Source of the DNA: a virus
Lineage: Duplodnaviria; Caudoviricetes
DNA length: 64,000 nucleotides
Virus record (IMG/VR): IMGVR_UViG_3300028025_002470
Location: 1,709-65,708 of that record
Direction: 5' to 3' (one strand)
The position numbers were made by a program, and so were the translations under genes. How positions within the stretch are numbered: position 1 is the stretch's first letter; every line of letters starts with the position of its first letter. The notes under the pieces are model-generated. The model saw nothing but the letters and a program-made list of their open reading frames with translations, was not told the DNA's origin and did not search any database. Positions 1 to 64,000 of this stretch are shown piece by piece.

Positions 1-96
1 AATCCTGATGCTAAGCATTGTCCTCATGTTAAGGACAACAAAAAATGTGCAATGATTACTGATGGGTCTCTATGTAGATTCCATAAGTAATCCCCC

Positions 97-143
97 GAAC
101 TGCCGACCTAAGCGGTCATTCAGATTCGTTATCTGAGCAGTTC
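97..143 (+). ncRNA. Mini tRNA-like intergenic element, copy 1
   Basis: GAACTGC(97-103)/GCAGTTC(137-143) 7-bp stem; inner hairpin GACC-TAAGC-GGTC; T-arm TCAGA-TTCGTTA-TCTGA; no anticodon arm. Confidence 0.7.
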
Positions 144-163
144 CTTAATAAAAACACACACAT

Positions 164-319
164 ATGGAAGATTTAATATGGGTCGAATGTGGCTATTGCC
201 ATGGCGAACCTGTACCGGAAAAAGACAAAGAGTACTGCGCCTGTCCAACCTGTGACGGAGACGGCGGTTATTACATTCCTAACCAAATTTTACAACATGA
301 AAACGTATGCAGTAGTTAA
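164..319 (+). CDS. Small Zn-finger protein, 51 aa, not in ORF track
   Basis: Translates MEDLIWVECGYCHGEP...CPTCDGDGG, two CxxCxG motifs of DnaJ-like type; A/C-rich leader after element 1. Confidence 0.7.
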   Translation: MEDLIWVECGYCHGEPVPEKDKEYCACPTCDGDGGYYIPNQILQHENVCSS

Positions 320-452
320 AAACCCCTATGGAGGGGTTAAGGTATGGCACAAGAATGGTCGTGCCAAGTGGTACACGATTATAAACCACGAAGACCTAGA
401 AACTTATATAGCTAAACTCGTAGCACAAGGCTACACAAAATTTCAACCATGA
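297..452 (+). CDS. Hypothetical early protein (start ATG 297 rather than 189)
   Basis: MKTYAVVKNP..., overlaps the end of the upstream gene and the start of the next (ATGA). Confidence 0.65.
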   Translation: MKTYAVVKNPYGGVKVWHKNGRAKWYTIINHEDLETYIAKLVAQGYTKFQP

Positions 453-604
453 AGCTAGTTTACTCCCGAACCAAGCGTGTTCGCCGGTCCTTCACTATTG
501 AGGACCAAATCTTTAAAAAGTACATCGCATTGTATGGTTTTAAGGAAGCTAAGATAAAGTTCAAACTGCTCAAATTGAGAATCGAATTAAACCAACCGGT
601 ATGA
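449..604 (+). CDS. Hypothetical basic protein, 51 aa
   Basis: MKLVYSRTKRVRRSF..., ATGA overlaps at both ends. Confidence 0.55.
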   Translation: MKLVYSRTKRVRRSFTIEDQIFKKYIALYGFKEAKIKFKLLKLRIELNQPV

Positions 605-690
605 AAGATAAACAACTGCTTCTGATAGTTTTGCTGCTGATAGTGTTTGCCCTTACAATTGCAGGGAATAGTTCACCCGAATGTTGGTAA
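601..690 (+). CDS. Small single-TM membrane peptide, 29 aa
   Basis: MKDKQLLLIVLLLIVFALTIAGNSSPECW; stop lies just before element 2. Confidence 0.55.
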   Translation: MKDKQLLLIVLLLIVFALTIAGNSSPECW

Positions 691-698
691 ACACCCCC

Positions 699-741
699 GA
701 ACTGCAATGGTTGTATACCGGTTCGATTCCGGTAGCAGTTC
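699..741 (+). ncRNA. Mini tRNA-like intergenic element, copy 2
   Basis: GAACTGC-aatggttgta-TACCGG-TTCGATT-CCGGTA-GCAGTTC. Confidence 0.8.
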
Positions 742-759
742 CTCATCAAACCATGATTT

Positions 760-921
760 ATGACTATCGAACTAGACATCCTAGAGCTCATCGACCTCAG
801 AGTTCTATGCAAGGTTAGGCTCATGAAACTACAAGAAACTAACGTGAAAAATGAGGTGCTGAAAGAGATTATTGCAAAGGAGATTGCCAAATTAGAAAAC
901 CTTTTAAACAAATTACAATGA
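760..921 (+). CDS. Hypothetical coiled-coil protein, 53 aa
   Basis: MTIELDILELIDLRVLCK...; ATGA overlap with the gene at 918. Confidence 0.6.
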   Translation: MTIELDILELIDLRVLCKVRLMKLQETNVKNEVLKEIIAKEIAKLENLLNKLQ

Positions 922-1262
922 AGTATGTACACATTTCCACTTGGAACGGCGCAGACATGGACCTCCACAACTACGCCAAGATAGTTGATATTGATCCAGA
1001 ATCCTATCTCGATTCGCTCATTGAACCGGAGTTCGAGGTCAACAAAAAAGAGCGGATGCTAGAGTATTTTACCTTGGATGACGATGGCGAAATTATTGAC
1101 TTTGGTAGGCACACGCTGATTCCATATGAGGGGCATTTTGCGGTGGATATTAGCTGCAATATCAACACGTTTGATATACTGACCAAGGAAGAGTACAAAG
1201 TGGCTAGAAAAGGCTTCTATGACGACGGAGAGTACTACCGTAAGGTTATGAAGATATCCTAA
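918..1262 (+). CDS. Hypothetical acidic early protein
   Basis: 114-aa ORF in the operon; stop just before element 3. Confidence 0.75.
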   Translation: MKYVHISTWNGADMDLHNYAKIVDIDPESYLDSLIEPEFEVNKKERMLEYFTLDDDGEIIDFGRHTLIPYEGHFAVDISCNINTFDILTKEEYKVARKGFYDDGEYYRKVMKIS

Positions 1263-1270
1263 GCACCCCC

Positions 1271-1313
1271 GAACTGCAATGGTTGTACGGACGTTCGATT
1301 CGTCCGGCAGTTC
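1271..1313 (+). ncRNA. Mini tRNA-like intergenic element, copy 3
   Basis: GAACTGC-aatggttgta-CGGACG-TTCGATT-CGTCCG-GCAGTTC; T-stem differs from copy 2 but stays fully paired. Confidence 0.8.
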
Positions 1314-1333
1314 CTCAACAAAAACACAACACC

Positions 1334-1543
1334 ATGACAATTTCATTTGCCGGTACTGAATTATCGATTGAAGCCGTAACTATCCGTGACAAGGATAACG
1401 TCAGCTCTGTATGGTTATCCCCATATGAAACTGATGGGAATCAGGCTTATCCATGCGAACCTGAGAATGCACAGTTTTTTAGGATACTCAAAAAAGACTT
1501 ACATGACAGGGTTAGTGTAGTCGCCGACGTATTCGTTTACTGA
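1334..1543 (+). CDS. Hypothetical early protein (start ATG 1334)
   Basis: MTISFAGTELSIEAV... after an A/C-rich leader; the track start at 1283 lies inside the RNA element. Confidence 0.7.
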   Translation: MTISFAGTELSIEAVTIRDKDNVSSVWLSPYETDGNQAYPCEPENAQFFRILKKDLHDRVSVVADVFVY

Positions 1544-1578
1544 ATTGGATGTAGGGAGGTTCGATTCCTCCCTCAGTA
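1538..1578 (+). ncRNA. Mini tRNA-like intergenic element, copy 4
   Basis: TACTGA-attggatgta-GGGAGG-TTCGATT-CCTCCC-TCAGTA; the 5' strand contains the upstream TGA stop. Confidence 0.8.
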
Positions 1579-1597
1579 CCTCATCAAATCTAGAACC

Positions 1598-1750
1598 ATG
1601 AAATTTATCATTACAAGAACCTACGAGACAATCATCGAGGTGGACGCAGAAGACCTCGAGACAGCAGAAAAGCAGTTGGCTGAGATTGATATTTACGTCG
1701 TTGAATTAGAGCAGTGCTGTGTTGTTGACGAGACAATCACACACGAATAA
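1598..1750 (+). CDS. Hypothetical acidic protein, 50 aa
   Basis: MKFIITRTYETIIEVDAEDLETAE...; fills the gap between elements 4 and 5. Confidence 0.7.
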   Translation: MKFIITRTYETIIEVDAEDLETAEKQLAEIDIYVVELEQCCVVDETITHE

Positions 1751-1790
1751 ACTGAATGGTTGTAAGCAGGGTTCGATTCCCTGCTCAGTT
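1750..1790 (+). ncRNA. Mini tRNA-like intergenic element, copy 5
   Basis: AACTGA-atggttgtaa-GCAGGG-TTCGATT-CCCTGC-TCAGTT. Confidence 0.8.
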
Positions 1791-1810
1791 CCTCATCAAA
1801 ATCATGAACC

Positions 1811-2179
1811 ATGCTTGAAATCATCAAAGAAGCCTACACCGAAGTTGTAGAAGAGTTTAGTATAGAGTTCCGTACCGATAAATACGGCGGCTATTCATTC
1901 CCCTGCGACTACAAAGGCAATGTGCTAGAGTTAAACCCATATGCACAAGCCAATTACGAGAAGTGCCTATCCGGAGAGATTGAGGCTAGTGCGCCGTTTG
2001 TTAGTAGTTTGGTCAGGCATATCAGACATCCTAGGATATGCAGGTGCGAATGCGGTGACGAGTTGCCAATGGAGTGGGATAGCGAAGGTTTGGTTTACTG
2101 CCATTGTGGTAAGACATTCAACACATCAGGTCAGTCTATTCGTCCACGTTCAGAATGGGAAGAAAGATATGATTATTAA
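1811..2179 (+). CDS. Hypothetical Zn-ribbon protein
   Basis: CECG...CHCG motifs near the C-terminus. Confidence 0.75.
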   Translation: MLEIIKEAYTEVVEEFSIEFRTDKYGGYSFPCDYKGNVLELNPYAQANYEKCLSGEIEASAPFVSSLVRHIRHPRICRCECGDELPMEWDSEGLVYCHCGKTFNTSGQSIRPRSEWEERYDY

Positions 2180-2186
2180 TTCCCCC

Positions 2187-2232
2187 GAACTGCGAGGTAT
2201 GACCGAAGTCGGATCGAAACCGACCGCAGTTC
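2187..2232 (+). ncRNA. Mini tRNA-like intergenic element, copy 6
   Basis: GAACTGCG-aggtatgaccgaa-GTCGG-ATCGAAA-CCGAC-CGCAGTTC. Confidence 0.75.
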
Positions 2233-2251
2233 CTTATCAAAACCAAGAACC

Positions 2252-2437
2252 ATGTTTCTATTAATGTTTCCTGATAGGGCGAAAGCCTTAGCTGAATCCT
2301 TCGAACACTTTATGGTTGAGTACACGATTACTCCGCACGACAGCAGGTTTGTTAAGGTCGAATTCGAACCTAACGAATCATCACATTTTGCAGCATTTTA
2401 CGCTGGTACTATTCACTCAAATAAAAACAACACATGA
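2252..2437 (+). CDS. Hypothetical protein
   Basis: 61-aa ORF directly after element 6. Confidence 0.65.
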   Translation: MFLLMFPDRAKALAESFEHFMVEYTITPHDSRFVKVEFEPNESSHFAAFYAGTIHSNKNNT

Positions 2438-2613
2438 CTTTTAAAATCACAGAAAACGAGGGTCGTATTGAGGCTCTTATCGATGGCTCACTTATAGACA
2501 TCATTGGCGGAATAGGAGCGGCTTGTCTTGAAGACGAGCGAGTTATGGAGATTCTTGAAGCCACCCTGCAATTTGTTAAGAGGTATAAATTTGAAAACAC
2601 AAATCTGAACTAA
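2434..2613 (+). CDS. Hypothetical protein, 59 aa, not in ORF track
   Basis: MTFKITENEGRIEALIDG...; ATGA and TAATG overlaps with neighbours. Confidence 0.65.
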   Translation: MTFKITENEGRIEALIDGSLIDIIGGIGAACLEDERVMEILEATLQFVKRYKFENTNLN

Positions 2614-2804
2614 TGAACGAAAACGCACTCAAAGGTGACAGCACCATCGAAATCAAAGAAACGTATTGCGGACCAATGCATGGAGTAGGCTTCTCCAAGA
2701 CCGATGGATATATAATGCCAAAGGAGGAATACTATGCAGAACTCCGCAAGAATGGGTACACAATTGAATTCACTGAAAACGGCGTAATATGCTCTATAAA
2801 GTAA
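2613..2804 (+). CDS. Hypothetical protein
   Basis: Coupled ORF in the early operon. Confidence 0.65.
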   Translation: MNENALKGDSTIEIKETYCGPMHGVGFSKTDGYIMPKEEYYAELRKNGYTIEFTENGVICSIK

Positions 2805-3058
2805 TCGACACCGAAGACGGCTTCGATGTATACACCGAAGACGGAGGCATCGCTAAGGTCAACCTAGACGGCAATCAGTGGGTGACTAGCTACTATCAAG
2901 ACAGAGTTGGAGACCTGCCTGACATATGGATGGCGATGTCACAAGGACGCGTCTATACCAAGGTGTGGGAAGGTACACCAACAAGGCAGGAGATAGTGCA
3001 GGACGCTCTTGAATGGCTGGTTATGTTTGAGGGTGACTTTGAAGAAGGAGAATTTTAA
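2789..3058 (+). CDS. Hypothetical acidic protein
   Basis: 89-aa ORF overlapping the upstream gene. Confidence 0.65.
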   Translation: MLYKVIDTEDGFDVYTEDGGIAKVNLDGNQWVTSYYQDRVGDLPDIWMAMSQGRVYTKVWEGTPTRQEIVQDALEWLVMFEGDFEEGEF

Positions 3059-3067
3059 AACCAATAT

Positions 3068-3220
3068 ATGACAGCAATTATCATTCAGCAGCAAGGCGAA
3101 TCTATGCAGACAATTACCATTGTAAAGGACGGCTCAACTCGGATCATCCTAGTTAAGGATGGCAAGATTCTGAGTACCGACCCTAAAGATATCGAAATTT
3201 GTAAGGTGTTAGTTTCATAG
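3068..3220 (+). CDS. Hypothetical protein, 50 aa, not in ORF track
   Basis: MTAIIIQQQGESMQTITIVKDG..., ends just before a terminator. Confidence 0.6.
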   Translation: MTAIIIQQQGESMQTITIVKDGSTRIILVKDGKILSTDPKDIEICKVLVS

Positions 3221-3228
3221 GTGTTTAT

Positions 3229-3259
3229 CCCCTGACGTTTCTACGTTGGGGGTTTTTTT
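3229..3259 (+). terminator. Intrinsic terminator, TTTCTA-loop family copy 1
   Basis: CCCCTGACG-TTTCTA-CGTTGGGGG followed by T7. Confidence 0.8.
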
Positions 3260-3292
3260 AAATCGGGGACAGGAATACTGAACACAATTACC

Positions 3293-3547
3293 ATGAGAGG
3301 AACAATTGAATATCCCATCAATGGCACACCGCTAGAGATTTTTGTACACGGCGACGTCGTTGGTATATTGCATGACCACGAGGTCTACGTCCACAAGATT
3401 ATCGCCAAACTGAACAAGACAGAAGTATTCCGGTATGAAGACGGCGAAGAGAAGGGTCTGCTGATGATGACCGATATGTCTGAAGAGATACGGAATTTCA
3501 TATCAGCGTATTTAGTAGAATTAAAATTTTATTATGAGCAAGTTTAA
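3293..3547 (+). CDS. Hypothetical protein
   Basis: 84-aa ORF with A/C-rich leader. Confidence 0.65.
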   Translation: MRGTIEYPINGTPLEIFVHGDVVGILHDHEVYVHKIIAKLNKTEVFRYEDGEEKGLLMMTDMSEEIRNFISAYLVELKFYYEQV

Positions 3548-3764
3548 ACAAGTCATGGATTCGATTCAGCAAGGGTTATCGTTTAGCTGGGGGTTCGGGG
3601 GTTTTGGAGAACCAAGAGCAACCGACCTCAGAGACTCCTGCTTTGCCAATGAAGAGCAGAAGGTAGCACACCACCTGCAAATATTCATAACTAGGGCGCT
3701 CTTCGATAGTGGCAGAACGATAAGTTTTATCAAGGAAGGTGAACAAATAAAAATCTATTACTAA
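3534..3764 (+). CDS. Hypothetical protein
   Basis: 76-aa coupled ORF. Confidence 0.6.
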   Translation: MSKFKQVMDSIQQGLSFSWGFGGFGEPRATDLRDSCFANEEQKVAHHLQIFITRALFDSGRTISFIKEGEQIKIYY

Positions 3765-3967
3765 TGGAATTTAACGAATGGATGGCGTACATTTACAGAA
3801 TGAATGGACACCCCGAATTTAAAATCAGAACATATGAGCAGACTTGGAAACATCAAGCTAATATTCCGGACAATCAACGACGGGTTGATGAGGGTGGAAG
3901 CATTGCCCCATGCAGAGAGGGTGAGAACATTACAATCGCTAAGGGAAATAAACGAGGAGTTGTGTGA
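3764..3967 (+). CDS. Hypothetical protein
   Basis: TAATG coupling; overlaps the next ORF extensively, so the 3' part is uncertain. Confidence 0.4.
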   Translation: MEFNEWMAYIYRMNGHPEFKIRTYEQTWKHQANIPDNQRRVDEGGSIAPCREGENITIAKGNKRGVV

Positions 3968-4031
3968 TTATGTAATCGATATGGTAAAGTATGTAGAAAA
4001 AGAGAAGAATGAAACAAGAAAAGTTCAATGA
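3834..4031 (+). CDS. Hypothetical helical protein (probable start ATG 3834)
   Basis: MSRLGNIKLIFRTIND..., overlaps the next gene start. Confidence 0.55.
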   Translation: MSRLGNIKLIFRTINDGLMRVEALPHAERVRTLQSLREINEELCDYVIDMVKYVEKEKNETRKVQ

Positions 4032-4338
4032 GTTGATAGCAATGTCTCCGGTCAAATTAGACAAGAGCAGACGGAAAGAAGTCATACACGCCAAGAGCGC
4101 CATTATAAACGTAATGAGGCGCTATTACTCAACCACGACGGTTGAGTTGGCTCAGATGCTAGACATTCACCATTCGACGGTGATACACCACACAGATGAC
4201 CATGCTAGTAGGTACAGGTTTGAGAGTGCATATGCCGACCTCTATGACAGGATGGTAAGGCATATCATAAAGACGGATGGCATCGTGGATAGCAAGAGTA
4301 TGATTGAATTAATTAGAGAAAATCTAGCGGTAAAATAA
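4009..4338 (+). CDS. DnaA C-terminal-like helix-turn-helix DNA-binding protein
   Basis: TTVELAQMLDIHHSTVIHH resembles the DnaA domain IV signature (xDHxTVxH). Confidence 0.65.
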   Translation: MKQEKFNELIAMSPVKLDKSRRKEVIHAKSAIINVMRRYYSTTTVELAQMLDIHHSTVIHHTDDHASRYRFESAYADLYDRMVRHIIKTDGIVDSKSMIELIRENLAVK

Positions 4339-4349
4339 CCCTTGTGCTT

Positions 4350-4449
4350 TGTCGCCGTGGCTGGGTAAGATGTAGCTCTACTGCGTTTCGATCCGCGAAT
4401 AAATCAGTCGATAAGTAGAGCAGGCGGGTGGCAACTATCCAGAAGTTGC
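4350..4449 (+). ncRNA. Structured non-coding RNA of unknown class
   Basis: No ORF; stems GCTCTACT(4375-4382)/AGTAGAGC(4414-4421), TGTCGCC/GGTGGCA, GCAACT/AGTTGC. Confidence 0.45.
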
Positions 4450-4453
4450 AAAT

Positions 4454-4569
4454 ACCGAGAGTGGCGGAAGGATAGGGGAGTCACCCTGTCTTGGTAGACG
4501 CTATACGTAGATAACAACCATTAATTAATAGGGCGTGTTATCGTGCAGGTTCGAATCCTGCCTCTCGGT
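4454..4569 (+). tRNA. Aberrant tRNA-like gene with no assignable anticodon
   Basis: Acceptor (A)CCGAGAG/CTCTCGG(T); Leu-type D-arm TGGCGGAA...TGGTAGACGC; canonical T-arm GCAGG-TTCGAAT-CCTGC; hairpin inserted in the D-loop; oversized anticodon region; no CCA. Confidence 0.7.
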
Positions 4570-4593
4570 CACAGGTTTTTCATGGTTCATAAC

Positions 4594-4622
4594 GCCCGAT
4601 GTTTCTACATTGGGCTCTTTTT
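4594..4622 (+). terminator. Intrinsic terminator, TTTCTA-loop family copy 2
   Basis: GCCCGATG-TTTCTA-CATTGGGC then TCTTTTT. Confidence 0.75.
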
Positions 4623-4645
4623 AAAATCACAAACACATTAAGATT

Positions 4646-4927
4646 ATGACACGAGCAGAACAAAAAACAAACAAGGAAAGACAGCTACTAAAGGAACTCA
4701 TCGATAAGATGTTTGAAATAGCAGGACATGATGTTAAGTTTGAAGATGTAGAAGGTCGTACTGATGAGTGGTATCGACAATACACCATGACTGAGGCCCA
4801 AAACAAGGAATGGAGAGAATGGGGAACTAAACACATCAAAAAGAAGAAACGCTATTATTCAAAGATAGCTGCACGTGAAATGGCTTGGCTTGATCTCTAT
4901 TGTGGACTTAAAATTGAAAACAAATAA
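4646..4927 (+). CDS. Hypothetical protein
   Basis: 93-aa ORF with a good leader. Confidence 0.75.
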   Translation: MTRAEQKTNKERQLLKELIDKMFEIAGHDVKFEDVEGRTDEWYRQYTMTEAQNKEWREWGTKHIKKKKRYYSKIAAREMAWLDLYCGLKIENK

Positions 4928-4928
4928 C

Positions 4929-5117
4929 ATGGAAAAGACCGCAGTTGAATGGTTAGAATGGTTGTTTAAAGAAGGCATACTCAATCAAAAATCTTTTGAA
5001 ATAGCCAAACAAAAGGAGAAGGAGCAGATAAGAATAGCTTTCACGGATGGTCATTGGGATGGGCAGTTTAAGAAATTAACATCAGAGGAATATTACAATG
5101 AGCAATATGGAAAGTAA
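4929..5117 (+). CDS. Hypothetical protein (start ATG 4929)
   Basis: MEKTAVEWL...AKQKEKEQI...EYYNEQY, a pattern I associate with Bacteroidota phage small proteins. Confidence 0.7.
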   Translation: MEKTAVEWLEWLFKEGILNQKSFEIAKQKEKEQIRIAFTDGHWDGQFKKLTSEEYYNEQYGK

Positions 5118-5433
5118 AGCATGTACTAAATGTAGGGCAGTGAAACCACTCTCTGATTTTTGTGTAAAGACGTACTACAGGGGTGGTTATAACAACTACT
5201 GCAAGAGATGTCAGGCTTTGTATGTTAGGAAGACTGTAGACAAGGCACACAAGGAAGGCAAGAAGACCTGTAATACCTGCAATGAGGAGCGTGAGTATAG
5301 GTTCTTTTCAAGGAGTAAATCCGGTAAAGATGGTTACGTGGTAAGGTGTAAGCTCTGTCAGGCTGATGCAAAAAAGAAACCCTTGGCGGATATTAATTAC
5401 GCCGAATTCTATTACCCAATACGATTAGATTGA
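5098..5433 (+). CDS. Tandem Zn-ribbon protein
   Basis: Two repeats of CxxC...F...CKxC. Confidence 0.7.
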   Translation: MSNMESKACTKCRAVKPLSDFCVKTYYRGGYNNYCKRCQALYVRKTVDKAHKEGKKTCNTCNEEREYRFFSRSKSGKDGYVVRCKLCQADAKKKPLADINYAEFYYPIRLD

Positions 5434-5615
5434 AAGCTATAATAAAATTCAACAGCGGTAATCTGGCTATACTATGCTCTAAGTGCAAGGCTATAATCAA
5501 AACAGGTCATAAGTTTAACAAAGAAGAAGAGGCATTTGCTTTGGGCAAAGGCCACCTGCCTCCACAGTATTGTCGTACTTGTAGTACTAAAGAAGAAGAA
5601 AAACTAAACCAATAA
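5430..5615 (+). CDS. Small Zn-finger protein
   Basis: CSKC...YCRTC. Confidence 0.65.
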   Translation: MKAIIKFNSGNLAILCSKCKAIIKTGHKFNKEEEAFALGKGHLPPQYCRTCSTKEEEKLNQ

Positions 5616-5616
5616 T

Positions 5617-6336
5617 ATGTATTTACAGGCAGTAACAGTTTGCGTAAACTATTCAGACTTTTTGGCTCAGACAATAGCCAACAACAAGAACATCTTCAAT
5701 CACTGGCTTATCATAACTACTCCAGATGATAAGAAGACACAAAGGCTTTGTCATCATCACAACGTTGAGTGTTTAACCACCAATGTATTCACGGAGCAGG
5801 GAGATCCATTTAACAAAGCCAGAGGTATCAACATTGGTCTTGATTACATGACCAAGCATGATTGGGTATTACATCTTGATGCGGACATTTACTTACCGCC
5901 ACTTACAAGAGGTATACTAGAAAGGATATCCTTGAACGATAAGAACATCTATGGTATAGACAGGATGATGTGTCCAACCTTTGAAGAATGGAATAAGTAT
6001 GTTAAGAACCCCGAGCCGTCACATTCTGGATGGGTTTATATACACGGTAATGCATTCCCATTTGGCGTAAGGATTGGCGAGTACATGTCTGAGGGTTACG
6101 AGCCTATTGGTTTCTTTCAGCTCTGGAATCCTAACGGTTCGGGGGTAAAGAGGTATCCAGAAACACACGGCGCAGCAGACAGAACCGATGTTCAATTCGC
6201 CAAGAAGTGGTCTAGAGCTAACCGCGTACTCATACCAGAGATCATCGGAATACATCTCGACTCAGAGAACAGCACCGTAGAGGAGATGGGTAAGAACTGG
6301 AATGGCAGGAGGACAAAAGAGTTTGGCGGATACTAG
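5617..6336 (+). CDS. Glycosyltransferase, GT-A (GT2-like) fold
   Basis: FNKARGINIG, WVLHLDADI (DxD motif), GFFQL, HGAADRTD. Confidence 0.8.
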   Translation: MYLQAVTVCVNYSDFLAQTIANNKNIFNHWLIITTPDDKKTQRLCHHHNVECLTTNVFTEQGDPFNKARGINIGLDYMTKHDWVLHLDADIYLPPLTRGILERISLNDKNIYGIDRMMCPTFEEWNKYVKNPEPSHSGWVYIHGNAFPFGVRIGEYMSEGYEPIGFFQLWNPNGSGVKRYPETHGAADRTDVQFAKKWSRANRVLIPEIIGIHLDSENSTVEEMGKNWNGRRTKEFGGY

Positions 6337-6413
6337 TAAACGTGTGGATAAAAAACGAAAGAAAAATTTGGTATGTAATATGTAGAGCCATATAAAAAGC
6401 GGATCTTTGCATT

Positions 6414-6653
6414 ATGAAATACGACTACGTCAAGGACGTATTAAGATATAATGGGAAGTCATACCCACTATCAGACTACCGAGCGTGGCTGATAAGAAAT
6501 CATGAATCCCTATGTACAAACCACTTTGTTAAAGCAATCCGCTCCAAGGGGAAGACTGTCTTCACATTTGACTGGCAGTCTATCTTCTTGAGGGCAGAAG
6601 AGTATCAATTCCTAAACGATTATATAAATGAAAGCAATTCTTCAAGCTTATGA
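6414..6653 (+). CDS. Hypothetical protein
   Basis: 79-aa ORF after an AT-rich promoter-like gap. Confidence 0.65.
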   Translation: MKYDYVKDVLRYNGKSYPLSDYRAWLIRNHESLCTNHFVKAIRSKGKTVFTFDWQSIFLRAEEYQFLNDYINESNSSSL

Positions 6654-7309
6654 ATAGGTATTATGTATATGCGCATTATAAGTTAGACGGAGATGGTACT
6701 ATCCCGTTTTATATCGGTAAGGGTAGTAGGAAGAGGTGCAAGTCGAAATGCAGAAGTAAGTATTGGACTGATATTGTTTCTAAGCACGGACTATCTGTAG
6801 AAATTCTTAAGGATGGAATGTCAGAGGAAGACGCATTCATCTATGAGATACAGATGATATCATATTATAAATCACTTGGCGGATGCGAGTGTAATTTTAC
6901 TATAGGCGGAGACGGTGTACGTGTTGATAGGAGGTGGTGGAATGACAAGATTTCACAATCTCTCCAAAACATATTTAGGCCATCTGGTCCAGATAGTAAG
7001 TCATACAAAAATGTACTTACTAAGGAGGAGTTGACTCACCTATATGTAGAGAAGGGATTATCATCTGTAGAAATAGCTGAACTAAAAGACCTGTCCCCAC
7101 CAACAGTATGCGCTAGGCTTGTTGACTTTGGGATTCAGACCAGAAAACCATCCAGAAAACCCATACCAGTATACTGCATAAACAATAACAAAAAGTACGA
7201 CAGCTTAATGGACGCAGCTAAGGACTTAGGTGTGCACAGGGAAAATATTAAGAAAGTACTACAAGGCAAATACAGTCAGACAGGAGGTTACAAATTTAAA
7301 TCAATATAA
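6650..7309 (+). CDS. GIY-YIG-type free-standing homing endonuclease with C-terminal NUMOD1-like HTH
   Basis: YYVYAH...FYIGKG..R, conserved E and N, C-terminal YDSLMDAAKDLG...GGYKF. Confidence 0.8.
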   Translation: MNRYYVYAHYKLDGDGTIPFYIGKGSRKRCKSKCRSKYWTDIVSKHGLSVEILKDGMSEEDAFIYEIQMISYYKSLGGCECNFTIGGDGVRVDRRWWNDKISQSLQNIFRPSGPDSKSYKNVLTKEELTHLYVEKGLSSVEIAELKDLSPPTVCARLVDFGIQTRKPSRKPIPVYCINNNKKYDSLMDAAKDLGVHRENIKKVLQGKYSQTGGYKFKSI

Positions 7310-7312
7310 AGT

Positions 7313-7876
7313 ATGAAAAGTTTATTAAAAAAGCTTCACGAGTTCAATTCAAAAGTTAAGCCAGTTGTAAAGGGTTCAGATAACCCGTATTTCAAATCGA
7401 AATTTGCTAGTCTAGATTCTATTCAGCACCACATTGCACCACACCTAAAGGAGTTTGGATTGGTAATAACACAAGCAAGTGTTGTTATTAATGACCATCC
7501 ATATGTAGAGTCTACAGTTTGGGACGTTGATACTGGTGAGTGTATAAAATCGGTATTCCCTGTTGTAGTCAACAAACCGACTGCACAAGATTATGGTAGC
7601 GCTGTTTCTTACGCTAAGCGATACTCTATTACTGGTCTATTAAATCTTATAGTAGCTAACGAGGACGATGACGCCAATACGGTAAGTGTAAACAACCCTA
7701 CAAACGATCTTCCCAAGGACAAGTACGATCTGATGATTAAGTACATCGCCGATGGTAAGATTAAAGAGGTGGAGTCAGCCATTAAGAAGTACACCCTGAC
7801 CGATGTCCAGAGCAAAGAGATCTCTACATTGATTAACAAGGCGAAGTCACAAGCCATAACCAAAGCAGCGAAATGA
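7313..7876 (+). CDS. erf: ERF-family single-strand annealing protein
   Basis: NPYFKSKFASL and GSAVSYAKRYSITGLLNL..EDDDA signature. Confidence 0.9.
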   Translation: MKSLLKKLHEFNSKVKPVVKGSDNPYFKSKFASLDSIQHHIAPHLKEFGLVITQASVVINDHPYVESTVWDVDTGECIKSVFPVVVNKPTAQDYGSAVSYAKRYSITGLLNLIVANEDDDANTVSVNNPTNDLPKDKYDLMIKYIADGKIKEVESAIKKYTLTDVQSKEISTLINKAKSQAITKAAK

Positions 7877-8847
7877 TTAAGTATACCCAAACATCCGAAC
7901 TTTCTGAACCACAATGGCAAGAGCTCCGGCAGTCCTTCGTTAATCGAGGGATGGTCGGTGGCTCTGACGCCGGAACTTTACTTAACCTAAACAAGTATAA
8001 GTCTCCTATCAACCTGTTCTATCAGGCGATTGGTCAGAACAAGCTCCCGAACATTATGAACGGCGCCATGCTTCACGGCAAGCAGCTAGAGGATTACGTA
8101 GCTGGTTGCTGGCAGTACTATGATGGCACAGAAGAAGGCTGGGTGGCTAACACCTTAGCTGACAACAAGATTAAAAGTTACGAGAAGGTCAGAGCTATCA
8201 TTGAGAACACTGAGTATCCTTTTCTTTTCGCCAATGTTGATGGTATTATTACCAAGCACCCAGACAGAGAAGATAAAGGCATCCTAGAGGTTAAGACCAT
8301 GAGTGGTTATGCTGCTGATACTTATGAGGGTGGTATCCCCCCGAGCTACCTCATTCAGCTACAGCACTACATGCTTGTCACCGGTCTTAAGTGGGGCGAG
8401 ATTGTTTACCTTAAGGATGGCAGAGAGTTAGGTTGTGTGACCTTTGATGCAGACATCGAACTTCAAGACAGGATACTGGCTTCAGCTGAGGACTTCTATA
8501 CTAGGGTTAATGAGGCTAGGAAGCACATGGAGAAAGAGCCTGATATGGCTGAGCATATAGCTGCCCAATATGAGCCAGATGCTGACGCTTCAATGGCGTT
8601 CAATGACTTCATATCAGAGAAGCATAAGGCTCGGGAGAATGAGGTTGCTATGCAAGGAGACGAAGAGCATCAGCAGTGGGCAGAGATGTACAAGGCATAC
8701 AGCGATCAGCTCAAGGCAGCAGAGCAGGACAAACAATACTATCAAAACAAACTCAAGCAGGTGATGGAGCGTGAAGGCGCTACAATTATGCACCTGCCAA
8801 ACGGAAAGATAACATGGAGAAAAGCATTCAACCTGAAGCTGTTTTAG
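7873..8847 (+). CDS. YqaJ / lambda-exonuclease-like recombination nuclease
   Basis: GGSDAG, NKYKSP, ANVDG, LEVKT, YLIQLQHYM motifs; adjacent to ERF. Confidence 0.9.
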   Translation: MIKYTQTSELSEPQWQELRQSFVNRGMVGGSDAGTLLNLNKYKSPINLFYQAIGQNKLPNIMNGAMLHGKQLEDYVAGCWQYYDGTEEGWVANTLADNKIKSYEKVRAIIENTEYPFLFANVDGIITKHPDREDKGILEVKTMSGYAADTYEGGIPPSYLIQLQHYMLVTGLKWGEIVYLKDGRELGCVTFDADIELQDRILASAEDFYTRVNEARKHMEKEPDMAEHIAAQYEPDADASMAFNDFISEKHKARENEVAMQGDEEHQQWAEMYKAYSDQLKAAEQDKQYYQNKLKQVMEREGATIMHLPNGKITWRKAFNLKLF

Positions 8848-9041
8848 AAGACCTTAGAAAAACCTTCGCCGTCTGGAGAATGGTAAGAGATAGCAGTCAA
8901 GGCATTGACACTTGGCAGTGGCAGAAGAACATGAGGGAAACAGACAAGGTGGTGTCTCTTGTTATCGACGAGCTAATCAAGGAGGGAAGGGTAGAGTACT
9001 GGGAACAAATTAAAGAGAAATTATATGATACGACTGAGTGA
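8814..9041 (+). CDS. Hypothetical protein
   Basis: Coupled ORF. Confidence 0.6.
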   Translation: MEKSIQPEAVLEDLRKTFAVWRMVRDSSQGIDTWQWQKNMRETDKVVSLVIDELIKEGRVEYWEQIKEKLYDTTE

Positions 9042-9414
9042 TTTACAGAAGGCAATGAAGGGACAATTTATATGGGACCATGCAGGCGTAAGACCAATGC
9101 AGGTGCAGGAGGTTTATGAGGGTAATAAAGAGCTTGCAAGGACCATCTTTGTAGGGCTAGCTGACATGTATGGGTTTAGTTCCGCAGATGTCATGAACCA
9201 CATTGATTGTGGTTATGATTCATATAGGAATAAGATTCAGATATTCAGAGAATACTACAAGGTTGGCAGGCAGCGAGAAGCAGATGGTGCGCTGAGAGAT
9301 TACGATGACGCCATTACTAAGTTCTATGTTAAGACCTGCCTTTGCCTAAACTGTATCACATACAGCCTTAACAGGAATCAGTATATCAAACTGGAAAACT
9401 ATCTGAATGTATGA
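9025..9414 (+). CDS. Hypothetical protein, possible HTH
   Basis: 129-aa coupled ORF. Confidence 0.65.
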   Translation: MIRLSDLQKAMKGQFIWDHAGVRPMQVQEVYEGNKELARTIFVGLADMYGFSSADVMNHIDCGYDSYRNKIQIFREYYKVGRQREADGALRDYDDAITKFYVKTCLCLNCITYSLNRNQYIKLENYLNV

Positions 9415-9992
9415 ATCTAAACGTGGACACAGAGGTGATGGTCAGATTAGGACTGTCACCAACCCAATACTTGGTGGCGCAACTATGCTCTGCCTATTCG
9501 TTCCTGATGAAGGGAACGGGTGTTGGTCGTATCGCTGAGGTCCTCGATGTTGATTCTGGTTCTATCACAAAGGCAATGCGCCATCTTATTGATGTTGGTC
9601 TTCTTGAAAAGAAAGACAATGGATTCTTCTACCCATCACAGAAGTGGTATATAGCACACGATGGCGAAGAGGTAGCTGTTGTATCAGAGGCAGACACGAT
9701 AGGCTCAGAGGTGATAGAATACTTCAATCAAATCAACGGGACTAAGTACCAACTGACCAATGCTGAGTATATTAAGAAGATACTCAAAGCCAATCCTAAA
9801 TTAACCATAAACCATTTCAAGAGTGTGATTGTGCATAAGCATGACACTTGGGGTATTGATGATAAGATGAAAGAGTACAACAGACCTTCGACCCTGTTCT
9901 CATCTAAGTTCCTCAAGTATCTGGACGATGCCAACCACTATTGGATAAACAAACAAAAGAATGATTCAGCAACTGAGATCACTGGGAATTAA
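9411..9992 (+). CDS. Replication initiator-like protein (winged HTH plus conserved phage C-terminal domain)
   Basis: N-terminal RIAEVLDVDSGSITKAMRHL; C-terminal EVIEYFN...RPSTLFSSKFLKYL; directly upstream of the primase-helicase. Confidence 0.7.
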   Translation: MNLNVDTEVMVRLGLSPTQYLVAQLCSAYSFLMKGTGVGRIAEVLDVDSGSITKAMRHLIDVGLLEKKDNGFFYPSQKWYIAHDGEEVAVVSEADTIGSEVIEYFNQINGTKYQLTNAEYIKKILKANPKLTINHFKSVIVHKHDTWGIDDKMKEYNRPSTLFSSKFLKYLDDANHYWINKQKNDSATEITGN

Positions 9993-11697
9993 TGTCAGGG
10001 AAGGTCAGACTGGCAACGTCAAGGTTGCATGCCCACAGTGCTCTCACACTAGGAAGCACAAGACTGACCCATGCTTAAGTGTGGATGTAGACAGGGGCAT
10101 ATGGCAGTGCCATCACTGTTCGTTCAAGGGTACAGTTAAGACCAAAGTATACAAAGAATATGTCAAGCCAGCCGGCGAACTTAGGACATTATCCAAGCCT
10201 GTAATAGACTGGTTCGCATCTAGAGGTATAGACAACCAAACCCTTTTGAGATACAAGATCTCTGAGGGTATAGACTTCATGCCTCAGGTTGGCTCAGAAG
10301 TAAAGACCATACACTTTAATTATATTTACAATGGAGAGATTGTAAACATCAAGTATCGGGATCGTGATAAGAATTTTCGCATGGTTAGCGGTGCTCGTCT
10401 TATACCTTTCGGTATTGATATCCTTCGTGATAATGCTACCGATTATGTTGTTATTACGGAAGGAGAGGTTGATGCTATGTCGTTTTATCAAGCGGGAATT
10501 AAGGGAGTTGTATCGGTTCCTAACGGAGCTTCTAAGGGGTCACAGAAACTCGAGTGGCTCGACGAAACAATCGAAATCTTCGATGGTAAAAGAATACTAC
10601 TAGCATGTGATATGGATGAGGCTGGCATAGCTTTGAGAAACGAGCTTGCCAGAAGGCTGGGTCGGGAGAATTGTGCCATCATAGAGTTCCCACACAAGGA
10701 TGCCAATGAGACGCTCATACAGGGCGGTCCTGAGGCTTTAGTGGAGTGCTTTAACTCAGCCAGCCTATTTCCAATTGAGGGCATAGATGACGCCTATTCG
10801 GTCAAGGGAGACCTGCTCAGACTGTATGAAGATGGTACGCCAAAGGGATTCGATATCGGATTCGAGATGGACTTCATATGGCATCCCGGTCAGGTGACTC
10901 TGGTGACAGGGATACCGGGACATGGTAAGTCTACCTTTGTAAAGAACGTTATCTATAAGCTAGCTGAGATACATGGCTTAACTTCATTTGTATACAGCGC
11001 TGAGGAGGCTAACACAGCTTTCGCCTTAACTGATATGATTCAGATAGCATCAGGTAAGAGCTTCTTCAAACCCACCTATGGTCAACGCATAACCAAGGAA
11101 GAGGTTGAGGAGTATATACCGTTTCTTAATGACCACTTTAAATACTATAGGTTAAGCGACAACGACCTAACCATCGAGGGTATCTTGGAGAAGGCTAAGG
11201 GTATGGTTCGCCGGTTCGGGATTAACATGATGGTGATAGACAACATGAGCACTGTCGAGAAGAGCATGAGTGGACAGTCGGACACTAGGCATCATCAGAT
11301 TAAGAACATGATGAATGACATATCCAAGTTCGCTAGAACAAATGATGTGCATGTAATACTGGTAGCCCACCCTAAGAAGATGACAGAGATAAAGAACGGC
11401 ATCTATAAAGTCCCTAATGGGTATGATGTTGGTGACTCTTCACACTGGTTCAACCTTCCTGACAATGGACTGACAGTCTATAGGAATCTGGAAACAAAAC
11501 AGACAGAGGTACACAGGTGGAAGGTAAGGTTCAGACACTCTGGTCAGCTTGGCGCTTCTTACTTTAACTTTAACATTGGTAACAGCAGGTACTTCCCTGC
11601 AGAAAAAATAAATGATGGCTCGGACAAAACGCACTTCGTCGGTCAACCAACCAGAAAAGAAATCCAAGGGTTCGCGCAACTCGCAGGTGATCTTTAA
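9961..11697 (+). CDS. Bifunctional primase-helicase (T7 gp4/Twinkle-like)
   Basis: CPQC...CHHC Zn finger, TOPRIM ITEGEVD and DMDEAG, Walker A GIPGHGKS, SF4 motifs VIDN and LVAHP. Confidence 0.95.
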   Translation: MIQQLRSLGINVREGQTGNVKVACPQCSHTRKHKTDPCLSVDVDRGIWQCHHCSFKGTVKTKVYKEYVKPAGELRTLSKPVIDWFASRGIDNQTLLRYKISEGIDFMPQVGSEVKTIHFNYIYNGEIVNIKYRDRDKNFRMVSGARLIPFGIDILRDNATDYVVITEGEVDAMSFYQAGIKGVVSVPNGASKGSQKLEWLDETIEIFDGKRILLACDMDEAGIALRNELARRLGRENCAIIEFPHKDANETLIQGGPEALVECFNSASLFPIEGIDDAYSVKGDLLRLYEDGTPKGFDIGFEMDFIWHPGQVTLVTGIPGHGKSTFVKNVIYKLAEIHGLTSFVYSAEEANTAFALTDMIQIASGKSFFKPTYGQRITKEEVEEYIPFLNDHFKYYRLSDNDLTIEGILEKAKGMVRRFGINMMVIDNMSTVEKSMSGQSDTRHHQIKNMMNDISKFARTNDVHVILVAHPKKMTEIKNGIYKVPNGYDVGDSSHWFNLPDNGLTVYRNLETKQTEVHRWKVRFRHSGQLGASYFNFNIGNSRYFPAEKINDGSDKTHFVGQPTRKEIQGFAQLAGDL

Positions 11698-11962
11698 GGC
11701 TACGTGGAGAGCATTCAACAGCGGAGGTAAATGGTTAGAGTTTACAAAGGATAGAGAAGGAGACTTGCTAGAGCCACTGAAGCTTGAGGATATCAAACCT
11801 AATACGCTGTATTATATGCAGCAGGTCTGGAAGCCAAACGAGTTTCATCCAACATACTTTGACCCAGCAGTTAGCTGGGACACCATACAAGAGCTACATA
11901 AAACAGGAAGACTATGGCGATTAATCCCAGAGCAAAAGGACACAAGTACGAGCTGGACATAA
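11612..11962 (+). CDS. Hypothetical protein
   Basis: 116-aa ORF bridging helicase and resolvase; start uncertain. Confidence 0.55.
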   Translation: MMARTKRTSSVNQPEKKSKGSRNSQVIFKATWRAFNSGGKWLEFTKDREGDLLEPLKLEDIKPNTLYYMQQVWKPNEFHPTYFDPAVSWDTIQELHKTGRLWRLIPEQKDTSTSWT

Positions 11963-12255
11963 GAGATTGGTTCATAAAGAAAGGCTGGACCAAGGCAGTA
12001 AGCTCCCGATCTGAAAGTAAAAGAAAGGACGATCAGGGTGTGGACCTGTGCTATACAGACCCACTGTCAATACAATGTAAAGCCGTAGAGAAACTCGGCA
12101 GTGTGCACGACATACTTAACCGTATGCCTAAGGATGAGAACTATAACCTAGTCTTCCACAAGAAGAACAGAAAGGGTACTATTGTATGTATGACCCTCGA
12201 AGACTTTGAAGAAATTTTGGACATGTTGATTCACAATAACATTATTAAGCCATGA
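11914..12255 (+). CDS. Holliday junction resolvase, Hjc-like PD-(D/E)xK
   Basis: NPRAKGHKYEL...GVDL...IQCK. Confidence 0.8.
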   Translation: MAINPRAKGHKYELDIRDWFIKKGWTKAVSSRSESKRKDDQGVDLCYTDPLSIQCKAVEKLGSVHDILNRMPKDENYNLVFHKKNRKGTIVCMTLEDFEEILDMLIHNNIIKP

Positions 12256-12464
12256 AAGAAAACATAAAGAGGGTATTAACAAACCATTCGCAATCATCCG
12301 CAGAGGGGCTATTGATGCTCGTTGGCGGAACGCTAGATCAGTTACATGAAGCACTTGATGAGCTTATTGAAGAGGGTTGGCTAACCACATCAACCACAGA
12401 CTGGATGGATATGAAGGTTACTGTATATAAAAAGAAGAAGCCAAAGCAGGCAAAATTATTTTAA
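12252..12464 (+). CDS. Small winged-helix-like protein
   Basis: LHEALDELIEEGWL pattern. Confidence 0.55.
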   Translation: MKENIKRVLTNHSQSSAEGLLMLVGGTLDQLHEALDELIEEGWLTTSTTDWMDMKVTVYKKKKPKQAKLF

Positions 12465-12504
12465 CAATTACTAATTGATAGGACGTTTGAATATTATTAA
12501 ACCT

Positions 12505-12512
12505 TAACTTTG
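12505..12512 (+). promoter_or_regulatory. Bacteroidota -7 promoter box
   Basis: TAACTTTG matches TAnnTTTG, intergenic, with TTTG upstream. Confidence 0.6.
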
Positions 12513-12516
12513 ACAC

Positions 12517-12660
12517 ATGAAGCTGCTAATTGAATCAGGATCTATTGACGTATTCTTTGTTCTCCCGAGCCCCGTTGTTATTTATCACAAGCAAGAGAAG
12601 AGGCTTGAGATAGGGTTCTACATCTTTTCGTATTTTTTATCTTTAAATATCTCAAAATGA
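12517..12660 (+). CDS. Hypothetical protein, 47 aa, not in ORF track
   Basis: MKLLIESGSIDVFFVLPSP..., ATGA overlap with the next gene. Confidence 0.5.
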   Translation: MKLLIESGSIDVFFVLPSPVVIYHKQEKRLEIGFYIFSYFLSLNISK

Positions 12661-12869
12661 GTACAACAAACCAATCAGCCGGTGGTGCATGGAAGAAGAC
12701 CGTGAACACCAAGAACGGACCAGTCGAGGTCCTTAGCATTTCTATTGGCGACAAGCGTTTTACTGCGTGGCCAAACACATTTAAAAAAGATGGCGAGAAA
12801 ACTCCGGATTACAGACTGCAGGAGGACACCTTCAAGCCAAAGCCAGCCACAACAGATCTTCCATTCTAA
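12657..12869 (+). CDS. Small putative ssDNA-binding protein (DUF736-like)
   Basis: GGAWKK...LSISI...N.FK....PDY and an SSB-like DLPF tail. Confidence 0.7.
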   Translation: MSTTNQSAGGAWKKTVNTKNGPVEVLSISIGDKRFTAWPNTFKKDGEKTPDYRLQEDTFKPKPATTDLPF

Positions 12870-12871
12870 AC

Positions 12872-12898
12872 AAGGGGGCTAGTCCCCCTTCCCTTTTT
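12872..12898 (+). terminator. Intrinsic terminator
   Basis: AAGGGGG-ctagt-CCCCCTT followed by a pyrimidine/T tract. Confidence 0.55.
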
Positions 12899-13453
12899 AT
12901 GATACTATCAGACCAAAGTATAATCAGAGAAATAGAACAGGGTAACATCATCATCGATCCATTCAACAGAGAGTATCTGAATCCTAACAGTATCGACCTT
13001 ACCCTTGCGCCGGAGTTTAAAGTATACACCAAGAAACAGATATCTTGGGGTGTGTATGCGCCATTAGATCCCAAGAAGCCTAACCCAGTACAGACCATTG
13101 AGGTCCCTGTGGAAGGGTATACTCTAATGCCCGGAGAGGTTTACCTGTACGCATGTAACGAAAGGATCGGCGTTCGGGGGAATCTCAGAGGCAAGGTAGA
13201 AGGCAAGTCATCACTAGGTAGGCTTGGACTATTCGTACACATAACTGCGGGTTTTATAGATAACGGATTCGAAGGTAGCCTTGTTCTAGAGTTAGTAGCA
13301 ACTAGACCAATAATCGTTTACCCCAACATGAAGATATGCCAGATCGAGTTCGCCAGAGTAGAAGGTGAGATACTCGAGACATACGACCAGAAGAAGGGTA
13401 GCAAATATCAAAATCAAAAACTTCAAGAAAGCAAATATCATGAGAACTTTTGA
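12899..13453 (+). CDS. dcd: dCTP deaminase
   Basis: MILSD, NPNSIDL, EGKSSLGRLG, TAGFIDNGFEG..VLE, KICQI, KYQNQ. Confidence 0.92.
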   Translation: MILSDQSIIREIEQGNIIIDPFNREYLNPNSIDLTLAPEFKVYTKKQISWGVYAPLDPKKPNPVQTIEVPVEGYTLMPGEVYLYACNERIGVRGNLRGKVEGKSSLGRLGLFVHITAGFIDNGFEGSLVLELVATRPIIVYPNMKICQIEFARVEGEILETYDQKKGSKYQNQKLQESKYHENF

Positions 13454-13718
13454 CGTATACACAAACGTGCACACAGGTGCACCAGCAACAGAGTTAGACT
13501 TTAAGATTACAGAAGAAGATGGCACCTTTACTTGTTTGACAGAAAAGACTTTTAAAGTTGTCAACACTGGAGATTTTTACCAACTCTTCCTGCACGATAG
13601 GATTACACACATTACATATTACGACGCACTCAAGTTGCTCTCTGTGTTACTTATTGACACTAGGTTAGCACAAGACAGTGTTCGCATTACTCAGTCAGAG
13701 GAAATCATCAGCATATGA
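13440..13718 (+). CDS. Hypothetical protein (start ATG 13440)
   Basis: MRTFDVYTNV..., coupled at both ends. Confidence 0.6.
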   Translation: MRTFDVYTNVHTGAPATELDFKITEEDGTFTCLTEKTFKVVNTGDFYQLFLHDRITHITYYDALKLLSVLLIDTRLAQDSVRITQSEEIISI

Positions 13719-14443
13719 TAATAGGAATAAACGGTTATGCCGGCGTAGGTAAGAGTACCGCCGCTGAGTTGATACGTCTTACTCTCCCGAACTGGGAGAT
13801 TAAGATGTTCGCCGGAGCTCTGAAGGCTGTAGCTGCCATCCTAACTGGATACAACTATAGAGACTTTGAAGACCAGAACTTCAAGAAGACTATCCTTGGA
13901 CCGGAGTGGAACTACTGGACTGTAGCTGCTATGAGCAATGGAGAGCTCAAGTTTGAAGAGGGAAGGTTTGTTACCAAGGCTGAAGCAGAAGGCTATGCAG
14001 GGTTCATGAAGGAGACCTACGGCACGTTCGGAATGGAGTATGTAGTGGGAATGAGAATGATCAGCGTTAGGCAGATGCTGCAGGAAGTAGGAACTGAGGG
14101 TATCAGGAATGGATTCCATCCTAACACTTGGGTGAATGCATTGTTTGCTCAGTACAGGCCTACACAAGTTCAATGGTCTGATGGTCCAACAGGTGGTTAT
14201 GAGGATGGTCCTATGCCTAACTGGGTTATCACAGACATGAGGTTTCCTAATGAGGCTCTAGCTGTCAAGGGACGAGGTGGTATCACTATCAGGATCAACA
14301 AGCAAGGTGTTGGCCCAGCAAGGAATCATATCAGTGAGACGGCGTTAGATGACTACGACTTTGACTATGTCATCAATAACGATTCTAGTCTTTCTGCTTT
14401 AGGTAAACAATTAACACGTATAATAAATGAAAGATCAGCTTAA
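13715..14443 (+). CDS. Deoxynucleoside monophosphate kinase
   Basis: IIGINGYAGVGKST, FAGALK, RQMLQEVGTE, ITDMRFPNE, HISE. Confidence 0.92.
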   Translation: MIIGINGYAGVGKSTAAELIRLTLPNWEIKMFAGALKAVAAILTGYNYRDFEDQNFKKTILGPEWNYWTVAAMSNGELKFEEGRFVTKAEAEGYAGFMKETYGTFGMEYVVGMRMISVRQMLQEVGTEGIRNGFHPNTWVNALFAQYRPTQVQWSDGPTGGYEDGPMPNWVITDMRFPNEALAVKGRGGITIRINKQGVGPARNHISETALDDYDFDYVINNDSSLSALGKQLTRIINERSA

Positions 14444-14702
14444 GGAGATATACATATCTCTCTCCCGAGCCATCGAAGATGGTAGGGATATTCAAATCGG
14501 AATTGTATTGGGGCAAGTATTGTGTAAAATAAATGATTTAATAAATGCAGATCAAACTGACGAAGGGACAGATGGAGTCATTCTCCCTACTACATGCGAA
14601 CATAGTCAATGCTTTAATGTACGCGGAGGATCTGCTGTCATACAGAGAAATACACTTCCGGGAATCTATGCCACCAATAGTAACCAAACTACGCTGGCTT
14701 AA
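14427..14702 (+). CDS. Hypothetical protein
   Basis: Coupled start; 3' half overlaps the next ORF. Confidence 0.45.
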   Translation: MKDQLKEIYISLSRAIEDGRDIQIGIVLGQVLCKINDLINADQTDEGTDGVILPTTCEHSQCFNVRGGSAVIQRNTLPGIYATNSNQTTLA

Positions 14703-14856
14703 GAGCGCCTTAGAGTTGAAGATACCCGAAGACAGGAGAGCTATTGCTCAAGGCTTTGACATGCTTAAGTTTGATGAGATGTTAAGACTGATGTCTCACA
14801 TGAATGAAGAGCAATTTAGTAAACTAGAAAAATACGCAAATGAAATTACTGGATAG
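14545..14856 (+). CDS. Hypothetical protein
   Basis: 103-aa ORF. Confidence 0.65.
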   Translation: MQIKLTKGQMESFSLLHANIVNALMYAEDLLSYREIHFRESMPPIVTKLRWLKSALELKIPEDRRAIAQGFDMLKFDEMLRLMSHMNEEQFSKLEKYANEITG

Positions 14857-14938
14857 TATCCTATAGAGATACGGCATATAGCACTAGCGCGCCTAATTAG
14901 TATCAATAATTTTGTGTATATTTGAGCGAATTATACTC

Positions 14939-15385
14939 ATGAATGAAAAGCTAATTAGGTGCTCAAAGTGCCACGTGGAAAAAAGTATATTAGAATTCTT
15001 CAAGGATAAACAGAAGAAATCGGGGCACAGGCCTGATTGCAAGTCCTGTAATACCGCTAGAAGCAAGAAGTGGGCGAATGAAAATAGCCATAGGCGAAAA
15101 TTTTATGTACTTAAATACGCTACAGGGTTAACAAAAAACCAATACGAAAGGCTATTGTGTTTGCAGGATAATAAGTGTCATATATGCAAAAGAGATTTAT
15201 CACAATTGACTAAAAACTTATCTGTAGATCACTGTCATTCTACCATGATTGTTAGAGGACTATTGTGCAATAAATGCAATTTCGGTCTAGGGTATTTTAA
15301 TGATGATATAAGTTTATTAAAAAGAGCAATATCGTATCTAAAATCAAATTTGTCAACAGAGAATATAAAATATAAGAAACAATGA
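14939..15385 (+). CDS. Endonuclease VII-family homing endonuclease
   Basis: CHIC...LSVDHCH...VRGLLCNKCN; AT-rich; ATG 14939 preferred to TTG 14912. Confidence 0.88.
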   Translation: MNEKLIRCSKCHVEKSILEFFKDKQKKSGHRPDCKSCNTARSKKWANENSHRRKFYVLKYATGLTKNQYERLLCLQDNKCHICKRDLSQLTKNLSVDHCHSTMIVRGLLCNKCNFGLGYFNDDISLLKRAISYLKSNLSTENIKYKKQ

Positions 15386-16089
15386 GTATAAAGCTGCTTC
15401 ACATCAGTGACACGCATGGGTATCACAAAGAATTTCCCATGGAGAAGTTCATAGGGTATGACATGATCATACATTCAGGTGACTGCTCTAACTACAGAGA
15501 CACAGCACGTAACTACCATGAGGTTGCGGACTTTATAGAATGGTTCGCCATGATTCCTATCGAGCATAAGATCTATGTGGCTGGTAACCATGACACTTCC
15601 ATTGAGAGGCGCCAGATTACGACAAGACATTTTGAAGATCGTGCTATCATATATCTGGAGCACGACTCTGTAGAGATTGAAGGCTACAAGATATTCGGTT
15701 CGCCTTACACGCCGACATTCTGTGACTGGTCCTTTATGAAGTCAAGAGACAAGATGCATAGGCTATGGGAATCTGTGCCACCTGTAGATATACTGGTAAC
15801 ACACGGACCACCCAAGGGTGTAAGAGACCTTACTGAGAACAGGGATGGCGAATACGAGCAGGTCGGGGATCTATCTCTGATGAAGTGGATATTTAAGAAC
15901 CCTCCTAAGCTTCATCTGTTTGGTCACATCCACGATATGGATGGCATACACAACCAAGGCGTCAGTATATACTCTAAATGCCCTACACATTTTTCTAATG
16001 GCAGCTGCGTCCACGACGGCAAGGCTGGATTAAAATCTTTCGGAAATGGATTTACGTTGCAACTATCAACAGTGCCCGATCAAGTGTGA
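15382..16089 (+). CDS. Calcineurin-like metallophosphoesterase
   Basis: SDTHG, HSGD, GNHD, THGPP, FGHIH. Confidence 0.93.
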   Translation: MSIKLLHISDTHGYHKEFPMEKFIGYDMIIHSGDCSNYRDTARNYHEVADFIEWFAMIPIEHKIYVAGNHDTSIERRQITTRHFEDRAIIYLEHDSVEIEGYKIFGSPYTPTFCDWSFMKSRDKMHRLWESVPPVDILVTHGPPKGVRDLTENRDGEYEQVGDLSLMKWIFKNPPKLHLFGHIHDMDGIHNQGVSIYSKCPTHFSNGSCVHDGKAGLKSFGNGFTLQLSTVPDQV

Positions 16090-16228
16090 TCTGTATGACG
16101 AGACTAGGCTGCATTATAACTACATCATCGGTGCTCCTTATACGGAGTCCGATGGTTGTAAGTATGCTACCTATAGTCAAACAAAGTTGGAAACTGCTGC
16201 TGCTTCGGACCCGGAGCAGGACCAGTAG
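16046..16228 (+). CDS. Small Cys-rich hypothetical protein, last gene of the + arm
   Basis: CNYQQCPIKC; overlaps the convergent gene end. Confidence 0.45.
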   Translation: MDLRCNYQQCPIKCDLYDETRLHYNYIIGAPYTESDGCKYATYSQTKLETAAASDPEQDQ

Positions 16229-16889
16229 CCATTTGTAGTATCCAGTTCATCTTCTCCATCCTTGGTGCGATATTCTTATGGACTCCCTTTCTCGAGGTGA
16301 GTCCTTTTTCTATGTACTCCTTTTGACTGAACTTACCAGTAGACAACTCATCGATCATCTTTCTGGCGTTGCCCATGCCGCCGTTGTATGCAGCCATGGT
16401 AAGATACTGCTCAGTCTTTGGTTCCATCTTTACTCCCTTCTTTGAACTGTACGCCCTCACCTCATCAGTAAAGTCTTTCAAGTATGCAGCCTTGGCCATC
16501 ATTGCGTCTTCGTTAGACTTGAAGTTGGCAGGGGTAACCACTTCTCCCTTCTCGTTATCGACAGTGTATGTTCTATAGTCCATGTCTTGCGGTATGTAAC
16601 CCTTCTTCTTTAGCTTAGGCGCCGCATCACCAAATGTATCCAGACCATAGTACCCAAATCCACTAACTGGGTATTGAGAACCAGCAGACTCATCATAAGC
16701 TTGATTCTGGACAGCCTCTAGTAAACCTTCCTGTATGGCATTAGCTGCTAGGAAATCTACCGGTACTTTACTTTTGGTAGATACCCTTCTGAGTAGATCA
16801 AGAGCTGTCTTGTTATCGTAAGGCATCTTCTTATTGAGGAGCCTATTGATAAGCACCTTCTCTGACTTTACTTTAGGTTTGTCTTTCAT
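16167..16889 (-). CDS. Lytic transglycosylase / lysozyme-like fold protein
   Basis: AANAIQEG (candidate catalytic Glu), AKAAYL, MAAYNGGMGN. Confidence 0.65.
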   Translation of the reverse strand: MKDKPKVKSEKVLINRLLNKKMPYDNKTALDLLRRVSTKSKVPVDFLAANAIQEGLLEAVQNQAYDESAGSQYPVSGFGYYGLDTFGDAAPKLKKKGYIPQDMDYRTYTVDNEKGEVVTPANFKSNEDAMMAKAAYLKDFTDEVRAYSSKKGVKMEPKTEQYLTMAAYNGGMGNARKMIDELSTGKFSQKEYIEKGLTSRKGVHKNIAPRMEKMNWILQMATGPAPGPKQQQFPTLFDYR

Positions 16890-16981
16890 CGTTTTTTATC
16901 TTTAGGTCATCTGCGTTTTTTAGCCTTACCTTTACGGCGCTAGCCGAATGTTGTCTTCTCTTTAGTACCACCCTTAGCCAT
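16886..16981 (-). pseudogene. Tiny basic protein frame with two internal stops
   Basis: MAKGGTKEKTTFG*RRKGKAKKRR*PKDKKR*, ending in an ATGA overlap with the next gene. Confidence 0.6.
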
Positions 16982-16984
16982 AGA

Positions 16985-17656
16985 TTATATTTTAGATAAT
17001 GTTATTAATTTAAGCATATATCTACCTAAGTGACTTGTTGTTTCATTTATTCTTGTTATGTTATTCGACCTATAGTCTACATGATTTCTAAAATGCTGAA
17101 TAGACTGAAACTCCCCTAAGTATTCTCCAGTAACTCTGTCTGTTACACCGACTGCTTTCCTTCTTTGACTAGCGAACAACCCCTTCTTACCGGAATTCCA
17201 AGCTGGCTTGTTTGTTTTTATACCCTTCTTCGGACTCGGTAATCCCATATGCGCAATAGATAGCTTTATCCTTTGTTCTTCGGTTAGCTTTATGCCTTTT
17301 CGCCCGTTTGACTTACCTATTTTAGCCTTAGACATTTTTTGTCTAGACTCCATAGATAGCGTCTTATTAGAATTTCCTCCGGATTCCATATTAAATCCAT
17401 CTTCTAAAGAGTTAAATAAAGCTATGTACAATCTTTCATACATATCCAAATCTTCTACTCTACAAGTAATGCACAGCTCAAATATAAAGGAGCTTTTACC
17501 GTACTTATTAAATGCTCTTTGCATGTGTTTATTATGGCATCTATTATTCAGTAGATTTGATTTGTGTGCTGTTATTCTTTTCTCTACTGTTTTAGATTGG
17601 CCTATATATACCATACCATTCCCATAGCACTGAATAATATATATTCCGCAACTCAT
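16985..17656 (-). CDS. GIY-YIG homing endonuclease with NUMOD3 repeats
   Basis: CGIYII...VYIGQS...R...H; SMESRQKMSKAKIG repeats; AT-rich. Confidence 0.92.
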   Translation of the reverse strand: MSCGIYIIQCYGNGMVYIGQSKTVEKRITAHKSNLLNNRCHNKHMQRAFNKYGKSSFIFELCITCRVEDLDMYERLYIALFNSLEDGFNMESGGNSNKTLSMESRQKMSKAKIGKSNGRKGIKLTEEQRIKLSIAHMGLPSPKKGIKTNKPAWNSGKKGLFASQRRKAVGVTDRVTGEYLGEFQSIQHFRNHVDYRSNNITRINETTSHLGRYMLKLITLSKI

Positions 17657-18075
17657 ATCTTTGATAGCTGGAAGTGCATACCGTCAATAGGATTTTTCCA
17701 ATCGCCGCCCCAATCAAAACCGGCGTCTTTAAAACATTTAACAAACCCTTCGCTGAGTTTAGGCTTGACTCCCAACCCATTCTCGAACGCATTTACATCG
17801 AGGCAGATAGCCCAACTGTGTAGGCTTAGTGATGTCTTACCTCTCTTCTTACGGATGTTAAAGCAACCATCCCACGTTTTCAGTTCACCTACGCATCCAC
17901 GCTCTATAAGGTTCTTAAAGGCCTGTTCTAGGGGCTTTACTAGGTCCTTGTTACAGTAGATACGCTTAGGTATTACGCCGATCTCTAGGGCCGTAGGAAC
18001 GTCCCACAGGGTCATCCATTTGTTGCTAGGATCTGGTTGTCCGTACTTCTTTAAACACTGTGCTGATGTTACCAT
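17653..18075 (-). CDS. Endolysin, M15 family peptidase
   Basis: FNIR, SLHSWAICLD, WGGDW, DGMHFQL. Confidence 0.9.
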   Translation of the reverse strand: MVTSAQCLKKYGQPDPSNKWMTLWDVPTALEIGVIPKRIYCNKDLVKPLEQAFKNLIERGCVGELKTWDGCFNIRKKRGKTSLSLHSWAICLDVNAFENGLGVKPKLSEGFVKCFKDAGFDWGGDWKNPIDGMHFQLSKI

Positions 18076-18078
18076 ATT

Positions 18079-21000
18079 TTATTTAGGTTTAAATAGTTTT
18101 TCTCTATTGATTTTGCCTGTCTTAATACTCTTCTTTGTTATGACGTCGAACCCTGTTGTCTTAATCGCAGACTTCTGATTGATGATCGCATTCAGCTCAT
18201 TAGGATCTGCGCCGGTTAGGATGAAGTCTCTGTAGATCTGATTTAGCTTGGAGATGGCGAACGCCTTCTTATCCTCAGCTATCTTCTCTGCAGATTTCTT
18301 TTCTTCTGGTGTCGCCTTCTCGTTGTACTTAACCTTGTTATACTCTGCGTTGATAGCTAATAGATCTTCTCCAGCCCTAGACATGATTATCGAAAAAGAC
18401 TTATGCAGGTCTATCTCGTAAGGTCTGGCGCCTGCTATCGCAAGGAATTCAGCAGCTGGTCTTTCTGTGGTAAACATACGCTTAACCAAAGCAATTGTTG
18501 ATGGTTCAAGCTGATCCCATATTGCTCCAGCAACCTTAGCTGCGGCTTGAATATCTGTATCGTTCTCAAGAACCATCTTCTGTTTGTTCTTTGGGTCTGT
18601 ATTGTTTCTAGCAGACCACATCGTAGAGAATGTCATCTCAGGCTCGAGGAATGCACTAAACAGTTCTGTTCCTGCAGCCATAACTCCCGGCTCCATCTGT
18701 GCACCAAAGATACCTTCTCTACCGTCAGTGAACGCGTTAAGCGACCTAGGAATTATTCCATAAGGATCGAGCGAAGACATATCGATAATAGTAAACTTAT
18801 GCGGTTGATCACCTTGCTTCACAGCTAAATCACCAGACCTCATAAATATTGGCGCCGCTTGTTTAATAGCATTCTTTCTTCTTTCCTCATCGTCATCACC
18901 CATTGCTGCACCAATCAAACCAGAGGCAGCCATGCCTGAAAGCTTGGCGACACCAACAGTTATAGCAGTCCTTAGCATAAAGTAAGACACAATACCTGCC
19001 ATTCTTTTCATACCAGCAGACTTCATCTGTGGATCTGATAGATCTTTCTTGGCTAGTTTTATAGAGTTATTTAAAACCCTCAGTGACTCAGCTTGGAAGC
19101 TAATGAAGTTACCAAATATTGGTATATTTTTACTGATAACTTTGGCGCCTTCAACAACCCTGTCGTATGTAGGCCAAGTGCTCTTAACCCTTTCTGACGA
19201 TTCCAGATCGACCTGCTCTTGCTGTTCTTTGGTAAGTGACTCATACGGAGCCTCGAACCTTCCCCTCGCTACAACCTGTCTTTCATTTAGGTAAGCATAT
19301 GCCTTCCAAAAATCATCACCAAGTCTGTAGAACTTATTAGCTTCTTTAAAGATGTTGTATCTTTTAGCAACCTTCTTACCCCACTTACCTTCTGGGCTGA
19401 GAGCTATATCTAAAGCGATGTCATGAAGGTCTCCACCCCCGAGCATTTCCTTTAGCTCTCTGGCGCCAACTGATTGACCTACCAAGTTAAGCTTGATAAG
19501 CTTCTCTGTCAGAGCATCTATCTCATCTTTACCGTATTGACCTTTCACATATTGCCAAGCACCCTTAAATGGTTCTGTGCCCTGACCGGTATACAGAAGT
19601 CCGTTGAGTACAGCAAATCCTAAGTTAGATTCAAAGTTCTTAAACTGTGTAGCCACAGAGCCTACTGTCTTACCCCATCTCACATAACCTACAAGCTTCA
19701 TCCAAGCCTGCACCATTGCGTTATACGTAGGCTCTATGCTCTGAATGGCTTCGTAGATCTCTGGTGTTGTATACAACCCGCCAAGAGGACTCATTGATTC
19801 TGTTCCAGTAGACGCCACCTGTACGCTGTGTGATGCAGGCCTAGACGGGTCTTTAGCTTCGAAGAATAATGTCCCCATCCCGAACTCTCTGAGCTTAGTA
19901 AGATACTCACTGGCGCCTTTGAGAGCAGCCTGCTTGGCAACAGTCATCATAAATTTAGTTCCCGGATCGGTATACTCACCCATCAGTTTCCTAATAGGAT
20001 CTGATATGTCCTTTCTATTCTGGAGGATACCAACGTCTCTCTTGTCCTCAGATAAACCAAAGTATGGATTGGTTTTCTTTTCAAGGATGGCGTTGACATC
20101 AGCCTGTGCTAGCCTAAGCGCCTCCTCTAAAAGCCTGAGCTTCTCAGACTCTTGCATGGCGTTTATAAACTCTTGTAAGTCTTGGTCAAACTTAGCTTGT
20201 TCTTCAGACGTTAACACTTTGTCTGAAGATATACCCTGTTGTGTTTTAAAGTAGTCAGTAAGTAAACCTTGGAACTTTTCGTTTGCCAGATAATTAACAG
20301 CAGCGTTTAACACCTCAGGCTCTGGCTTATATCCCTTTTCATTAAATAACTTATACGCCCTGTTGACATACTGACCGATATTCCTTTCCAGAGTTACTGC
20401 CTGATCGGGAGTAACATATCCAGAACCAATAAGATCTTTAGTCAACCTATCGATCTGTCCCCTCATGGCGTAAACATACGGTATGATCTCTTCTGGGAGA
20501 GCTTTGATCTCGTCAGGTACCAGAGAAGGAAGCTGATCGTCTTGTGCTGTAAAAGTCCTGCCTTCGTATGCCCTGTATGGATCGAACGGTACAATACCAT
20601 CCTCTTCAGGAATGAATCTTTGTACGTTATTAGCTACCACCATAGCTTTAGAGAATGCATCCCAGTCTTGGAATCCGATCCTCTTAGCCTCTGCCTTTAA
20701 CCTATCAAGAGTCTTAGCAGCTCTGGCGATCTCGATATTCTTTGTGCCCTTGGAGAAGTCTTTGATTGCAAGTACCCAGTCTGGTAATCCCTTTGCGGGA
20801 TCGAGCCACTTCTTTTTGAAGTCTGTGTACATCTTCTTGGCGACATTATCCTTTCTACCGTTCTGCGCCATATACTGGTCTACCAAGTTTCTCGGTATCT
20901 CCAAGCCTACGAACTTCTTGTCAATAGGTTTCCCGAACTGCCGACCTCTGTAAATGTTCTGCATCTTGGCACGCTCGATAAGATTATCTTGGCGCTGCTT

Positions 21001-24000
21001 AGAGAAGCTTGAGAAGCTGTCCCTAATATACTGCTCAGGATCGCTTATGAGTTTGTCAATCTCAGCCTTATCCATTTGGGTAACACTGGCAACTGCTCCA
21101 GCTATCTCTGCGTCTGACGCACCTTCGGCCTTCTTACGCATTACAAATGCGCCGAGCTTAAAGTCTTTGGAAAACTCTGGACGATTAGCTGCAGAAAGCT
21201 GTGGTATATTAGGAATTACCTTAATACTATTTGGATCTATTACCCTGACGCCATACCCAAGCATTGGTATACTTCTATAATCAATACCATCGTAGTTATT
21301 ATCCTTTAATAACTTCTCAGTTCTTTCAGGATTTATTTCATCATCTTCTGTAATTCCGTTTTCTGCTTGCAAGTCAAACCAGTCGTTGACATCTATCAGT
21401 CTAGCATTAAGAACTACAGGTATTACATCTCCATAATCAGAAGCTTCAGATTCATTATCGAAAAATGACACCCCACTAAACTCATCATCAGGAGTAAGAT
21501 TTGCTTTGAAATCAGTTATCTTATTATTGGTTCCGTGATAGAAAATTACAGCATTACCGTTCCGGTCTTTTATTGTTTTATTTGTAGCTATGTCGTTTGC
21601 TGTCTTTTGTATCAGTTTGCGATTACCTACAGAGAACTGTATCCTATCATCCTCGGTACTAAAGGTTCCAACATTCTCAGTAGCAGACTTGATTTGGTTA
21701 GGAGTGAATGCTACGTATACTGATAATCCGTCTGAGACTTTTTCTATAACGCCGTCCTTACCAAGTATTCCTGCTACGTCAGACATCATCTTATCGTAGC
21801 TGGTTTCTTGATTGTAAGACCTCTTGATGTTTTGAAGGACTTCTTTATCAAACCCCCGAACTCCGGACATATCGTCTACATACTTCTTAATCAATTCCTT
21901 CTTAGATAGACCTTCTGACTTTGTATAGAATGGAAGGTAGCTATTATAGAACCAGTTGTTATCACCATTAGAGAACAGCTGATAAGCTTGTTCTTTAGTT
22001 ATATTACTAGACTTATTGTCTATTACAAGAGGATTCTTTACGCTCGTAAAGACATTCATTGGTTTACCATACTGAGACGCAGCCTTCTTGTTGTCTGTCA
22101 TGTAGAAGCCGGGACCTTGCTGAGATAGTCTAGACTCCCAAGACATCTTGTTATATTCGAACTGGTCGAACTTAGCTTTAGTTCCATGGTAAACAACCAA
22201 TGGTTCTCCATTCTCGTCAACCACTTTAGACGCACTTTCAGGGTTAGCTTCCCAATCCCCAAACCAATCCTTGAACTCTGTAGTTCTTACTTGTTGGTAT
22301 TGTGTCTTGGTTAGCTTAGATGGTTGGCCATTAGGTGCTAGTCTATTACCTGCAGAGAATTGTATCCTATTGTCTTGAGTACTAAATGTTCCTACGTTTT
22401 CTGTAGCTGACTTAATTTGGTTGGGCTCTAGCGCAACGAAGATATCGTCTGTTTTGTCAAACGCTTTTACGTCCTTAAATATAACCCCATCTGAGCCTTT
22501 TGCAATAGCAGAATCAATGTACGAAGACATCTCCATACTCCTATCATATGCCACCTCAATTGGGTTCTTGATATTTAAGAAAAGATCCATTACCCTAGGC
22601 GAAGCTCCAGTTTCACTAATCCACTTGTCTTCCATTTCAGACAACATACTTTCGTTGATATCTGAAAGCCTTTTATTGTTGCCGTTTTTGTCATTCTCAA
22701 TACCTGCTTTTCGGTCTACTAGTTCGTAGTCTAGCTTACCTGCATCAAGAACAGAATCAGTAAAACGTTCTGCATCAACTTCTGAAAGATTAGCCTTGCT
22801 GATTACACTTTCTATTAATGACCTTAATTTCTGGTCACTATTTATCAGACTTTCCTTCTCCTGCTTCAGGACACTTTGATACGTCTCACGTATACTGTTG
22901 TTGGCGGCATCAAGATCTGCCTTGTACTTGTCTCTTATTTCACCGAATGAAACACCTGCTGTCTCCATCAGACTGGCAGATTTAATTCCGGTGTATTGCT
23001 GCGATGTATACTCATTGCCAGCAAAAAAGAATCCTAAATACGCAGCATCTGACATCCAGTTTTTACTGCCCAATCTGTCTTTTGAAAAAGCATCAAACAC
23101 TGCATTTGTGCCGTGATATACTACCCTTGGTTCGCCATTCTCATCTACAACCTTAGATGCATTTGCAGGGTCATTCTCCCAATCCCCAAACCAGTTCTTA
23201 AACTCTGGAGTGCGGACCTGTTCGTACTGCTTGGCGTTAAGCTTTGATGGTTTACCGTTAGGCGCTAGACGGTTCCCTGCTGAGAGCTGGGTAGCTGGTC
23301 GAACCACTTCGGCAGTACCGCCTGTAGCGTTTCTTCGTCCGCTTCTTGCTCCATCCCCCATAGCGCCTGCTCCAGATACATCTCCTGCGTTATCGGCAGA
23401 TTCCTCATCAATAAGAGCTTGATCACCGGATCTTGCCCAGCTTGGAGTCTTAACTCCTCCGGCAGCATTGTTAATTTTTGTTCTGGTTTCATCTATGTTA
23501 ATTTTACCTTGGTTGTAATCATCCCAAATATCGTTAATCTTTTTCTTATTATCCTTGTTGGCTTTATATTTATCTGTAAACAAACCACGCACAGCCTCCC
23601 AAGTAATACTCTGCATTTGTCTTGGCAATATACCTACCTCTTTAGCAGCTAACCTATACGCATCTGCAAAAGCAGGGTACGTGCCTGTTGATCCTGTGAC
23701 GTCAGAGCCCTTGCCTGAAAGGTTTGCCTTAACTTCAACATCACCTCCAGCTAATGGCTTTAACAAACCAGCTGCAACAGCATGCGTGTCAATAGTTACA
23801 TCTCCAGTGTCGGAGTTTGGATCAATGATATTGTTGTTGAAGTTCCTAACCTTATGCATATCCCCGAGCTGGCGAGAAATGTTTTCAAATGAACCATCTT
23901 CTGCAATGCTTATAGCTTTAGCAATAGTTGCATAACCTTGCCATCCTATCTTAGAATTATTACCACTCTTGGTCTTAGCTTTTCCTATTACGTCAGCGTT

Positions 24001-27000
24001 TGGTGATAAGATATCATAACTCTTGTCGTTATAGACCTCATCATAAGCTCTAAGAGTTTTAGGGAAAAGTTCAGGATATGCATCAAGCGGCTTGCCTAAT
24101 AGTATCTTGACATCCTCTTTTGCCTGTTCTATCAACTCTATTCTACGAGCAAGCATTTGCTCCTTAGTTTCATTCTTGCCCTTCTGTACATTGCCTGCAA
24201 TGACGACATATTTATCAGCCATCTTCTGGTCAAATATTTGTCCTCTTTTGTTTTTGACAATATCAAGAACACGCTCCGCCAGACTTACATTCTTGTACCA
24301 GTCCATCTGCGGGCTTAGTGAAGCCATAACTCCAGCAGCTTGTTCCTTAGAAACAGAGTACTTGCTAGCAAAGTCTTGAGCAATCTTATTAGCGCCATCA
24401 TACCATCTCCTAGATATTAGTCTAAGATTCTCATCGAATTGATTGTGCAACCATTTGAGATTGTCAGCAACGCCTCTTACAAACTTATCGTAAACTTTGT
24501 CAGCAACTTTCATTGCAGCCTTCTGATACTCTTCACTGCCGCCTTTGTTTTTAGACAGGAGACCTCTCTTAAGAGCAGCAATATCTGATTTCTTCACTCC
24601 AGTTAATAAAGGATATGACGCAACTTCTATAGCGTTATTAATGTAATTTGCAGGAGCTTCTCTTTGAGACTTTAAATCAACAATATATTTTCCAGATGTG
24701 TGCACATCTTCTGGGGCTCCTTTAGCAGAAGGAATACGTGTAGATACTTTTGGACCAGCCTGAACTTTAGACTCGACATCATTCGCCATCATCTGGTCAA
24801 TTGTTCTGGCCTGAGCTGCTTCATTCTGAAACTTACCTACATTCTCTTCGCCGACAATCTCAGATATATCTCTACCAGTCTTCAGTGCGTCAGCAACTTC
24901 TGATACAGTCTTCTTAAACTGTGCAATGTCTGTATCATTGATGATCGGATCGATACCAAAGAACTTGGCGATCTCGTTTATGAAGTCGATAAGCTTCTGC
25001 TTGAATCCAGTGTCAAGACTGTTGATGTCTATAAGACCAGCATTGATACGACCGATGGTTTCTACAATAGCTTCGTCGTTCTGTGTATCTACGTTATCGT
25101 ATTCTGGTTGAGATTGAGCCCATGCGAGAGCGTCGTCTATGCTTGAGTTTTTCTTAGCAGCATCTTGAAGCCCCCGAACCACCGCATCATACAATGGCTT
25201 GTTTGTGTTCCTGATGATATTCATCACCGGGTGTGAAGCCTCATGCCATACAACTACACCTGCCTCGATATCGTCAGCAAGCTTAGCCCTATTGATAGTT
25301 ATCTCGCCAGTGTCTGATACGAACAAACCCTGTGGTGCATTCGGATCGTCAATGGTTTTAAACTTAATATTAGATTTAGTTAATGACTCCTCAGCCATAG
25401 CAATAGCTTCATCCATTGGCGTCTCTGCCATGAACTGCTGAAGTTCTTCAGCCATAGTTGGCGCCTGTGCAGCTGGCTGTACGGCTTCTGGCTGTACAGA
25501 ATAAGCATCCTCAATCTGAGAGAACTCTTCTGGAAGTAGCGCCATCTTCTGCTCAGCAAATGGTCTTTGTGCTGGTGGAATATAACCTTCATCACCCTTC
25601 TTCTTCATAGTTCCATCAGGATTCCTCATGGACTTATTGAAGTTAACCCAAGAGTTCTGACCCCTTGTCTCGGTAGTCATAGCTCTTCTGGCTATAGGGG
25701 AATACATTCTTGCGTGTACATTCCAAGCGTTCTCTTCACCTATGGCGCCAAAGGAATTACCAAGTCTCGTATGACCGAAGTAGTCATGCACGAATCTGAA
25801 GATATCATTGATAAGCATTGGCTTACCGTTGACATCCTTTATACCGCTATCCCTAAGGAGTGCGTTCTGTTGTCTTTGTTGATCTGTTATAGGTGTATCC
25901 CCGAACCCTTCCTCTGTTGAGAAGATGTACATGTGTTTGTTATCACGCACGTCAGCAATCATCTCTCCGGAGTTCTTGTAAGGTTCGCCTTGTCCAGTCC
26001 ACATCTCTACCTTTACGCCAGACTTAGCAATAGCATCATACTGCTCCATGGTCTCATCGGCCATGGCTTGATATGATGACTGCACTTCTGGGTCGTCAGG
26101 TGTGTCGACAAGCTGATCGTATGCGTCAGCAATAGTCTTAGACTTGTTCTCATCAAGCTTAGTGATTGGCGCCGGCTCGGGAGTGTTAATACCTTTAGTC
26201 TTTTTAAACTCCTCTTCAACTCTTGCAGCCTCTGGATTAGGCTCATTAAAGAGTTTCTTACCCTGAGCTACTTCCGTTTTGCTGCCGAGATTGCTATCGC
26301 CAACATCTGCTTTCGGCTGCGTGGCGTCCCCTTGTTGCCCTTCTCCTTGCCCGACTTCTGGTTGTCCTTGTACATCTCCCTGAGGTTGGCTGATATCGCC
26401 TTCTGTTCGTCCTTCTTGGACGTTGCTTTGCGTAGTGGCATAGGATAGTATTTGTTTATCTACTTCTGATATTTTGTTCTTTATGTCAGCATGGAACGCC
26501 TCATTGCTGGTAGCGAGTTCCTGCTTTAACTTATTTCTTTCTTCAATCTTATCGGCGATCAACGACCTAGTCTCGTCGTCTGTTACGTCAGAAGGTATCT
26601 GTGAATCTACAGCTCTAGCTTCGTCAATCATCTTGCCAGCTTCTTGAGCCTGCTCTGGATTGATCTGGCCGGTCACGAGAAGCTCTCCAATCTTGGCGTC
26701 AACATCTTCCTTAGGTTGCCTTGCTACGCCAGTAAGTATTGTCTTAAATGATTTAGGATCTATGGCAGCCCTGCCAAGTTTAGTAAGTGCGCCAACTCCA
26801 AATGTAAACGCAAGTTCTCCAGCAACGTTCTCTTGTACGCCATCAAACAAACCACGATCAAGGCCATTCTCAAAAGCAGCAACGTTCTTAGCTATCTGTA
26901 AGCCACCAGCAACAGCTGCATCGGCACCACCTTCAACCAAGTTTTCTGCAACAAAGTTCTTAGATCCAACTACAACATTCTTTAGTGCATTCTTGAAACC

Positions 27001-28137
27001 GCCACTAAGGTTATATGTAGAAGGCTTGGCACCTATCTTACCACCGATTAAACCACTGGCAAAACCTTCAGCTGCGGACAGATTAGCCTCTGCTTCAGCT
27101 TGCGCTCTAGCATTTTCCAATGCCTCATACTCTGGCATGTCCCTACTTCTGAATTCGTTATATGCCTGTCTTAGCGCCGTAGAATAACCTCTTTGATAGT
27201 ACTCTGGACTAGCAACAAATGCAGCGACATAAGGAGCAGCAGCTTGACCACCCGGAACTAAACCAGTTCCAATACCGGCAAGCGCACTCTTAGTCATAGC
27301 AATACCTTCCATACCCAACATCTGTCCAAACTCTGCAAGAGTTCCTTCTGGTGTTGGTATGGGTTCATCTGGGTCAAACCTAGTTCTATCATCCTCTAAC
27401 TGTGAAATGATGGCGGCGTCATTGAGTGTCTTGGTCAGGAAGTCATAATCGTCAACCTGCTTATTACGCTCTTGTAAGCCACGGTACAGGCTCATAAAGG
27501 TACCTTCCGGCTTCTGTACTACGCCTTGTGATACATTGTAATTAAGCTCACCTGTGGCTATCTTGTCTGCGTTCTGAAGTACCTTAGAAGCTATCTCTGG
27601 CTTCTCAGATACCCTGCCCTCAGAGTCAGCTATGTATGCATTGACAGCCACCGTAGGATCGGTCTTGGCTGCACGCTTAAGTATTTTTCTGTATTGATTA
27701 GGATCTGTAATTGCCTTGGACTTCTCAGCCTCAACGTCTGTTGCAGATACTGGAATCTCTTTTATGATACCCTTCCTTGCAGAAAGCAAGGCAGGATTGA
27801 CCATGTCGCTAAGGCCCGATCTAGACTCTGAGTCTAGCTGCCTAAGCCTATCTTCTTTAACTATGTCGGTGTAGATGTCATCCCTAGTATTGATGGTCTC
27901 GTCAAGCTTTTGCTTGGCGTTGCTGATCTTTGCAAATAGTGTTTCAGCATCAGGCTTTACGGCGCCTATTGGGGGTGCGCCTAGAGGAAGCTCGCTTGGA
28001 CGCTGGGCGAGAATGTTTTTTGATGACGACTGTAATTGTGGTACAGTCTGACTTGGTGTACTTCCACCATCTTTTTTTTTTAATATCCCGAGTGGGTCTG
28101 AATTGCCTAGTATTCCTAATGGATCTTCTTGCATCAC
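18079..28137 (-). CDS. Giant polyvalent protein, probably virion-ejected
   Basis: HDYFGH domain, HEASH zincin motif, LSPQ/VTIDTH domain, three YHGT ADP-ribosyltransferase-like modules; follows tail and pilot genes. Confidence 0.85.
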   Translation of the reverse strand: MMQEDPLGILGNSDPLGILKKKDGGSTPSQTVPQLQSSSKNILAQRPSELPLGAPPIGAVKPDAETLFAKISNAKQKLDETINTRDDIYTDIVKEDRLRQLDSESRSGLSDMVNPALLSARKGIIKEIPVSATDVEAEKSKAITDPNQYRKILKRAAKTDPTVAVNAYIADSEGRVSEKPEIASKVLQNADKIATGELNYNVSQGVVQKPEGTFMSLYRGLQERNKQVDDYDFLTKTLNDAAIISQLEDDRTRFDPDEPIPTPEGTLAEFGQMLGMEGIAMTKSALAGIGTGLVPGGQAAAPYVAAFVASPEYYQRGYSTALRQAYNEFRSRDMPEYEALENARAQAEAEANLSAAEGFASGLIGGKIGAKPSTYNLSGGFKNALKNVVVGSKNFVAENLVEGGADAAVAGGLQIAKNVAAFENGLDRGLFDGVQENVAGELAFTFGVGALTKLGRAAIDPKSFKTILTGVARQPKEDVDAKIGELLVTGQINPEQAQEAGKMIDEARAVDSQIPSDVTDDETRSLIADKIEERNKLKQELATSNEAFHADIKNKISEVDKQILSYATTQSNVQEGRTEGDISQPQGDVQGQPEVGQGEGQQGDATQPKADVGDSNLGSKTEVAQGKKLFNEPNPEAARVEEEFKKTKGINTPEPAPITKLDENKSKTIADAYDQLVDTPDDPEVQSSYQAMADETMEQYDAIAKSGVKVEMWTGQGEPYKNSGEMIADVRDNKHMYIFSTEEGFGDTPITDQQRQQNALLRDSGIKDVNGKPMLINDIFRFVHDYFGHTRLGNSFGAIGEENAWNVHARMYSPIARRAMTTETRGQNSWVNFNKSMRNPDGTMKKKGDEGYIPPAQRPFAEQKMALLPEEFSQIEDAYSVQPEAVQPAAQAPTMAEELQQFMAETPMDEAIAMAEESLTKSNIKFKTIDDPNAPQGLFVSDTGEITINRAKLADDIEAGVVVWHEASHPVMNIIRNTNKPLYDAVVRGLQDAAKKNSSIDDALAWAQSQPEYDNVDTQNDEAIVETIGRINAGLIDINSLDTGFKQKLIDFINEIAKFFGIDPIINDTDIAQFKKTVSEVADALKTGRDISEIVGEENVGKFQNEAAQARTIDQMMANDVESKVQAGPKVSTRIPSAKGAPEDVHTSGKYIVDLKSQREAPANYINNAIEVASYPLLTGVKKSDIAALKRGLLSKNKGGSEEYQKAAMKVADKVYDKFVRGVADNLKWLHNQFDENLRLISRRWYDGANKIAQDFASKYSVSKEQAAGVMASLSPQMDWYKNVSLAERVLDIVKNKRGQIFDQKMADKYVVIAGNVQKGKNETKEQMLARRIELIEQAKEDVKILLGKPLDAYPELFPKTLRAYDEVYNDKSYDILSPNADVIGKAKTKSGNNSKIGWQGYATIAKAISIAEDGSFENISRQLGDMHKVRNFNNNIIDPNSDTGDVTIDTHAVAAGLLKPLAGGDVEVKANLSGKGSDVTGSTGTYPAFADAYRLAAKEVGILPRQMQSITWEAVRGLFTDKYKANKDNKKKINDIWDDYNQGKINIDETRTKINNAAGGVKTPSWARSGDQALIDEESADNAGDVSGAGAMGDGARSGRRNATGGTAEVVRPATQLSAGNRLAPNGKPSKLNAKQYEQVRTPEFKNWFGDWENDPANASKVVDENGEPRVVYHGTNAVFDAFSKDRLGSKNWMSDAAYLGFFFAGNEYTSQQYTGIKSASLMETAGVSFGEIRDKYKADLDAANNSIRETYQSVLKQEKESLINSDQKLRSLIESVISKANLSEVDAERFTDSVLDAGKLDYELVDRKAGIENDKNGNNKRLSDINESMLSEMEDKWISETGASPRVMDLFLNIKNPIEVAYDRSMEMSSYIDSAIAKGSDGVIFKDVKAFDKTDDIFVALEPNQIKSATENVGTFSTQDNRIQFSAGNRLAPNGQPSKLTKTQYQQVRTTEFKDWFGDWEANPESASKVVDENGEPLVVYHGTKAKFDQFEYNKMSWESRLSQQGPGFYMTDNKKAASQYGKPMNVFTSVKNPLVIDNKSSNITKEQAYQLFSNGDNNWFYNSYLPFYTKSEGLSKKELIKKYVDDMSGVRGFDKEVLQNIKRSYNQETSYDKMMSDVAGILGKDGVIEKVSDGLSVYVAFTPNQIKSATENVGTFSTEDDRIQFSVGNRKLIQKTANDIATNKTIKDRNGNAVIFYHGTNNKITDFKANLTPDDEFSGVSFFDNESEASDYGDVIPVVLNARLIDVNDWFDLQAENGITEDDEINPERTEKLLKDNNYDGIDYRSIPMLGYGVRVIDPNSIKVIPNIPQLSAANRPEFSKDFKLGAFVMRKKAEGASDAEIAGAVASVTQMDKAEIDKLISDPEQYIRDSFSSFSKQRQDNLIERAKMQNIYRGRQFGKPIDKKFVGLEIPRNLVDQYMAQNGRKDNVAKKMYTDFKKKWLDPAKGLPDWVLAIKDFSKGTKNIEIARAAKTLDRLKAEAKRIGFQDWDAFSKAMVVANNVQRFIPEEDGIVPFDPYRAYEGRTFTAQDDQLPSLVPDEIKALPEEIIPYVYAMRGQIDRLTKDLIGSGYVTPDQAVTLERNIGQYVNRAYKLFNEKGYKPEPEVLNAAVNYLANEKFQGLLTDYFKTQQGISSDKVLTSEEQAKFDQDLQEFINAMQESEKLRLLEEALRLAQADVNAILEKKTNPYFGLSEDKRDVGILQNRKDISDPIRKLMGEYTDPGTKFMMTVAKQAALKGASEYLTKLREFGMGTLFFEAKDPSRPASHSVQVASTGTESMSPLGGLYTTPEIYEAIQSIEPTYNAMVQAWMKLVGYVRWGKTVGSVATQFKNFESNLGFAVLNGLLYTGQGTEPFKGAWQYVKGQYGKDEIDALTEKLIKLNLVGQSVGARELKEMLGGGDLHDIALDIALSPEGKWGKKVAKRYNIFKEANKFYRLGDDFWKAYAYLNERQVVARGRFEAPYESLTKEQQEQVDLESSERVKSTWPTYDRVVEGAKVISKNIPIFGNFISFQAESLRVLNNSIKLAKKDLSDPQMKSAGMKRMAGIVSYFMLRTAITVGVAKLSGMAASGLIGAAMGDDDEERRKNAIKQAAPIFMRSGDLAVKQGDQPHKFTIIDMSSLDPYGIIPRSLNAFTDGREGIFGAQMEPGVMAAGTELFSAFLEPEMTFSTMWSARNNTDPKNKQKMVLENDTDIQAAAKVAGAIWDQLEPSTIALVKRMFTTERPAAEFLAIAGARPYEIDLHKSFSIIMSRAGEDLLAINAEYNKVKYNEKATPEEKKSAEKIAEDKKAFAISKLNQIYRDFILTGADPNELNAIINQKSAIKTTGFDVITKKSIKTGKINREKLFKPK

Positions 28138-29591
28138 TTCTGTTTAATGTTTCCTAGAGATAGAGCTTGATTTATCTGATCGTCATTATACCCTAACTTG
28201 TTAAGATCAGCCTTACTGTACTGCTTACCGTTTACCAAATATACGGATTCTTTTTTAGACCCCCGAACTGCCTCGGTCTTGGCCTTCTGCCCAAGCGGTT
28301 GGTTGGCTTTAACGTTGATATCCCTCTTGGTTACATCGGTGATGAACCTACCAGAAGGATATTCGTATACGCCAATAGAGTTAGCATCCTTTCTTTTAAG
28401 TACCAGATCTGCCTGTGTAAAGTTTCTTACCGCCTCGTCTCCTTTAAACTGATCTACAGCGTTGGCGTTCTTTACAATAAGCTCTCTTGCGTTCTGAGGT
28501 ACGTTAGTTAATGCTGCGCCATATGTCTGAAGAACTTCTTTACCTTTTGTTTGGCGAACCTGAGGTCCGGAGTCTACAGCTGATTCTACTTCTGAATAAA
28601 CATCTATACTTACAGGAGGCTCAGCTGCTGCTGATCCTTCTCCCGAGCCGGCAGCTCTTGGAATTGCATATAACTTTTTATCCACCTTATCTATAACACC
28701 CTTCTTATTCCTTTCCAGATAATCGGTAAGGAATGTCCTCTTATAGACCTCCATGTTATCAGCAGTCTCTGGTATTCCAGCCTGCTTCATAATCTTCTTT
28801 GCCTCTCCATTTATATATACCGCAGTTGCGGGATCGGAATAGAAGTCATTAAATACTGTTTCATCTATAACACCATTCTTTCCCTTCTTTATACCAACCT
28901 TACCATTTTCTGCTTGTAAATAAAAAGGCAACTTAGATTTAGTTCCAGTCACTACTGTCTGTCTACCATTTGGAGTATCGATCTCAGACATTACATTCTC
29001 CTCAAATAGTGGAGTACTTTTAATCTTAGACTCTAAAGTCTTAGCACCAGCTATCTTGCTGATAACTTGATCAGGTGCTTCCTTAGTTAATACGCTGAGA
29101 AAATCTTCAGCCTCATCTATCTCATCTGGGTTTTTTAAAACCTTCTGTCCGAGCTCGTTAGTTTTATATATACCTCTATCAATAGCCAAAGCTCTAAGCG
29201 TAGGCGTATCGTAAATACTATCCTTACCTAATCCAGAAATAGTTTTGTCTACATTATCCTTAACGGCCTTAATCTTTGCAGACTGTTGCGCTAGACCGGA
29301 TATGTTTTTATTCAAGAACATCCTTAGATCAGCAGCACTAGCGTTAGGATTAGTCTTCAGATACTGTGCAGTCTGATTAGTCAGATCACTTAAAGACCTA
29401 GACACTACTTCTTTTTCGAATGTAGAATATAATGTAGCAGGGTTAATCTGCTGCAATACCTCGTTTCTTTTCCTCTGTTCCTCTAACTGGAGTTTCTGAT
29501 CAGCCAGCTCTTGAGCACGAGCATTCTCAGCTATCTGAAACAGAAGCCTATTTGGCGTTTGATCGAACTCTAATGCTCTTGTTATTGCCAT
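28134..29591 (-). CDS. Putative internal virion protein
   Basis: 485 aa, between the pilot-like gene and the giant protein. Confidence 0.6.
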   Translation of the reverse strand: MAITRALEFDQTPNRLLFQIAENARAQELADQKLQLEEQRKRNEVLQQINPATLYSTFEKEVVSRSLSDLTNQTAQYLKTNPNASAADLRMFLNKNISGLAQQSAKIKAVKDNVDKTISGLGKDSIYDTPTLRALAIDRGIYKTNELGQKVLKNPDEIDEAEDFLSVLTKEAPDQVISKIAGAKTLESKIKSTPLFEENVMSEIDTPNGRQTVVTGTKSKLPFYLQAENGKVGIKKGKNGVIDETVFNDFYSDPATAVYINGEAKKIMKQAGIPETADNMEVYKRTFLTDYLERNKKGVIDKVDKKLYAIPRAAGSGEGSAAAEPPVSIDVYSEVESAVDSGPQVRQTKGKEVLQTYGAALTNVPQNARELIVKNANAVDQFKGDEAVRNFTQADLVLKRKDANSIGVYEYPSGRFITDVTKRDINVKANQPLGQKAKTEAVRGSKKESVYLVNGKQYSKADLNKLGYNDDQINQALSLGNIKQK

Positions 29592-29593
29592 TA

Positions 29594-30268
29594 TTAAAAT
29601 GGATTTGCTCCGTAATCGGATTGTGTTACTGTTCTAGACTGTGCTGGAGCTGCTAAGTTTGCGAATCCTTTTGTTAAAGATTTCATTCCTCCCGAGCCGC
29701 CAAGTCCACGAAGACCAAATAGTGAGCTAGACATACTAGATCCAGCATTCATAAGTGTTTGAGCTCCAGCGTTTTGTAATTGCTGCTTCATCTCTGTATC
29801 CATCTGGAACTTTCTAAGCCTGTCCTGATAAGCCTTATCCCCCTCCCCAATCATAGTCTGCTGGGCGCCTATGAGGTTACCCAAACGACTTTGATAGTTC
29901 TGCTGGTTCTGTAGTCCCTGCTGGAACATAGCTTGATTAGTGTTACCCTGAATGGCAGCAGTCAATGCTAAGGCCTGTGAAGGGTCCATAGCTGACCTCT
30001 GTACTCCAGACATAGCACCAGCCTGTCCAGATAATATACCCCTCTGCTGGGCTGCAGCAAACGGGTCCTGTGCGTTTAATTGTGTTTGCGCCATACCAAG
30101 CATCTGCTTTGCGTATGGGCTAGCCATGTCGGCAAGTCTTTCGTCGCCATAGTTATAATACTCTGGCTTAATTTTTTTGGATTGGTTTAAAGCCTGAACG
30201 CCTTTAACTGCACCAAACAGTGATGATGCAATTGCTGGCGCTGCAGCTAATAATAAAGGTATTGGCAT
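29594..30268 (-). CDS. Putative DNA pilot / ejection protein
   Basis: Hydrophobic N-terminus MPIPLLLAAAPAIASSLFG; Ala/Gln/Gly-rich. Confidence 0.65.
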   Translation of the reverse strand: MPIPLLLAAAPAIASSLFGAVKGVQALNQSKKIKPEYYNYGDERLADMASPYAKQMLGMAQTQLNAQDPFAAAQQRGILSGQAGAMSGVQRSAMDPSQALALTAAIQGNTNQAMFQQGLQNQQNYQSRLGNLIGAQQTMIGEGDKAYQDRLRKFQMDTEMKQQLQNAGAQTLMNAGSSMSSSLFGLRGLGGSGGMKSLTKGFANLAAPAQSRTVTQSDYGANPF

Positions 30269-31065
30269 TATTGTGAGTTTTGGGTATCATGTCCTCTTGA
30301 TGGGACAAAACCTATGTTAACAAAATTAATATACCTGCCTGTCGACGGGACGAAAAATACACCCTGAAAGAGTCCGTTCTCTCCTCTCATCTTGTCGCCA
30401 GTAAATAGTTTATCCTCGTACGTTCCGGTGTTGTTAGGGCTCAACCTATCTCTTAGAACGTCGGCGTAGTTGACGCCTTCCTTGCGTGTGAACTCTCCAG
30501 CCTGTAATGTTTGAGGATTGAATACGCCACCTCTAAGATCGGAGCTCTGAACATAAGGAACCTCTGTGCGACAATGGACCAGATCGGGGGTGTTGCCTTC
30601 TACAGAGAAATCTGAATAGACTTTAGTAGATGCACCAGCATCATTATGTACCATAGCTACAACAGAATCGTAACTGGTAGAATAGAATGAATTATAAGTA
30701 GAAGAATTGTGTACGTAAGGCAAACCATTATCGAACGTAACCAAACGATTGGCGACTAATGATATCCATTCTGGTCTGTAAGAGTACATGCTTGTATACC
30801 TATCTAATGATGGCACATAAGCCCATACACCGCCTTGACCGTCATATGCGTTATAATATGATCTTAAAACTTCTGTAACCGTAACAGAACCTGTAATAGC
30901 TGTAGCAGATTGTAGGACCAGTGACGTGTTTTTATTTGCAACAAAGTAAGCTACCCCCGAACCAAGCACCTGCTTGTTGGAGTAGAACCCATTGACGCCA
31001 GCTGGTCCTGTAATCTTGTACAGCCTTTCGGGTAATACTGATATGTTTATTGTTACTGAAAACAT
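30268..31065 (-). CDS. Tail stabilisation/nozzle protein, C-terminal part
   Basis: SMYSYRPEW, YNSFY, KEG..YA...RD, GDKMRG resemble the C-terminus of crAss-like stabilisation proteins. Confidence 0.6.
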   Translation of the reverse strand: MFSVTINISVLPERLYKITGPAGVNGFYSNKQVLGSGVAYFVANKNTSLVLQSATAITGSVTVTEVLRSYYNAYDGQGGVWAYVPSLDRYTSMYSYRPEWISLVANRLVTFDNGLPYVHNSSTYNSFYSTSYDSVVAMVHNDAGASTKVYSDFSVEGNTPDLVHCRTEVPYVQSSDLRGGVFNPQTLQAGEFTRKEGVNYADVLRDRLSPNNTGTYEDKLFTGDKMRGENGLFQGVFFVPSTGRYINFVNIGFVPSRGHDTQNSQ

Positions 31066-34000
31066 TATGCTTGTATTGAAGAGTAAGCTATCACTACACC
31101 GTTCGCAGGGTTAACATCCCAGTTGGCGCCATTCATGAACACGTTAGTATAACCTGTCAGTCTGGTTGAGCCAAGAGCATTTGTGTACACTATCGCACCC
31201 ACACCAAAGGTACTAAAATCATAGTCAGAAAACAAGGATACAGGTGCTGTATTCGCCATAGTCGCAGACTCAGCAGAGCTGTTACCATAACCACTACCTA
31301 TGTACCTGTATATCGTTGGCGCTGTTCCAGCTGCTGTTACGATACCGTTACACTGAACACTGTCCGTAGCTCCACCACCAGCAAGACTGATAATCCTAGC
31401 TGAGTAGCTTGCAGGACTCAGACCAGCTTTCATCCTAACCCAAACAGTATTTGCGGCGAACGTTCCTCCAGCGGTATACGCCAGTGTTAATGGACTAGTA
31501 CTAAACCCAGTACCGCTTGATGTCACAGAACACTCAAAGTCAGCATTAGGCGTAATGGTTACATTACCAGATGCTGGAGAAAGAGCTGATGCTGTGATGT
31601 TGAACGTCTGAGTTGGTGAAGGACCAAAACCCTGCTGGTATGTGAATCCAGAAAGTACATCCGGGCTAGCGTCCATGAATGGAGTAGCTGAAGCTGTGAC
31701 TGTTCCGCTGACAGCAACCGTGTTAGAGGTTGTGCCATTGCTTATTGATATATTCTGAGATGTGTATGAACCTACAGATCTACCAGACTTCATCCGTACA
31801 TGAACCGTACCGGCAACTGATGTTCCTGTGTATGGGAATGTAACCGAACTAGAGAAGGCTACGTTATCTTTAGATACCTCAAAGTCTGTTGCTCCGGTGA
31901 TTGTAATCGTACCGTTGATAGATAGATTAGCGCCAGAGAATGTAAAGCTCTGTGACGCAGAAGGCCCTGCTCCGAACGTATAAGTAAACGCCAGAGACGT
32001 AGGTGTTCTGGTTAGTGTTGGCGCTACTGTTGTAAAGTTATAACTTGCACTTGCCAGCTCCATATCCTCTAGAACGGTGTTCTTTGGATTCAGATACATC
32101 TTTGGCATATAGCACAAGAACTCCTCGTGATAAGGATCTACACCCCCGAGCACGCGCAATGGGATGGTCGATGCGTAGTTATATTCAGTAGGGCTCTTTA
32201 AGTAGTTTAAGATATCCTGACCAGCCTTACGGAAGTACTTGGACATCTTGTTATTCGATATAGGGAACAGTCCATTCACATCGTACTTAACCCAGCTTCC
32301 TTTGTTGGCATCAAAGAATACCACAGCTCCCTTCCATTCGTAGGCGCTCTCAGGATTGATAGTCCCGTAACTTCCCTTCATTACATTGATATTTCCTATT
32401 ACCCCAGTAGTGGAAGCAAGGAAAGAGTTACCGTTGTTATCAAACACCTGAGCTTCTCCTATGTACAAGGACGCCGTCTCTTGCTCACCAATGGCCAGCA
32501 TAACAGTACCTTCGTACTGAACCTTAGATGTTAATACCAACCTATTAATCTGTCCAAGATCTGTTGGCAGACTGGTTTGGGAGAGAACCTCAAAAGTACT
32601 AAGACCGTTAGTCTTTGTTCCAGATAAAAACACGTTTGAATAATATATCGTTACTGGCTTATTTACACTTTGCGAATTGATAATTATATTAGTCCTACCA
32701 ATGTCTGTGTTCCAGTTCTTCCAGTATTTATCGACCGGACTCATGGCTTCCGCCAAATGGGTTGATGGGATAGTTCTTTCTAGTATGTATGAATCTCCTC
32801 TAAACGAACCAGAGATGACACTGAACTTCCTATGACCTTCTCCGGGGTTATCAATCTTGTACACCTCACCCACTTCATAGTACGGTTCTAGAGCACTAGC
32901 CATGTATGGTGTGTAGATCTCAAACATGGCAGCAAACGGAGAGGACACATTACCCAAGTCCCTAAGCTCAACTATGATATAATCACCATACGTATCTTTT
33001 ACGGCTAGATTATACGTAGAGCCTCCAGAAACATACAGCTTCATTATGTCACCTTCTTGGAAAGTGTAACCTAAGCCATTAGCATACAGTCCAGTAACCT
33101 GAACGGCTATACCAAAGTCAGTCGGATCGTAAGTATTCTTAACTGTTCCGTAAGCCCCAGTAGTAAGGTTTTTAGGTATGTAGTGTATAGAGTTAGCTCT
33201 GAGCTGAATAAAGAACGAAGTCCTCTGACATTTAGTTCTAACAACAGAATAGTGTGTAGCCCATACTGGGATCTGAGCTGTAGGGTTGTCGTTATTATTC
33301 AAAGACCAGTTGATCTGCTTGATAAACTCAAGAGAACCATATGTCCTATCAGGCGTTACCGCTTTAATCGTATCGTTAGTTATCACACCACCCTTACGTC
33401 CAGCCTCGTCGTAGAACACGATTCCAGCCCTATACGTGGCGTCTGTTTTGAATATCAATGATCCGGCTATAGACACAGGAGTTACGCCAGTCACGTTGAC
33501 CGTAGGCCCGTAATAGGCCAACTGGTAGATGTCTGATACGGGTATCGAAAGATAAAGCGCAATAGCATTTATATTGGCGCCAGCATAAGTCAATGTTCCA
33601 AACGCCACATCAGTTGATGGGATTGGAGTAGTAGGCTGTGATGCCGGAACGTAATAGCCCGGGTTCGGGGATATATCATTTATGAGCAACCAATATCTTG
33701 TATAGATAATACTACCCTGCCTGTATACAATCCTATACCACTGACCCTGAGCAGTTGCACTACCAGCCGTAGCTGTAGATATCACCAGAGATGTTGTAGT
33801 CGGATCATCATAACCGTCAACAGTGTTACCTAAAAACAATCTGTTCTTAGCAACCTCTAGAGTCTTAGCAGTCCTAGGCACAGAGTCAAAAGGCTTAACT
33901 GCATCTGACGGCGCAACAGCTACACCTACAGTGTCGCCATAATACCTAAACGTCAAAGCGGTTCCTGAGTTGTGCGCCGTAAAACCGTTAGTAAATGTCT

Positions 34001-34790
34001 TAACAATAAACACACTACCGTCTAGCTTATATACAACTCCCACCTCAACCTTGATGACATCCTGCTCAATAGTCTGAGTCAAAGGAATGGTAACATCTAT
34101 AGCGTTAAGAGGACTGTAGTTCTGCAGCTTAGACATAGGGGAGAACGTACTGATCTCGTTATCTCTGTACACAAATCTGTACACGAACTGCACAGACATA
34201 GACTTGATAAAGTTATTTACATACCCAGCATCGGTAACGTTAACAGTAGTCAACGGAGCCCACGGCTGAGGGCGTATAAGGCCTATTACAGACTGTTTAA
34301 TGGGTGTTGTGTATGGAAGTACACTTGTAGGATAAGCTGCGTTATTGAGCTTTAAACCGGCCTTTACGTTAATCCTGCGTGGAGGGTTAACTCCGTCGGT
34401 CCAGTAAAGCATGTCGCCGACAATAGCAGCTGAGTGTATAAATGAACTAAAGTTTAACCCACCAGTAACCTGTGAGTTTAACAGTACTGGCCAGACTACA
34501 TCTGTGTCTGCTTCGTAACAGTAGATTCCGTGATTACCAGCTGCGTTATAGTTGAAGAAGTACAACCTTCTGTTCTGGGTGTCCTCGTAGGCGCCTATAG
34601 TTATATCGGCTCCTGACAAGACCTCTAGACCCTTGGCTTCGTTGCCCTCAATGTTTTCTAATCTCCCGACCCGCCCATTTTCACTGGTCGTAAAACGCAT
34701 GTTGACAGCATTCAGATACTCGTTAGTGTCAAGTAACTGATATGCGTCGTCGTTATTAATACCCTTTATGAACAGCTTCTTATTGATCAT
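31065..34790 (-). CDS. Tail stabilisation/nozzle protein, N-terminal part with Ig-like C-terminal extension
   Basis: EYLNAVNMR, LYWTDGVNPPRRIN, FVYRFVYRDNE.S, NRLFLGN..DGYD, GIVFYDEAGR, GGVDP; two GPS..Q.F Ig-like repeats. Confidence 0.8.
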   Translation of the reverse strand: MINKKLFIKGINNDDAYQLLDTNEYLNAVNMRFTTSENGRVGRLENIEGNEAKGLEVLSGADITIGAYEDTQNRRLYFFNYNAAGNHGIYCYEADTDVVWPVLLNSQVTGGLNFSSFIHSAAIVGDMLYWTDGVNPPRRINVKAGLKLNNAAYPTSVLPYTTPIKQSVIGLIRPQPWAPLTTVNVTDAGYVNNFIKSMSVQFVYRFVYRDNEISTFSPMSKLQNYSPLNAIDVTIPLTQTIEQDVIKVEVGVVYKLDGSVFIVKTFTNGFTAHNSGTALTFRYYGDTVGVAVAPSDAVKPFDSVPRTAKTLEVAKNRLFLGNTVDGYDDPTTTSLVISTATAGSATAQGQWYRIVYRQGSIIYTRYWLLINDISPNPGYYVPASQPTTPIPSTDVAFGTLTYAGANINAIALYLSIPVSDIYQLAYYGPTVNVTGVTPVSIAGSLIFKTDATYRAGIVFYDEAGRKGGVITNDTIKAVTPDRTYGSLEFIKQINWSLNNNDNPTAQIPVWATHYSVVRTKCQRTSFFIQLRANSIHYIPKNLTTGAYGTVKNTYDPTDFGIAVQVTGLYANGLGYTFQEGDIMKLYVSGGSTYNLAVKDTYGDYIIVELRDLGNVSSPFAAMFEIYTPYMASALEPYYEVGEVYKIDNPGEGHRKFSVISGSFRGDSYILERTIPSTHLAEAMSPVDKYWKNWNTDIGRTNIIINSQSVNKPVTIYYSNVFLSGTKTNGLSTFEVLSQTSLPTDLGQINRLVLTSKVQYEGTVMLAIGEQETASLYIGEAQVFDNNGNSFLASTTGVIGNINVMKGSYGTINPESAYEWKGAVVFFDANKGSWVKYDVNGLFPISNNKMSKYFRKAGQDILNYLKSPTEYNYASTIPLRVLGGVDPYHEEFLCYMPKMYLNPKNTVLEDMELASASYNFTTVAPTLTRTPTSLAFTYTFGAGPSASQSFTFSGANLSINGTITITGATDFEVSKDNVAFSSSVTFPYTGTSVAGTVHVRMKSGRSVGSYTSQNISISNGTTSNTVAVSGTVTASATPFMDASPDVLSGFTYQQGFGPSPTQTFNITASALSPASGNVTITPNADFECSVTSSGTGFSTSPLTLAYTAGGTFAANTVWVRMKAGLSPASYSARIISLAGGGATDSVQCNGIVTAAGTAPTIYRYIGSGYGNSSAESATMANTAPVSLFSDYDFSTFGVGAIVYTNALGSTRLTGYTNVFMNGANWDVNPANGVVIAYSSIQA

Positions 34791-35545
34791 TAATTCTTTA
34801 TTGCTGCGTTATATGCCCTGCTTAAACTTCTTCTGATATCCATTGTATCGATACCGTTCATCCTAGCTCTCAGTATCCTTAAGGCGTTGTAATACTCATC
34901 CTTGGCTACTGCTCTTTCTGACAGGTTATACTGCCTTCCGTGCTCTTTAAGCTTCCAGAAGATGTACGCCTTAATAGTTTCAGAGGCGTATGGATGTATA
35001 GTTGTAGTTGAATCTGTAGTCAAACCATCGGTAATATAATCCATTGTGATTGTGGTACCGGTATAGGTTGTGTCTAGTTGTATCTCATTTCTTTCTCTAA
35101 TGACCGTGAATGAGTTGGGAAAAGTAGGGACGCTATTAAAGGCACGTCCTTTAAATTCGCCATACGAATTAAGATACGTAGTTCCCCAGAAGCCTTGCCA
35201 GTCGTAGGGTATACCAAACTCTTCCTCAACGCTATCATAAGGTATCTTGTTTCCGGATGCATCGAACTTGTTTAATCGGTTATAGGTATCCTTCTCTCCG
35301 TAGTAATTAATATACTGCCCAAGTTCGTCACCAATCCTTATAAAGTCTACATAGTCGCAAGGTATGGTCACAGCCTTATATGAGTTAACCGTAAGCCTTA
35401 CACTCTTAACATTCCTGAGGACGTCAAAGTTTAAGTTCCTTACGGCGTCAATACCATACTGTAAGAATTGTAGATAAAAGTGCATTGGATAGCCCTTATC
35501 GGCTAGTGCACTTCTTACTATATTGTCAAGAGTATATACTTTCAT
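34790..35545 (-). CDS. Tail ring/adaptor protein
   Basis: IPCDYVDFIRIG, YITDG, LRARM; position in the tail module. Confidence 0.7.
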   Translation of the reverse strand: MKVYTLDNIVRSALADKGYPMHFYLQFLQYGIDAVRNLNFDVLRNVKSVRLTVNSYKAVTIPCDYVDFIRIGDELGQYINYYGEKDTYNRLNKFDASGNKIPYDSVEEEFGIPYDWQGFWGTTYLNSYGEFKGRAFNSVPTFPNSFTVIRERNEIQLDTTYTGTTITMDYITDGLTTDSTTTIHPYASETIKAYIFWKLKEHGRQYNLSERAVAKDEYYNALRILRARMNGIDTMDIRRSLSRAYNAAIKN

Positions 35546-36159
35546 TAGTCGTTATTGATTTTGTCAGCAGGAGGAACCTGAGCTAGTATCTCGAATACTT
35601 TTGTTACTACCTGTATCTCTAGATCAGCAGACAGTGGAAGGAGATCGTAATCCCCGAGCTGGGCCATATCGACGCCAACCAATCTAAGGTAAACGTTGTT
35701 GATACCAAGACCTACCAGATCCTTGGTGAATATCACATCCTTACCTACAACCTCATAACCGATCAATCCACTCAGGTCTCCTAGAAGAGTCTGAGGTTTA
35801 ATGATTCCATAAAGACTCGTAGGAATAGGTACAAAAGGCTCATCAATCGCATCCACCTTCGATATGTGTAACACACCCATATTGCGTGGTAGGCTGACAG
35901 GTATAGCTGGAAGAGTAATCTTGCTTTTGGTTTTGTATGTTGATACTGGTACATTGTCGTATGAGAATATCATAGCATTGTTAGGTATCGTATCACCTTC
36001 CGGTACGTTGACAGCAAAGTGATCCGCCTTCAACACCTGATTACACATCTGCTCAACAAGGAGCTTGATGTCATTCTTGTGGACTCTAGCTGAAACAATC
36101 GGATTGCCAGCTATCATTCTTTGGATCTGTTCTATTATTCTACCCTTTGTTGAGCTCAT
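35545..36159 (-). CDS. Tail ring/adaptor protein
   Basis: LPAIPVSLP.NMG; synteny. Confidence 0.6.
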   Translation of the reverse strand: MSSTKGRIIEQIQRMIAGNPIVSARVHKNDIKLLVEQMCNQVLKADHFAVNVPEGDTIPNNAMIFSYDNVPVSTYKTKSKITLPAIPVSLPRNMGVLHISKVDAIDEPFVPIPTSLYGIIKPQTLLGDLSGLIGYEVVGKDVIFTKDLVGLGINNVYLRLVGVDMAQLGDYDLLPLSADLEIQVVTKVFEILAQVPPADKINND

Positions 36160-36848
36160 TGTCCTTGTCCGTTTTTAAGTTCAGCAAACTCTACAATATC
36201 ATTTGCAGAAAGATTGACACCAAGATAAGACAGAGCGCCAACGATTATATTATTGATATCATCCTGTTTCCATTCAAGCTGTGTGGATGTTCCACTGTTA
36301 TAAGTCACAACCCTACCCACCTGAGTATATCCAAATACTGGTTTAACAGGGCGCCTTAAGTAATATATTCCACCACTCTGTGCAGACTCTGGGAAGAGCT
36401 GGATCTGATTGTTTTTATTCATGATGGCAATCGGATCGTCAGAAGTAACTGGTATAACCTGAGACTCTAACCTCTCGATAAGCTCCTCTTCGTTCAGAAC
36501 CTGAACAGCTGAGTACACATTCCTAGCAAGTGTTGCATTGTATACTGTTGTATACAGGCTCAAAAGGTTCATAAAATTTGCCGGCAATGTTATAACACCT
36601 GTTGAGCTAATGGCGCCACCTGAAGCAAATGTGAACTTCTCCTTGAATGGCGAAAGCGAATCGTCTATCCTCTGACTCTTCCAGTATGTCTGACCCTGCT
36701 GAGCTGACTTGGGGTTGTTAAAGTATGTATTGAATAAAGCCATCTGGCTTATATCTAGAACACGATCGATCTCGTCGTGTGTAACAAAGCCCTGCTGCTC
36801 CTTGTCTAGGATGATCAGAATATTGTTATGGATATCATTGATGTTCAT
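36156..36848 (-). CDS. Head-tail connector/ring protein
   Basis: DKEQQGFVT, LFP, YYLRRP..P..GY, ALSYLGVNL. Confidence 0.7.
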   Translation of the reverse strand: MNINDIHNNILIILDKEQQGFVTHDEIDRVLDISQMALFNTYFNNPKSAQQGQTYWKSQRIDDSLSPFKEKFTFASGGAISSTGVITLPANFMNLLSLYTTVYNATLARNVYSAVQVLNEEELIERLESQVIPVTSDDPIAIMNKNNQIQLFPESAQSGGIYYLRRPVKPVFGYTQVGRVVTYNSGTSTQLEWKQDDINNIIVGALSYLGVNLSANDIVEFAELKNGQGQ

Positions 36849-37126
36849 TTGAATCTATTGTTAGGTACGTTCACAGTGAGTCCGATCTGCGATCCGTCTC
36901 TCCAGTTCTTATCGTTTATATAACCCTTAGGGCTATCATTCTTTGCATGTCTGGCAAAATAACTTTTCACCTGCCCCTCAGTCTTGCCACCTTTTAAACC
37001 CCACTTGCCACGGTGCTTAGGTTCGCCTCCTCTGATAGTCATCTCCCGACCCGTCTTAGGATTGGTTCCATTTGCAACCCATGCTGTCTTACCGTCTGTT
37101 GATTTACTTACTTTAAAAAGGGCCAT
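36845..37126 (-). CDS. Small basic hypothetical protein
   Basis: KSYFARH motif, Lys/Gly-rich. Confidence 0.65.
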   Translation of the reverse strand: MALFKVSKSTDGKTAWVANGTNPKTGREMTIRGGEPKHRGKWGLKGGKTEGQVKSYFARHAKNDSPKGYINDKNWRDGSQIGLTVNVPNNRFK

Positions 37127-37815
37127 CTTACCAAGTATTTAGCTGACAATAATAAAACCAGTATTGATATAACTCCCCAGAACTTTAGCTTCCAAGAGTT
37201 GGCTTCAATCTTTTCTTTGAGTGTCTTAGCCTCTGAACCTGCTATCTTTAATTCTAGAGAGTGGATAAGACTGTCTCTTTGCTTAACCTCAGAAGATAAT
37301 ACTTCTTCCTTGGCTAGGTCTCTTATGTTGTTGGTTACTGTTGTAATCCTGTATACGATGGAGTCGCTATTCGAATATGTTAATACCCCCGAGCTGACCC
37401 TAATTCGTGCACGGTTGATGGTTGTATCGAAGTCCTTGCAAGGAACATCTTTAAATACTATTGAGTCTTTGTAGACTACAGAATCTTTTGTCTTGTATAT
37501 CTTAACTGTATCCGCCTTGCAGTAGTTTCTTTTGATAACTTCCTTGGCGATAATGTCAAACTTCTTCTGATCTTTTAACACCTGCTTTACTGGGCTGCAA
37601 GATACGAACAGTCCCAATAAGATCATTTTAATTACACTGTCAATCCAGCTGTCCTTAGACATCACGAAACCGAGACCTATTGTTATAGGAGCTATAGCTT
37701 CAGACCAGCTAACGCCGTGAGTGAATACACTAACGATAGCTACCGTCATCAGGATCAACCCAATGGCGGTGGTCTTCCAACTACTGACTCTGTTTTTTAT
37801 CTCTTTTCGGGACAT
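37108..37815 (-). CDS. Holin-like N-terminus fused to a unimolecular-spanin-like lipoprotein
   Basis: SWKTT..G two-TM segment ending in SKD; LLGLFVS-C lipobox; beta and coiled-coil region; C-terminal TM. Confidence 0.6.
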   Translation of the reverse strand: MSRKEIKNRVSSWKTTAIGLILMTVAIVSVFTHGVSWSEAIAPITIGLGFVMSKDSWIDSVIKMILLGLFVSCSPVKQVLKDQKKFDIIAKEVIKRNYCKADTVKIYKTKDSVVYKDSIVFKDVPCKDFDTTINRARIRVSSGVLTYSNSDSIVYRITTVTNNIRDLAKEEVLSSEVKQRDSLIHSLELKIAGSEAKTLKEKIEANSWKLKFWGVISILVLLLSAKYLVRWPFLK

Positions 37816-38050
37816 CGACTTCTTCAGGTTTTACGGCAAACATGCGTTGAGGATAGAACTGCTGTTCAAGAACATCCATTCTCTTTTCCAGATTCTGGAT
37901 TTTGATCTGCACTTGAGCATTGGACTCAAGAAGACTCTTGACATCACTTCGAATCTCTGTTATGAGATTCCAAGATAATATACCAAAGCAGCTTATCAGT
38001 CCGGGCGTAAGCCAAGATTTAATCCTATCCTCAACGGGTACGTTTGCCAT
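37781..38050 (-). CDS. Single-TM coiled-coil protein, lysis-associated candidate
   Basis: Hydrophobic N-terminal segment followed by a heptad region. Confidence 0.55.
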   Translation of the reverse strand: MANVPVEDRIKSWLTPGLISCFGILSWNLITEIRSDVKSLLESNAQVQIKIQNLEKRMDVLEQQFYPQRMFAVKPEEVDVPKRDKKQSQ

Positions 38051-38053
38051 TTG

Positions 38054-38359
38054 TTAATCTTTAAATACGCTAAGCAATTGAGCCTTTGCTAATACTGTTA
38101 ATGATTCGTTGTTCTTGATGAACTCCTTCAGTGTAGACAGGTCACTAGCGTCGAGGTCCAGAGTTTCGCCATTGTAGCATTTCTGTGCCCAAGTGAACAG
38201 CTTAAGAGCGTCACCCTTGTTGGCGCTAGCCAGTTGTCCAGAGAGAAGCTTACCGAGAGTAATTGGTTTGTCGTCGACATCCTTAACAGCTACGCCATCA
38301 AGACCGACCAGTTGTTTGTTGAAATCAAGCATAGTAGAATATTTGTACAAAAATACCAA
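38054..38359 (-). CDS. Hypothetical protein, possibly tail-fibre assembly (likely start at MLDFNK)
   Basis: ORF downstream of the tail fibre. Confidence 0.6.
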   Translation of the reverse strand: MVFLYKYSTMLDFNKQLVGLDGVAVKDVDDKPITLGKLLSGQLASANKGDALKLFTWAQKCYNGETLDLDASDLSTLKEFIKNNESLTVLAKAQLLSVFKD

Positions 38360-38377
38360 ATATTCAAGTATGTCTAA

Positions 38378-38644
38378 TTAATTCTGAGGTACAATTGTAA
38401 CGCCGATTACACCAGCGATAATGTCATCAACATAGCTATTATCTTGTCCCCAAGCAGCAAACTCGTCTTCGGTCAATGTGTAGTTGCCAACAAGACAATC
38501 TTTGCCTTCTGCTGTTTTAAGCCTGTAGTAAGTTCCTGCTGTAGTTGCAGCTGTAGTAAATGGGAGGATTGTAACCTCGAGTTCTGTAGCGTCCCCTAGG
38601 ATCGGGAATGTAATTGGTTGGATCTGTGCCATGTTATTATACAA
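38378..38644 (-). CDS. Small acidic tail-fibre-associated protein
   Basis: Coupled to the fibre gene; FAAWGQDNSYV. Confidence 0.65.
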   Translation of the reverse strand: MYNNMAQIQPITFPILGDATELEVTILPFTTAATTAGTYYRLKTAEGKDCLVGNYTLTEDEFAAWGQDNSYVDDIIAGVIGVTIVPQN

Positions 38645-41600
38645 TTTTGAGTGTGCCTAAGTCATTCCAAATATCTCCTGCAGCAAGTCCGGTAGCTGAT
38701 GTCGGGAGGCCTGAAAGCTTTACAGCTCCTGTTACCCTCATAGTGCCGCTTACCTGCAGTTTTTCTCCTGTCGGACTCGCGGTTCCTATTAACACAGCTC
38801 CATTGAAGTAGTTCTTGTCGTCTACTCCTGCCTGATATATACCCCACCTGTCGGTCATCGTTATTCTAGCAGTACCCCATTCGGTTAGATCGTTAATTCT
38901 GATACCAGCGAAGTCTGTAAATGTGGTAACTCCTGTGCCAGTTGATGGATAGCATCCTTGTATAAGGAGTCCAGCTGCTCTTGATATTGTTCCGTTATTG
39001 TTTCCTGCACTCTGCATCTGAATCTGCATACCAGAAAGAGCTCTTGGTCTACTTCCTCCACCAGCTCCGTCTGGTAGTGTTATAGTTCCAGCTGTGTCAA
39101 ACTGTAAGTTGGCTACAGATATAGATGCTGCCCATAGTGCATCGCCTACAAGCGTTGTGTTTCCGTTAAATCTAAAGTAATGGAATCCAGAGTTAGCTGC
39201 ATATACAGCACCAGCTACACCTTGTGTTCCTGCGGGGATGTTTAGTACTTGTGAACCAAACACACCCATTGTGTTAGCATTTGCAAAGGCACCTGTAGTA
39301 ACTGTATGACTTACAGTAAGCTTGCCATTGAGTAGGTTCTGAGCTGTTCCTGATCCATATAATCCGTATCCAGTATTGTTTGACCACTCTATAGAGCGCC
39401 AGTCTGCTGCTGTGAGTGTTGGGTTGATATAAAGCCCACGAGTTGTCCCGTTGGCGCCGCCTGTTTGGTTGATTGTAGGTCTTACATACAGCGAGGTGAA
39501 TGGAGTAGATACAGCTGTATTAGGGTTGAATTGACCAATAATTTGAACCAGTCCACCTTGTTCAGCAGTTGCCGTAACTTGATTATTTATATTATTAGGT
39601 CTACCTAGGTTTAAATGGAATATACCAGTTGATTGTGTTGTTGCTTCCTTGTGACCAATGAATAGACCACTTACGCTTCTTGAGATACCACCATTAACTC
39701 CTGTTGATGGGTGAATAAAATTATTATTACCAATTTCTATTAATGCTTGGTCTTTTATAGAAACTATCTTTCCGCCATTTGGCCTTACTAGGTCTAGCAA
39801 AAAGTTACCGTCTTCTGTGTTTGTTGGAGCTACAACCCTAACTGGTCCACCAGCGACTCTAACGATACCAGTAACCTGCAACCTGTCACCAGTATCAGCA
39901 TAAGTACCACCATTCTGTATAACCAGATTACCGCTGTTGTACAGCCTCATGTTCTCCGTCATGGTTACGGCAGAACCTTCTGCTACAATAGCAGCTGAAG
40001 CTGATAACCATCTATGGTCTGCCTCTACAACGTATGAAGATCTTGGGTTAGCTTGAAATCCTATACCAGAAAGATATGCGTCAGCTGTAGATATAGAGGC
40101 TGGATATACAGCATAGTTTATAGACATACCACCACTAGAACCATTTGTTCCAATGTTTGACATGTTACCGGAAGAGTATGTTGACCGAAGCACTACTGAG
40201 CCTGCAGTAGCTTGTGCGTCACCTGCGGTAATTCGATTGGTTACTGTTAATACTCCTGCTATTGATGTAGCATCAGTTATCTTGGCAGTTCCGACCACCT
40301 GAAGACGCTCTGTGGTGTCTGTAATAGCGCCAATAGTGAAATTGCCATTTGTATGAAATCTTCCACGTTCAGCAGCATTAGCTGAAAATGTAAGCACTCT
40401 GCTTGTGTGTGCATATACATCCATCGCACTTGCAGATACTTGTATATACCCCGTAGAACTATTAGCAGTTAGTGTACCAAAAGATAAGGCACCGCCAAGT
40501 TGTACGTTTCCGCTTACACCTAATTTCCAAGTGGCATTTACCGAATTAGTTCCAATTCCCAAGTTGTTACTTGCAGCATCCCAAAAGAGATTACTGCTAC
40601 TTCCTTGAGAACTAGCTCCGGTCCAGTATGCTACCTGACCTGATACGCCTGTTGAACCAGACAAGCCTGAAAGTGTGTAGTTCGGGACGTTTAAAACTCC
40701 AGCCGAATATGTTGCTGCCCCCGAGCTGCCAGTCGTTGTCAAGCTAATAGCCGCCCTAGCTCTAGCATCTGTGTAATAAAGATTAGTTCCCTCTGCAATA
40801 TTTGTTGTAGTCAGTGTAACCGCACCAGTCAGACCGTTAACGCTTGTAACGCCACCAACATATGACGGGATATTCAGAATACCGTTAACACTGTCATAAG
40901 TAGAGGCGCCACTGGTACCAGTAGTTGTAAGAGTGATAGCAGATCTGGATCTAGCGTTTGTAAAATATAAGTTAGTTCCCTCAGTGACTTGAGTCGTTGT
41001 ATAGTCACCAGCTTGGGAAACTACCGCTCCAGTCCTTCCAAAGACAGATGTTACACTACTTACAGGAATAGCCTGACTAGACAGGATACCACTGGCGTCT
41101 GTTACGACCATCCTTACTCCCGAGCCGGCAAGGCTTGTAACCGTTGCGCTAGAGCCTAAAAGTATAACATTCGATCCACTCAGCGTAATAGGCTGGCTGG
41201 CCGTATCAAGAAGATTCCTAGACTCCATCAATCCGCCATAAGTTGCAGAGTGGTATGGATATATATTTATCCTACCGGATGTTGATGTGATAACTTGACC
41301 AATAAGTGAATCACCAACACCTAACACATTCAACCTGTAGCTACTACCGGAACCGCCAATAGATAGGTTTCCAGTTGATGTATCATATAGCAAAGAGTTT
41401 GAACCTGTTAAATTTGATGCTGAATCCCATATAGCAACCCTGCCAGCTACGCCAGACCCTGTCATATACGTGTTAGAATCAAGAGTACCATTAGCCTTCA
41501 TAAACTGATTAGCAGTACCGCCATTGATAACTACACTGTTAATAACAATACTACCACCTATGGTGAACACGTTTGTAAAAGGATTATAATTAAGATCATT

Positions 41601-41963
41601 ACCTCCATCAATCAATAAAGACACATTACCTGCAGAAGATACTAGAGGTATATAATAACTGGCGTTAACGTTTGTATTGGCTATTGTTACTGTTGCTGCG
41701 TTTCCTGTTATGCTTATTGGCCATGTGCCAGTCGGTGTTCCCCCGAGCGTCAGCGAACCTGTGCTGGTAACCGTACCACTAAGTGTAAGACCACCATAAC
41801 CACCCGTACCGCTTACGCTTGTAACAGGTATAGCCTGTGTAGACACTAAGCCTGCAGCATTAGCCACAACCATCCTAGTGCCTGTACCAGCAAGTGACTG
41901 AAGCGTAGAAGAACCTTCTACGACTAGACCAGCCTTTATGAGTATATCAGAAAGAAACTTCAT
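38637..41963 (-). CDS. Tail fibre protein
   Basis: Gly/Thr/Ser-rich; VTSV.G.TGAV and EGTNLY.T.AR repeats; GIGT/RLQV shaft repeats. Confidence 0.85.
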   Translation of the reverse strand: MKFLSDILIKAGLVVEGSSTLQSLAGTGTRMVVANAAGLVSTQAIPVTSVSGTGGYGGLTLSGTVTSTGSLTLGGTPTGTWPISITGNAATVTIANTNVNASYYIPLVSSAGNVSLLIDGGNDLNYNPFTNVFTIGGSIVINSVVINGGTANQFMKANGTLDSNTYMTGSGVAGRVAIWDSASNLTGSNSLLYDTSTGNLSIGGSGSSYRLNVLGVGDSLIGQVITSTSGRINIYPYHSATYGGLMESRNLLDTASQPITLSGSNVILLGSSATVTSLAGSGVRMVVTDASGILSSQAIPVSSVTSVFGRTGAVVSQAGDYTTTQVTEGTNLYFTNARSRSAITLTTTGTSGASTYDSVNGILNIPSYVGGVTSVNGLTGAVTLTTTNIAEGTNLYYTDARARAAISLTTTGSSGAATYSAGVLNVPNYTLSGLSGSTGVSGQVAYWTGASSQGSSSNLFWDAASNNLGIGTNSVNATWKLGVSGNVQLGGALSFGTLTANSSTGYIQVSASAMDVYAHTSRVLTFSANAAERGRFHTNGNFTIGAITDTTERLQVVGTAKITDATSIAGVLTVTNRITAGDAQATAGSVVLRSTYSSGNMSNIGTNGSSGGMSINYAVYPASISTADAYLSGIGFQANPRSSYVVEADHRWLSASAAIVAEGSAVTMTENMRLYNSGNLVIQNGGTYADTGDRLQVTGIVRVAGGPVRVVAPTNTEDGNFLLDLVRPNGGKIVSIKDQALIEIGNNNFIHPSTGVNGGISRSVSGLFIGHKEATTQSTGIFHLNLGRPNNINNQVTATAEQGGLVQIIGQFNPNTAVSTPFTSLYVRPTINQTGGANGTTRGLYINPTLTAADWRSIEWSNNTGYGLYGSGTAQNLLNGKLTVSHTVTTGAFANANTMGVFGSQVLNIPAGTQGVAGAVYAANSGFHYFRFNGNTTLVGDALWAASISVANLQFDTAGTITLPDGAGGGSRPRALSGMQIQMQSAGNNNGTISRAAGLLIQGCYPSTGTGVTTFTDFAGIRINDLTEWGTARITMTDRWGIYQAGVDDKNYFNGAVLIGTASPTGEKLQVSGTMRVTGAVKLSGLPTSATGLAAGDIWNDLGTLKIV

Positions 41964-41964
41964 A

Positions 41965-43161
41965 TTACTTTTTTATAACTATCCTGTATTGATTGGATGT
42001 TGCTACAGATCCAAGAGTCACACGAACTACATTAACAGATGTCCTTCTGATGTCGGCGTAAACAGTATCTCCTGTTGAGTTTTCGTACAATTCAACCTGT
42101 ACGTTTAGGCTATTCAGTCCGTGGGTTATATCGTATGCTGTATTTACACCATCGCCAAAACTTACAGAGAAGTTTCCTGCGGATATCTGTGCTGCGATGT
42201 ATGCAACTAAATCTGTTTGGAGTGTTAGAACACCCCCGATCCCGCCCCATACCGCACCGGGGAAGAATGAAGAAACATTGTAAGGAGGTATAGGTAGATT
42301 AGTAGGAACGTATGCAGGTATCTGGTTGCCGTTTAGAACCGCAATAAGGTCCTTAAGGTCTGTGTAGATACCAGCCATGTCAGCAACCTTAACCTTGTCT
42401 AGAATGTGCTGTAATAGCGTCTGAGCATATTCAAAGTCAGCCTTAAGTTGGGCGTACTCTAAACATGTATCGACAGCGTTATTGAGTAGCGTTTTTAACG
42501 CTGATATGTCTTGAATGATCTGTGTAGGAGTAGGAGGTGTCTGGGCATAAGTAGCCAGAGATTTGCTTACTGTCTCCTGAATCGTCAACCAGTTGTAAGT
42601 GGTATGACTATACAGTAAAGAAGATGTAAGACCTATTGTATAATTGGCGTCATAATACTGTCCGCCGAAGACTAATGTAAATGTAGAAGTAGAACCAGTA
42701 ATAGTTCCTGTTGGCGTACTTACAGCAGTCCATGCTCTAGTGATGGCGCCACTTGTATAACCTGCCTTAGCATAAGAAGTATTATCAACATACCTAAGCA
42801 GTGGAGTGAATACGTCAAAGTCTTCAGTAAGTACAAGTACCGGTGCGACATAATCAAATACGTATGTTCTGGTAAAGTTTGTAGAGAAGTATCCCGGAGC
42901 TGTAGCTGTGTACACAATTGTATATGTACCGCATTGTACGCCCCCCGAACTGTCAAGTGTTAGTGGAAAAGAAAAGGAGCCTCCTGCAGCTGTTATATCT
43001 GGAGCAGAGATGTTGCCAGTTCTAGTGTATCCATCTGGTTGGGTAATTGCAAATATACCCACAAGGCCCACAGGCGTGGACGCAGTTGTATCTGTAAGGA
43101 CAAGCGCAGGGGCTCCCGTCAAATTATACCTTACGCTGAAAGATAAATCGCTTATTACCAT
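41965..43161 (-). CDS. Structural protein, tail-associated
   Basis: Thr-rich beta protein with C-terminal GDG...ITHGLN motif. Confidence 0.65.
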   Translation of the reverse strand: MVISDLSFSVRYNLTGAPALVLTDTTASTPVGLVGIFAITQPDGYTRTGNISAPDITAAGGSFSFPLTLDSSGGVQCGTYTIVYTATAPGYFSTNFTRTYVFDYVAPVLVLTEDFDVFTPLLRYVDNTSYAKAGYTSGAITRAWTAVSTPTGTITGSTSTFTLVFGGQYYDANYTIGLTSSLLYSHTTYNWLTIQETVSKSLATYAQTPPTPTQIIQDISALKTLLNNAVDTCLEYAQLKADFEYAQTLLQHILDKVKVADMAGIYTDLKDLIAVLNGNQIPAYVPTNLPIPPYNVSSFFPGAVWGGIGGVLTLQTDLVAYIAAQISAGNFSVSFGDGVNTAYDITHGLNSLNVQVELYENSTGDTVYADIRRTSVNVVRVTLGSVATSNQYRIVIKK

Positions 43162-43211
43162 TATGCAAATATCATTATGTGATGAGTATTTGTGAATAAA
43201 AAAAGACTATG

Positions 43212-43240
43212 AAAAAGCCCGATGTAGAAACATCAGGCTT
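43212..43240 (-). terminator. Intrinsic terminator, TTTCTA-loop family copy 3
   Basis: On the - strand: AAGCCTGATG-TTTCTA-CATCGGGCTT-TTT. Confidence 0.8.
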
Positions 43241-43263
43241 AAACCAAACAACCGAAACTAAGT

Positions 43264-44097
43264 TTATTTCTTTGACTTCGATTGCAAAGTTTGATAGACC
43301 TTTTCGCCCTTAGGACTGCTTACGCAATAACTAATGAGCTCTTCTATATGATCTGATCCGGTGGTTCTAGATACTGTGAGGATTGCCTCCCCATTAGGCC
43401 AAGCAAACCTAGCCTGCTCTGCGTCGAAGACTATAACACTCTTCTTAATAGCCCTATTGATAGTTGCCTTCATCAAAGCCTGCTTGTTACCAATCAAGTC
43501 AAGGAATGACTGTGGATCGGTATCAGCAAGAGCTTCTAGTTTATTCCTCAACACCTCAAGCTTGTCTGTGTCGTCTTGACCCAGTGCTGCGATATAATTC
43601 CTAACCTCTTCTGCAGTAAGATCTACTGCAAGGTTAAGCGCCTCACGCTTGATGTTCCTCTGCTTGCTTTCCTTCTCACTCTTAGCAGCCTCGTCAACAA
43701 ATTCAAATATTATCTCCTTGCTCTCGTCACGCTTTGGATTAGATCCATTGTAGTTACAGATAGACAGGTATGTGTGAATCTCCTGATCTGCAGCTCTACC
43801 GCCGACAAGAATCAAATGTCCGCCCTGTGATGCAAAGAAATAGATGTCATGAAACAAATGTGATCCGTCAGGGTTGACAGACTTTACAGCAGCGATAGAG
43901 ACATACTCTTCCTTGATAGGATCGTAGATCTCGTCTGTGATTGGAACATTCTTTGCTGCTGGGATGGCGAACTTTCCGGGTTCCCATGGGTGTGGCTGGA
44001 TGCCATTAACACGATAAACGACTTGCTCTCCGGGTTTAAGCTTTGTAGATTCAATGAGTTCGGGAGAGACGTTGTTAAATAATTCTGTTCTTTTCAT
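43264..44097 (-). CDS. Hypothetical protein downstream of the capsid gene
   Basis: 277 aa; position and IFEFVD..K / A..DP..F pattern recall crAss-like capsid neighbours. Confidence 0.7.
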   Translation of the reverse strand: MKRTELFNNVSPELIESTKLKPGEQVVYRVNGIQPHPWEPGKFAIPAAKNVPITDEIYDPIKEEYVSIAAVKSVNPDGSHLFHDIYFFASQGGHLILVGGRAADQEIHTYLSICNYNGSNPKRDESKEIIFEFVDEAAKSEKESKQRNIKREALNLAVDLTAEEVRNYIAALGQDDTDKLEVLRNKLEALADTDPQSFLDLIGNKQALMKATINRAIKKSVIVFDAEQARFAWPNGEAILTVSRTTGSDHIEELISYCVSSPKGEKVYQTLQSKSKK

Positions 44098-44115
44098 TGT
44101 GGTTTGGTTTAAATA

Positions 44116-44141
44116 AGGAGAGGTCCATTAGGACCCCTCCT
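44116..44141 (-). terminator. Hairpin after the major capsid gene
   Basis: AGGAGGGGTCC-TAAT-GGACCTCTCCT then TATTT. Confidence 0.6.
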
Positions 44142-44147
44142 GTTTGC

Positions 44148-45467
44148 TTATTTTAGTTTAAACGCATTTTGTGCGTCAAGCATTTCGAGACCTTGAATTG
44201 AAGAGTAGTGCAACTCCAATACAGAGCGCTCGTTAGTTGGCGTAGGAGCCAGACCGCCGAGAACGATCTCACGATATTTGAAGTCTGTGTTACCTTCAAG
44301 CATGTATCTTACTTGCATACGATCTTCTTGACCACCGTCAACAGTCTTCACCTTAGTGTATGGTACACCGTAGGCTGCATCCTTAGCGTTATAACCGCCA
44401 GTGAAGTTGATGATGTTCTTGTGATCCAAGATTGGAAGGTGCTTCTTGTAGAAGGTAGTACCGTAGATCTTGATCTTGTCGATACCCAACTCGATGTCAC
44501 GACCTTCGATCTGGAACCTAGCAGCGCCAGAGATACCAGCACCGGCAGTGATACCAGCATTACCGAGGTTGTTAAACACGTCATCCCAAAGGATGTTCTG
44601 AGCGGTACCTACGAAGAGGAAGTACTCTTTTGGTGAGCGGTTCCTGTTCAACAACTGAATCAAAGCCTTGATGTCAGCGAGAGCAAGAGTACCAGCAGTC
44701 AACAAGCTGATGTCAGAACCGAGGGTAGTGATGTACTGATCAAGACCCATTGTGGTTTGAACTGGCTTGCTTTCTGCGTCAACCAGACCGGGAGATGCAG
44801 AAGAGAAGTTAGCAGCACTCTTACGACCGAACATCATTGCAGCTGCGATATCATCGCGGAACTTCAACAAAGCGTCGTGCTGACCCTTGTACATGTAGTA
44901 TGGTTTGCCTTGGAAGTCAACCTCTACTTTAGAAGCCTTCTGTACGTCGGTAACCTCGAACTTGCTCTTGAAGATCTGAACTTGGTTAGAGTACTTAGTG
45001 ATACCATACCTCTTAGCGGCAGGAGAAAGAGAACCTTCACCATTAGCGTTAGAGAAGAAAGAGATCTTGTTTGTAGCAACGAGAGTCAAGTTAGTAGCAT
45101 CGATGCTCTTTACTACGATGTTGGTAGTAGCAGCCTTAGATACAACGTAACCTACCTTACCATCAGGGAACAATACCAGTTCGCCAACATTTACGTTAGC
45201 GTAAGCAGTAGCGTCGATGGTTGCAGTAACTTGAGTAGAAGCAGAACCGGTAACAGCTGAAACAGTACCGAGAACATACATCTCTTCGTTTACGAAGTGG
45301 TGGTATTCAGGAACGCTGGTTGGCTTAGAACGGCCAGTCAGCTCCATGATGTCCATGAAGGAATACTCTTCGTTTGTGATGTCGAGAATCTTATTGAGGA
45401 TTTCCCTTTGATCGAGGAAATCGATAGACGAAACGTATTGTTTCGTGATTGAGCCTAATTGTGGCAT
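44148..45467 (-). CDS. Major capsid protein
   Basis: 439 aa after a scaffold-like gene; YSNQVQIFK, MMFG, TTMGLDQYI; strongly biased codon use; followed by a hairpin. Confidence 0.85.
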   Translation of the reverse strand: MPQLGSITKQYVSSIDFLDQREILNKILDITNEEYSFMDIMELTGRSKPTSVPEYHHFVNEEMYVLGTVSAVTGSASTQVTATIDATAYANVNVGELVLFPDGKVGYVVSKAATTNIVVKSIDATNLTLVATNKISFFSNANGEGSLSPAAKRYGITKYSNQVQIFKSKFEVTDVQKASKVEVDFQGKPYYMYKGQHDALLKFRDDIAAAMMFGRKSAANFSSASPGLVDAESKPVQTTMGLDQYITTLGSDISLLTAGTLALADIKALIQLLNRNRSPKEYFLFVGTAQNILWDDVFNNLGNAGITAGAGISGAARFQIEGRDIELGIDKIKIYGTTFYKKHLPILDHKNIINFTGGYNAKDAAYGVPYTKVKTVDGGQEDRMQVRYMLEGNTDFKYREIVLGGLAPTPTNERSVLELHYSSIQGLEMLDAQNAFKLK

Positions 45468-45484
45468 AGCTTTTGGGTTTTAAG

Positions 45485-46396
45485 TTATTTTGAAATACCC
45501 CTTGATGCAAAAGCCTGAAGTAGCGAGGTCCTAAAGTCCCCCGAACCCTCAGTATTAACATCTGGGACTTGGTTAGAACTTGGGTTTCTAATTTCTTTTG
45601 TCACCTCTGACCTTCCTAAGGTCTTTCCATAGTTGATGAGCGCACGCTCAAACATCTCTGGATTCTGAGAGTATGCTGCGGTTTTGTACCACCTAGCATA
45701 GTCCAACTTACCGTCGGGAGCGAACTGACTAAAGAACTTTTCATTGTCAATGGTCATGTTAAACAGCGCATCCGCTTGAGGAATCTCGTAATTGAACTCA
45801 CCGTCTGGCGTATTGATGGTAATCTTCTTGTTACCTAATACGCTTTTGGTTATGTCATTACTTAATACCTCTTGCTCAAACTGTTGCATTAGTTCGGCAG
45901 TGTTGTCGCCCTCGGGTTCCGGAGCCCTAAAGCTTTGCTGCCAATCTAGGTACTGACTACGAAGCTTGGTTGCCTCTGACTTGAGCAACTCTCTGCCCAG
46001 TTCAGAATCTTCCTCGCCCCATTCGTCTTGGTCTAGCTTAAACTTGTCCACCACCTGTTGCTTATAAAGCCTATCAAAGGCTTTGTCGCTAAGGTCAGAA
46101 TACTGCTCACGAAGACTACGTCTCATAATCTCCTCGTCAGACATCTGTGTGAAGTCTACAGTTTTAGCTTGCAGATATGGAGTTAAATCACCAGTCTTTT
46201 CATAGAACTCTACAACGCCCTTGATGAAGTCATCTTTGAAATTCCTTACAGGTTCAGGCGTTGGTGCAGGGGTCGGTTCGGGAGTCGGTTCTGGAGCTGG
46301 CTCTGGAGATGGCTCGGGAGTTACCTCTGGAGCTGGAGCCGGCTCATTACCTACGACCTTAAAGTCATCTGCGCTTACGTTATTAAAATCTATCAT
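45485..46396 (-). CDS. Putative scaffolding protein
   Basis: Acidic, helical, N-terminal PE/PT repeat, directly upstream of the capsid gene. Confidence 0.65.
   Translation of the reverse strand: MIDFNNVSADDFKVVGNEPAPAPEVTPEPSPEPAPEPTPEPTPAPTPEPVRNFKDDFIKGVVEFYEKTGDLTPYLQAKTVDFTQMSDEEIMRRSLREQYSDLSDKAFDRLYKQQVVDKFKLDQDEWGEEDSELGRELLKSEATKLRSQYLDWQQSFRAPEPEGDNTAELMQQFEQEVLSNDITKSVLGNKKITINTPDGEFNYEIPQADALFNMTIDNEKFFSQFAPDGKLDYARWYKTAAYSQNPEMFERALINYGKTLGRSEVTKEIRNPSSNQVPDVNTEGSGDFRTSLLQAFASRGISK
46250..46345 (-). repeat. Pro-Glu/Thr low-complexity coding repeat
   Basis: EPAPAPEVTPEPSPEPAPEPTPEPTPAPTPEP. Confidence 0.8.
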
Positions 46397-46434
46397 TTGT
46401 TTGGTTTTAGCAAAGTTGATACACTAGTTTGAAA

Positions 46435-46725
46435 TTAGTTCAAAATTTCGGGTGTGACGTCTTCGGTTACTTCGATAGGTTCGGGAGCAGGAGCAAACCA
46501 ACCATTGTCATCCATAAATTGTTGGTCTTTTAGAAGCGCTATCTCTCCTTCTGTAAGAACGCTGGTTTGGTCTTCAGGAACCTGTAAAGCAGATTCGCCA
46601 TTAGTAGGATGGTTAATCCAGCTAAACCAATACAAGGTTACATCACCTGTACATCCCTGTTCTACAGCTATCTGACTGCTTGCGTCAATGGCATCCTGCT
46701 CACTGGCAAAGATTAAATAAAGCAT
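46435..46725 (-). CDS. Small acidic protein associated with the spike gene
   Basis: 96-aa ORF coupled to the 1531-aa gene. Confidence 0.65.
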   Translation of the reverse strand: MLYLIFASEQDAIDASSQIAVEQGCTGDVTLYWFSWINHPTNGESALQVPEDQTSVLTEGEIALLKDQQFMDDNGWFAPAPEPIEVTEDVTPEILN

Positions 46726-46726
46726 A

Positions 46727-49700
46727 TTAGTATATTTTATAATAGTTGTTTATACTGTTGTTGATTGGAGGCAGGTTAGCTGAATTGTCAAAGGCGTACA
46801 ATATCATCTCAGGAACAGAGCATTTTGAGTATTGATTAATGCCAGTCCTAGCATTTATCCTATTAAATACGTTTGAAAACGCTGTTTCAGCATGCGGAAC
46901 CATTACTAGATTATTGCCATTTATCTGTATGAATCCTTGGTTAGTGGCATTTATATATCCAGTCATTAGTATGTAGTCATTATTCTGATAAGGGTTTGAA
47001 ATGAACGAGCTTGATCCATTACCTATATAAATACCTCCAGTTCCGAATAGTATGGGGGTATAAGGGCTTCCGCCTAAAGCATTGCTTGTCGTGAACCAAG
47101 CAGATCTATCAGCATTAGCGTCTTTTTTCTGTGGATAGAATGATGTAAACTGTGGAGCTGTCAGATCTGCAAACGACATGAAGTCGTTAGTTCCATCGAA
47201 TATCAAAGAAGGTTTACCTCCAAGCGTATCCACATCCCCAGCATTAACAATACGTGGTTGTGAAGCTGCTGTTGCCTGTGTGGCATGTCTACCAGTTCCA
47301 CTCTGATCGTACCATGTGGTGACAAATCCACTGTTTGCTCCTACAAATGAGGTCAAAGCAGCAAGATCAAGATCACCTCTGAATGTACCAAAGATGTCTC
47401 TTTCTACGTTATCAGAACTACGTCTCACCCTAATCAATGGTCCTGTATAAGCAGAGCTCAAGTTACGCAAAGAATAAGCTGCTGATGCTCCAGAATAGGA
47501 ATCAAGCAATGCTGTTCCATTTCCTTGCCAGTAGGATTGATAAAATGAGTTTTGGTTAGAGCTAATGCTTTGATACAAAGTATTCTTTGTTGGGTATAGC
47601 ATAAGCTCTTGAATATCTCCACTAAAGAAAGACTGATTTACGACAGAGCCTATTGCTAATGGCACGTTGACTGGAACCCAAGATGGAATTGCAGAAGAAG
47701 ATTCTAGTACACCTCTAAAACCAATTGAACCAGTTCCAGACCCAGCATTAGAGAATATTATACTCGACGTTCCGTTAAATACACTATTTGACGCTGTAGA
47801 TAATATATATGTTGTTGTGCCGTCGTTTGTAAACAATACAGCTTTCCCAGAATCTGGAGATGCAGAAGTTGCTAGGAAAGATGTCCTATTAGCAAGAGCG
47901 GTTCCGTCGTGTTGCGCAATTATAGTAGTGCTTACTGTAGACGAAGACGAAACAACAGCATAACTACTAAATTCATTTGTTCTTATTACCGCTGTAGGAG
48001 TCAACAACGTATCATCAGTGCCATCAAAGAATATCGAAGGCTTCCCATTCTCACTCTCAACACTTCCAGCATTCACTATCCTTGGTTGACTGGCAGCTGT
48101 TGTTTGAACAGCATCCCTTTTAGGGGCAGCAGCTGTTGTGGTGGGTTGATAGCGTAGGAGTTGGCTTGATGCTGAAAACTGAGCACCAAATATCAATATA
48201 CCACTGTTGAGAGTTGTATTATATGTACCATAAGCAGCTGTTAGTTTTGGTCCAATAATAACTGTTGCTGTAGAGTTTGTTGTTGGAGTGAAAAACACAG
48301 CAAGTCTCCACCAACCGTTTCCAGCATTCTCTATTACGTATGGTGGATTGTTTATATTTGCAACGACAGAACCTGTAGTAAGATCTATTAACTGAGTATA
48401 ATCAAGAAGACCATTGTTTATATCTACAAAAGCAAAATTCCTTTCTGCAGCTTTTAAATAACAAGAAAAAACATAAGTTGTGCCAGCAACCATACTAAGG
48501 CTAGTCTGAGTCAATGCTGGATTTTGTGCTGTAAGTCCGTTCTCAAGAATCTTATCAGCATTATTCCCTCCAAATGGATCTACTGCAACATTTTCTGAAA
48601 CAGTACATTGGCTCTTTGTCCAGCTTGCATTACCAAACGTCTCACTCTGTAGAACAAGATTATCCCCTATTCCACTCTGGTCATACCATTTAGTTACAAA
48701 TGCGTTAGCGCCATTAATAGGAGATGCTGTTAATGTTGGTACGTAGGATTGAAGAATAGAGCCTGTTGTTAATTGTGCTCCCCAGATATATATCCCTGAG
48801 TTAGATACTCCAAGATGAGATGGGGTTGGGTTATTTAAAGTTCCTGTTAATAAAGTGACCTGATATCCACATGCAGCTATTACGTTTATCGTACCAGACA
48901 CAGAAACTCTCCACCACCCATTACCTGCACTAGTTACAGATGCATTAAAAACAATTCCACCAAAATAACTATCTGATTTGAATTGACCAGTAATTAAATC
49001 TACTGTAATACTAAAGTTTGCAAATGGAGATATCGTTCTGTATAAAGTAAGTGATGCTAAATTTCTTTCAGCTGCTTTTAGGTATATTGAAGCATTATTT
49101 GACAATGCAGCGGTAGTAAATACAGCAACAGCCTTATCTGATGTTGTTGCGGTCTCGGTAAGTTTATTAGCAGTGAGTGTTCCGTTAGGTGCTATTGTTG
49201 AGTTTGCTGTCGCTATTGTACTAGACTTATTCCAAGTAGCATTTGTAAAGTCTTCAGAATAGGCAAGCAAATTCTGTCCCCCCGTAAATGACAACAGAGA
49301 AGCTACATCCAAATCACCACTGTATGTACCACCAATATCTGTCTCTGCGTTGTCAGAGCTTCTTCTCACTCTTATTAATGGTCCTCTGTATGAAGAGGAT
49401 AGGTTTCTTAATGAATAAGCAGCTGCTGCTCCCCCGAACTGATCCAATAACCCACTACTAGCACCAGTCCATTGGGTTTGGTAGTAGGCACCAACATTAC
49501 GATCTATGTCTGCACGATTGGCTGATCTAGAGGTTCCATAGAGAATAATCTCTTGCATGTCACCAAAGAATGGCGCAGATCCAACTTGATTAGCGCCTAT
49601 CCTACCAAATGTTGACGGGTATTGAGAAGCTGATAACGGTCCATTATCGGTTTGTACAAATTGCTGTTGTATGGAGTTTTGGAAAATATTAAACAAAGAA

Positions 49701-51322
49701 GGTGGGTCAAATGATATAGACTGAAGTTTTGGTGTAGCAGACAAGTCTGTGATTGTCTGTCCGTATCCTATAAATAACCCACTGTTAGGTTTTAAAAATG
49801 CAACCCTTTCGTTAGTTAAAGCTCCAGTTGTATTTCCTATGAAATACAATATTCGAGTATCGACAGTCGCATTCGCATTAAGTATTCCATAGGCTGCCGT
49901 ACTTGCAGTAATAGCAGTAGCTGGTGTAAACACAGCAGAAACATACTGATTACCAGTTGTGGTGTATGTTATATCAGAAGCTAGAGATAAGAAATCATCC
50001 ACACCATCAAACCTTATAGAAGCCTTACCATTCTCTCTCTCTATCACACCTGCATTTACAATCCTAGGCTGTGAAGCAGCAGTGGCTTGTGATGCATCTC
50101 TTCTTGATACGGCTGTGGTTGTTGTTGCTTGATAGCCTTGAAGCCATGTGCCGTTTGATATTTGAGCACCGTATATTAAAATGTCAGAAGTGCCTGAACC
50201 GTCAGTTCCTGCCAATACAAGCTGCAACCTATTTCCAGATGGCACATAATTGAAGCTAAATCTCTGCCATGAGGAAGTTACTGTAAAAGTTGCGCCAAGT
50301 ATACCTCCACCAACATATATAGATATAGTCTGATTGGCTCCAGAGAAGCTCTTCATCCATATGCTGTAATTTCTAGATGTACCAGCTGTTACTGATTGGA
50401 TGAGAAATGAGAAGTCTGAGCTAGTTGTTCCGCCTCCAGTACTAAGCACAAGTCTAGTTGCAGTGCTACCACCGAACGGATCAGTTCCTGCATTAGGTGT
50501 TATAACTGGAAAAACGCCAGTTCCACCTTTACCACCAATCCAAGGAGACACCGTGAATGAATTACTCTGTAACAACAAATTCTCCCCATTACCATCCTGT
50601 GTATACCACTTGGTTACAAATCCATTTGCTGTGTTTCGTGCTGCTCCAGTTTGTTGGTATGTTTGTGCTGTGACACCTTGGTTGAGTTGGGCGCCAAATA
50701 TAAGGACATCTAAATTTAGAACAAAGTTTGTAGATATGATAGATTGAAATGCACCAGCAACAGCTACGAAGCTAAAGGTGAATCTCTGCCAATCATTAGT
50801 AGCAGTAAATGCACCACTACTTATTACGCTATTACACGCAGCTATCCTAAATGTCTGATTAACTCCTGTGTTTGATTTAACCCAGACAGACATAGTGTAT
50901 GACTGACCAACTGTCAAGGCAATATTTTGATCGAGCCAGTAAGAACTAGTACCAGTATTAGCCAAGTATCTAGTTGCGTTATTTCCTCCAAAAGGATCAG
51001 TGCCTGCGTTCGCTGTAACTGTAGAGCTTGATTTACCCCAGCTTGCTGATGTAAAAGACTCAGATACTAAAAACAAATTCTCATATCCAACAAATGCTTG
51101 TAGAGCTGTTTCGTCTAGGTTGTCGCCGGAAAATCCAATATCCTGTTCAGAATTGTCCAGAGAACGTCTGACACGTACAGCTGATCCGCCATACGTAGAG
51201 CTTAACTTTCTTAGTGAGAAAGCTGCGGCTGCACCACCGTATGTATCTAACAACGCAGGTGTAGGGGCAGGTGTTCCGCCTCCAGTCAATCTGTTCCAGA
51301 GATTAATGAATATTCCAATCAT
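46727..51322 (-). CDS. Large head spike/fibre protein with repeated lectin-like and carbohydrate-binding modules
   Basis: Three LLD..GA.AA.SLR.LSS.Y.G...RVRRS.DN units and four NL...S..F....W modules. Confidence 0.75.
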   Translation of the reverse strand: MIGIFINLWNRLTGGGTPAPTPALLDTYGGAAAAFSLRKLSSTYGGSAVRVRRSLDNSEQDIGFSGDNLDETALQAFVGYENLFLVSESFTSASWGKSSSTVTANAGTDPFGGNNATRYLANTGTSSYWLDQNIALTVGQSYTMSVWVKSNTGVNQTFRIAACNSVISSGAFTATNDWQRFTFSFVAVAGAFQSIISTNFVLNLDVLIFGAQLNQGVTAQTYQQTGAARNTANGFVTKWYTQDGNGENLLLQSNSFTVSPWIGGKGGTGVFPVITPNAGTDPFGGSTATRLVLSTGGGTTSSDFSFLIQSVTAGTSRNYSIWMKSFSGANQTISIYVGGGILGATFTVTSSWQRFSFNYVPSGNRLQLVLAGTDGSGTSDILIYGAQISNGTWLQGYQATTTTAVSRRDASQATAASQPRIVNAGVIERENGKASIRFDGVDDFLSLASDITYTTTGNQYVSAVFTPATAITASTAAYGILNANATVDTRILYFIGNTTGALTNERVAFLKPNSGLFIGYGQTITDLSATPKLQSISFDPPSLFNIFQNSIQQQFVQTDNGPLSASQYPSTFGRIGANQVGSAPFFGDMQEIILYGTSRSANRADIDRNVGAYYQTQWTGASSGLLDQFGGAAAAYSLRNLSSSYRGPLIRVRRSSDNAETDIGGTYSGDLDVASLLSFTGGQNLLAYSEDFTNATWNKSSTIATANSTIAPNGTLTANKLTETATTSDKAVAVFTTAALSNNASIYLKAAERNLASLTLYRTISPFANFSITVDLITGQFKSDSYFGGIVFNASVTSAGNGWWRVSVSGTINVIAACGYQVTLLTGTLNNPTPSHLGVSNSGIYIWGAQLTTGSILQSYVPTLTASPINGANAFVTKWYDQSGIGDNLVLQSETFGNASWTKSQCTVSENVAVDPFGGNNADKILENGLTAQNPALTQTSLSMVAGTTYVFSCYLKAAERNFAFVDINNGLLDYTQLIDLTTGSVVANINNPPYVIENAGNGWWRLAVFFTPTTNSTATVIIGPKLTAAYGTYNTTLNSGILIFGAQFSASSQLLRYQPTTTAAAPKRDAVQTTAASQPRIVNAGSVESENGKPSIFFDGTDDTLLTPTAVIRTNEFSSYAVVSSSSTVSTTIIAQHDGTALANRTSFLATSASPDSGKAVLFTNDGTTTYILSTASNSVFNGTSSIIFSNAGSGTGSIGFRGVLESSSAIPSWVPVNVPLAIGSVVNQSFFSGDIQELMLYPTKNTLYQSISSNQNSFYQSYWQGNGTALLDSYSGASAAYSLRNLSSAYTGPLIRVRRSSDNVERDIFGTFRGDLDLAALTSFVGANSGFVTTWYDQSGTGRHATQATAASQPRIVNAGDVDTLGGKPSLIFDGTNDFMSFADLTAPQFTSFYPQKKDANADRSAWFTTSNALGGSPYTPILFGTGGIYIGNGSSSFISNPYQNNDYILMTGYINATNQGFIQINGNNLVMVPHAETAFSNVFNRINARTGINQYSKCSVPEMILYAFDNSANLPPINNSINNYYKIY

Positions 51323-51624
51323 ATGAGTGCGACTAGGTTGGTAGCTGTGGTTCCTGTTGAATTAACTCTTGTGCATACTACGGGTAAAATACTACCGGCT
51401 TGGCAGTTCTTGAAAAGAACAGCTGTGCCACCACAAACAGCAGTGACGTCGCCAGTAACACCAATGTAAATCCCCCGAGCTGCCAATGTAAAGTTAGTTG
51501 AATCAGACGGAACTACAGCGACAGCACTGTCGGCTGGTGACGTATCAAGAGCATCCGTCATGTAGGTACCACGGTCCCTAGTCTTTTTGGGGTAACCGTC
51601 CTTTGAAAAGATATAGTCAGGCAT
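51319..51624 (-). CDS. Spike base protein (RcGTA Rcc01079-like)
   Basis: SPADSAVAVVPSD...RGIYIG..G.V...GSILPV...RVNSTGTTA. Confidence 0.8.
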   Translation of the reverse strand: MPDYIFSKDGYPKKTRDRGTYMTDALDTSPADSAVAVVPSDSTNFTLAARGIYIGVTGDVTAVCGGTAVLFKNCQAGSILPVVCTRVNSTGTTATNLVALI

Positions 51625-51678
51625 TTCTACTTTTTTGTAAAATTATAATTTGAATGATACTTGTCTGTTAAAATTACG

Positions 51679-53961
51679 CTATGAAACATCGTCAGGTTGA
51701 CCCATCTTGATTTTAGTCACACTCTTCTTACCCCTGTTCTCAACCTCCTTGGTGGTTACCTTACCAGTCTGGCGCATCTCCTCGAGCTGTAGCTCGAACT
51801 GATACTTCATCTCCATTAACTTCGCATCGTACTCTTTCTCCACCTGAATCAGCTGAGACTTAACCTGACCCTCTACTTGGAGAGTTTGTTGTTTAGCCTG
51901 CTCGGCAACCATCGCTGATTGTTGCTGAACCTGTGCATTCATCTGCTGGTCCATCATGGCCTTCCTCTCCAGCTCGTCTTTTCTTTTCCTGATCTTGTAC
52001 GCCAACAGTTGCTGGGCAACCTTTAAGTTATCTGTGTTCTGAATAATAATAGCATCCTCGATGTCTAACATGTTGTTGGCCTGACCGGCTTGGACCTGTT
52101 GCATTAACATCATCCGCTGGTCGTCGGTTGGCTTATCCTCCAGATAAATGCCAAACTCATACAACGCCACATTTGAAGACACCTTGAAGAACTGCATCGT
52201 ATTACCCCCGAGCGCGCGGACATAGCCCTTAACTTCCCCACTGGCAGCCACATCTTGCAACCTTAATATAACGTCATTAGCGAGCGATTCAAGGAGTTTC
52301 TTCTCTCCGTTTACTATACCATACAACGCGTTATTCGTGCCCTCCTGTGCCAGCTTTGCCACCGTAGTGAGCGTTCTAGGATCAGGTGTAGACCCGTCCG
52401 TCATTTCGTTCATTCCGGTAATGTCTCTGAGCATCTGGATATGATTCTGAATCATCTGCCAGTAGTTCATCGCATCCCTACCTAACCCGTTCTCAAGCTC
52501 TTCGATTGGTTTGTAATTGGTCTGCCTACCCTGAGAATCCATCTTCCTATAGACCAATGTACCAGTCTTATTGTAAAGATCCAACACCTTCATTGGTGAC
52601 ATCTTCTTTCCGCCAGCACCCAGTGGAATATCCTCAAGTGCCCCCATCTCAATCATAATACCCTTAGGCCTTGATTGGTTGATAACATTCTGAAGGCGAT
52701 ACCAAGAGATCTGAATAGCGTCGGCGATGGGAATTATTTGCTCCATCATACCGACAGCCCTCATATCCCAGAACTCTGGTGCATATATGTGATAGCTCAT
52801 CTTGGTATCCATCAAAGAGGACTTGGCCCTCTTCATGTCAGTACAAAGACCGTAGTCAAAGATATAATTTGTATCCATGATCCACTTACCCTTGTAGACA
52901 ACTTTATAAGCTACCCTTTCAAACTTGTCCTTTCTTTTGTTCCTATCCTCGTACTTAGCCCTAGCGTAAATTTTATTTCCTCTTCTATCTATCCTCTGCT
53001 CGTATACGATCTCGTTCACAGAGTAGAACTCTATGTCCAAAACCCGCATGTTGAACTTATCGTAACCTCTGTTGTATATAGAAAGAGACGTCGGCCATTC
53101 TCTAGGGTTTCCGTATTTGCCAATGACGTTCTTGGCAATGTCTTCATATTCTAATTCACTAAACTGATTCCCTGCCATCTGCTTTAAATCAGAGATGGTC
53201 ATGTCAATCACTTCCCCTATATATGCAGCATCCGAGAAGTCGTTCTTCTTACAGTTGTTTATTATTATATTTCTGGGGTTGATGTTCCGGATCTTGATGG
53301 CGCCGTTAGAATCTATATATTCCTTATACCCAGCAACACCGTAATCAAACTCATCCTCCCGAACCTTTTCCCTTAACTTGTCGATCTGGTTTTGTTCAAA
53401 TACAAGTTTAATACCCTGCTCGGCCTCGATGGCCATTTGATGCTTGTGGGTGTATTTCATCTGCATCTCCAGCTCTTCCATATCCTTGGCCTCACCGGGT
53501 TCCATCTGCAGAGATGGATCTTCCAAGAGACTAGGATCGATCTTCATCGCCTCTTCTCTCATTAGTATCTTGGCCTTAACCCTAGCAAAGTAATCCTGAT
53601 TCTCTTCGTTAGCCAGAGAATCTATCGGAGTGGCGATAAGATTATAGTCAACCTTTGAAAGCTTCCCCAAAGCTATCCTTCTGAACTTGGGAACGATAGG
53701 AATAATAGACCAGTCGATAGACAGCCAGTTCTCATTCTCGTCCTCATCTATACCCATCAAAGGTCTGTACTTTCCTATGGATTGATTACCTGTGGCGTAC
53801 TGTTTGTACACCTCATACTTGTATCTGGCGTTATAGAATATCTCGCCGGGGTTATCGTTATTCCATCCGCTCCACGCAGCCCTTGCGAACTGCAGAATCC
53901 ATTCACGACCCTTTTCTCTTGGGTCGATAAGGTGGGATGGAAAATCGTTGATTGTTGTCAT
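51679..53961 (-). CDS. Portal protein
   Basis: 760 aa after the terminase; W.IIPIVPKF, LRDITGMNE..DGSTPD. Confidence 0.9.
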   Translation of the reverse strand: MTTINDFPSHLIDPREKGREWILQFARAAWSGWNNDNPGEIFYNARYKYEVYKQYATGNQSIGKYRPLMGIDEDENENWLSIDWSIIPIVPKFRRIALGKLSKVDYNLIATPIDSLANEENQDYFARVKAKILMREEAMKIDPSLLEDPSLQMEPGEAKDMEELEMQMKYTHKHQMAIEAEQGIKLVFEQNQIDKLREKVREDEFDYGVAGYKEYIDSNGAIKIRNINPRNIIINNCKKNDFSDAAYIGEVIDMTISDLKQMAGNQFSELEYEDIAKNVIGKYGNPREWPTSLSIYNRGYDKFNMRVLDIEFYSVNEIVYEQRIDRRGNKIYARAKYEDRNKRKDKFERVAYKVVYKGKWIMDTNYIFDYGLCTDMKRAKSSLMDTKMSYHIYAPEFWDMRAVGMMEQIIPIADAIQISWYRLQNVINQSRPKGIMIEMGALEDIPLGAGGKKMSPMKVLDLYNKTGTLVYRKMDSQGRQTNYKPIEELENGLGRDAMNYWQMIQNHIQMLRDITGMNEMTDGSTPDPRTLTTVAKLAQEGTNNALYGIVNGEKKLLESLANDVILRLQDVAASGEVKGYVRALGGNTMQFFKVSSNVALYEFGIYLEDKPTDDQRMMLMQQVQAGQANNMLDIEDAIIIQNTDNLKVAQQLLAYKIRKRKDELERKAMMDQQMNAQVQQQSAMVAEQAKQQTLQVEGQVKSQLIQVEKEYDAKLMEMKYQFELQLEEMRQTGKVTTKEVENRGKKSVTKIKMGQPDDVS

Positions 53962-55967
53962 CTTCTTGGTATTTTATACGATCTAAAGTATTCTTTAACC
54001 TCCCGAACCTCTGACTTGTCCTGCTTGGTGTTGATAGCCTTCTCGGCCATCAGAGCATAGGACGCAGCCATGGCTATGTCGAACTTGGTTGTATTAGACA
54101 GGTCAAACTCCAGCCAGTCTTTTAAAAGATCTTTGAAGTAAACCTTATCTACATCACTGTTAATATACTCCTCCGTCAACTCCGCACCATACTGGTGGCT
54201 TCTTGGTGTTGCAGCTATACCCGGAGCCTGACGGTCCGGGAGCCACATCAAAAAGTTACCATATCCTCTCTCGTTGAAGTATCCCAACATTCCTATTTTA
54301 TTGTTCTCAAACAGTATATGACATCCGTAATATACTGCCATCTTAATCATGTCCTCGTAGAACACACTGACTATATCTGGTCTATGAACGTACTTACAAA
54401 CAAAGGCTCTGTTATATATATCCTCCCGAACTGGGCTATACTTCTGTAATATAATCCCAGCGCCATTCGATCTTCTGTTATCTTGTGTGGCAGAGTGGTC
54501 GATCGGATCGACTCCTCCACAGAAAGACAAGGTGTTATTAGGATACCAAAGGTCGCCTCTTTTGTGTACTTTGTTACTCATTGCCTCCTCCTCGAACAAC
54601 TTGACCACCTCGAACTTGCCGTTAGCTTGTGGCTCCCACACAACCCTGCTATCTTTTACGCCATTCTCCCAGACAAAGTTACCTCTAGTTGTAACGTTTT
54701 CCTTCCAGCTTAGCCTATCAAGTCTTTCGTTTAGTTTCATCGCATCGTAAAGACAATGCTCACCATCAACCCTAAACGCCTCTTCAATAGTAAAGGGGTT
54801 CTTTCTTATAATCGAACTCAGTTGTCTGGTGTCGTGGGCAAAGCCCTTCCGCATGTTATTATAATAACTCAAACCCTTTTCACTGTCCTCGTTACCGAAC
54901 GCATCAAAGAACGTAGACTCATGTGCGCCAAAGAACAATCTATATAATCCAGATGTTGTCCTACCATTGGCGTCCCTGTTTTCCTGATCGGAGTTCTTCC
55001 AGATGTCTTTGGGACCGTTACCCGTAACGTCTATATCCTCGATAGTAGATGTTACGAAAGCCTTCCCCACCCAGTTGCCGTCCTGATCCATACAGTACCT
55101 AACTACATTCCAAGTATCCCATACGTTAGACCTCTGTGGTTTTCCAAACTCATCGAGGATATATGCATATAATGCATTACCGTCGTAATGAAAGGGCTCA
55201 GATGATCCAAAGTTTACTAGACTCCTCAGCTCGTCCCCATCTAACATGTCGTCAGAATTCTTTCCTCTGATCGTTGGTTTATAAAATCTTAACTCCTTCT
55301 TAGGTCTGAGACCCTGTGAGGTGTCATAAATTGGTTTGAAAAAGTGTGGTAGGTTTACAAAATAATTAATGATAGTCTTGTTAAATACAAGTTTTGCATC
55401 CTCGTCAGTCTTAGACTGAATACCCCCGATCTTATCTAGACCAAGGCTAACCCTATCTAACATCCAAGCTCCGGCGATATAGGTTTTCCCTCCACGCCTT
55501 CGTGATACATAAACAAGACCTCCAGCTCTTGGGTCATCCTCTACAGACGCCATACAGTAGAAGATTCTTCTGTCTGTGTTCCTGTAGTCCATATAACCCA
55601 CGTTCGTAGCACACCAGTTCAAATAGTACCAGTGAGTTCCTGTAATGTAAGTCTCAACGCCGTTGTTCTTAAACCAGTAACCACATCTCCTATAGGTCCA
55701 GTGCTTTTCTCTAATCGCCTCAAGTTCGGGGTCAAAGTAATCAGGATCGTCAAGCTGTTTGTTAAACTCCTTCTGTCTTCTTTTATCGTAGTCTTTAGGA
55801 AGTAGTAACCTCTTCCACTTTTGTTCTGATTTCTTTGTACTCTCAGAGTGTACCCCTATGTGTACCAACTCCCCAGTCATACGATCAACACCATACCCTA
55901 CAGGTGGAATCCAACATTCGATCCCCTGTATTATAGTCTTAGTGCCATCCTTTAACGGTTTGTACAT
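53958..55967 (-). CDS. terL: Terminase large subunit
   Basis: YITGTHWYYL, SRRRGGKT, ILDEFGK (Walker B), GGVDP, FENNK nuclease motifs. Confidence 0.92.
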   Translation of the reverse strand: MYKPLKDGTKTIIQGIECWIPPVGYGVDRMTGELVHIGVHSESTKKSEQKWKRLLLPKDYDKRRQKEFNKQLDDPDYFDPELEAIREKHWTYRRCGYWFKNNGVETYITGTHWYYLNWCATNVGYMDYRNTDRRIFYCMASVEDDPRAGGLVYVSRRRGGKTYIAGAWMLDRVSLGLDKIGGIQSKTDEDAKLVFNKTIINYFVNLPHFFKPIYDTSQGLRPKKELRFYKPTIRGKNSDDMLDGDELRSLVNFGSSEPFHYDGNALYAYILDEFGKPQRSNVWDTWNVVRYCMDQDGNWVGKAFVTSTIEDIDVTGNGPKDIWKNSDQENRDANGRTTSGLYRLFFGAHESTFFDAFGNEDSEKGLSYYNNMRKGFAHDTRQLSSIIRKNPFTIEEAFRVDGEHCLYDAMKLNERLDRLSWKENVTTRGNFVWENGVKDSRVVWEPQANGKFEVVKLFEEEAMSNKVHKRGDLWYPNNTLSFCGGVDPIDHSATQDNRRSNGAGIILQKYSPVREDIYNRAFVCKYVHRPDIVSVFYEDMIKMAVYYGCHILFENNKIGMLGYFNERGYGNFLMWLPDRQAPGIAATPRSHQYGAELTEEYINSDVDKVYFKDLLKDWLEFDLSNTTKFDIAMAASYALMAEKAINTKQDKSEVREVKEYFRSYKIPRR

Positions 55968-56527
55968 TATCGTTTAGCTATTGATTCAGGACTGAGCCTG
56001 CGTCTTTTTGTTAGGGAATCTTCTAGTGTGCTGTCTGATCCGGTTAGTTGTGCGTAGTATTTACTCAGCCTCTGGTCGATGTCGTCCATGGCCTCTAGGA
56101 GCTTCGTCTTGAGCGTCACCGCACTTAGGGCATCTCTATCTGCATCACCCCCGACCTCGGCCATAATGCGCCTCTGGTACTCGTAGAAGCTCTGCTCATT
56201 AGTAACGATCATAGTCCACAGCCTGCTGTTCTGATACTGAAGATACTGAGAGATCATATCGAGCAACTCATCATACGGACCCAGATCAACAGTCAGAGAC
56301 TTTAGACTTTCGATGTTCCCCTCATAACCAGCTATCTTACCAGCAACGTCCTTTCTTTTTTCTAGGTCTGGGTACAAGTCTTTGATAGGAGATTTAGAGT
56401 CATACATTAATATGACGTACCTGATCATCTTATCATCCTGACTGTTAACTAAACTAGCCAGCTTGGGGTATGCCTCAAGCATTGGCTTCTTAACAGTCGG
56501 ATCAAACTCCATATTTCTATAAACCAT
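55967..56527 (-). CDS. Putative terminase small subunit
   Basis: Helical 186-aa gene coupled upstream of terL; positional inference. Confidence 0.5.
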   Translation of the reverse strand: MVYRNMEFDPTVKKPMLEAYPKLASLVNSQDDKMIRYVILMYDSKSPIKDLYPDLEKRKDVAGKIAGYEGNIESLKSLTVDLGPYDELLDMISQYLQYQNSRLWTMIVTNEQSFYEYQRRIMAEVGGDADRDALSAVTLKTKLLEAMDDIDQRLSKYYAQLTGSDSTLEDSLTKRRRLSPESIAKR

Positions 56528-57482
56528 TCAATATCTTTTTATATACGTCTAGTCTTTCCTCCGGTCTGTAGCTGTAATTCTTTTTACAGAAGTCATGAAG
56601 GTGGTCTCCAGATATCTTTATGCTCGTAGGGTTTTTAACAAAGTCACGGATATGATCAACAAAAGAATTATCTCCAGTAAAATAGTTCACAGGCATACCT
56701 AAGTAAGGATCAGCCTTAGAACATACCACTGGCATCTTCAAAGCTGCGTATTCGAGAACCTTAAGATTACTCTTAAGACTGTTGAATTTTGTGTCCTTAC
56801 TCGGAATGATTCCAATATTACCCTGATAACAGGACATATATTTTTCCACACCAGACCATGGAGTAAAACTATAAGGTATCTTACCGTCGGTAAGGTTCTT
56901 AACCAGTATGTCAAAGAGCGGGTTATCGTGATGACCTGCTATGACTACCTCAATGGGCAGGTCCGAAAGCTTTTTCATTGCGCCAGCTATAATAGAAGTA
57001 TTTGAGTAGTTCATTATAGTACTAGCGTATAACAACCTAATCTTGTCTGTTTTCTGTTTCCTGTACCTGAACTGACCCTTGCCGTAGTTAATCATATTAG
57101 GTATGATAAACACATTTGGGTTGATAGGCATAACAACTTCTGCCAACCTCTCGTGGGTACAGATGACAGCATCGGCGTTCATGAGGTGGCTTTGGATATG
57201 ATACGATATACTCGCCTTGCTCCAGAACTCATACTTGGGGTGGTCTTTACCAACCTCCCACCAGTCGTCTGTATCTACTACGATCTTAAAACCGTACTTA
57301 GACCTAAGACTTTTGAGATCTTGTGGACAGAACCTACTGTAATGCAGGATGTCACACCAAGCCAGATCCTCCTCTTTCAGTTCCTTAACGGTCCTGACGT
57401 CGGCGTCGATGAGGTTGTTTGGTGTGAATACCCTATGATAAGAAGATCCGTCAAGATCCTTTACGTAAGATAATACCTTCAT
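56517..57482 (-). CDS. Glycosyltransferase, GT-B fold
   Basis: GSSYHRV..P, VVDTDDWW, FNSLKSNLKVLEYAA. Confidence 0.85.
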   Translation of the reverse strand: MKVLSYVKDLDGSSYHRVFTPNNLIDADVRTVKELKEEDLAWCDILHYSRFCPQDLKSLRSKYGFKIVVDTDDWWEVGKDHPKYEFWSKASISYHIQSHLMNADAVICTHERLAEVVMPINPNVFIIPNMINYGKGQFRYRKQKTDKIRLLYASTIMNYSNTSIIAGAMKKLSDLPIEVVIAGHHDNPLFDILVKNLTDGKIPYSFTPWSGVEKYMSCYQGNIGIIPSKDTKFNSLKSNLKVLEYAALKMPVVCSKADPYLGMPVNYFTGDNSFVDHIRDFVKNPTSIKISGDHLHDFCKKNYSYRPEERLDVYKKILNGL

Positions 57483-57483
57483 A

Positions 57484-57491
57484 CAAAGTTA
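57484..57491 (-). promoter_or_regulatory. Bacteroidota -7 promoter box
   Basis: TAACTTTG immediately upstream of the glycosyltransferase ATG. Confidence 0.5.
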
Positions 57492-57531
57492 TATAGTGGG
57501 TTAGTCGATGTAAATAAAAACACCATGTGAA

Positions 57532-57762
57532 TTAAAATAACTTTCCCTCTAATTCCTCGGGTAGAATTTTGATATTATGCTCCATGCCAGACTTGGTAAT
57601 TATCTTCGTAGCCAGCATGTCCACCTCTTCGTTTGCGTCATTAATATACGAAACCTCTAGTGGTAGGAACGACTCGATCTGGAATGGGTTAATCCATAAC
57701 TCATTAAAGTATAATCTACCGTCCTCAACAAAGAACTCTTCTAGCTTTGCAAACCTACTCAT
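57532..57762 (-). CDS. Hypothetical acidic protein
   Basis: 76-aa coupled ORF. Confidence 0.65.
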   Translation of the reverse strand: MSRFAKLEEFFVEDGRLYFNELWINPFQIESFLPLEVSYINDANEEVDMLATKIITKSGMEHNIKILPEELEGKLF

Positions 57763-58126
57763 AAAATATCCTCCAGTTTTGTTTCTTGTCTTCGATTCTA
57801 TTTACATAAACACTCTCGGTACCATCATTAGCCATGATGTACCAGTCGTTTAAAGGTACGATATAAATGGCAAATATGTCTACCTCTTCTTTTGTATATT
57901 TCTGATTCTTGTATTTTCTTAGCCTAGCACGGTAGGTTTTATTTGTCATGGCCGTTATGCACTTGATCTGGACCTTCTTCATGACTCCCTTTACTTCAGC
58001 TACCCTGTCGTAGGCAGAAAAGCTTGTGACAGGTTTAGAGATAGATATCCCCCGAGCCCCAGCCTCGATGTCGAAGATCATCTCCGCCAGATTAGATATG
58101 TCATTAATATTGGATCTCGTTAGCAT
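57755..58126 (-). CDS. PD-(D/E)xK endonuclease, homing-endonuclease-like (start ATG 58126)
   Basis: AEMIF...SKP....YD...KVQIK...YTKEEVDIFAIY. Confidence 0.75.
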   Translation of the reverse strand: MLTRSNINDISNLAEMIFDIEAGARGISISKPVTSFSAYDRVAEVKGVMKKVQIKCITAMTNKTYRARLRKYKNQKYTKEEVDIFAIYIVPLNDWYIMANDGTESVYVNRIEDKKQNWRIFYE

Positions 58127-58592
58127 ATTGTATTGGTAGGAATGCGTTAAGTCTATTAGACACACCTCCGTTGCAGGTTTTTTGTGTAATTGACTCTCTG
58201 GTATCGAACTCAAAAACAAACTCTCCTCTGTCATCAGTAACCCTCCAAATGAGAATAACCCTCTCGGAGAGAAGGTTAACGATTATATAAAATGGTGTCC
58301 TAAGAGATTCGCTTACTTTAGCGCCGTTGACTAACTTCTCATAGGTTATCAGATAACCTTTCTTTAAATACTCTCTGGTAAGTGGTACGCTGCCAGCCAT
58401 CTCCCTGCACTTGATCTCTCCAACACCACAGACCTTGTAGTACCCATTCACCAGATGCGCTATGATCACATCAGAGTGTGAGTCCTTTTGCGCCATCTCT
58501 ACGATCTTATAACCCTTGGACTCGATGATGTCCTGAGTGCGCCTTTGGTGACTGATAAAGGTTTTACCCCTCTCTGTTTCACAGTCCAACAT
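58104..58592 (-). CDS. PD-(D/E)xK-fold nuclease-like protein
   Basis: SDVII...GVGEIKCR, YLITYEKL. Confidence 0.6.
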   Translation of the reverse strand: MLDCETERGKTFISHQRRTQDIIESKGYKIVEMAQKDSHSDVIIAHLVNGYYKVCGVGEIKCREMAGSVPLTREYLKKGYLITYEKLVNGAKVSESLRTPFYIIVNLLSERVILIWRVTDDRGEFVFEFDTRESITQKTCNGGVSNRLNAFLPIQYANEIQY

Positions 58593-58824
58593 TGTCCCTC
58601 CTCTTTATTTGGAGACTATTGATATACTCAAGATAACCTTTAATGCCATCCATGCCACCTTTTTCAAAGGCTTTCCTCATTCGTCTGGTGTGATTAATGG
58701 GATGTTGAACCACGTTAGGAACGTTCTGACCTTCCTCAACATAGAACCCAGAGACGGTCTCCTCATAGACCACAGGCAGCCTGCCTGCGATCTGTTTTAT
58801 ATACTTAACATCGGCCTTATTCAT
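58579..58824 (-). CDS. Hypothetical protein
   Basis: 81-aa coupled ORF. Confidence 0.65.
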   Translation of the reverse strand: MNKADVKYIKQIAGRLPVVYEETVSGFYVEEGQNVPNVVQHPINHTRRMRKAFEKGGMDGIKGYLEYINSLQIKRRDNVGL

Positions 58825-59374
58825 ATACGTACATTATGTTTGAGTTGTACATGACAAACAGTTTATGACCTTCGATCACATTCTCGAACTTACCGTTCTC
58901 CTCAAAGGCAACTTTAGCGCCAACAGGTATTGAAGGGTCGTTAGATGCGAAGACTATACCATTATTCGAGACCTTCTTCTTGAGCATCTCGGGGATAATC
59001 AAGGTGGATTTGACCTCTTCCTCAAGAGGTTGGATCAAGATGTGCTCCCCTACTGGATAGATCTGGCCATCCCTGACGGTAGCCAGAGCCATAAAGTAGT
59101 CTACTAGAAAATACTCTACGCCTTCGTGTTCAAGAAGGAGCTCCTCGTCCATAAGGATACCGTAGTTGATATAGAGCTTATCCCCGACCTCAACATTGTA
59201 AGCATAACCCTCTTGTGGGATAGTACGTGCAGGAATAGAAACAACGTGTCCATATTCTATGGCGTTATGTTCTGGCCTATATGTAGGGTCCAGATATATC
59301 TTACCGCCATTGAAGTCCATCTCATCGTTGAACTTCTTATCGACTGTGATAATAATTTTAGTTGGCGACTTCAT
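58817..59374 (-). CDS. Tandem GroES-like co-chaperonin
   Basis: Two units with P...I.., G.VV, VEVGD/PVGA.V.F; IYPVGEHILIQP...STLIIP. Confidence 0.7.
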   Translation of the reverse strand: MKSPTKIIITVDKKFNDEMDFNGGKIYLDPTYRPEHNAIEYGHVVSIPARTIPQEGYAYNVEVGDKLYINYGILMDEELLLEHEGVEYFLVDYFMALATVRDGQIYPVGEHILIQPLEEEVKSTLIIPEMLKKKVSNNGIVFASNDPSIPVGAKVAFEENGKFENVIEGHKLFVMYNSNIMYVYE

Positions 59375-59378
59375 AATA

Positions 59379-59386
59379 CAAAATTA
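59379..59386 (-). promoter_or_regulatory. Bacteroidota -7 promoter box
   Basis: TAATTTTG just upstream of the GroES-like gene. Confidence 0.5.
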
Positions 59387-59421
59387 AGTAATAACCAAAT
59401 AAAACTGTAATTTATTTATCC

Positions 59422-59739
59422 TCAGTACTTGACAGCCAGTCCGAGTTCGATAAGTTTCTCGTTGAGATTCAGATCACCTTGATAAACCACAACCAGAGGT
59501 CTACCGTACTTGTCGATCTCTTTGGAATAGATAACAACTTCAGTACCAATGTTGTCCTCTACCCACTTCTTGGATACTAATGCTGCCCCCTTTTGGTCTT
59601 TCTTTCTCAACTCGGGGGTGTCGATACCATAGAACCTACACTCGGCTTCGTACTTAATTTTAAACCCACAGTCTATAGAGAATACAACGGTATCGCCGTC
59701 TATGACTCTTAGAACCTTGGCCTTGTATTTATAATCCAT
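59422..59739 (-). CDS. Thermonuclease (SNase family)
   Basis: RVIDGDT, RFYGIDTPE, DKYGR. Confidence 0.92.
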   Translation of the reverse strand: MDYKYKAKVLRVIDGDTVVFSIDCGFKIKYEAECRFYGIDTPELRKKDQKGAALVSKKWVEDNIGTEVVIYSKEIDKYGRPLVVVYQGDLNLNEKLIELGLAVKY

Positions 59740-59798
59740 AACTGATATTTTGCGCCAAGGTAACCAATTCTAGCTAGTTTTATCCCAAATTTCAAACT

Positions 59799-59957
59799 AT
59801 GCAAGAAAAAGTTCTGGGTGTTCTCCGTCACATCCTCACATTCGCCGGAGGTTTTGTAGTAGCTAAAGGCTGGATAGATGAAAGCTCTGTACAAGAAATC
59901 GTTGGAGCACTTGCCACACTGGTTGGCTCTATCTGGTCAGTAGCTTCTAAGAAGTAA
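59799..59957 (+). CDS. Small two-TM holin-like protein, 52 aa, not in ORF track
   Basis: MQEKVLGVLRHILTFAGGFVVAKGWIDESSVQEIVGALATLVGSIWSVASKK. Confidence 0.75.
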   Translation: MQEKVLGVLRHILTFAGGFVVAKGWIDESSVQEIVGALATLVGSIWSVASKK

Positions 59958-59959
59958 GT

Positions 59960-59982
59960 AAAGGGGGTTATAAGCCCCCTTT
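59960..59982. terminator. Hairpin between convergent genes
   Basis: AAAGGGGGTT-ATA-AGCCCCCTTT. Confidence 0.6.
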
Positions 59983-60468
59983 CCAATGCTTGTTATATCT
60001 TTCGTAATAAAACGTCAGATCCATGGTGTTGTCGTCATAATAACTTGACACAACGTCACTCTTAAAGGCGGATCCAATATTCTCGAACAGGGTAGTTGTA
60101 ATTACGTTATATACACTAAACACAGACTTAAGCCAAGTATAGTTACCACCCCTGATTACGCCAGCCTCAACAAAGATTACATTATCATAGTGTGGTAGAG
60201 TCAATAATTTCTCTAGAGCTTTATACTGAAAGGGCGTAACATCCTCGTCTGGGTAGGGTACATCGATACAGATGATAGGACACATCTCCCCTTCAAAAGA
60301 AAGCTCATGAGCCAGATGCATGGCAGCAGTGGCTGAGTAGTCTGGAGAGACCATAACCACTAAACTATTCCCAGCGTGTACGTCGGGGTACTTCTCTTTA
60401 AACTTTTCCGCCAAGTCCTGAATAGCATCAAACTCGGCCTCTCGGTCGATAAGTAGTTCTCTTCTCAT
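59968..60468 (-). CDS. Phosphoribosyltransferase-fold protein
   Basis: VIFVEAGVIRGGN resembles a divergent PRPP-binding loop. Confidence 0.6.
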   Translation of the reverse strand: MRRELLIDREAEFDAIQDLAEKFKEKYPDVHAGNSLVVMVSPDYSATAAMHLAHELSFEGEMCPIICIDVPYPDEDVTPFQYKALEKLLTLPHYDNVIFVEAGVIRGGNYTWLKSVFSVYNVITTTLFENIGSAFKSDVVSSYYDDNTMDLTFYYERYNKHWKGGL

Positions 60469-61115
60469 TTGTATTCGTTATTGCCTTTATCTATTAGGGT
60501 ATCGTTTTTTCTTTTTAATATACCTGCACGCCTTGCTTCAGATATGCGCTTCTTTGTTTCTTCCGAAACAACCCTACCTTTGTTAGAATTTGATATTTTC
60601 TGTTTAACATCTTCTGGCAATATTTTACCAGTGTTGAATTCACGAAGCTTCTTCTTTGTTTCTTCTGATAACACACGACCAGTATGAATTTGGCTTAGCC
60701 TTTCTTTAAAAGAATCAGACCTTTTCTGCCCTTTTAGTTTTTTAACTCTCTTGTCTATTGTTTCTTGAGATTGTTTTTTGCCTAAATGAGAGTTTCTTAT
60801 CTTCAACCTAGTCTCTTCTGAACGAATCATACCAGAAATTCCTTGACCACCAATTGTACAATTCAAACCCTTTTTGAAACAGTTTAGCTTATCTATCCAC
60901 TCTATTTCTAATTTATTCAGGTCACTAAGCTCTGCAGTTTGGATCAACTCAAAGGTATGATTTTCCCATCCGTATTTTAATAAAGACCTATAAAGCCTTG
61001 TTTGGTTCTTACAGTTTGCGTACTTATATTTTCGCTGCCTTTCATTTATATCAACTGTTTGTCCTACATATATCTTACCCGAAGGATTTGTTATTTTATA
61101 AATATATCCTATCAT
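60465..61115 (-). CDS. GIY-YIG homing endonuclease with NUMOD3 repeats
   Basis: GYIYKITNPSGKIYVGQT; several SEET..K repeats. Confidence 0.92.
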   Translation of the reverse strand: MIGYIYKITNPSGKIYVGQTVDINERQRKYKYANCKNQTRLYRSLLKYGWENHTFELIQTAELSDLNKLEIEWIDKLNCFKKGLNCTIGGQGISGMIRSEETRLKIRNSHLGKKQSQETIDKRVKKLKGQKRSDSFKERLSQIHTGRVLSEETKKKLREFNTGKILPEDVKQKISNSNKGRVVSEETKKRISEARRAGILKRKNDTLIDKGNNEYK

Positions 61116-61120
61116 AAAAG

Positions 61121-62782
61121 CTATTTTGAATACTCGAATTGTAGAATTTTGCCCACGATATCAGACCTGTGGTTTTCTTTAAGTTTAATCCATTCAATGC
61201 CTTCGATCTTTTTACTCAGCTCGATAGCATAGGACAGACCGTTGTACTCGTCCTTAATGTCCTTCTGTTCGTTATCGCCATTGATAACGATCTTTCCGTT
61301 CTTTCCTAGTCTGGTCAGAACCGCCAGCATCTGAGCCTTTGTAAGATTCTGAGCCTCCTCAACAATAAGTATATCATCAATAGTTTTTCCTCTTATAAAC
61401 TGGACAGGGTAGGCCTTAATAAGTTCGGGGGCGATCTTGTCACTACACTTAGAAACATTCTCAGCAAAGGCTTCCAAGTAAGGATTGAACTTATCATCCA
61501 TCCCTCCGGGTAGAAAACCCATAGATGCGCCGACTTCAATAGTGGCCCTAGTAACAAGTATCTGGGTGACTTGTCTTCTCTGTAATAAGTCTATTGCGGT
61601 TTGCGCACTAACCAAAGATTTGCCACAGTTGTGTGTTACGGTAAAGTCTTCTAGGATAAATAGATTATCTCCATCAAGTCTGAATCCATAATACCAATCT
61701 ACAGTATCCTTTTCTATGACAACACCTGTGTGGGTCTGGTCTTTAAATTCAGAACCTATCTCATTCCTCTTTCTTTCAATCTTACATGGTATGAGATCTT
61801 CTGGTACTATTGTAATCCTATGGACTTCGCAAGAGTAGACAGAGCCGTCTTTTCTTTTCATCGTAGCTATCTTAGGCTTTACGCTAGTTTTATAACCTAA
61901 AGACCTACTAATAAATACTATGTCGTATGCAAGCTTTTTATCTTTTAGAGTCAATTCATAATACTTCCCTATCTTGCTGTAGTGCCCGTCACTATCCAAC
62001 ATTCCGGAAAGTAAACTTATCCTCTGTTCCTTAGAACTATATTTATAAATATCTGGAACAACCTTCTCTTCTATCTTAGATACATTTGTTACGCCAAATA
62101 AATCCTTAACAATATTATTAATCGACTCACTAGTGGGTAGTGACCATTTATATTTTGCTGGAAGCTTTATTGCGCCAAGGTCTATCAGGTAATTTTCTAT
62201 CTCAAAGTCAGATGTGGTAATAATACGGAAGTTTGACTTATCACCGTCGCCAAGCCAAAGTCCCATATAGTATGGGTCTACAGGAAGGTCCTTTTGAGGA
62301 AACTCAATACAAGGAGATATATATCCTTTATACTGTTTTCTTCTCTTTACAGACATGTACTGCTCTATAGTAAGATTAACAGTAGTTGTCTTCTTTTCGT
62401 GAATAGGAGGCCTAGTGTAGTCAAAAGCCCTTTTCCCGTCAACTGTAATCCTGTGGTAAACTTCAGACTCTACTCGCTTAAGAGAAAGGGTATGATTACT
62501 ATTGACTCTGTAATCCATGCCTCGCTTCTGCTTTACAATATACATCTGGTCCTGACCGGTAAAAAGCTCCAAAACGTTTCTTGGCGTAGAGTCTATTCCC
62601 ATTAACTGATCGCCAACTACTACGTCTTCAGCGTTTTTAAAGGAACCATCGTACATCAAAACCTTAGTGCCTGCGCCTAGACAACCAGCCCTTCCGGTAA
62701 TGATAACGATCTGATTGTCTAGGATAAGCTTCTTGGCTGTCTTCTGTTCCTCATTTAGCTGAACCTTGAACTTTTCTTTCAT
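61121..62782 (-). CDS. phoH: PhoH-family ATPase interrupted by an intein
   Basis: GRAG|CGKS Walker A, GFLPG, FIRGKT, VEEAQN, LTRLG, GDNEQKD, ENHRS. Confidence 0.92.
   Translation of the reverse strand: MKEKFKVQLNEEQKTAKKLILDNQIVIITGRAGCLGAGTKVLMYDGSFKNAEDVVVGDQLMGIDSTPRNVLELFTGQDQMYIVKQKRGMDYRVNSNHTLSLKRVESEVYHRITVDGKRAFDYTRPPIHEKKTTTVNLTIEQYMSVKRRKQYKGYISPCIEFPQKDLPVDPYYMGLWLGDGDKSNFRIITTSDFEIENYLIDLGAIKLPAKYKWSLPTSESINNIVKDLFGVTNVSKIEEKVVPDIYKYSSKEQRISLLSGMLDSDGHYSKIGKYYELTLKDKKLAYDIVFISRSLGYKTSVKPKIATMKRKDGSVYSCEVHRITIVPEDLIPCKIERKRNEIGSEFKDQTHTGVVIEKDTVDWYYGFRLDGDNLFILEDFTVTHNCGKSLVSAQTAIDLLQRRQVTQILVTRATIEVGASMGFLPGGMDDKFNPYLEAFAENVSKCSDKIAPELIKAYPVQFIRGKTIDDILIVEEAQNLTKAQMLAVLTRLGKNGKIVINGDNEQKDIKDEYNGLSYAIELSKKIEGIEWIKLKENHRSDIVGKILQFEYSK
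61628..62683 (-). mobile_element. Intein (352 aa) with LAGLIDADG endonuclease
   Basis: Starts CLGAGTKV, block B VNSNH, GLWLGDG and LSGMLDSDG motifs, ends VTHN followed by Cys. Confidence 0.93.
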
Positions 62783-63011
62783 GTATGCCTTTTAGGTAAT
62801 CTATCCACTGTCTCTTATCTCCGTACTCAATATGACACACCCTACATACGGCCATCAGATTCTCGATCGTGTCTTTAGTCTTGCTGCCACCCATACCGCG
62901 ACAATCAATATGATGAATGTCAACAGCACGGGCGCCACACACTTCACAAGGTATATAATCTTCTGCGCCATAGTCAAAGTATTCTAGGTAGATCTTGGTG
63001 TGTTTTTTCAC
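62751..63011 (-). CDS. HNH endonuclease
   Basis: CEVC...VDIHHI...NLMAVCRVCH. Confidence 0.88.
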   Translation of the reverse strand: MKKHTKIYLEYFDYGAEDYIPCEVCGARAVDIHHIDCRGMGGSKTKDTIENLMAVCRVCHIEYGDKRQWIDYLKGIHERKVQGSAK

Positions 63012-63196
63012 TTCCAGCCCTTCTTCATCTTCTTGTAGTCCTCTTTACTAACAGTGCTTTCTCCTTTACTCTTTGAGGTTCCAGCTTTCTTCTTGGCGTT
63101 GATGTTGTTGACTAGACTGTTCTTTACTCCTAACTTATTCTCTGCCTTCTCGTGACCCTTACTCTCTTTCTTTTCGTGTGACTTACTATTCTTCAT
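63008..63196 (-). CDS. Small basic protein
   Basis: Lys-rich; NINAKKKAGTS. Confidence 0.65.
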   Translation of the reverse strand: MKNSKSHEKKESKGHEKAENKLGVKNSLVNNINAKKKAGTSKSKGESTVSKEDYKKMKKGWK

Positions 63197-63435
63197 ATGT
63201 ATTATATTAAACTGCTCCTAGATTCTGAGACCTTCAGAACAAAGCTTCGCTTAAAAGGTAAGTACCTTTGCGAAGAAACTGCTCCCGAGTTCGTCGACTC
63301 CGTCACGCAGCTGCCATTGCTGGCCAGAGATTAAGGCCTCTGTCGCTCCTGTCAAACACTTAAACATATCCGCCACCGGATTAAACATAGCGTGCCCTTA
63401 TATGGTAGGCAACCCTGACAGGTAGAACCATACAG

Positions 63436-63467
63436 CAAAGATAACCCAACCAAACTTACCAAACAAA
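63436..63467 (-). promoter_or_regulatory. Bacteroidota housekeeping-sigma promoter facing the left-going arm
   Basis: On the - strand TTTG-N20-TATCTTTG matches the -33/-7 consensus. Confidence 0.7.
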
Positions 63468-63627
63468 TTTTTCTGTTCGCGAACAACGAACTTTAATTAG
63501 CCGATTCTAGACGGCAAATATCGCCGTAATACCAAAGGTCCAATAAACTACCAGAGGGGCTAGAATCGCCTCTAATGAGCTCAGGAAGGCGTGAATATAC
63601 GTATGCTATACTTATCCTGAAATAACC

Positions 63628-63635
63628 TATCTTTG
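63628..63635 (+). promoter_or_regulatory. Divergent -7 promoter box
   Basis: TATCTTTG in a non-coding region. Confidence 0.45.
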
Positions 63636-64000
63636 TTGTGGCGAAATGGTGAGGTAAAAAAGGGTCTGTAGACTTGAGAGGGTGGGGTAAGTGTTATGAT
63701 CCGGTACGTCACCGACCGAGTGCGAATCGCGCGCGCGCACATGGGTGGGGTTCAATTCCGCGATTCCAAAATCGATTCACCGACCATGCATCACAACCTA
63801 ACAAACCAACATGGACAAGAAACCAAAACCGGCAAAGCAACGTGAGGGTGGGAGGTAAGGGTGGATAGGGGAACGGAGGTGGAAGGTCAGGCGGAAGGAA
63901 ATGGTGGCGGATGGATGCAGGAAAGCAATTGCTGCCCCTGCTTATAACCATTGTTCATCCATGCTGCCCCTGCTTGTTGCTATTGTTCGCTCATGTACGC

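Follow-up and report, generated by a model that had tools for sequence, protein, structure and literature searches.

An uncultured phage lineage maintains a short, one-directional DNA word, YCCCGARC, genome-wide, and the comparisons below show that the word is positively selected, lineage-specific and cis-acting in this phage clade. The window, the whole stretch of DNA that was analysed, is 64,000 nt long (bases 1709-65708 of a 65,708-bp virus record). YCCCGARC was found 51 times in the window, 37 times on the + strand and 14 times on the - strand, close to the approximately 35 and 14 copies of the original prediction. Dinucleotide-preserving shuffles of the window (n=100) gave a mean of 2.96 copies and a maximum of 8, and none of the 100 reached 51. 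The predicted over-representation was thus verified, but its size is nearer 17-fold than ten-fold. Most copies extend to the 9-mer CYCCCGARC, as had been claimed (41 of 51; 31 + and 10 -, versus 0.70 in the shuffles), and the + coordinates first given (92, 463, 8044 and so on) are the starts of this 9-mer.

The codon-preserving shuffle per strand, proposed earlier as a check, was performed on the whole record, which contains 39 + and 14 - copies. Synonymous-codon shuffles (n=300) gave a mean of 5.85 and a maximum of 11 on the + strand, the mean including 4 intergenic copies left unshuffled, and a mean of 2.41 and a maximum of 7 on the - strand. Both strands exceed the maxima of the null, and the - strand by itself is about 6-fold above it. 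Codon-order shuffles (n=300) gave 5.19 + and 1.0 - copies. The antisense frames 0, 1 and 2 contain 10, 9 and 13 copies, the sense frames 2, 7 and 8, and 4 copies are intergenic. The claims that copies inside genes lie in differing frames and that codon use explains them poorly therefore hold. We also considered whether composition, codon pairs or a repeated peptide could generate the word as a by-product, as some minor-strand copies encode Pro-Glu-(Pro/Leu); this frame is used by 8 of the 17 sense copies, three of them in one Pro/Glu-rich stretch. However, none of the three shuffles reproduces the counts, all frames are used, the word read backwards as a control occurs only 2 times on + and 0 on -, the intergenic copies of seven genomes are split 39:4 between major and minor strands, and distant relatives with similar coding content do not have the word. 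Such a by-product is hardly conceivable.

Four + copies of the word in the early region are located at the head of tRNA-like intercistronic elements. CCCCGAAC at 93..100, 2 nt past an early ORF stop, heads the + strand element 85..149, in which a 7-bp closing stem is stacked on a T-arm-like hairpin (E 3.4e-7, z -4.96). The same octamer heads the + strand elements 687..747 (word at 695..702; E 2e-12, z -3.39), 1259..1319 (1267..1274; E 2.6e-11, z -2.90) and 2175..2238 (2183..2190, 3 nt past the stop of ORF 1811-2179; E 2.9e-13, z -3.69). A weaker + copy of the element at 1749..1797 (E 0.0025) is without the word because the C-run is missing, and a weak partial + copy at 1539..1577 (E 0.023) is also without it.

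The other early sites are distributed within and between genes. In the sense direction, + copies are present in the small early ORF 449-604 (TCCCGAAC, 464..471), ORF 5617-6336 (CCCCGAGC, 6009..6016), the RecE-like exonuclease gene 7873-8847 (TCCCGAAC, 8045..8052; CCCCGAGC, 8339..8346, an aligned column common to 5 of 7 genomes), the small ORF 12517-12660 (TCCCGAGC, 12563..12570) and the dNMP kinase gene (TCCCGAAC, 13785..13792). Antisense copies on the - strand are found in the early ORF 3534-3764 (CCCCGAAC, 3593..3600), ORF 5617-6336 (CCCCGAAC, 6137..6144), the RecE-like exonuclease gene (TCCCGAGC, 8629..8636, a column common to 3 of 7 genomes), the primase-helicase gene (TCCCGAAC, 11214..11221) and the dCTP deaminase gene (CCCCGAAC, 13172..13179). 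TCCCGAGC at 14463..14470 (+) is intergenic, 19 nt past the stop of 13715-14443.

From the gene of a 3352-aa polyvalent protein onward, the + copies within genes are mostly antisense. This gene itself contains CCCCGAGC at 19437..19444 and 23862..23869, TCCCGAAC at 19878..19885 and 20931..20938, and CCCCGAAC at 21854..21861, 25172..25179 and 25899..25906. Further antisense + copies are located in ORF 28134-29591 (CCCCGAAC, 28261..28268; TCCCGAGC, 28641..28648), ORF 29594-30268 (TCCCGAGC, 29690..29697), ORF 30268-31065 (CCCCGAAC, 30955..30962, a column common to 3 of 6 genomes), the virion protein gene 31065-34790 (CCCCGAGC, 32144..32151), ORF 35545-36159 (CCCCGAGC, 35652..35659), ORF 37108-37815 (CCCCGAGC, 37387..37394, common to 4 of 6 genomes), ORF 38637-41963 (CCCCGAGC, 40719..40726 and 41741..41748; TCCCGAGC, 41118..41125), ORF 41965-43161 (CCCCGAAC, 42943..42950), ORF 45485-46396 (CCCCGAAC, 45539..45546, common to 4 of 7 genomes), ORF 51319-51624 (CCCCGAGC, 51473..51480), the portal gene (CCCCGAGC, 52206..52213; TCCCGAAC, 53357..53364) and the large terminase gene (TCCCGAAC, 54001..54008 and 54424..54431, the latter a column common to 3 of 7 genomes). 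Sense copies on the - strand are found in the polyvalent-protein gene (TCCCGAGC, 26175..26182, encoding TPEP), the virion protein gene (CCCCGAAC, 33663..33670), ORF 38637-41963 (TCCCGAAC, 40680..40687, with the next + copy 31 bp off), ORF 43264-44097 (TCCCGAAC, 44058..44065), the Pro/Glu-rich stretch of 45485-46396 (TCCCGAAC, 46276..46283, and TCCCGAGC, 46312..46319, both TPEP), ORF 46435-46725 (TCCCGAAC, 46479..46486, APEP), the large terminase gene (CCCCGAAC, 55724..55731) and ORF 61121-62782 (CCCCGAAC, 61423..61430). CCCCGAAC at 49432..49439 (+) is the sole copy within a 4.6-kb genome-specific gene (46727-51322). CCCCGAGC at 58050..58057 (+) is intergenic by the gene calls, and an alternative ORF, 57755-58234 (-), overlaps it.

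The + bias was predicted to hold in both transcription arms, and it does: 13 major- and 5 minor-strand copies were counted in the early (+) arm of this genome and 26 and 9 in the late (-) arm. Across seven genomes the ratios are 89:34 in early arms and 102:48 in late arms. The preferred strand (2-3:1, rising to 39:4 in noncoding sequence) is the sense strand of the early arm and the antisense strand of the late arm, and the word is in excess on each strand of each arm, late mRNAs and early-gene antisense included. These data support a strand bias that is independent of the direction of transcription.

The early arms' sense orientation is the densest class, with 89 copies in about 121 kb. This density fits an RNA-level word for processing, decay or termination on rightward transcripts, tied to the tRNA-like elements. 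The word heads 29 of 38 such elements, which lie between early cistrons, and copies occur directly 3' of stop codons. This reading is quite unlikely, however, given the excess in every combination of strand and arm. The other 9 of the 38 elements are without the word, and at word sites outside the elements no hairpin partner was found, so these copies are unstructured. The word is separable from the RNA-like elements.

The same spacer copies bear on another, rather doubtful reading, in which a DNA-binding protein of the phage, regulatory or architectural, would recognise the word. In one version the word would be an orientation-dependent roadblock to rightward transcription, by which the early operon is shut off and read-through in the late arm is barred. 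It can be likened to dispersed repressor sites (stoperators) or to SPO1 TF1 sites. As many as 42 of 191 major-strand copies lie at most 12 nt 3' of a same-strand ORF stop, where 9 are expected; the minor strand has 4 of 82, where 3 are expected. The early arm, in its sense orientation, accounts for most of the intergenic copies. All clade members examined share a small first early gene (25-40% identity), which weakly matches a transcriptional regulator family. On the other hand, 230 of 273 copies sit within genes, some of them sense in early genes, and late arms remain enriched (48 copies) for the orientation expected to block their transcription. Stoperators flip with the direction of transcription, whereas the orientation of this word stays constant, and the binding protein is hypothetical.

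The word was refined to C-Y-CCCGA-N-C-Y-G, in which N is mainly A or G. It is the top 8-mer in this record and in each of the 6 other full-length records with the word that were tested, with an order-2 Markov z of 18-35 across the seven; in the word-free relatives no comparable 8-mer was found, the best z being 9-12 with N-holding rows ignored. Full-length relatives of 60-68 kb contain 28-47 copies each, a 54-kb and a 37.6-kb partial record contain 30 and 35, and four more distant relatives contain 0-1 each. The word is maintained on both strands, at a density of roughly one copy per 1-2 kb. The word was found in every relative with a TerL at least 51% or a primase-helicase at least 57% identical, and at control level in more distant ones. 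The 19 loci with a primase at least 59% identical carry 0.81 copies per kb, versus 0.013, the control level, for 70 loci at 41% or less. The GC content of the records spans 37.5%-45%, and that of one 22-kb clade locus is 51%. Word positions turn over, as 64 of 80 aligned site-columns are found in one genome alone. Site retention is 80 of 516 (15.5%), versus 6.9% for other aligned 8-mers.

The non-palindromic DNA signal that was predicted is therefore real and selected, but its proposed identity as a host Chi-like site was not supported. Such a site would shield permuted linear or rolling-circle DNA from a host AddAB/RecBCD-type nuclease. Chi sites are G-rich, and the complement GYTCGGGR resembles them. 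Both orientations are in excess, one more strongly, site positions are not conserved, and the end repeats of assembled records fall at differing map positions, as expected of permuted genomes with ends anywhere. The skewed motif was sought in candidate hosts, and none of the 853 bacterial genomes screened was enriched. These comprise 401 genomes across the phylum of the sole bacterial chromosome with a related structural module, 151 of that chromosome's family, the inferred host groups, and 301 of a second phylum. In the 401-genome screen the highest ratios of the word to its backwards control were 3-6 fold, the top density was 0.34 per kb and the 11-mer form stayed at chance level; the 0.8 per kb of the phages lies above every genome screened. 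Genomes with the best ratios have no flanking preference and contain 2-31 11-mers in 3.7-4.4 Mb, while phage records of 37.6-66 kb carry 6-17 on the major strand alone. No polar skew was found within the contigs of two bacterial genomes listed in full. A Chi-like role is thus highly improbable. The signal tracks the phage lineage and no sampled host and, as likely hosts do not share it, it resembles a signal that serves DNA machinery of the phage itself.

One candidate reader in that machinery is the T7 gp4-like primase-helicase (9961..11697, +), for which the word could be the preferred lagging-strand priming word in this clade. The protein combines a zinc ribbon, its four cysteines invariant, with a Toprim domain and a DnaB-type helicase, and the boundary of the word coincides with the boundary of its clade (at least 59% versus at most 41% identity). 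Because a primase reads one strand, one orientation would be favoured if replication ran mostly in one direction (rolling circle). Sites are on both strands, and the mean spacing on the major strand is 1.5-3.4 kb; in 5 of 7 genomes the spacing is a little more regular than chance would give (CV 0.64-0.84). The complement reads G-Y-T, matching the T4 primase template triplets GTT/GCT, with an expected primer start of R-C; this mapping is flexible and is therefore weak evidence. Priming is nevertheless an unlikely reading. Primases of this kind recognise three bases, and we know of no primase with an 8-11-nt word. In 4 of 9 genomes there are word-free gaps of 6-16 kb, the match between word and primase clade is confounded by descent, and no residual genome-wide GC skew is left once gene direction is allowed for.

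Our preferred, still tentative, reading is that the selected polar word serves a strand-specific enzyme encoded in the phage itself, which would read it at the DNA level. Site-specific single-strand nicking at the word is the mechanism thought most likely. The word would be placed wherever this is cheap: within genes by codon choice in any frame, and in spacers directly after early stop codons, where the tRNA-like elements start with GAAC already, so that an upstream C-run alone would complete it. An 86-aa HNH endonuclease (62751..63011, -) was tried as the candidate nickase and failed, as its distribution has no link to the word. Of the best 80 loci with a 62-75% identical HNH protein, 76 come from unrelated phages, in which the word is near control level (31 copies versus 20 for the control in 832 kb); among these 80 it is confined to the 4 loci of the clade. 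A 162-aa PD-(D/E)XK-fold nuclease (58104..58592, -) is another candidate and is kept in every word-bearing genome examined. The fold of this clade-restricted protein is shared with Holliday-junction resolvases and other generic nucleases, unlike any known nickase. Co-occurrence cannot name the reader, because the word accompanies all clade-specific genes alike. A polar translocation or packaging signal, a protein-binding site or a methylation site, the other roles suggested at the outset, may each account for the word; a subset of the ORFs was scanned, and no methyltransferase turned up among their proteins.

Phage precedents for nicking are available. Phage tf, whose genome has convergent arms, carries TACTRTGMC 14 times, always on the top strand and nicked at every copy, according to PMC3517423; the same paper describes variant words at other positions in tf relatives and nick consensus words in T5 and phiKMV-like phages, and gives the function of such nicks as unknown. 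Small phage nucleases can nick in a site- and strand-specific manner at sites of 3-7 bp, including a GARCA-like one (PMC3592412). Nicking supplies no reason for a density of up to 1 per kb, and the records analysed are assembled contigs, a format that does not show the ends of molecules. The closest analogue of the word is the set of localized single-strand interruption words of T5, tf/LUZ24-like and phiKMV-like phages; the known nick words are confined to one strand, whereas here 27-30% of the copies occupy the other, minor strand, which is itself enriched (14 versus 2.4).

The window covers bases 1709-65708 of a virus record that is 65,708 bp in length and is rated 97% complete. Within the window, YCCCGARC (the word) was counted 51 times, 37 on the + strand and 14 on the - strand, and the dinucleotide shuffles contained 2.96 copies on average and 8 at most. 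The over-representation and the strand skew of the original prediction were both verified, and the excess is stronger than had been noted. The extension to the 9-mer CYCCCGARC, claimed for most copies, was found in 41 of the 51, compared with 0.70 in the shuffles. In the whole record, 39 copies are located on the favoured strand and 14 on the other strand (written 39/14 hereafter), and the control, which is the same pattern read backwards, is found 2/0 times. At k = 7-10, the word and its extensions also rank first among the k-mers of the genome.

The effect of coding was measured on the record by codon-preserving shuffles, counted per strand. The 300 synonymous-codon shuffles gave 5.85 copies on the + strand, including four unshuffled intergenic copies, and 2.41 on the - strand; the 300 codon-order shuffles gave 5.19 and 1.0, respectively. 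The enrichment survives on both strands, and copies were found in all three frames, both sense and antisense, in agreement with the predicted placement in different frames. The enrichment of the word exceeds chance and coding effects, and the alternative that it is an artefact is hardly credible. Some minor-strand copies encode Pro-Glu-(Pro/Leu), three of them within one Pro/Glu-rich stretch, and part of the minor-strand excess may therefore be peptide-driven. The stretch, at window 46276-46486 (-), holds its three minor-strand copies in 210 bp of Pro/Glu-rich coding sequence (TPEP, TPEP, and APEP) and is a local, peptide-linked cluster.

The consensus was refined by pooling seven related genomes (417 kb) with 191 favoured-strand and 82 other-strand copies. 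Positions 2-6 (CCCGA) and 8 (C) are strict, and C is commoner than T at position 1. Position 7 is A (111/36) or G (80/46), with T (21/25) and C (21/9) far behind. On the flanks, position -1 prefers C (85%), position +1 prefers Y (84%), and position +2 prefers G (60%). The 11-mer CYCCCGARCYG is found 92/24 times in the seven genomes, when about one copy per strand is expected by our arithmetic.

The rightward genes of the phage (window 1-16089) are small early ORFs, the first at record bases 74-409, and a recombination and replication module. The recombination genes of this early arm encode an Erf-like annealase, a RecE-like exonuclease, a RusA-like resolvase, and endonuclease VII; the replication genes encode a winged-helix replication protein (9411-9992) and a zinc-ribbon/Toprim/DnaB primase-helicase (9961-11697); and the nucleotide genes encode a dCTP deaminase and a dNMP kinase. 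The genes from 16167 on are leftward and comprise the lysis genes, a 3352-aa polyvalent protein, the virion proteins, the portal, and the large terminase. The favoured strand, + in the window, is sense in the early arm and antisense in the late arm. Across the seven genomes, 89 major and 34 minor copies are located in the early arms, and 102 major (antisense) and 48 minor (sense) copies in the late arms, so the predicted bias holds in both oppositely transcribed arms. Because the favoured strand changes from sense to antisense between the arms, ease of coding cannot explain the bias. The mean GC skew, in our reading of the skew data, is positive in the early arm (about +0.10) and negative in the late arm (about -0.09). 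The opposite skew indicates that the composition tracks gene direction, with no genome-wide replication bias that could produce the asymmetry of the word by mutation. The records flagged with end repeats begin at differing map positions, which suggests circular assembly of permuted genomes.

A regulator or an architectural protein could read such a word as a dispersed binding site. In Cluster A mycobacteriophages, stoperators are located mostly between genes and are oriented according to transcription in each arm. Like stoperators, the word is present in dozens of asymmetric copies across the phage genome with a fixed orientation rule. However, the favoured strand of the word does not change between the arms, and of the 273 copies in the seven genomes, 230 are intragenic, with 39 major and 4 minor copies in the intergenic DNA. 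The upstream, gene-oriented placement of phage promoters was not found either, as antisense copies predominate in the late arms, and the sense copies in the window lie inside genes. A dispersed binding word is a possible, if doubtful, explanation.

Turnover of the word was measured on seven-genome codon alignments, built from orthologues of 150 aa or longer. Among 80 aligned word columns, 64 were occupied in one genome only, 9 in two, 4 in three, 2 in four, and 1 in five. The word was retained at the aligned position of the partner genome in 80 of 516 comparisons (15.5%), versus 6.9% for other aligned 8-mers under the same rule. The higher retention, together with the mostly unique columns, indicates some purifying selection on each site, with the density kept mainly through turnover. 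Core and genome-specific genes carry 0.85 and 0.59 copies per kb, respectively, a difference that is not significant (P 0.16). Word-free gaps of 6-16 kb in four of nine genomes indicate that even cover by the word is not obligatory. Regular spacing was considered and rejected, since only weak under-dispersion was seen in five of seven genomes and over-dispersion in the other two.

The relatives with a terminase 51-79% identical to that of this phage all bear the word, with the majority of copies in each case on the strand opposite the terminase gene, and the word was present in every related contig examined (at least 20). The full-length records contain 43, 30, 44, 28, 40, 47, and 37 copies, and two partial records of 37.6 kb and 54 kb contain 35 and 30, with controls of 0-8. 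The four relatives with a terminase of at most 43% identity contain 0-1 copies. Similarly, 174/86 copies (0.81 per kb) were found in the 19 loci with a primase-helicase at least 59% identical, and 8/2 copies (0.013 per kb, equal to the control) in the 70 loci at or below 41%; no locus falls between 41% and 59%. The word family is the top 8-mer, with an order-2 Markov z of 18-35, in the record of the window and in six of six further full-length word-bearing records, and the same test gave no substitute word in the word-free relatives. The DNA identity of the relatives to this record is only about 68-70%, over 10-23 kb alignable. The GC content of the clade, the group of word-bearing relatives, is 37.5-45% by record, and that of one 22-kb clade locus is 51%. 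The word is real, selected, lineage-specific, polar alike in both arms, and turning over. None of its four 8-mers was met as a word in a literature search. Gene co-occurrence was tried as a way to name the reader and rejected: clade specificity is shared by the entire replication and recombination module and by numerous small ORFs, and none of these genes stands out.

The modules of the clade are mosaic. One relative has a terminase 78% identical and a primase 63% identical to those of this phage, and another has a terminase of 51-52%, a primase of 72-75%, and a portal of 81% identity (the comparison covered G002, G004, and locus L021/L242). This implies frequent recombination among clade members. 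The sequence occurs in 24 runs, all stored as contigs and labelled subsurface, lake, freshwater, and soil.

Three homing-endonuclease-like genes, one HNH-type/NUMOD and two GIY-YIG with NUMOD motifs, are located at 6650-7309 (+), 16985-17656 (-), and 60465-61115 (-). No counterpart was found in the eight related genomes compared, and these genes look like recent selfish insertions. The genome-specific 1531-aa gene at 46727-51322 (-), with arabinofuranosidase-like and carbohydrate-binding domains, contains one word copy in 4.6 kb; its product is probably a receptor-binding or depolymerase protein. The dCTP deaminase gene (12899-13453, +) is missing from most relatives, with a 39%-identical match in one (G546), and the adjoining dNMP kinase gene (13715-14443, +) is kept across the clade. 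The pair may point to an altered nucleotide metabolism or to base modification; among the proteins scanned, no enzyme for such a modification was identified. In the 3352-aa polyvalent protein (18079-28137, -), DUF7178 and an ADP-ribosyltransferase domain of the ART-PolyVal type were found. The DFDxD motif is absent, and the idea of a virion RNA polymerase of the crAss type, which this ORF does not evidently encode, was rejected. In the available part of one preprint (bioRxiv 10.1101/2020.03.07.982082), the crAss-like virion RNA polymerase favours single-stranded templates, and no common upstream motif is reported for its early transcripts. No DNA polymerase, RNA polymerase, or methyltransferase was found among the proteins scanned, which cover part of the ORFs.

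A host Chi-like site was among the explanations offered by the original prediction. Chi, the word of RecBCD and AddAB, is a property of the host chromosome: an asymmetric word of 5-8 nt, useful in both orientations with one preferred, and without positional conservation. The phage word is likewise asymmetric, present in both orientations, and found in many copies without positional conservation. However, when the skewed motif was looked for in candidate host chromosomes, no enrichment was found in any of the 853 bacterial genomes screened, although the true host may lie outside them, and the word goes with the phage lineage instead. Among 401 genomes spread evenly over the phylum of Terrimonas rubra, none came near the phage density, and the best ratios to the control were 3-6. 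The highest density in this set, 0.34 per kb, belongs to a genome with a high backwards control as well, and compares with about one copy per kb for DNA uptake sequences in a host genome. The six genomes with the best figures contain just 2-31 copies of the 11-mer in 3.7-4.4 Mb. The 9-mer was close to the control in 151 genomes of the Terrimonas rubra family, and the 11-mer occurred 0-12 times, also close to the control, in 301 genomes of a second phylum, reached via another weak terminase match. In the two bacterial genomes listed in full, the strands of the word are mixed within contigs. Runs of nine same-strand hits in the table of the 401 genomes had resembled replication polarity, but these two listings traced them to the layout of that table. 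The evidence argues against a host Chi, a KOPS-like word, or an uptake word among the genomes searched, and the host Chi explanation is highly unlikely. No RecBCD/AddAB-type enzyme was found among the phage proteins scanned.

Terrimonas rubra was chosen from the structural genes, as the sole bacterial chromosome that carries a related structural module. Its 22-kb locus (L089) encodes a terminase, portal, capsid, and neighbours 26-40% identical to those of this phage, and probably represents a prophage, or what is left of a related lineage. The word is found 92/86 times in this genome versus 97/103 for the control, and the locus contains neither the word nor the tRNA-like elements described below. 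Related terminases of cultured phages (115 records) are all at most 33% identical, and the named hosts of these phages (Flavobacterium, Cellulophaga, Bacteroides, Tenacibaculum, and Maribacter) belong to genera of the Bacteroidota. A Shine-Dalgarno-like 4-mer was seen upstream of just 6 of 50 genes (at least 100 aa, whole record), and the leaders of the 50 genes are A-rich and G-poor, with 38-58% A and 4-12% G at positions -15 to -9. Leaders of this kind are typical of Bacteroidota, and we infer a host in this phylum.

The distance to stop codons further characterized the placement of the word. Within 12 nt after a same-strand ORF stop, 42 of the 191 major-strand copies were found versus 9 expected, and 4 of the 82 minor-strand copies versus 3 expected. 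Many post-stop copies head an early-region element of about 60 nt. In order, the stop codon is followed by 1-6 nt, a C-run, and a 7-bp closing stem starting with GAAC; then by a linker of about 10 nt and a hairpin with a 7-nt loop, often GGTTCGAnTCC; and finally by the 3' strand of the stem with one C, an A/C-rich leader, and the next ATG. The elements are located at window 85-149, 687-747, 1259-1319, and 2175-2238 (all +), with weaker ones at 1539-1577 and 1749-1797 (both +), and a further one at record bases 1271-1337. The predicted topology is that of a tRNA acceptor/T-arm minihelix, with a 7-bp acceptor-like stem stacked on a T-arm-like hairpin.

The fold z-scores of the four window elements are -2.9 to -5.0. 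Compensatory changes were found in 8 of 11 pairs among 24 element copies, for which the closing stem, and not the inner hairpin, had served as a selection criterion. The covariance model was run on 624 kb and gave 45 matches at E up to 1, including a duplicate of one window copy; every match falls in a word-bearing genome and on the favoured strand. Below E 1e-3 there are 36 distinct matches, which lie in the early region, with 4-6 per genome (and more when weaker matches are included) in all seven clade genomes searched, and none was found in three distant relatives or the Terrimonas locus. A viral collection was also scanned with the pattern of the element plus the word, and 25 stretches matched. 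Stretches with homologues of the proteins of this phage belong to clade members; six stretches have no such homologues, are GC-rich, and contain the word at most three times on either strand of the locus. No tRNA genes were called by ARAGORN, and the elements matched no curated RNA family at the gathering score in an Rfam scan of window 1-5000, where the best hit was mascRNA (E 4.5).

The exact word is carried by 29 of the 38 elements examined and is absent from 9, and no hairpin partner was found for the word copies outside the elements. The elements without the word and the unstructured copies elsewhere indicate that element and word are separable. Since the stem of the element already supplies GAAC, the association is read as a cheap placement of the word. 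Element and word may share one reader, and a signal acting at the RNA level, which the position at the head of these elements might suggest, is distinctly unlikely for the word. The elements themselves may punctuate the early transcript for RNase P/Z-type processing. They resemble mascRNA and the tRNA punctuation of polycistronic transcripts in having an acceptor-like stem on a T-arm-like hairpin between cistrons. Unlike tRNA, they have no D or anticodon arm, and they are known from sequence alone. The linked elements suggest tRNA-style punctuation of early transcripts in a phage with hosts that probably do without Shine-Dalgarno sequences.

The enzymes of the phage were considered as readers of the word. 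The sites of primases of the T7 gp4 and T4 gp61 type consist of three bases, are read on one strand, and need no enrichment. The phage encodes a zinc-ribbon/Toprim primase as these systems do; however, the word has 8-11 specified bases. The primase-helicase co-distributes with the word, but this is confounded by descent, and a priming word for this enzyme is unlikely. The conserved 86-aa HNH endonuclease (62751-63011, -) was tried as a nickase and rejected: among the 80 best loci with a homologue 62-75% identical, 76 belong to unrelated phages, in which the word is about as frequent as the control. A PD-(D/E)XK-fold protein of 162 aa (58104-58592, -) has a conserved D...E-x-K motif and a confident model (pLDDT 86.5). 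It is present in every clade genome examined, besides the RusA-like resolvase, and this genome encodes endonuclease VII beside both. An alignment-based scan matched clade contigs only (17 of 17 loci), which restricts the protein to the clade, and a single-sequence scan found nothing. The model gave weak matches (E 3e-4 to 2e-2) to Hjc-type resolvases, the SPARDA nuclease domain, DpnI, and tRNA-splicing endonuclease, and at this predicted-fold level the matches are those of a generic nuclease.

The word would be read on DNA by a phage-encoded, strand-aware enzyme, and nick sites are put forward, tentatively, as the single most likely mechanism. This reading was chosen because of the precedent of the tf nick word and the ability of small phage HNH proteins to nick site-specifically. 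In the available text of one study (PMC3517423), phage tf carries TACTRTGMC 14 times, always on the top strand of a convergent-arm genome, and every copy is nicked; its relatives have a variant nick word at different positions, and nick words of unknown function are also described for T5 and phiKMV-like phages. Small phage HNH proteins acting as site- and strand-specific nickases are described in the available part of another (PMC3592412). Like those nick words, the word has a short, asymmetric, over-represented consensus, shared among relatives at differing positions. Against the nick reading, the other strand is populated (191 major versus 82 minor copies in the seven genomes), where nick words are expected on one strand, and neither candidate nickase could be tied to the word, the HNH protein being out by its distribution and the clade-restricted PD-(D/E)XK protein having generic matches.

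We also give real but limited credence to a virus-encoded, genome-wide, polar 'self' word of 8-11 nt, which ongoing selection would hold near one copy per kb and which an as yet unrecognised phage enzyme would read. Such a reader could be a primase that recognises an extended template sequence, or a phage equivalent of the Chi and helicase-nuclease system, which would distinguish the phage's own DNA from host DNA. If true, the 'self' word would place in a virus a type of chromosome-architecture signal that has until now been known from cells. Some smaller chance is left to a mechanism not yet thought of.

Chi, KOPS, and uptake sequences were discovered in bacteria as over-represented polar words, and to our knowledge nothing comparable has been described in phages except the nick words of T5 and tf, which are unexplained. 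The word is a dense and sharply bounded case: its presence in all clade contigs examined, its absence from the next relatives, and its lack of enrichment in the 853 bacterial genomes screened provide a clean comparative system for finding the reader and the purpose of the word. In practice, it can also serve as a marker by which members of this uncultured lineage are recognised.

Compared with the nick words of tf/LUZ24-like, T5/BF23, and phiKMV-like phages, as described in the available parts of two sources (PMC3517423, PMC10644984), the word is likewise short, non-palindromic, phage-specific, and far over-represented. As with tf-type nick words in the same sources, the same strand is favoured across convergent arms, and relatives keep the word at other positions. 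Unlike the known nick words, it is 3-4 times denser, has 27-30% of its copies on the other strand, belongs to phages with an inferred Bacteroidota host range, and has been recognized here through sequence only. The word is a polar DNA signal specific to this phage lineage; phage nick words are its best comparison, and tRNA-like elements are linked to it.

What the first reader, a model, noticed from the sequence alone, without database searches (positions are those of the whole stretch)
4570..4622. tRNA-trailer small RNA is antisense to early-gene start codons
Seen: directly 3' of the tRNA-like gene lies GGTTTTTCATGGTTCAT, then a terminator. Its reverse complement ATGAACCATGAAAAACC matches start regions that follow the mini-tRNAs: GAACCATGAAA (11 nt, ATG 1598), ATGAACCATG (10 nt, ATG 1811) and GAACCATG (ATG 2252), plus AACCATGAA (ATG 449). 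Inference: cleavage at the pseudo-tRNA 3' end would release a ~50-nt RNA able to block initiation on several early genes or on host mRNAs with similar starts. This recalls the tRNA-miRNA units of murine gammaherpesvirus.
Basis: partly seen in the sequence, partly recalled or inferred. Interest (0 to 1): 0.75.

Follow-up and report, generated by a model that had tools for sequence, protein, structure and literature searches.

The report
Terminator trailer mirroring early start codons
A short stretch between a tRNA-like fold and a transcription stop signal in an uncultured freshwater phage is the mirror image of several early-gene start sites, so it could silence them, but nothing yet shows that it does.

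Summary
The 17-mer lies at 4574-4590, in a 24-nt unpaired trailer (4570-4593) between a tRNA-like fold (4455-4569) and an intrinsic terminator (4594-4622). Its reverse complement matches start regions at 1593-1603 (11 nt), 1804-1813 (10), 445-453 (9), 2247-2254 and 749-756 (8 each). It is not a minus-strand gene start.

Exact matches are rarer than chance: 0.2-0.7% of natural 24-nt windows do as well. Duplex energies are unremarkable: 7-9% do as well.

The trailer is absent from all 3 IMG/VR relatives that carry the homologous tRNA-like element. No RNA data exist.

New context: the hairpin belongs to a terminator family with a fixed UUUCUA loop. Its core occurs in at least 118 IMG/VR contigs and 53 bacterial contigs, mostly Chitinophagaceae. 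The family's U-rich 5' flanks carry UCAU far more often than the reversed word and match their own phage's start regions slightly but significantly better than controls.

Verdict: certainly a terminator trailer. A start-blocking RNA role is plausible (about 0.35) but unproven. The release-by-tRNA-processing step is untested. The other notes of this scan on this genome cover its neighbours, not this trailer.

The parts
4455..4569 (+). tRNA-like fold. Acceptor CCGAGAG 4455-4461 pairs with CTCTCGG 4562-4568. T arm 4545-4561 has loop TTCGAAT. The Leu-type D arm carries a 21-nt hairpin insert, and one long stem replaces the anticodon and variable arms. Discriminator T4569, no CCA.
   Evidence: Cloverleaf-like minimum-energy fold of -43.5 kcal/mol; 0 of 200 shuffles fold as well. 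Not called by ARAGORN or Rfam. Homologues in L004, L006 and L039.
4570..4593 (+). Unpaired 3' trailer, the proposed seed. It contains the 17-mer (4574-4590), which is a tandem GGTT(TTT)CAT GGTTCAT.
   Evidence: Predicted unpaired. Matches and statistics.
4594..4622 (+). Intrinsic terminator: stem 4594-4615 with closing G, loop TTTCTA and closing C, then TCTTTTT.
   Evidence: The hairpin core is found in at least 118 IMG/VR loci and 53 genome contigs.
1593..1603 (+). Best exact target: 11 nt across ATG 1598, in the leader after mini-tRNA unit 4.
   Evidence: Duplex -16.4 kcal/mol, 0 of 300 shuffles as good. Cofold gain -15.8.
1804..1813 (+). Second target: 10 nt ending at ATG 1811, after mini-tRNA unit 5.
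   Evidence: Duplex -18.0 kcal/mol, 0 of 300 shuffles as good. Cofold gain -14.7.
2247..2254 (+). Target of 8 nt at ATG 2252, after mini-tRNA unit 6.
   Evidence: Duplex -12.2 kcal/mol, 9 of 300 shuffles as good.
445..453 (+). Target of 9 nt at ATG 449.
   Evidence: Duplex -12.3 kcal/mol, 26 of 300 shuffles as good.
4584..4641 (+). Small + strand ORF of 19 codons that starts in the trailer, runs through the terminator and stops 4 nt before ATG 4646. This is the basis of a rival reading.
   Evidence: Part of the ORF 4543..4641 listed. Frame read.
3203..3262 (+). Sister terminator T1 with the same loop. Its flank has no long match to any start region (7 nt).
43200..43266 (-). Sister terminator T3. 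Its hairpin is 20 of 22 identical to that of T2. Its flank matches 11 nt just 5' of the ATG of gene 46396.

Best explanation
4570-4622 is the 3'-terminal module of the second early transcription unit: genes 3293-4338, a conserved leader-like element, the tRNA-like fold, and then this module. The module is a 24-nt unstructured trailer followed by an intrinsic terminator of a type common in Chitinophagaceae and their phages, with a variable stem, a fixed UUUCUA loop and a U tract.

Its shown role is to stop transcription. Under this reading, the trailer's likeness to the mirror image of start sites comes from two things meeting. One is a trait that this terminator family shares: a U-rich, C-poor 5' flank that often carries UUCAU and GGUU. 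The other is the ACC-AUG-AAA start context that is peculiar to the leftmost early genes. No dedicated trans-acting RNA need be assumed.

Shown: sequence, fold, terminator features, family membership and complementarity. Inferred: that termination happens here, and that the pairing has no consequence.
For: - Terminator features are present.
- In the family, 79 of 92 unique instances have a same-strand open frame of 50 codons or more ending within 80 nt upstream.
- T2's flank motifs are typical of the family. TCAT occurs in 22 of 61 non-redundant 3' UTRs and GGTT in 31 of 61.
- Duplex energies are ordinary. 7-9% of natural windows equal T2. The flanks of T1 and T3 score alike: 21 and 9 start regions at or below -12 kcal/mol, against 14 for T2.
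- The trailer and terminator are absent after the homologous tRNA-like element in L004, L006 and L039, where a leader and an ATG follow instead.
- Contigs of runs X7 and X8 continue with other sequence after the T arm (table 7).
- Patterns anchored on either side of the trailer found no relative in IMG/VR and only 3 chance matches in the JGI metagenomes.
Against: - Exact complementarity exceeds chance: 0.2-0.7% of natural windows do as well, and 4 of 200 shuffles.
- It is concentrated on the early genes. Five of the 7 start regions with 8 nt or more lie in 1-2300.
- Two of the 3 terminator flanks in this window have an 11-nt match.
- Across the family, flanks match start regions of their own locus better than a parallel-complement control (8.66 against 8.15 nt, Wilcoxon p=0.012) and better than start regions of other loci (8.69 against 7.94, p=0.0006).
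- The excess of TCAT over its reverse (22 against 4) is absent from upstream coding sequence (867 against 829) and from 53 unrelated terminator flanks (4 against 3).
- Together these points suggest that the flank trait itself may exist for pairing.
Confidence: 0.45

Rival explanations
1. Anti-start RNA. The free trailer pairs with ACC-AUG-type start regions of early genes (1598, 1811, 2252, 449, weakly 3293) and blocks 30S binding. The host appears to lack Shine-Dalgarno pairing and so depends on unstructured A-rich leaders.

Two routes are possible:
(a) In trans. Cleavage after the discriminator of the tRNA-like fold, or ordinary decay down to the protective terminator hairpin, leaves an RNA of about 53 nt.
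(b) In cis, on unprocessed or read-through transcripts. I give this about 0.15.

Made from the second early unit, the RNA would shut off the first.
For: - Seed-plus-hairpin architecture.
- Duplexes of -18.0 and -16.4 kcal/mol across the start codons, each with 0 of 300 shuffles as good.
- Targets stay accessible in cofolds, with gains about 6 kcal/mol beyond two controls.
- Exact-match rarity.
- Only 10 of 79 called starts have an SD-like 4-mer, and leaders are 44% A.
- Family-wide signals.
- Striking cases elsewhere. In L025 and L028 the flank mirrors 12 and 11 nt of the leader of the first gene of the same operon, with different sequences in the two. In L007 and L008 it mirrors 11-12 nt including the ATG. 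In L206 and L254 it mirrors 17 nt.
- 3' trailer RNAs that act by pairing are known in E. coli (Lalaouna 2015, as cited in passages of PMC9514646).
Against: - No RNA evidence exists.
- The trailer is not conserved beyond near-identical strains. X2 is identical over 4267-5133. X3 has one contig over 4544-4725 with 5 differences whose positions were not shown.
- The energy measure is ordinary.
- T1 has no target.
- The family effect is small: 42 flanks beat the control, 21 tie and 26 lose.
- Pairing with the first gene of T2's own unit is weak: -12.4 kcal/mol, with 60 of 300 shuffles as good.
Confidence: 0.35
2. Relic. The trailer is a decayed, inverted copy of a leader plus start codon, left by recombination at the conserved gene-boundary sequences of this mosaic early region. 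The similarity is then not accidental, but it has no function.
For: - The reverse complement reads like a start region followed by only 4 or 21 codons.
- The early region is mosaic: the 63 loci found with the neighbouring 93-aa protein have other upstream neighbours.
- In L254 and three identical-flank loci, the flank is an exact inverted copy of a start-region word (AAAATTAAAAGTATG) used before many genes, followed by 3 codons.
Against: - A relic should decay, yet the TCAT excess recurs across 61 non-redundant flanks.
- In L025 and L028, flank and leader differ together.
- Only 10 of 92 family instances have an opposite-strand ORF of 50 codons or more from which such relics could derive.
Confidence: 0.1
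3. Upstream ORF. ATG 4584 opens a 19-codon frame that runs through the terminator hairpin and stops at 4639-4641, 4 nt before ATG 4646. Ribosomes translating it would melt the terminator and couple expression of 4646 to read-through.
For: The frame is present. Only 24 nt separate the U tract from ATG 4646, so no room is apparent for a separate promoter.
Against: - The context before ATG 4584 is U-rich, unlike the A/C-rich leaders of called genes.
- ATG is not enriched in the family's 3' UTRs: 39 occurrences against 33 for the reversed word.
- In most family members, upstream genes stop before the hairpin.
Confidence: 0.05
4. Promoter overlap. The conserved loop and 3' arm (TACATTGG, TACGTTGG in T1) resemble the Bacteroidota -7 element TAnnTTTG, a motif I recall from memory. 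The hairpin DNA would then double as the promoter of the next gene.
For: The word is present in T1, T2 and T3, and the next ATG is close by in T1 and T2.
Against: The match is imperfect (G in place of the third T). In host genomes the same hairpin ends a peptidase gene and 45 of 53 instances are followed by a T-rich tail. No -33 element was sought.
Confidence: 0.03

Closest known systems
3'ETS-leuZ of E. coli, a tRNA 3' external transcribed spacer that acts as an RNA sponge (Lalaouna et al. 2015). I saw it only as cited in passages of PMC9514646.
   Same: An RNA segment between the 3' end of a tRNA-type structure and the operon's intrinsic terminator, proposed to act by base pairing after the precursor is processed.
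   Different: That RNA pairs with the small RNAs RyhB and RybB and, as I recall, works with Hfq. Here the partners would be mRNA start regions, the upstream fold is not a recognisable tRNA, and the likely host phylum has, as I recall, no Hfq. Release and function are untested here.
icaR mRNA of Staphylococcus aureus, in which the 3' UTR pairs with its own 5' UTR (PMC3868564; title and start of abstract seen in the listing).
   Same: A 3' UTR sequence complementary to the translation start region. This best fits the operons in L025, L028, L007 and L008, where the flank mirrors the leader of the same operon's first gene.
   Different: The icaR motif is an anti-Shine-Dalgarno sequence acting in cis, as I recall with RNase III. 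T2's best partners lie in another transcription unit, and its own unit's first start pairs only weakly.
tRNA-miRNA units (TMERs) of murine gammaherpesvirus 68 (PMC4337559; abstract and passages read).
   Same: A non-charged viral tRNA-like element is followed by a small regulatory RNA made from the same transcript, with RNase Z processing.
   Different: The TMERs have pol III promoters and pre-miRNA stem-loops that feed the eukaryotic miRNA pathway. Here the hairpin is a 9-pair terminator with a U tract in a bacterial virus. It is a resemblance of layout only.
3' UTR-derived small RNAs of bacteria. PMC7821165 is a review whose title and start of abstract I saw. The examples CpxQ and SroC are recalled.
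   Same: A stable 3' fragment ending in the mRNA's own terminator, with a seed just upstream of the hairpin.
   Different: Known cases are chromosomal and mostly Hfq-dependent. None that I know of derives from a phage operon in Bacteroidota.
CI immunity RNA of phage-plasmid P4 (recalled, not looked up).
   Same: A phage antisense RNA cut out of a longer transcript by tRNA-processing enzymes.
   Different: The P4 RNA is itself the structured, RNase P-processed molecule and causes premature termination. Here the candidate is the unstructured trailer.

Membership tests
Intrinsic (Rho-independent) terminator | G+C-rich hairpin | tested here: met
   9 pairs, of which 5 are G-C. Energy -14.8 kcal/mol; 0 of 200 shuffles fold as well.
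Intrinsic (Rho-independent) terminator | U tract directly 3' of the stem | tested here: met
   TCTTTTT at 4616-4622.
Intrinsic (Rho-independent) terminator | Sits at the end of a same-strand transcription unit | tested here: met
   It follows gene 4009-4338 and the tRNA-like fold on the + strand. In the family, 79 of 92 instances follow a same-strand frame of 50 codons or more.
Intrinsic (Rho-independent) terminator | Stops RNA polymerase in vivo | not testable with these tools
   No RNA run holds the region.
tRNA 3' trailer-derived regulatory RNA (3'ETS type) | Lies between a tRNA 3' end and the operon terminator | tested here: inconclusive
   The position is right, but the upstream fold is not called a tRNA by ARAGORN or Rfam. 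It keeps the acceptor, T and D arms.
tRNA 3' trailer-derived regulatory RNA (3'ETS type) | Released as a discrete stable RNA | not testable with these tools
   No RNA holder is listed, and only contigs were laid.
tRNA 3' trailer-derived regulatory RNA (3'ETS type) | Pairs with defined partner RNAs | tested here: inconclusive
   Exact matches are rarer than chance, energies are ordinary, and no covariation data exist.
Herpesvirus tRNA-miRNA unit | tRNA-like element followed by pre-miRNA stem-loops | tested here: not met
   The only hairpin is a 9-pair stem with a 4-nt loop and a U tract.
Cis 5'-3' UTR pairing (icaR type) | The 3' UTR is complementary to the start region of the same mRNA | tested here: not met
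   T2 against ATG 3293, the first gene of its own unit, gives -12.4 kcal/mol, and 60 of 300 shuffles do as well. The feature is met in L025, L028, L007 and L008.
Start of a minus-strand protein gene | An open frame of gene length from the ATG | tested here: not met
   Frames of 21 and 4 codons (read). No minus-strand ORF of 30 aa or more starts here. In the family, 10 of 92 instances have an opposite-strand ORF of 50 codons or more.
Terminator family with UUUCUA loop (Chitinophagaceae and their phages) | Hairpin core CYGATGTTTCTACATYGGG plus a T-rich tail | tested here: met
   T2 and T3 carry the core. It occurs in at least 118 IMG/VR loci and 53 genome contigs, 45 of which have a T-rich tail.

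The most novel reading that the evidence does not exclude
In phages of Chitinophagaceae, the U-rich stretch just 5' of UUUCUA-loop terminators may be a built-in anti-start sequence. The stable 3' fragment of an operon, or its intact 3' end, would pair with the leader and start codon of chosen genes of the same phage. This would be a layer of translational control suited to a host that initiates on unstructured A-rich leaders without Shine-Dalgarno pairing. In this phage the module would sit behind a tRNA-like fold that provides a clean release site, so that the second early unit switches off the first.
Probability: 0.3. Interest if true: 0.75.

Novelty: new member of a known kind. Interest (0 to 1): 0.42.

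Why it matters
If the trailer does pair with early start regions, this would be a phage-encoded small RNA cut from behind a tRNA mimic that times early gene shut-off. It would do so in a host phylum (Bacteroidota) where RNA-based control is little known and where translation starts depend on open leaders.

The wider pattern found here makes the idea testable on many sequences. Terminator flanks across about 90 independent phage contigs match the start regions of their own phage better than controls do. If instead the trailer is inert, the finding reduces to an ordinary terminator, and the only gain is a host assignment (Chitinophagaceae) for this uncultured phage group.

Tried and rejected
- tRNA and RNA family searches. 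ARAGORN found no gene in the window and none at the homologous elements in L004, L006 and L039. Rfam found nothing at gathering level and only chance-level rows at E up to 10.
- Cultured-phage search. Searches for the region and for 1-12000 found no match. A PhoH-like protein gave only distant hits, so the host could not be named that way.
- Search for relatives that keep the trailer.
  - The 93-aa neighbour gave 63 loci, but none has the non-coding element upstream of that gene.
  - The 109-aa neighbour gave none.
  - A pattern on the T arm plus acceptor found one unrelated tRNA cluster.
  - A pattern on the central stem found only L071, which is the same contig as L006.
  - A gapped pattern from the T loop to the gene start found 0 in IMG/VR and 3 chance matches in the JGI metagenomes.
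- No RNA holder was listed among 22 runs.
- Four of those 22 runs were laid, as contigs only. The table of differences was cut (388 rows not shown), so the 5 differences of the X3 contig over 4544-4725 could not be placed and covariation could not be tested.
- Shuffle test of duplex energy. It looked strong (1 of 300 shuffles), but I set it aside because natural windows and the T1 and T3 flanks score alike. That signal is compositional: G/U-rich flank against A/C-rich leaders.
- Withdrawn idea: that each flank mirrors the first gene of its own operon. It holds in L025, L028, L007 and L008. It does not hold for T2, and for T3 the target gene is preceded by another ORF and not by a gap.
- Tested and rejected: that the flank is the real start of an opposite-strand gene.
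- Unrelated terminators in the fetched loci (55, of which 2 later proved to be family members) show no enrichment: 6.93 against 6.78 nt, p=0.27.
- The flank has no fixed-position motif. Information is at most 0.17 bit per column up to -4.
- Covariation among the L007, L008 and L028 operons gave only three flank types, too few to test.
- Rfam on four host loci found no family at the conserved 3' UTR.
- Supplements of papers were not opened.

Rows dropped before counts:
- One search missed T3 because its stem extension consumed part of the tail.
- skipped instances within 400 nt of a locus start (92 used).
- One search used 89 unique flanks.
- One search used 76 instances with frames of 50 codons or more, and 61 after a redundancy filter.
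- One search used 87 of the 89 flanks.
- The Fisher combination includes homologous pairs (L069 and L070), so it overstates independence.

Full report
What is there. The window is 1709-65708 of a 65.7-kb IMG/VR virus record rated 97% complete. Plus-strand genes fill about 1-16100 and minus-strand genes fill the rest. Between the stop of gene 4009-4338 and ATG 4646 lie 307 non-coding bases. They hold three things in order:
(i) A stretch (about 4340-4454) that ends in the hairpin GCAACT-ATCCAGA-AGTTGC (4431-4449).
(ii) A tRNA-like fold (4455-4569). It has a 7-pair acceptor stem, a canonical T arm and a Leu-type D arm with a 21-nt hairpin insert. One long stem stands in place of the anticodon and variable arms. 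Its fold energy is -43.5 kcal/mol and 0 of 200 shuffles fold as well.
(iii) The finding: a 24-nt trailer (4570-4593) predicted to be unpaired, a 9-pair hairpin (4594-4615) and TCTTTTT.
ARAGORN and Rfam recognise nothing here.

The observation. The 17-mer is at 4574-4590. Its reverse complement matches 1593-1603 (11 nt), 1804-1813 (10), 445-453 (9), 2247-2254 (8) and also 749-756 (8). All of these lie at or beside ATG codons in the first 2.3 kb. The minus strand offers only 21- and 4-codon frames from the two ATGs (read; no ORF of 30 aa or more).

Chance. Dinucleotide shuffles of the 24-mer rarely do as well against 79 called start regions. One of 300 shuffles reaches 30 regions at or below -10 kcal/mol, and 14 of 300 reach an 11-nt match. 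Shuffling destroys CAT, however, so I used natural 24-nt windows of the same genome as the control.
- By energy the trailer is ordinary. 232 of 2500 windows have at least 14 regions at or below -12 kcal/mol, and 168 of 2500 have as low a mean. Among the 797 windows that contain CAT, 57 do as well.
- The flanks of the two sister terminators score the same or better. The energy signal is therefore G/U-rich flank meeting A/C-rich leaders.
- By exact matches the trailer is unusual. Of 127,952 windows, 0.21%, 0.68% and 0.38% reach its counts at 8, 9 and 10 nt, and 1.6% reach an 11-nt match.

The targets are one family. ACCATG precedes 6 of 38 called plus-strand starts, all in 1-3300, and none of 41 minus-strand starts. 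In context, cofolds keep the mini-tRNA hairpins and the terminator folded and pair the trailer across the start codons. The gains are -15.8 (1598), -14.7 (1811), -12.3 (2252), -9.5 (449) and -6.8 kcal/mol (3293), against -9.2 and -6.6 for two control starts.

Relatives.
- The 93-aa protein of 4646-4924 has 63 relatives in IMG/VR, but none has this non-coding block upstream of it.
- Homologues of the block occur in L006, L004 and L039. There the same hairpin-ended stretch is followed by a tRNA-like fold with the same D, T and acceptor layout and a quite different middle. A short A-rich leader and an ATG then follow directly, with no trailer and no terminator.
- In L069 and L070 the stretch stands alone before a gene.
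- Laid contigs show a strain identical over 4267-5133 (X2). One X3 contig covers 4544-4725 with 5 differences whose places were not listed. In X7 and X8, other sequences follow the T arm.
- So the trailer is seen only in near-identical strains. It is not a conserved partner of the tRNA-like fold.

The terminator family. T2, T1 (3229-3252) and T3 (43215-43240, minus strand) share the loop TTTCTA; T2 and T3 are 20 of 22 identical.
- It also occurs in 53 bacterial contigs. Of their titles, 31 name Chitinophagaceae or genera listed under that family. Ten more name genera that I recall as belonging to it.
- In 31 of the 53 it follows one conserved 3' UTR. In the one case I read, that UTR lies behind a 572-aa gene with an HEGGH zinc-peptidase motif; the name M3 oligoendopeptidase is my recall, not a search result.
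- With SD-like words before only 10 of 79 starts and leaders that are 44% A, this points to a Chitinophagaceae host. Bacteroidota generally lack Shine-Dalgarno sequences (PMC3155529; start of abstract seen in the listing).
- In phage contigs the hairpin is a true terminator. 79 of 92 unique instances follow a same-strand frame of 50 codons or more, and only 10 have an opposite-strand ORF of that size starting in the flank.

Do the flanks of this family mirror start regions in general?
- In the first set of 11 distinct flanks, the longest antiparallel match to start regions of the same locus was 7, 11, 11, 12, 11, 8, 9, 8, 8, 10 and 10 nt. A parallel-complement control, which keeps composition and runs, gave 8, 8, 8, 9, 8, 6, 6, 8, 8, 8 and 7.
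- Some cases are striking. In L025 and L028 the flank mirrors 12 and 11 nt of the leader of the first gene of the very operon it ends, and flank and leader both differ between the two loci. In L007 and L008 it mirrors 11-12 nt including the ATG. In L206 and L254 it mirrors 17 nt.
- In the large set (89 unique flanks) the effect is small but significant. The means are 8.66 against 8.15 nt, with 42 higher, 21 equal and 26 lower (Wilcoxon p=0.012). Matches of 14 nt or more number 4 against 0.
- Start regions of the flank's own locus are matched better than equal numbers from other family loci: 8.69 against 7.94 nt, 51 against 32, p=0.0006.
- In 61 non-redundant true 3' UTRs, TCAT occurs in 22 and its reverse TACT in 4; TTCAT occurs in 13 and its reverse in 3. 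No such skew exists in the upstream coding sequence (867 against 829) or in 53 unrelated terminator flanks (4 against 3).
- There is no fixed-position motif, only 45-60% T and 5-10% C.
- Unrelated terminators in the same loci show no enrichment.
- Against the idea: T1 has no match (7 nt). T2 pairs only weakly with the first gene of its own unit. The T3 target is not an operon-first gene.

Reading. The terminator role is secure on sequence grounds. T2's flank is a typical family flank (a U run, CAU, GGUU), so much of its fit to ACC-AUG-AAA starts comes with the module rather than being tailored to this phage. That is why I rank the inert-trailer reading first (0.45). The family trait itself is not explained by composition. 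Together with the own-locus preference and the exact-match rarity, this keeps a pairing role well alive (0.35). The minor rivals are a relic of an inverted start region (0.1), a 19-codon upstream ORF through the terminator (0.05) and a promoter in the hairpin (0.03).

Comparison with known systems.
- The layout is that of a tRNA 3' external transcribed spacer RNA of E. coli (cited in passages of PMC9514646) and, for the operon cases, of the icaR 5'-3' UTR pairing (PMC3868564; listing).
- It is not a member of the gammaherpesvirus tRNA-miRNA units (PMC4337559), because the hairpin is a terminator and not a pre-miRNA.
- I did not search the literature for phage terminator flanks that mirror start regions, so I make no claim that the pattern is unpublished.

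Limits.
- Start regions were called by a simple longest-ORF rule with ATG starts only. This rule mis-set some early starts; for example it used 201 where I read 164.
- Loci are fragments of about 7 kb on either side.
- Family members may be remotely homologous despite the filters.
- No RNA data exist.

Noticed in passing
window 4340-4454; L006 225-383; L004 1075-1230; L039 1205-1360; L069 7165-7300; L070 9390-9500 (minus strand): A conserved non-coding stretch ends in ...CAGG(T/C)GGGTGGCAACTATCCAGAAGTTGCAAAT, a 6-pair hairpin with a 7-nt loop AUCCAGA shaped like an anticodon arm. It precedes the tRNA-like fold in four phages. In L069 and L070 it stands alone directly before a leader and a gene. 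Rfam has no match.
   Followed up: partly
window 4470-4544; L004 1240-1300; L006 400-450; L039 1375-1430: The middle of the tRNA-like fold, where the anticodon and variable arms should be, is completely different in each relative, while the acceptor, D and T arms are kept. The D-loop hairpin insert occurs only in the window. Contigs of X3, X7 and X8 also jump from 4477/4482 to 4544.
   Followed up: partly
L313-L365 (for example L341 3860-3925, minus strand): In 31 of 53 bacterial contigs, the same terminator hairpin follows a conserved 3' UTR (..TAGCTACTAATCAGAGCCTTAACCAA..). In L341 this lies behind a 572-aa gene with an HEGGH motif. One copy was seen per contig, with no Rfam match. It may be a conserved 3' UTR element or small RNA of Chitinophagaceae.
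   Followed up: partly
L008 10160-10310; L012, L015, L010: Operons in these relatives begin with a repeated promoter-and-leader module (..GTCTTAATTTTACTATGTA(A/T)CAAATCAATAATGAATATG). In L008, three direct repeats of about 20 nt (TTATAAC.GATTGATT..CAA) lie between the terminator and the next module.
   Followed up: no
L011, L024, L031, L036, L057, L197, L206: The 15-mer AAAATTAAAAGTATG recurs as the start region of many genes in several unrelated-looking contigs. This suggests a preferred leader in this host group.
   Followed up: no
L191 7039-7110; L302 about 390-430: Here a family terminator is followed at once by a tRNA-like fold (AGTCAGGTGGCGAAATTGG...), the reverse of the order in the window.
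   Followed up: no
window 3203-3228 against 4623-4660: The flank of terminator T1 pairs best with the leader of gene 4646, the first gene after T2: -14.5 kcal/mol, with 9 of 300 shuffles as good.
   Followed up: no
window 61121-62782 (minus strand): A PhoH-like ATPase is interrupted by an intein, with Hint and LAGLIDADG homing endonuclease domains.
   Followed up: no
window 4009-4338: The gene just upstream of the non-coding block has a weak match to the DnaA C-terminal helix-turn-helix domain (E 1.8e-4, below the Pfam cut-off).
   Followed up: no
window 18079-28137 (minus strand): A single 3352-aa open reading frame. Earlier notes of this scan describe several enzyme-like domains in it.
   Followed up: no
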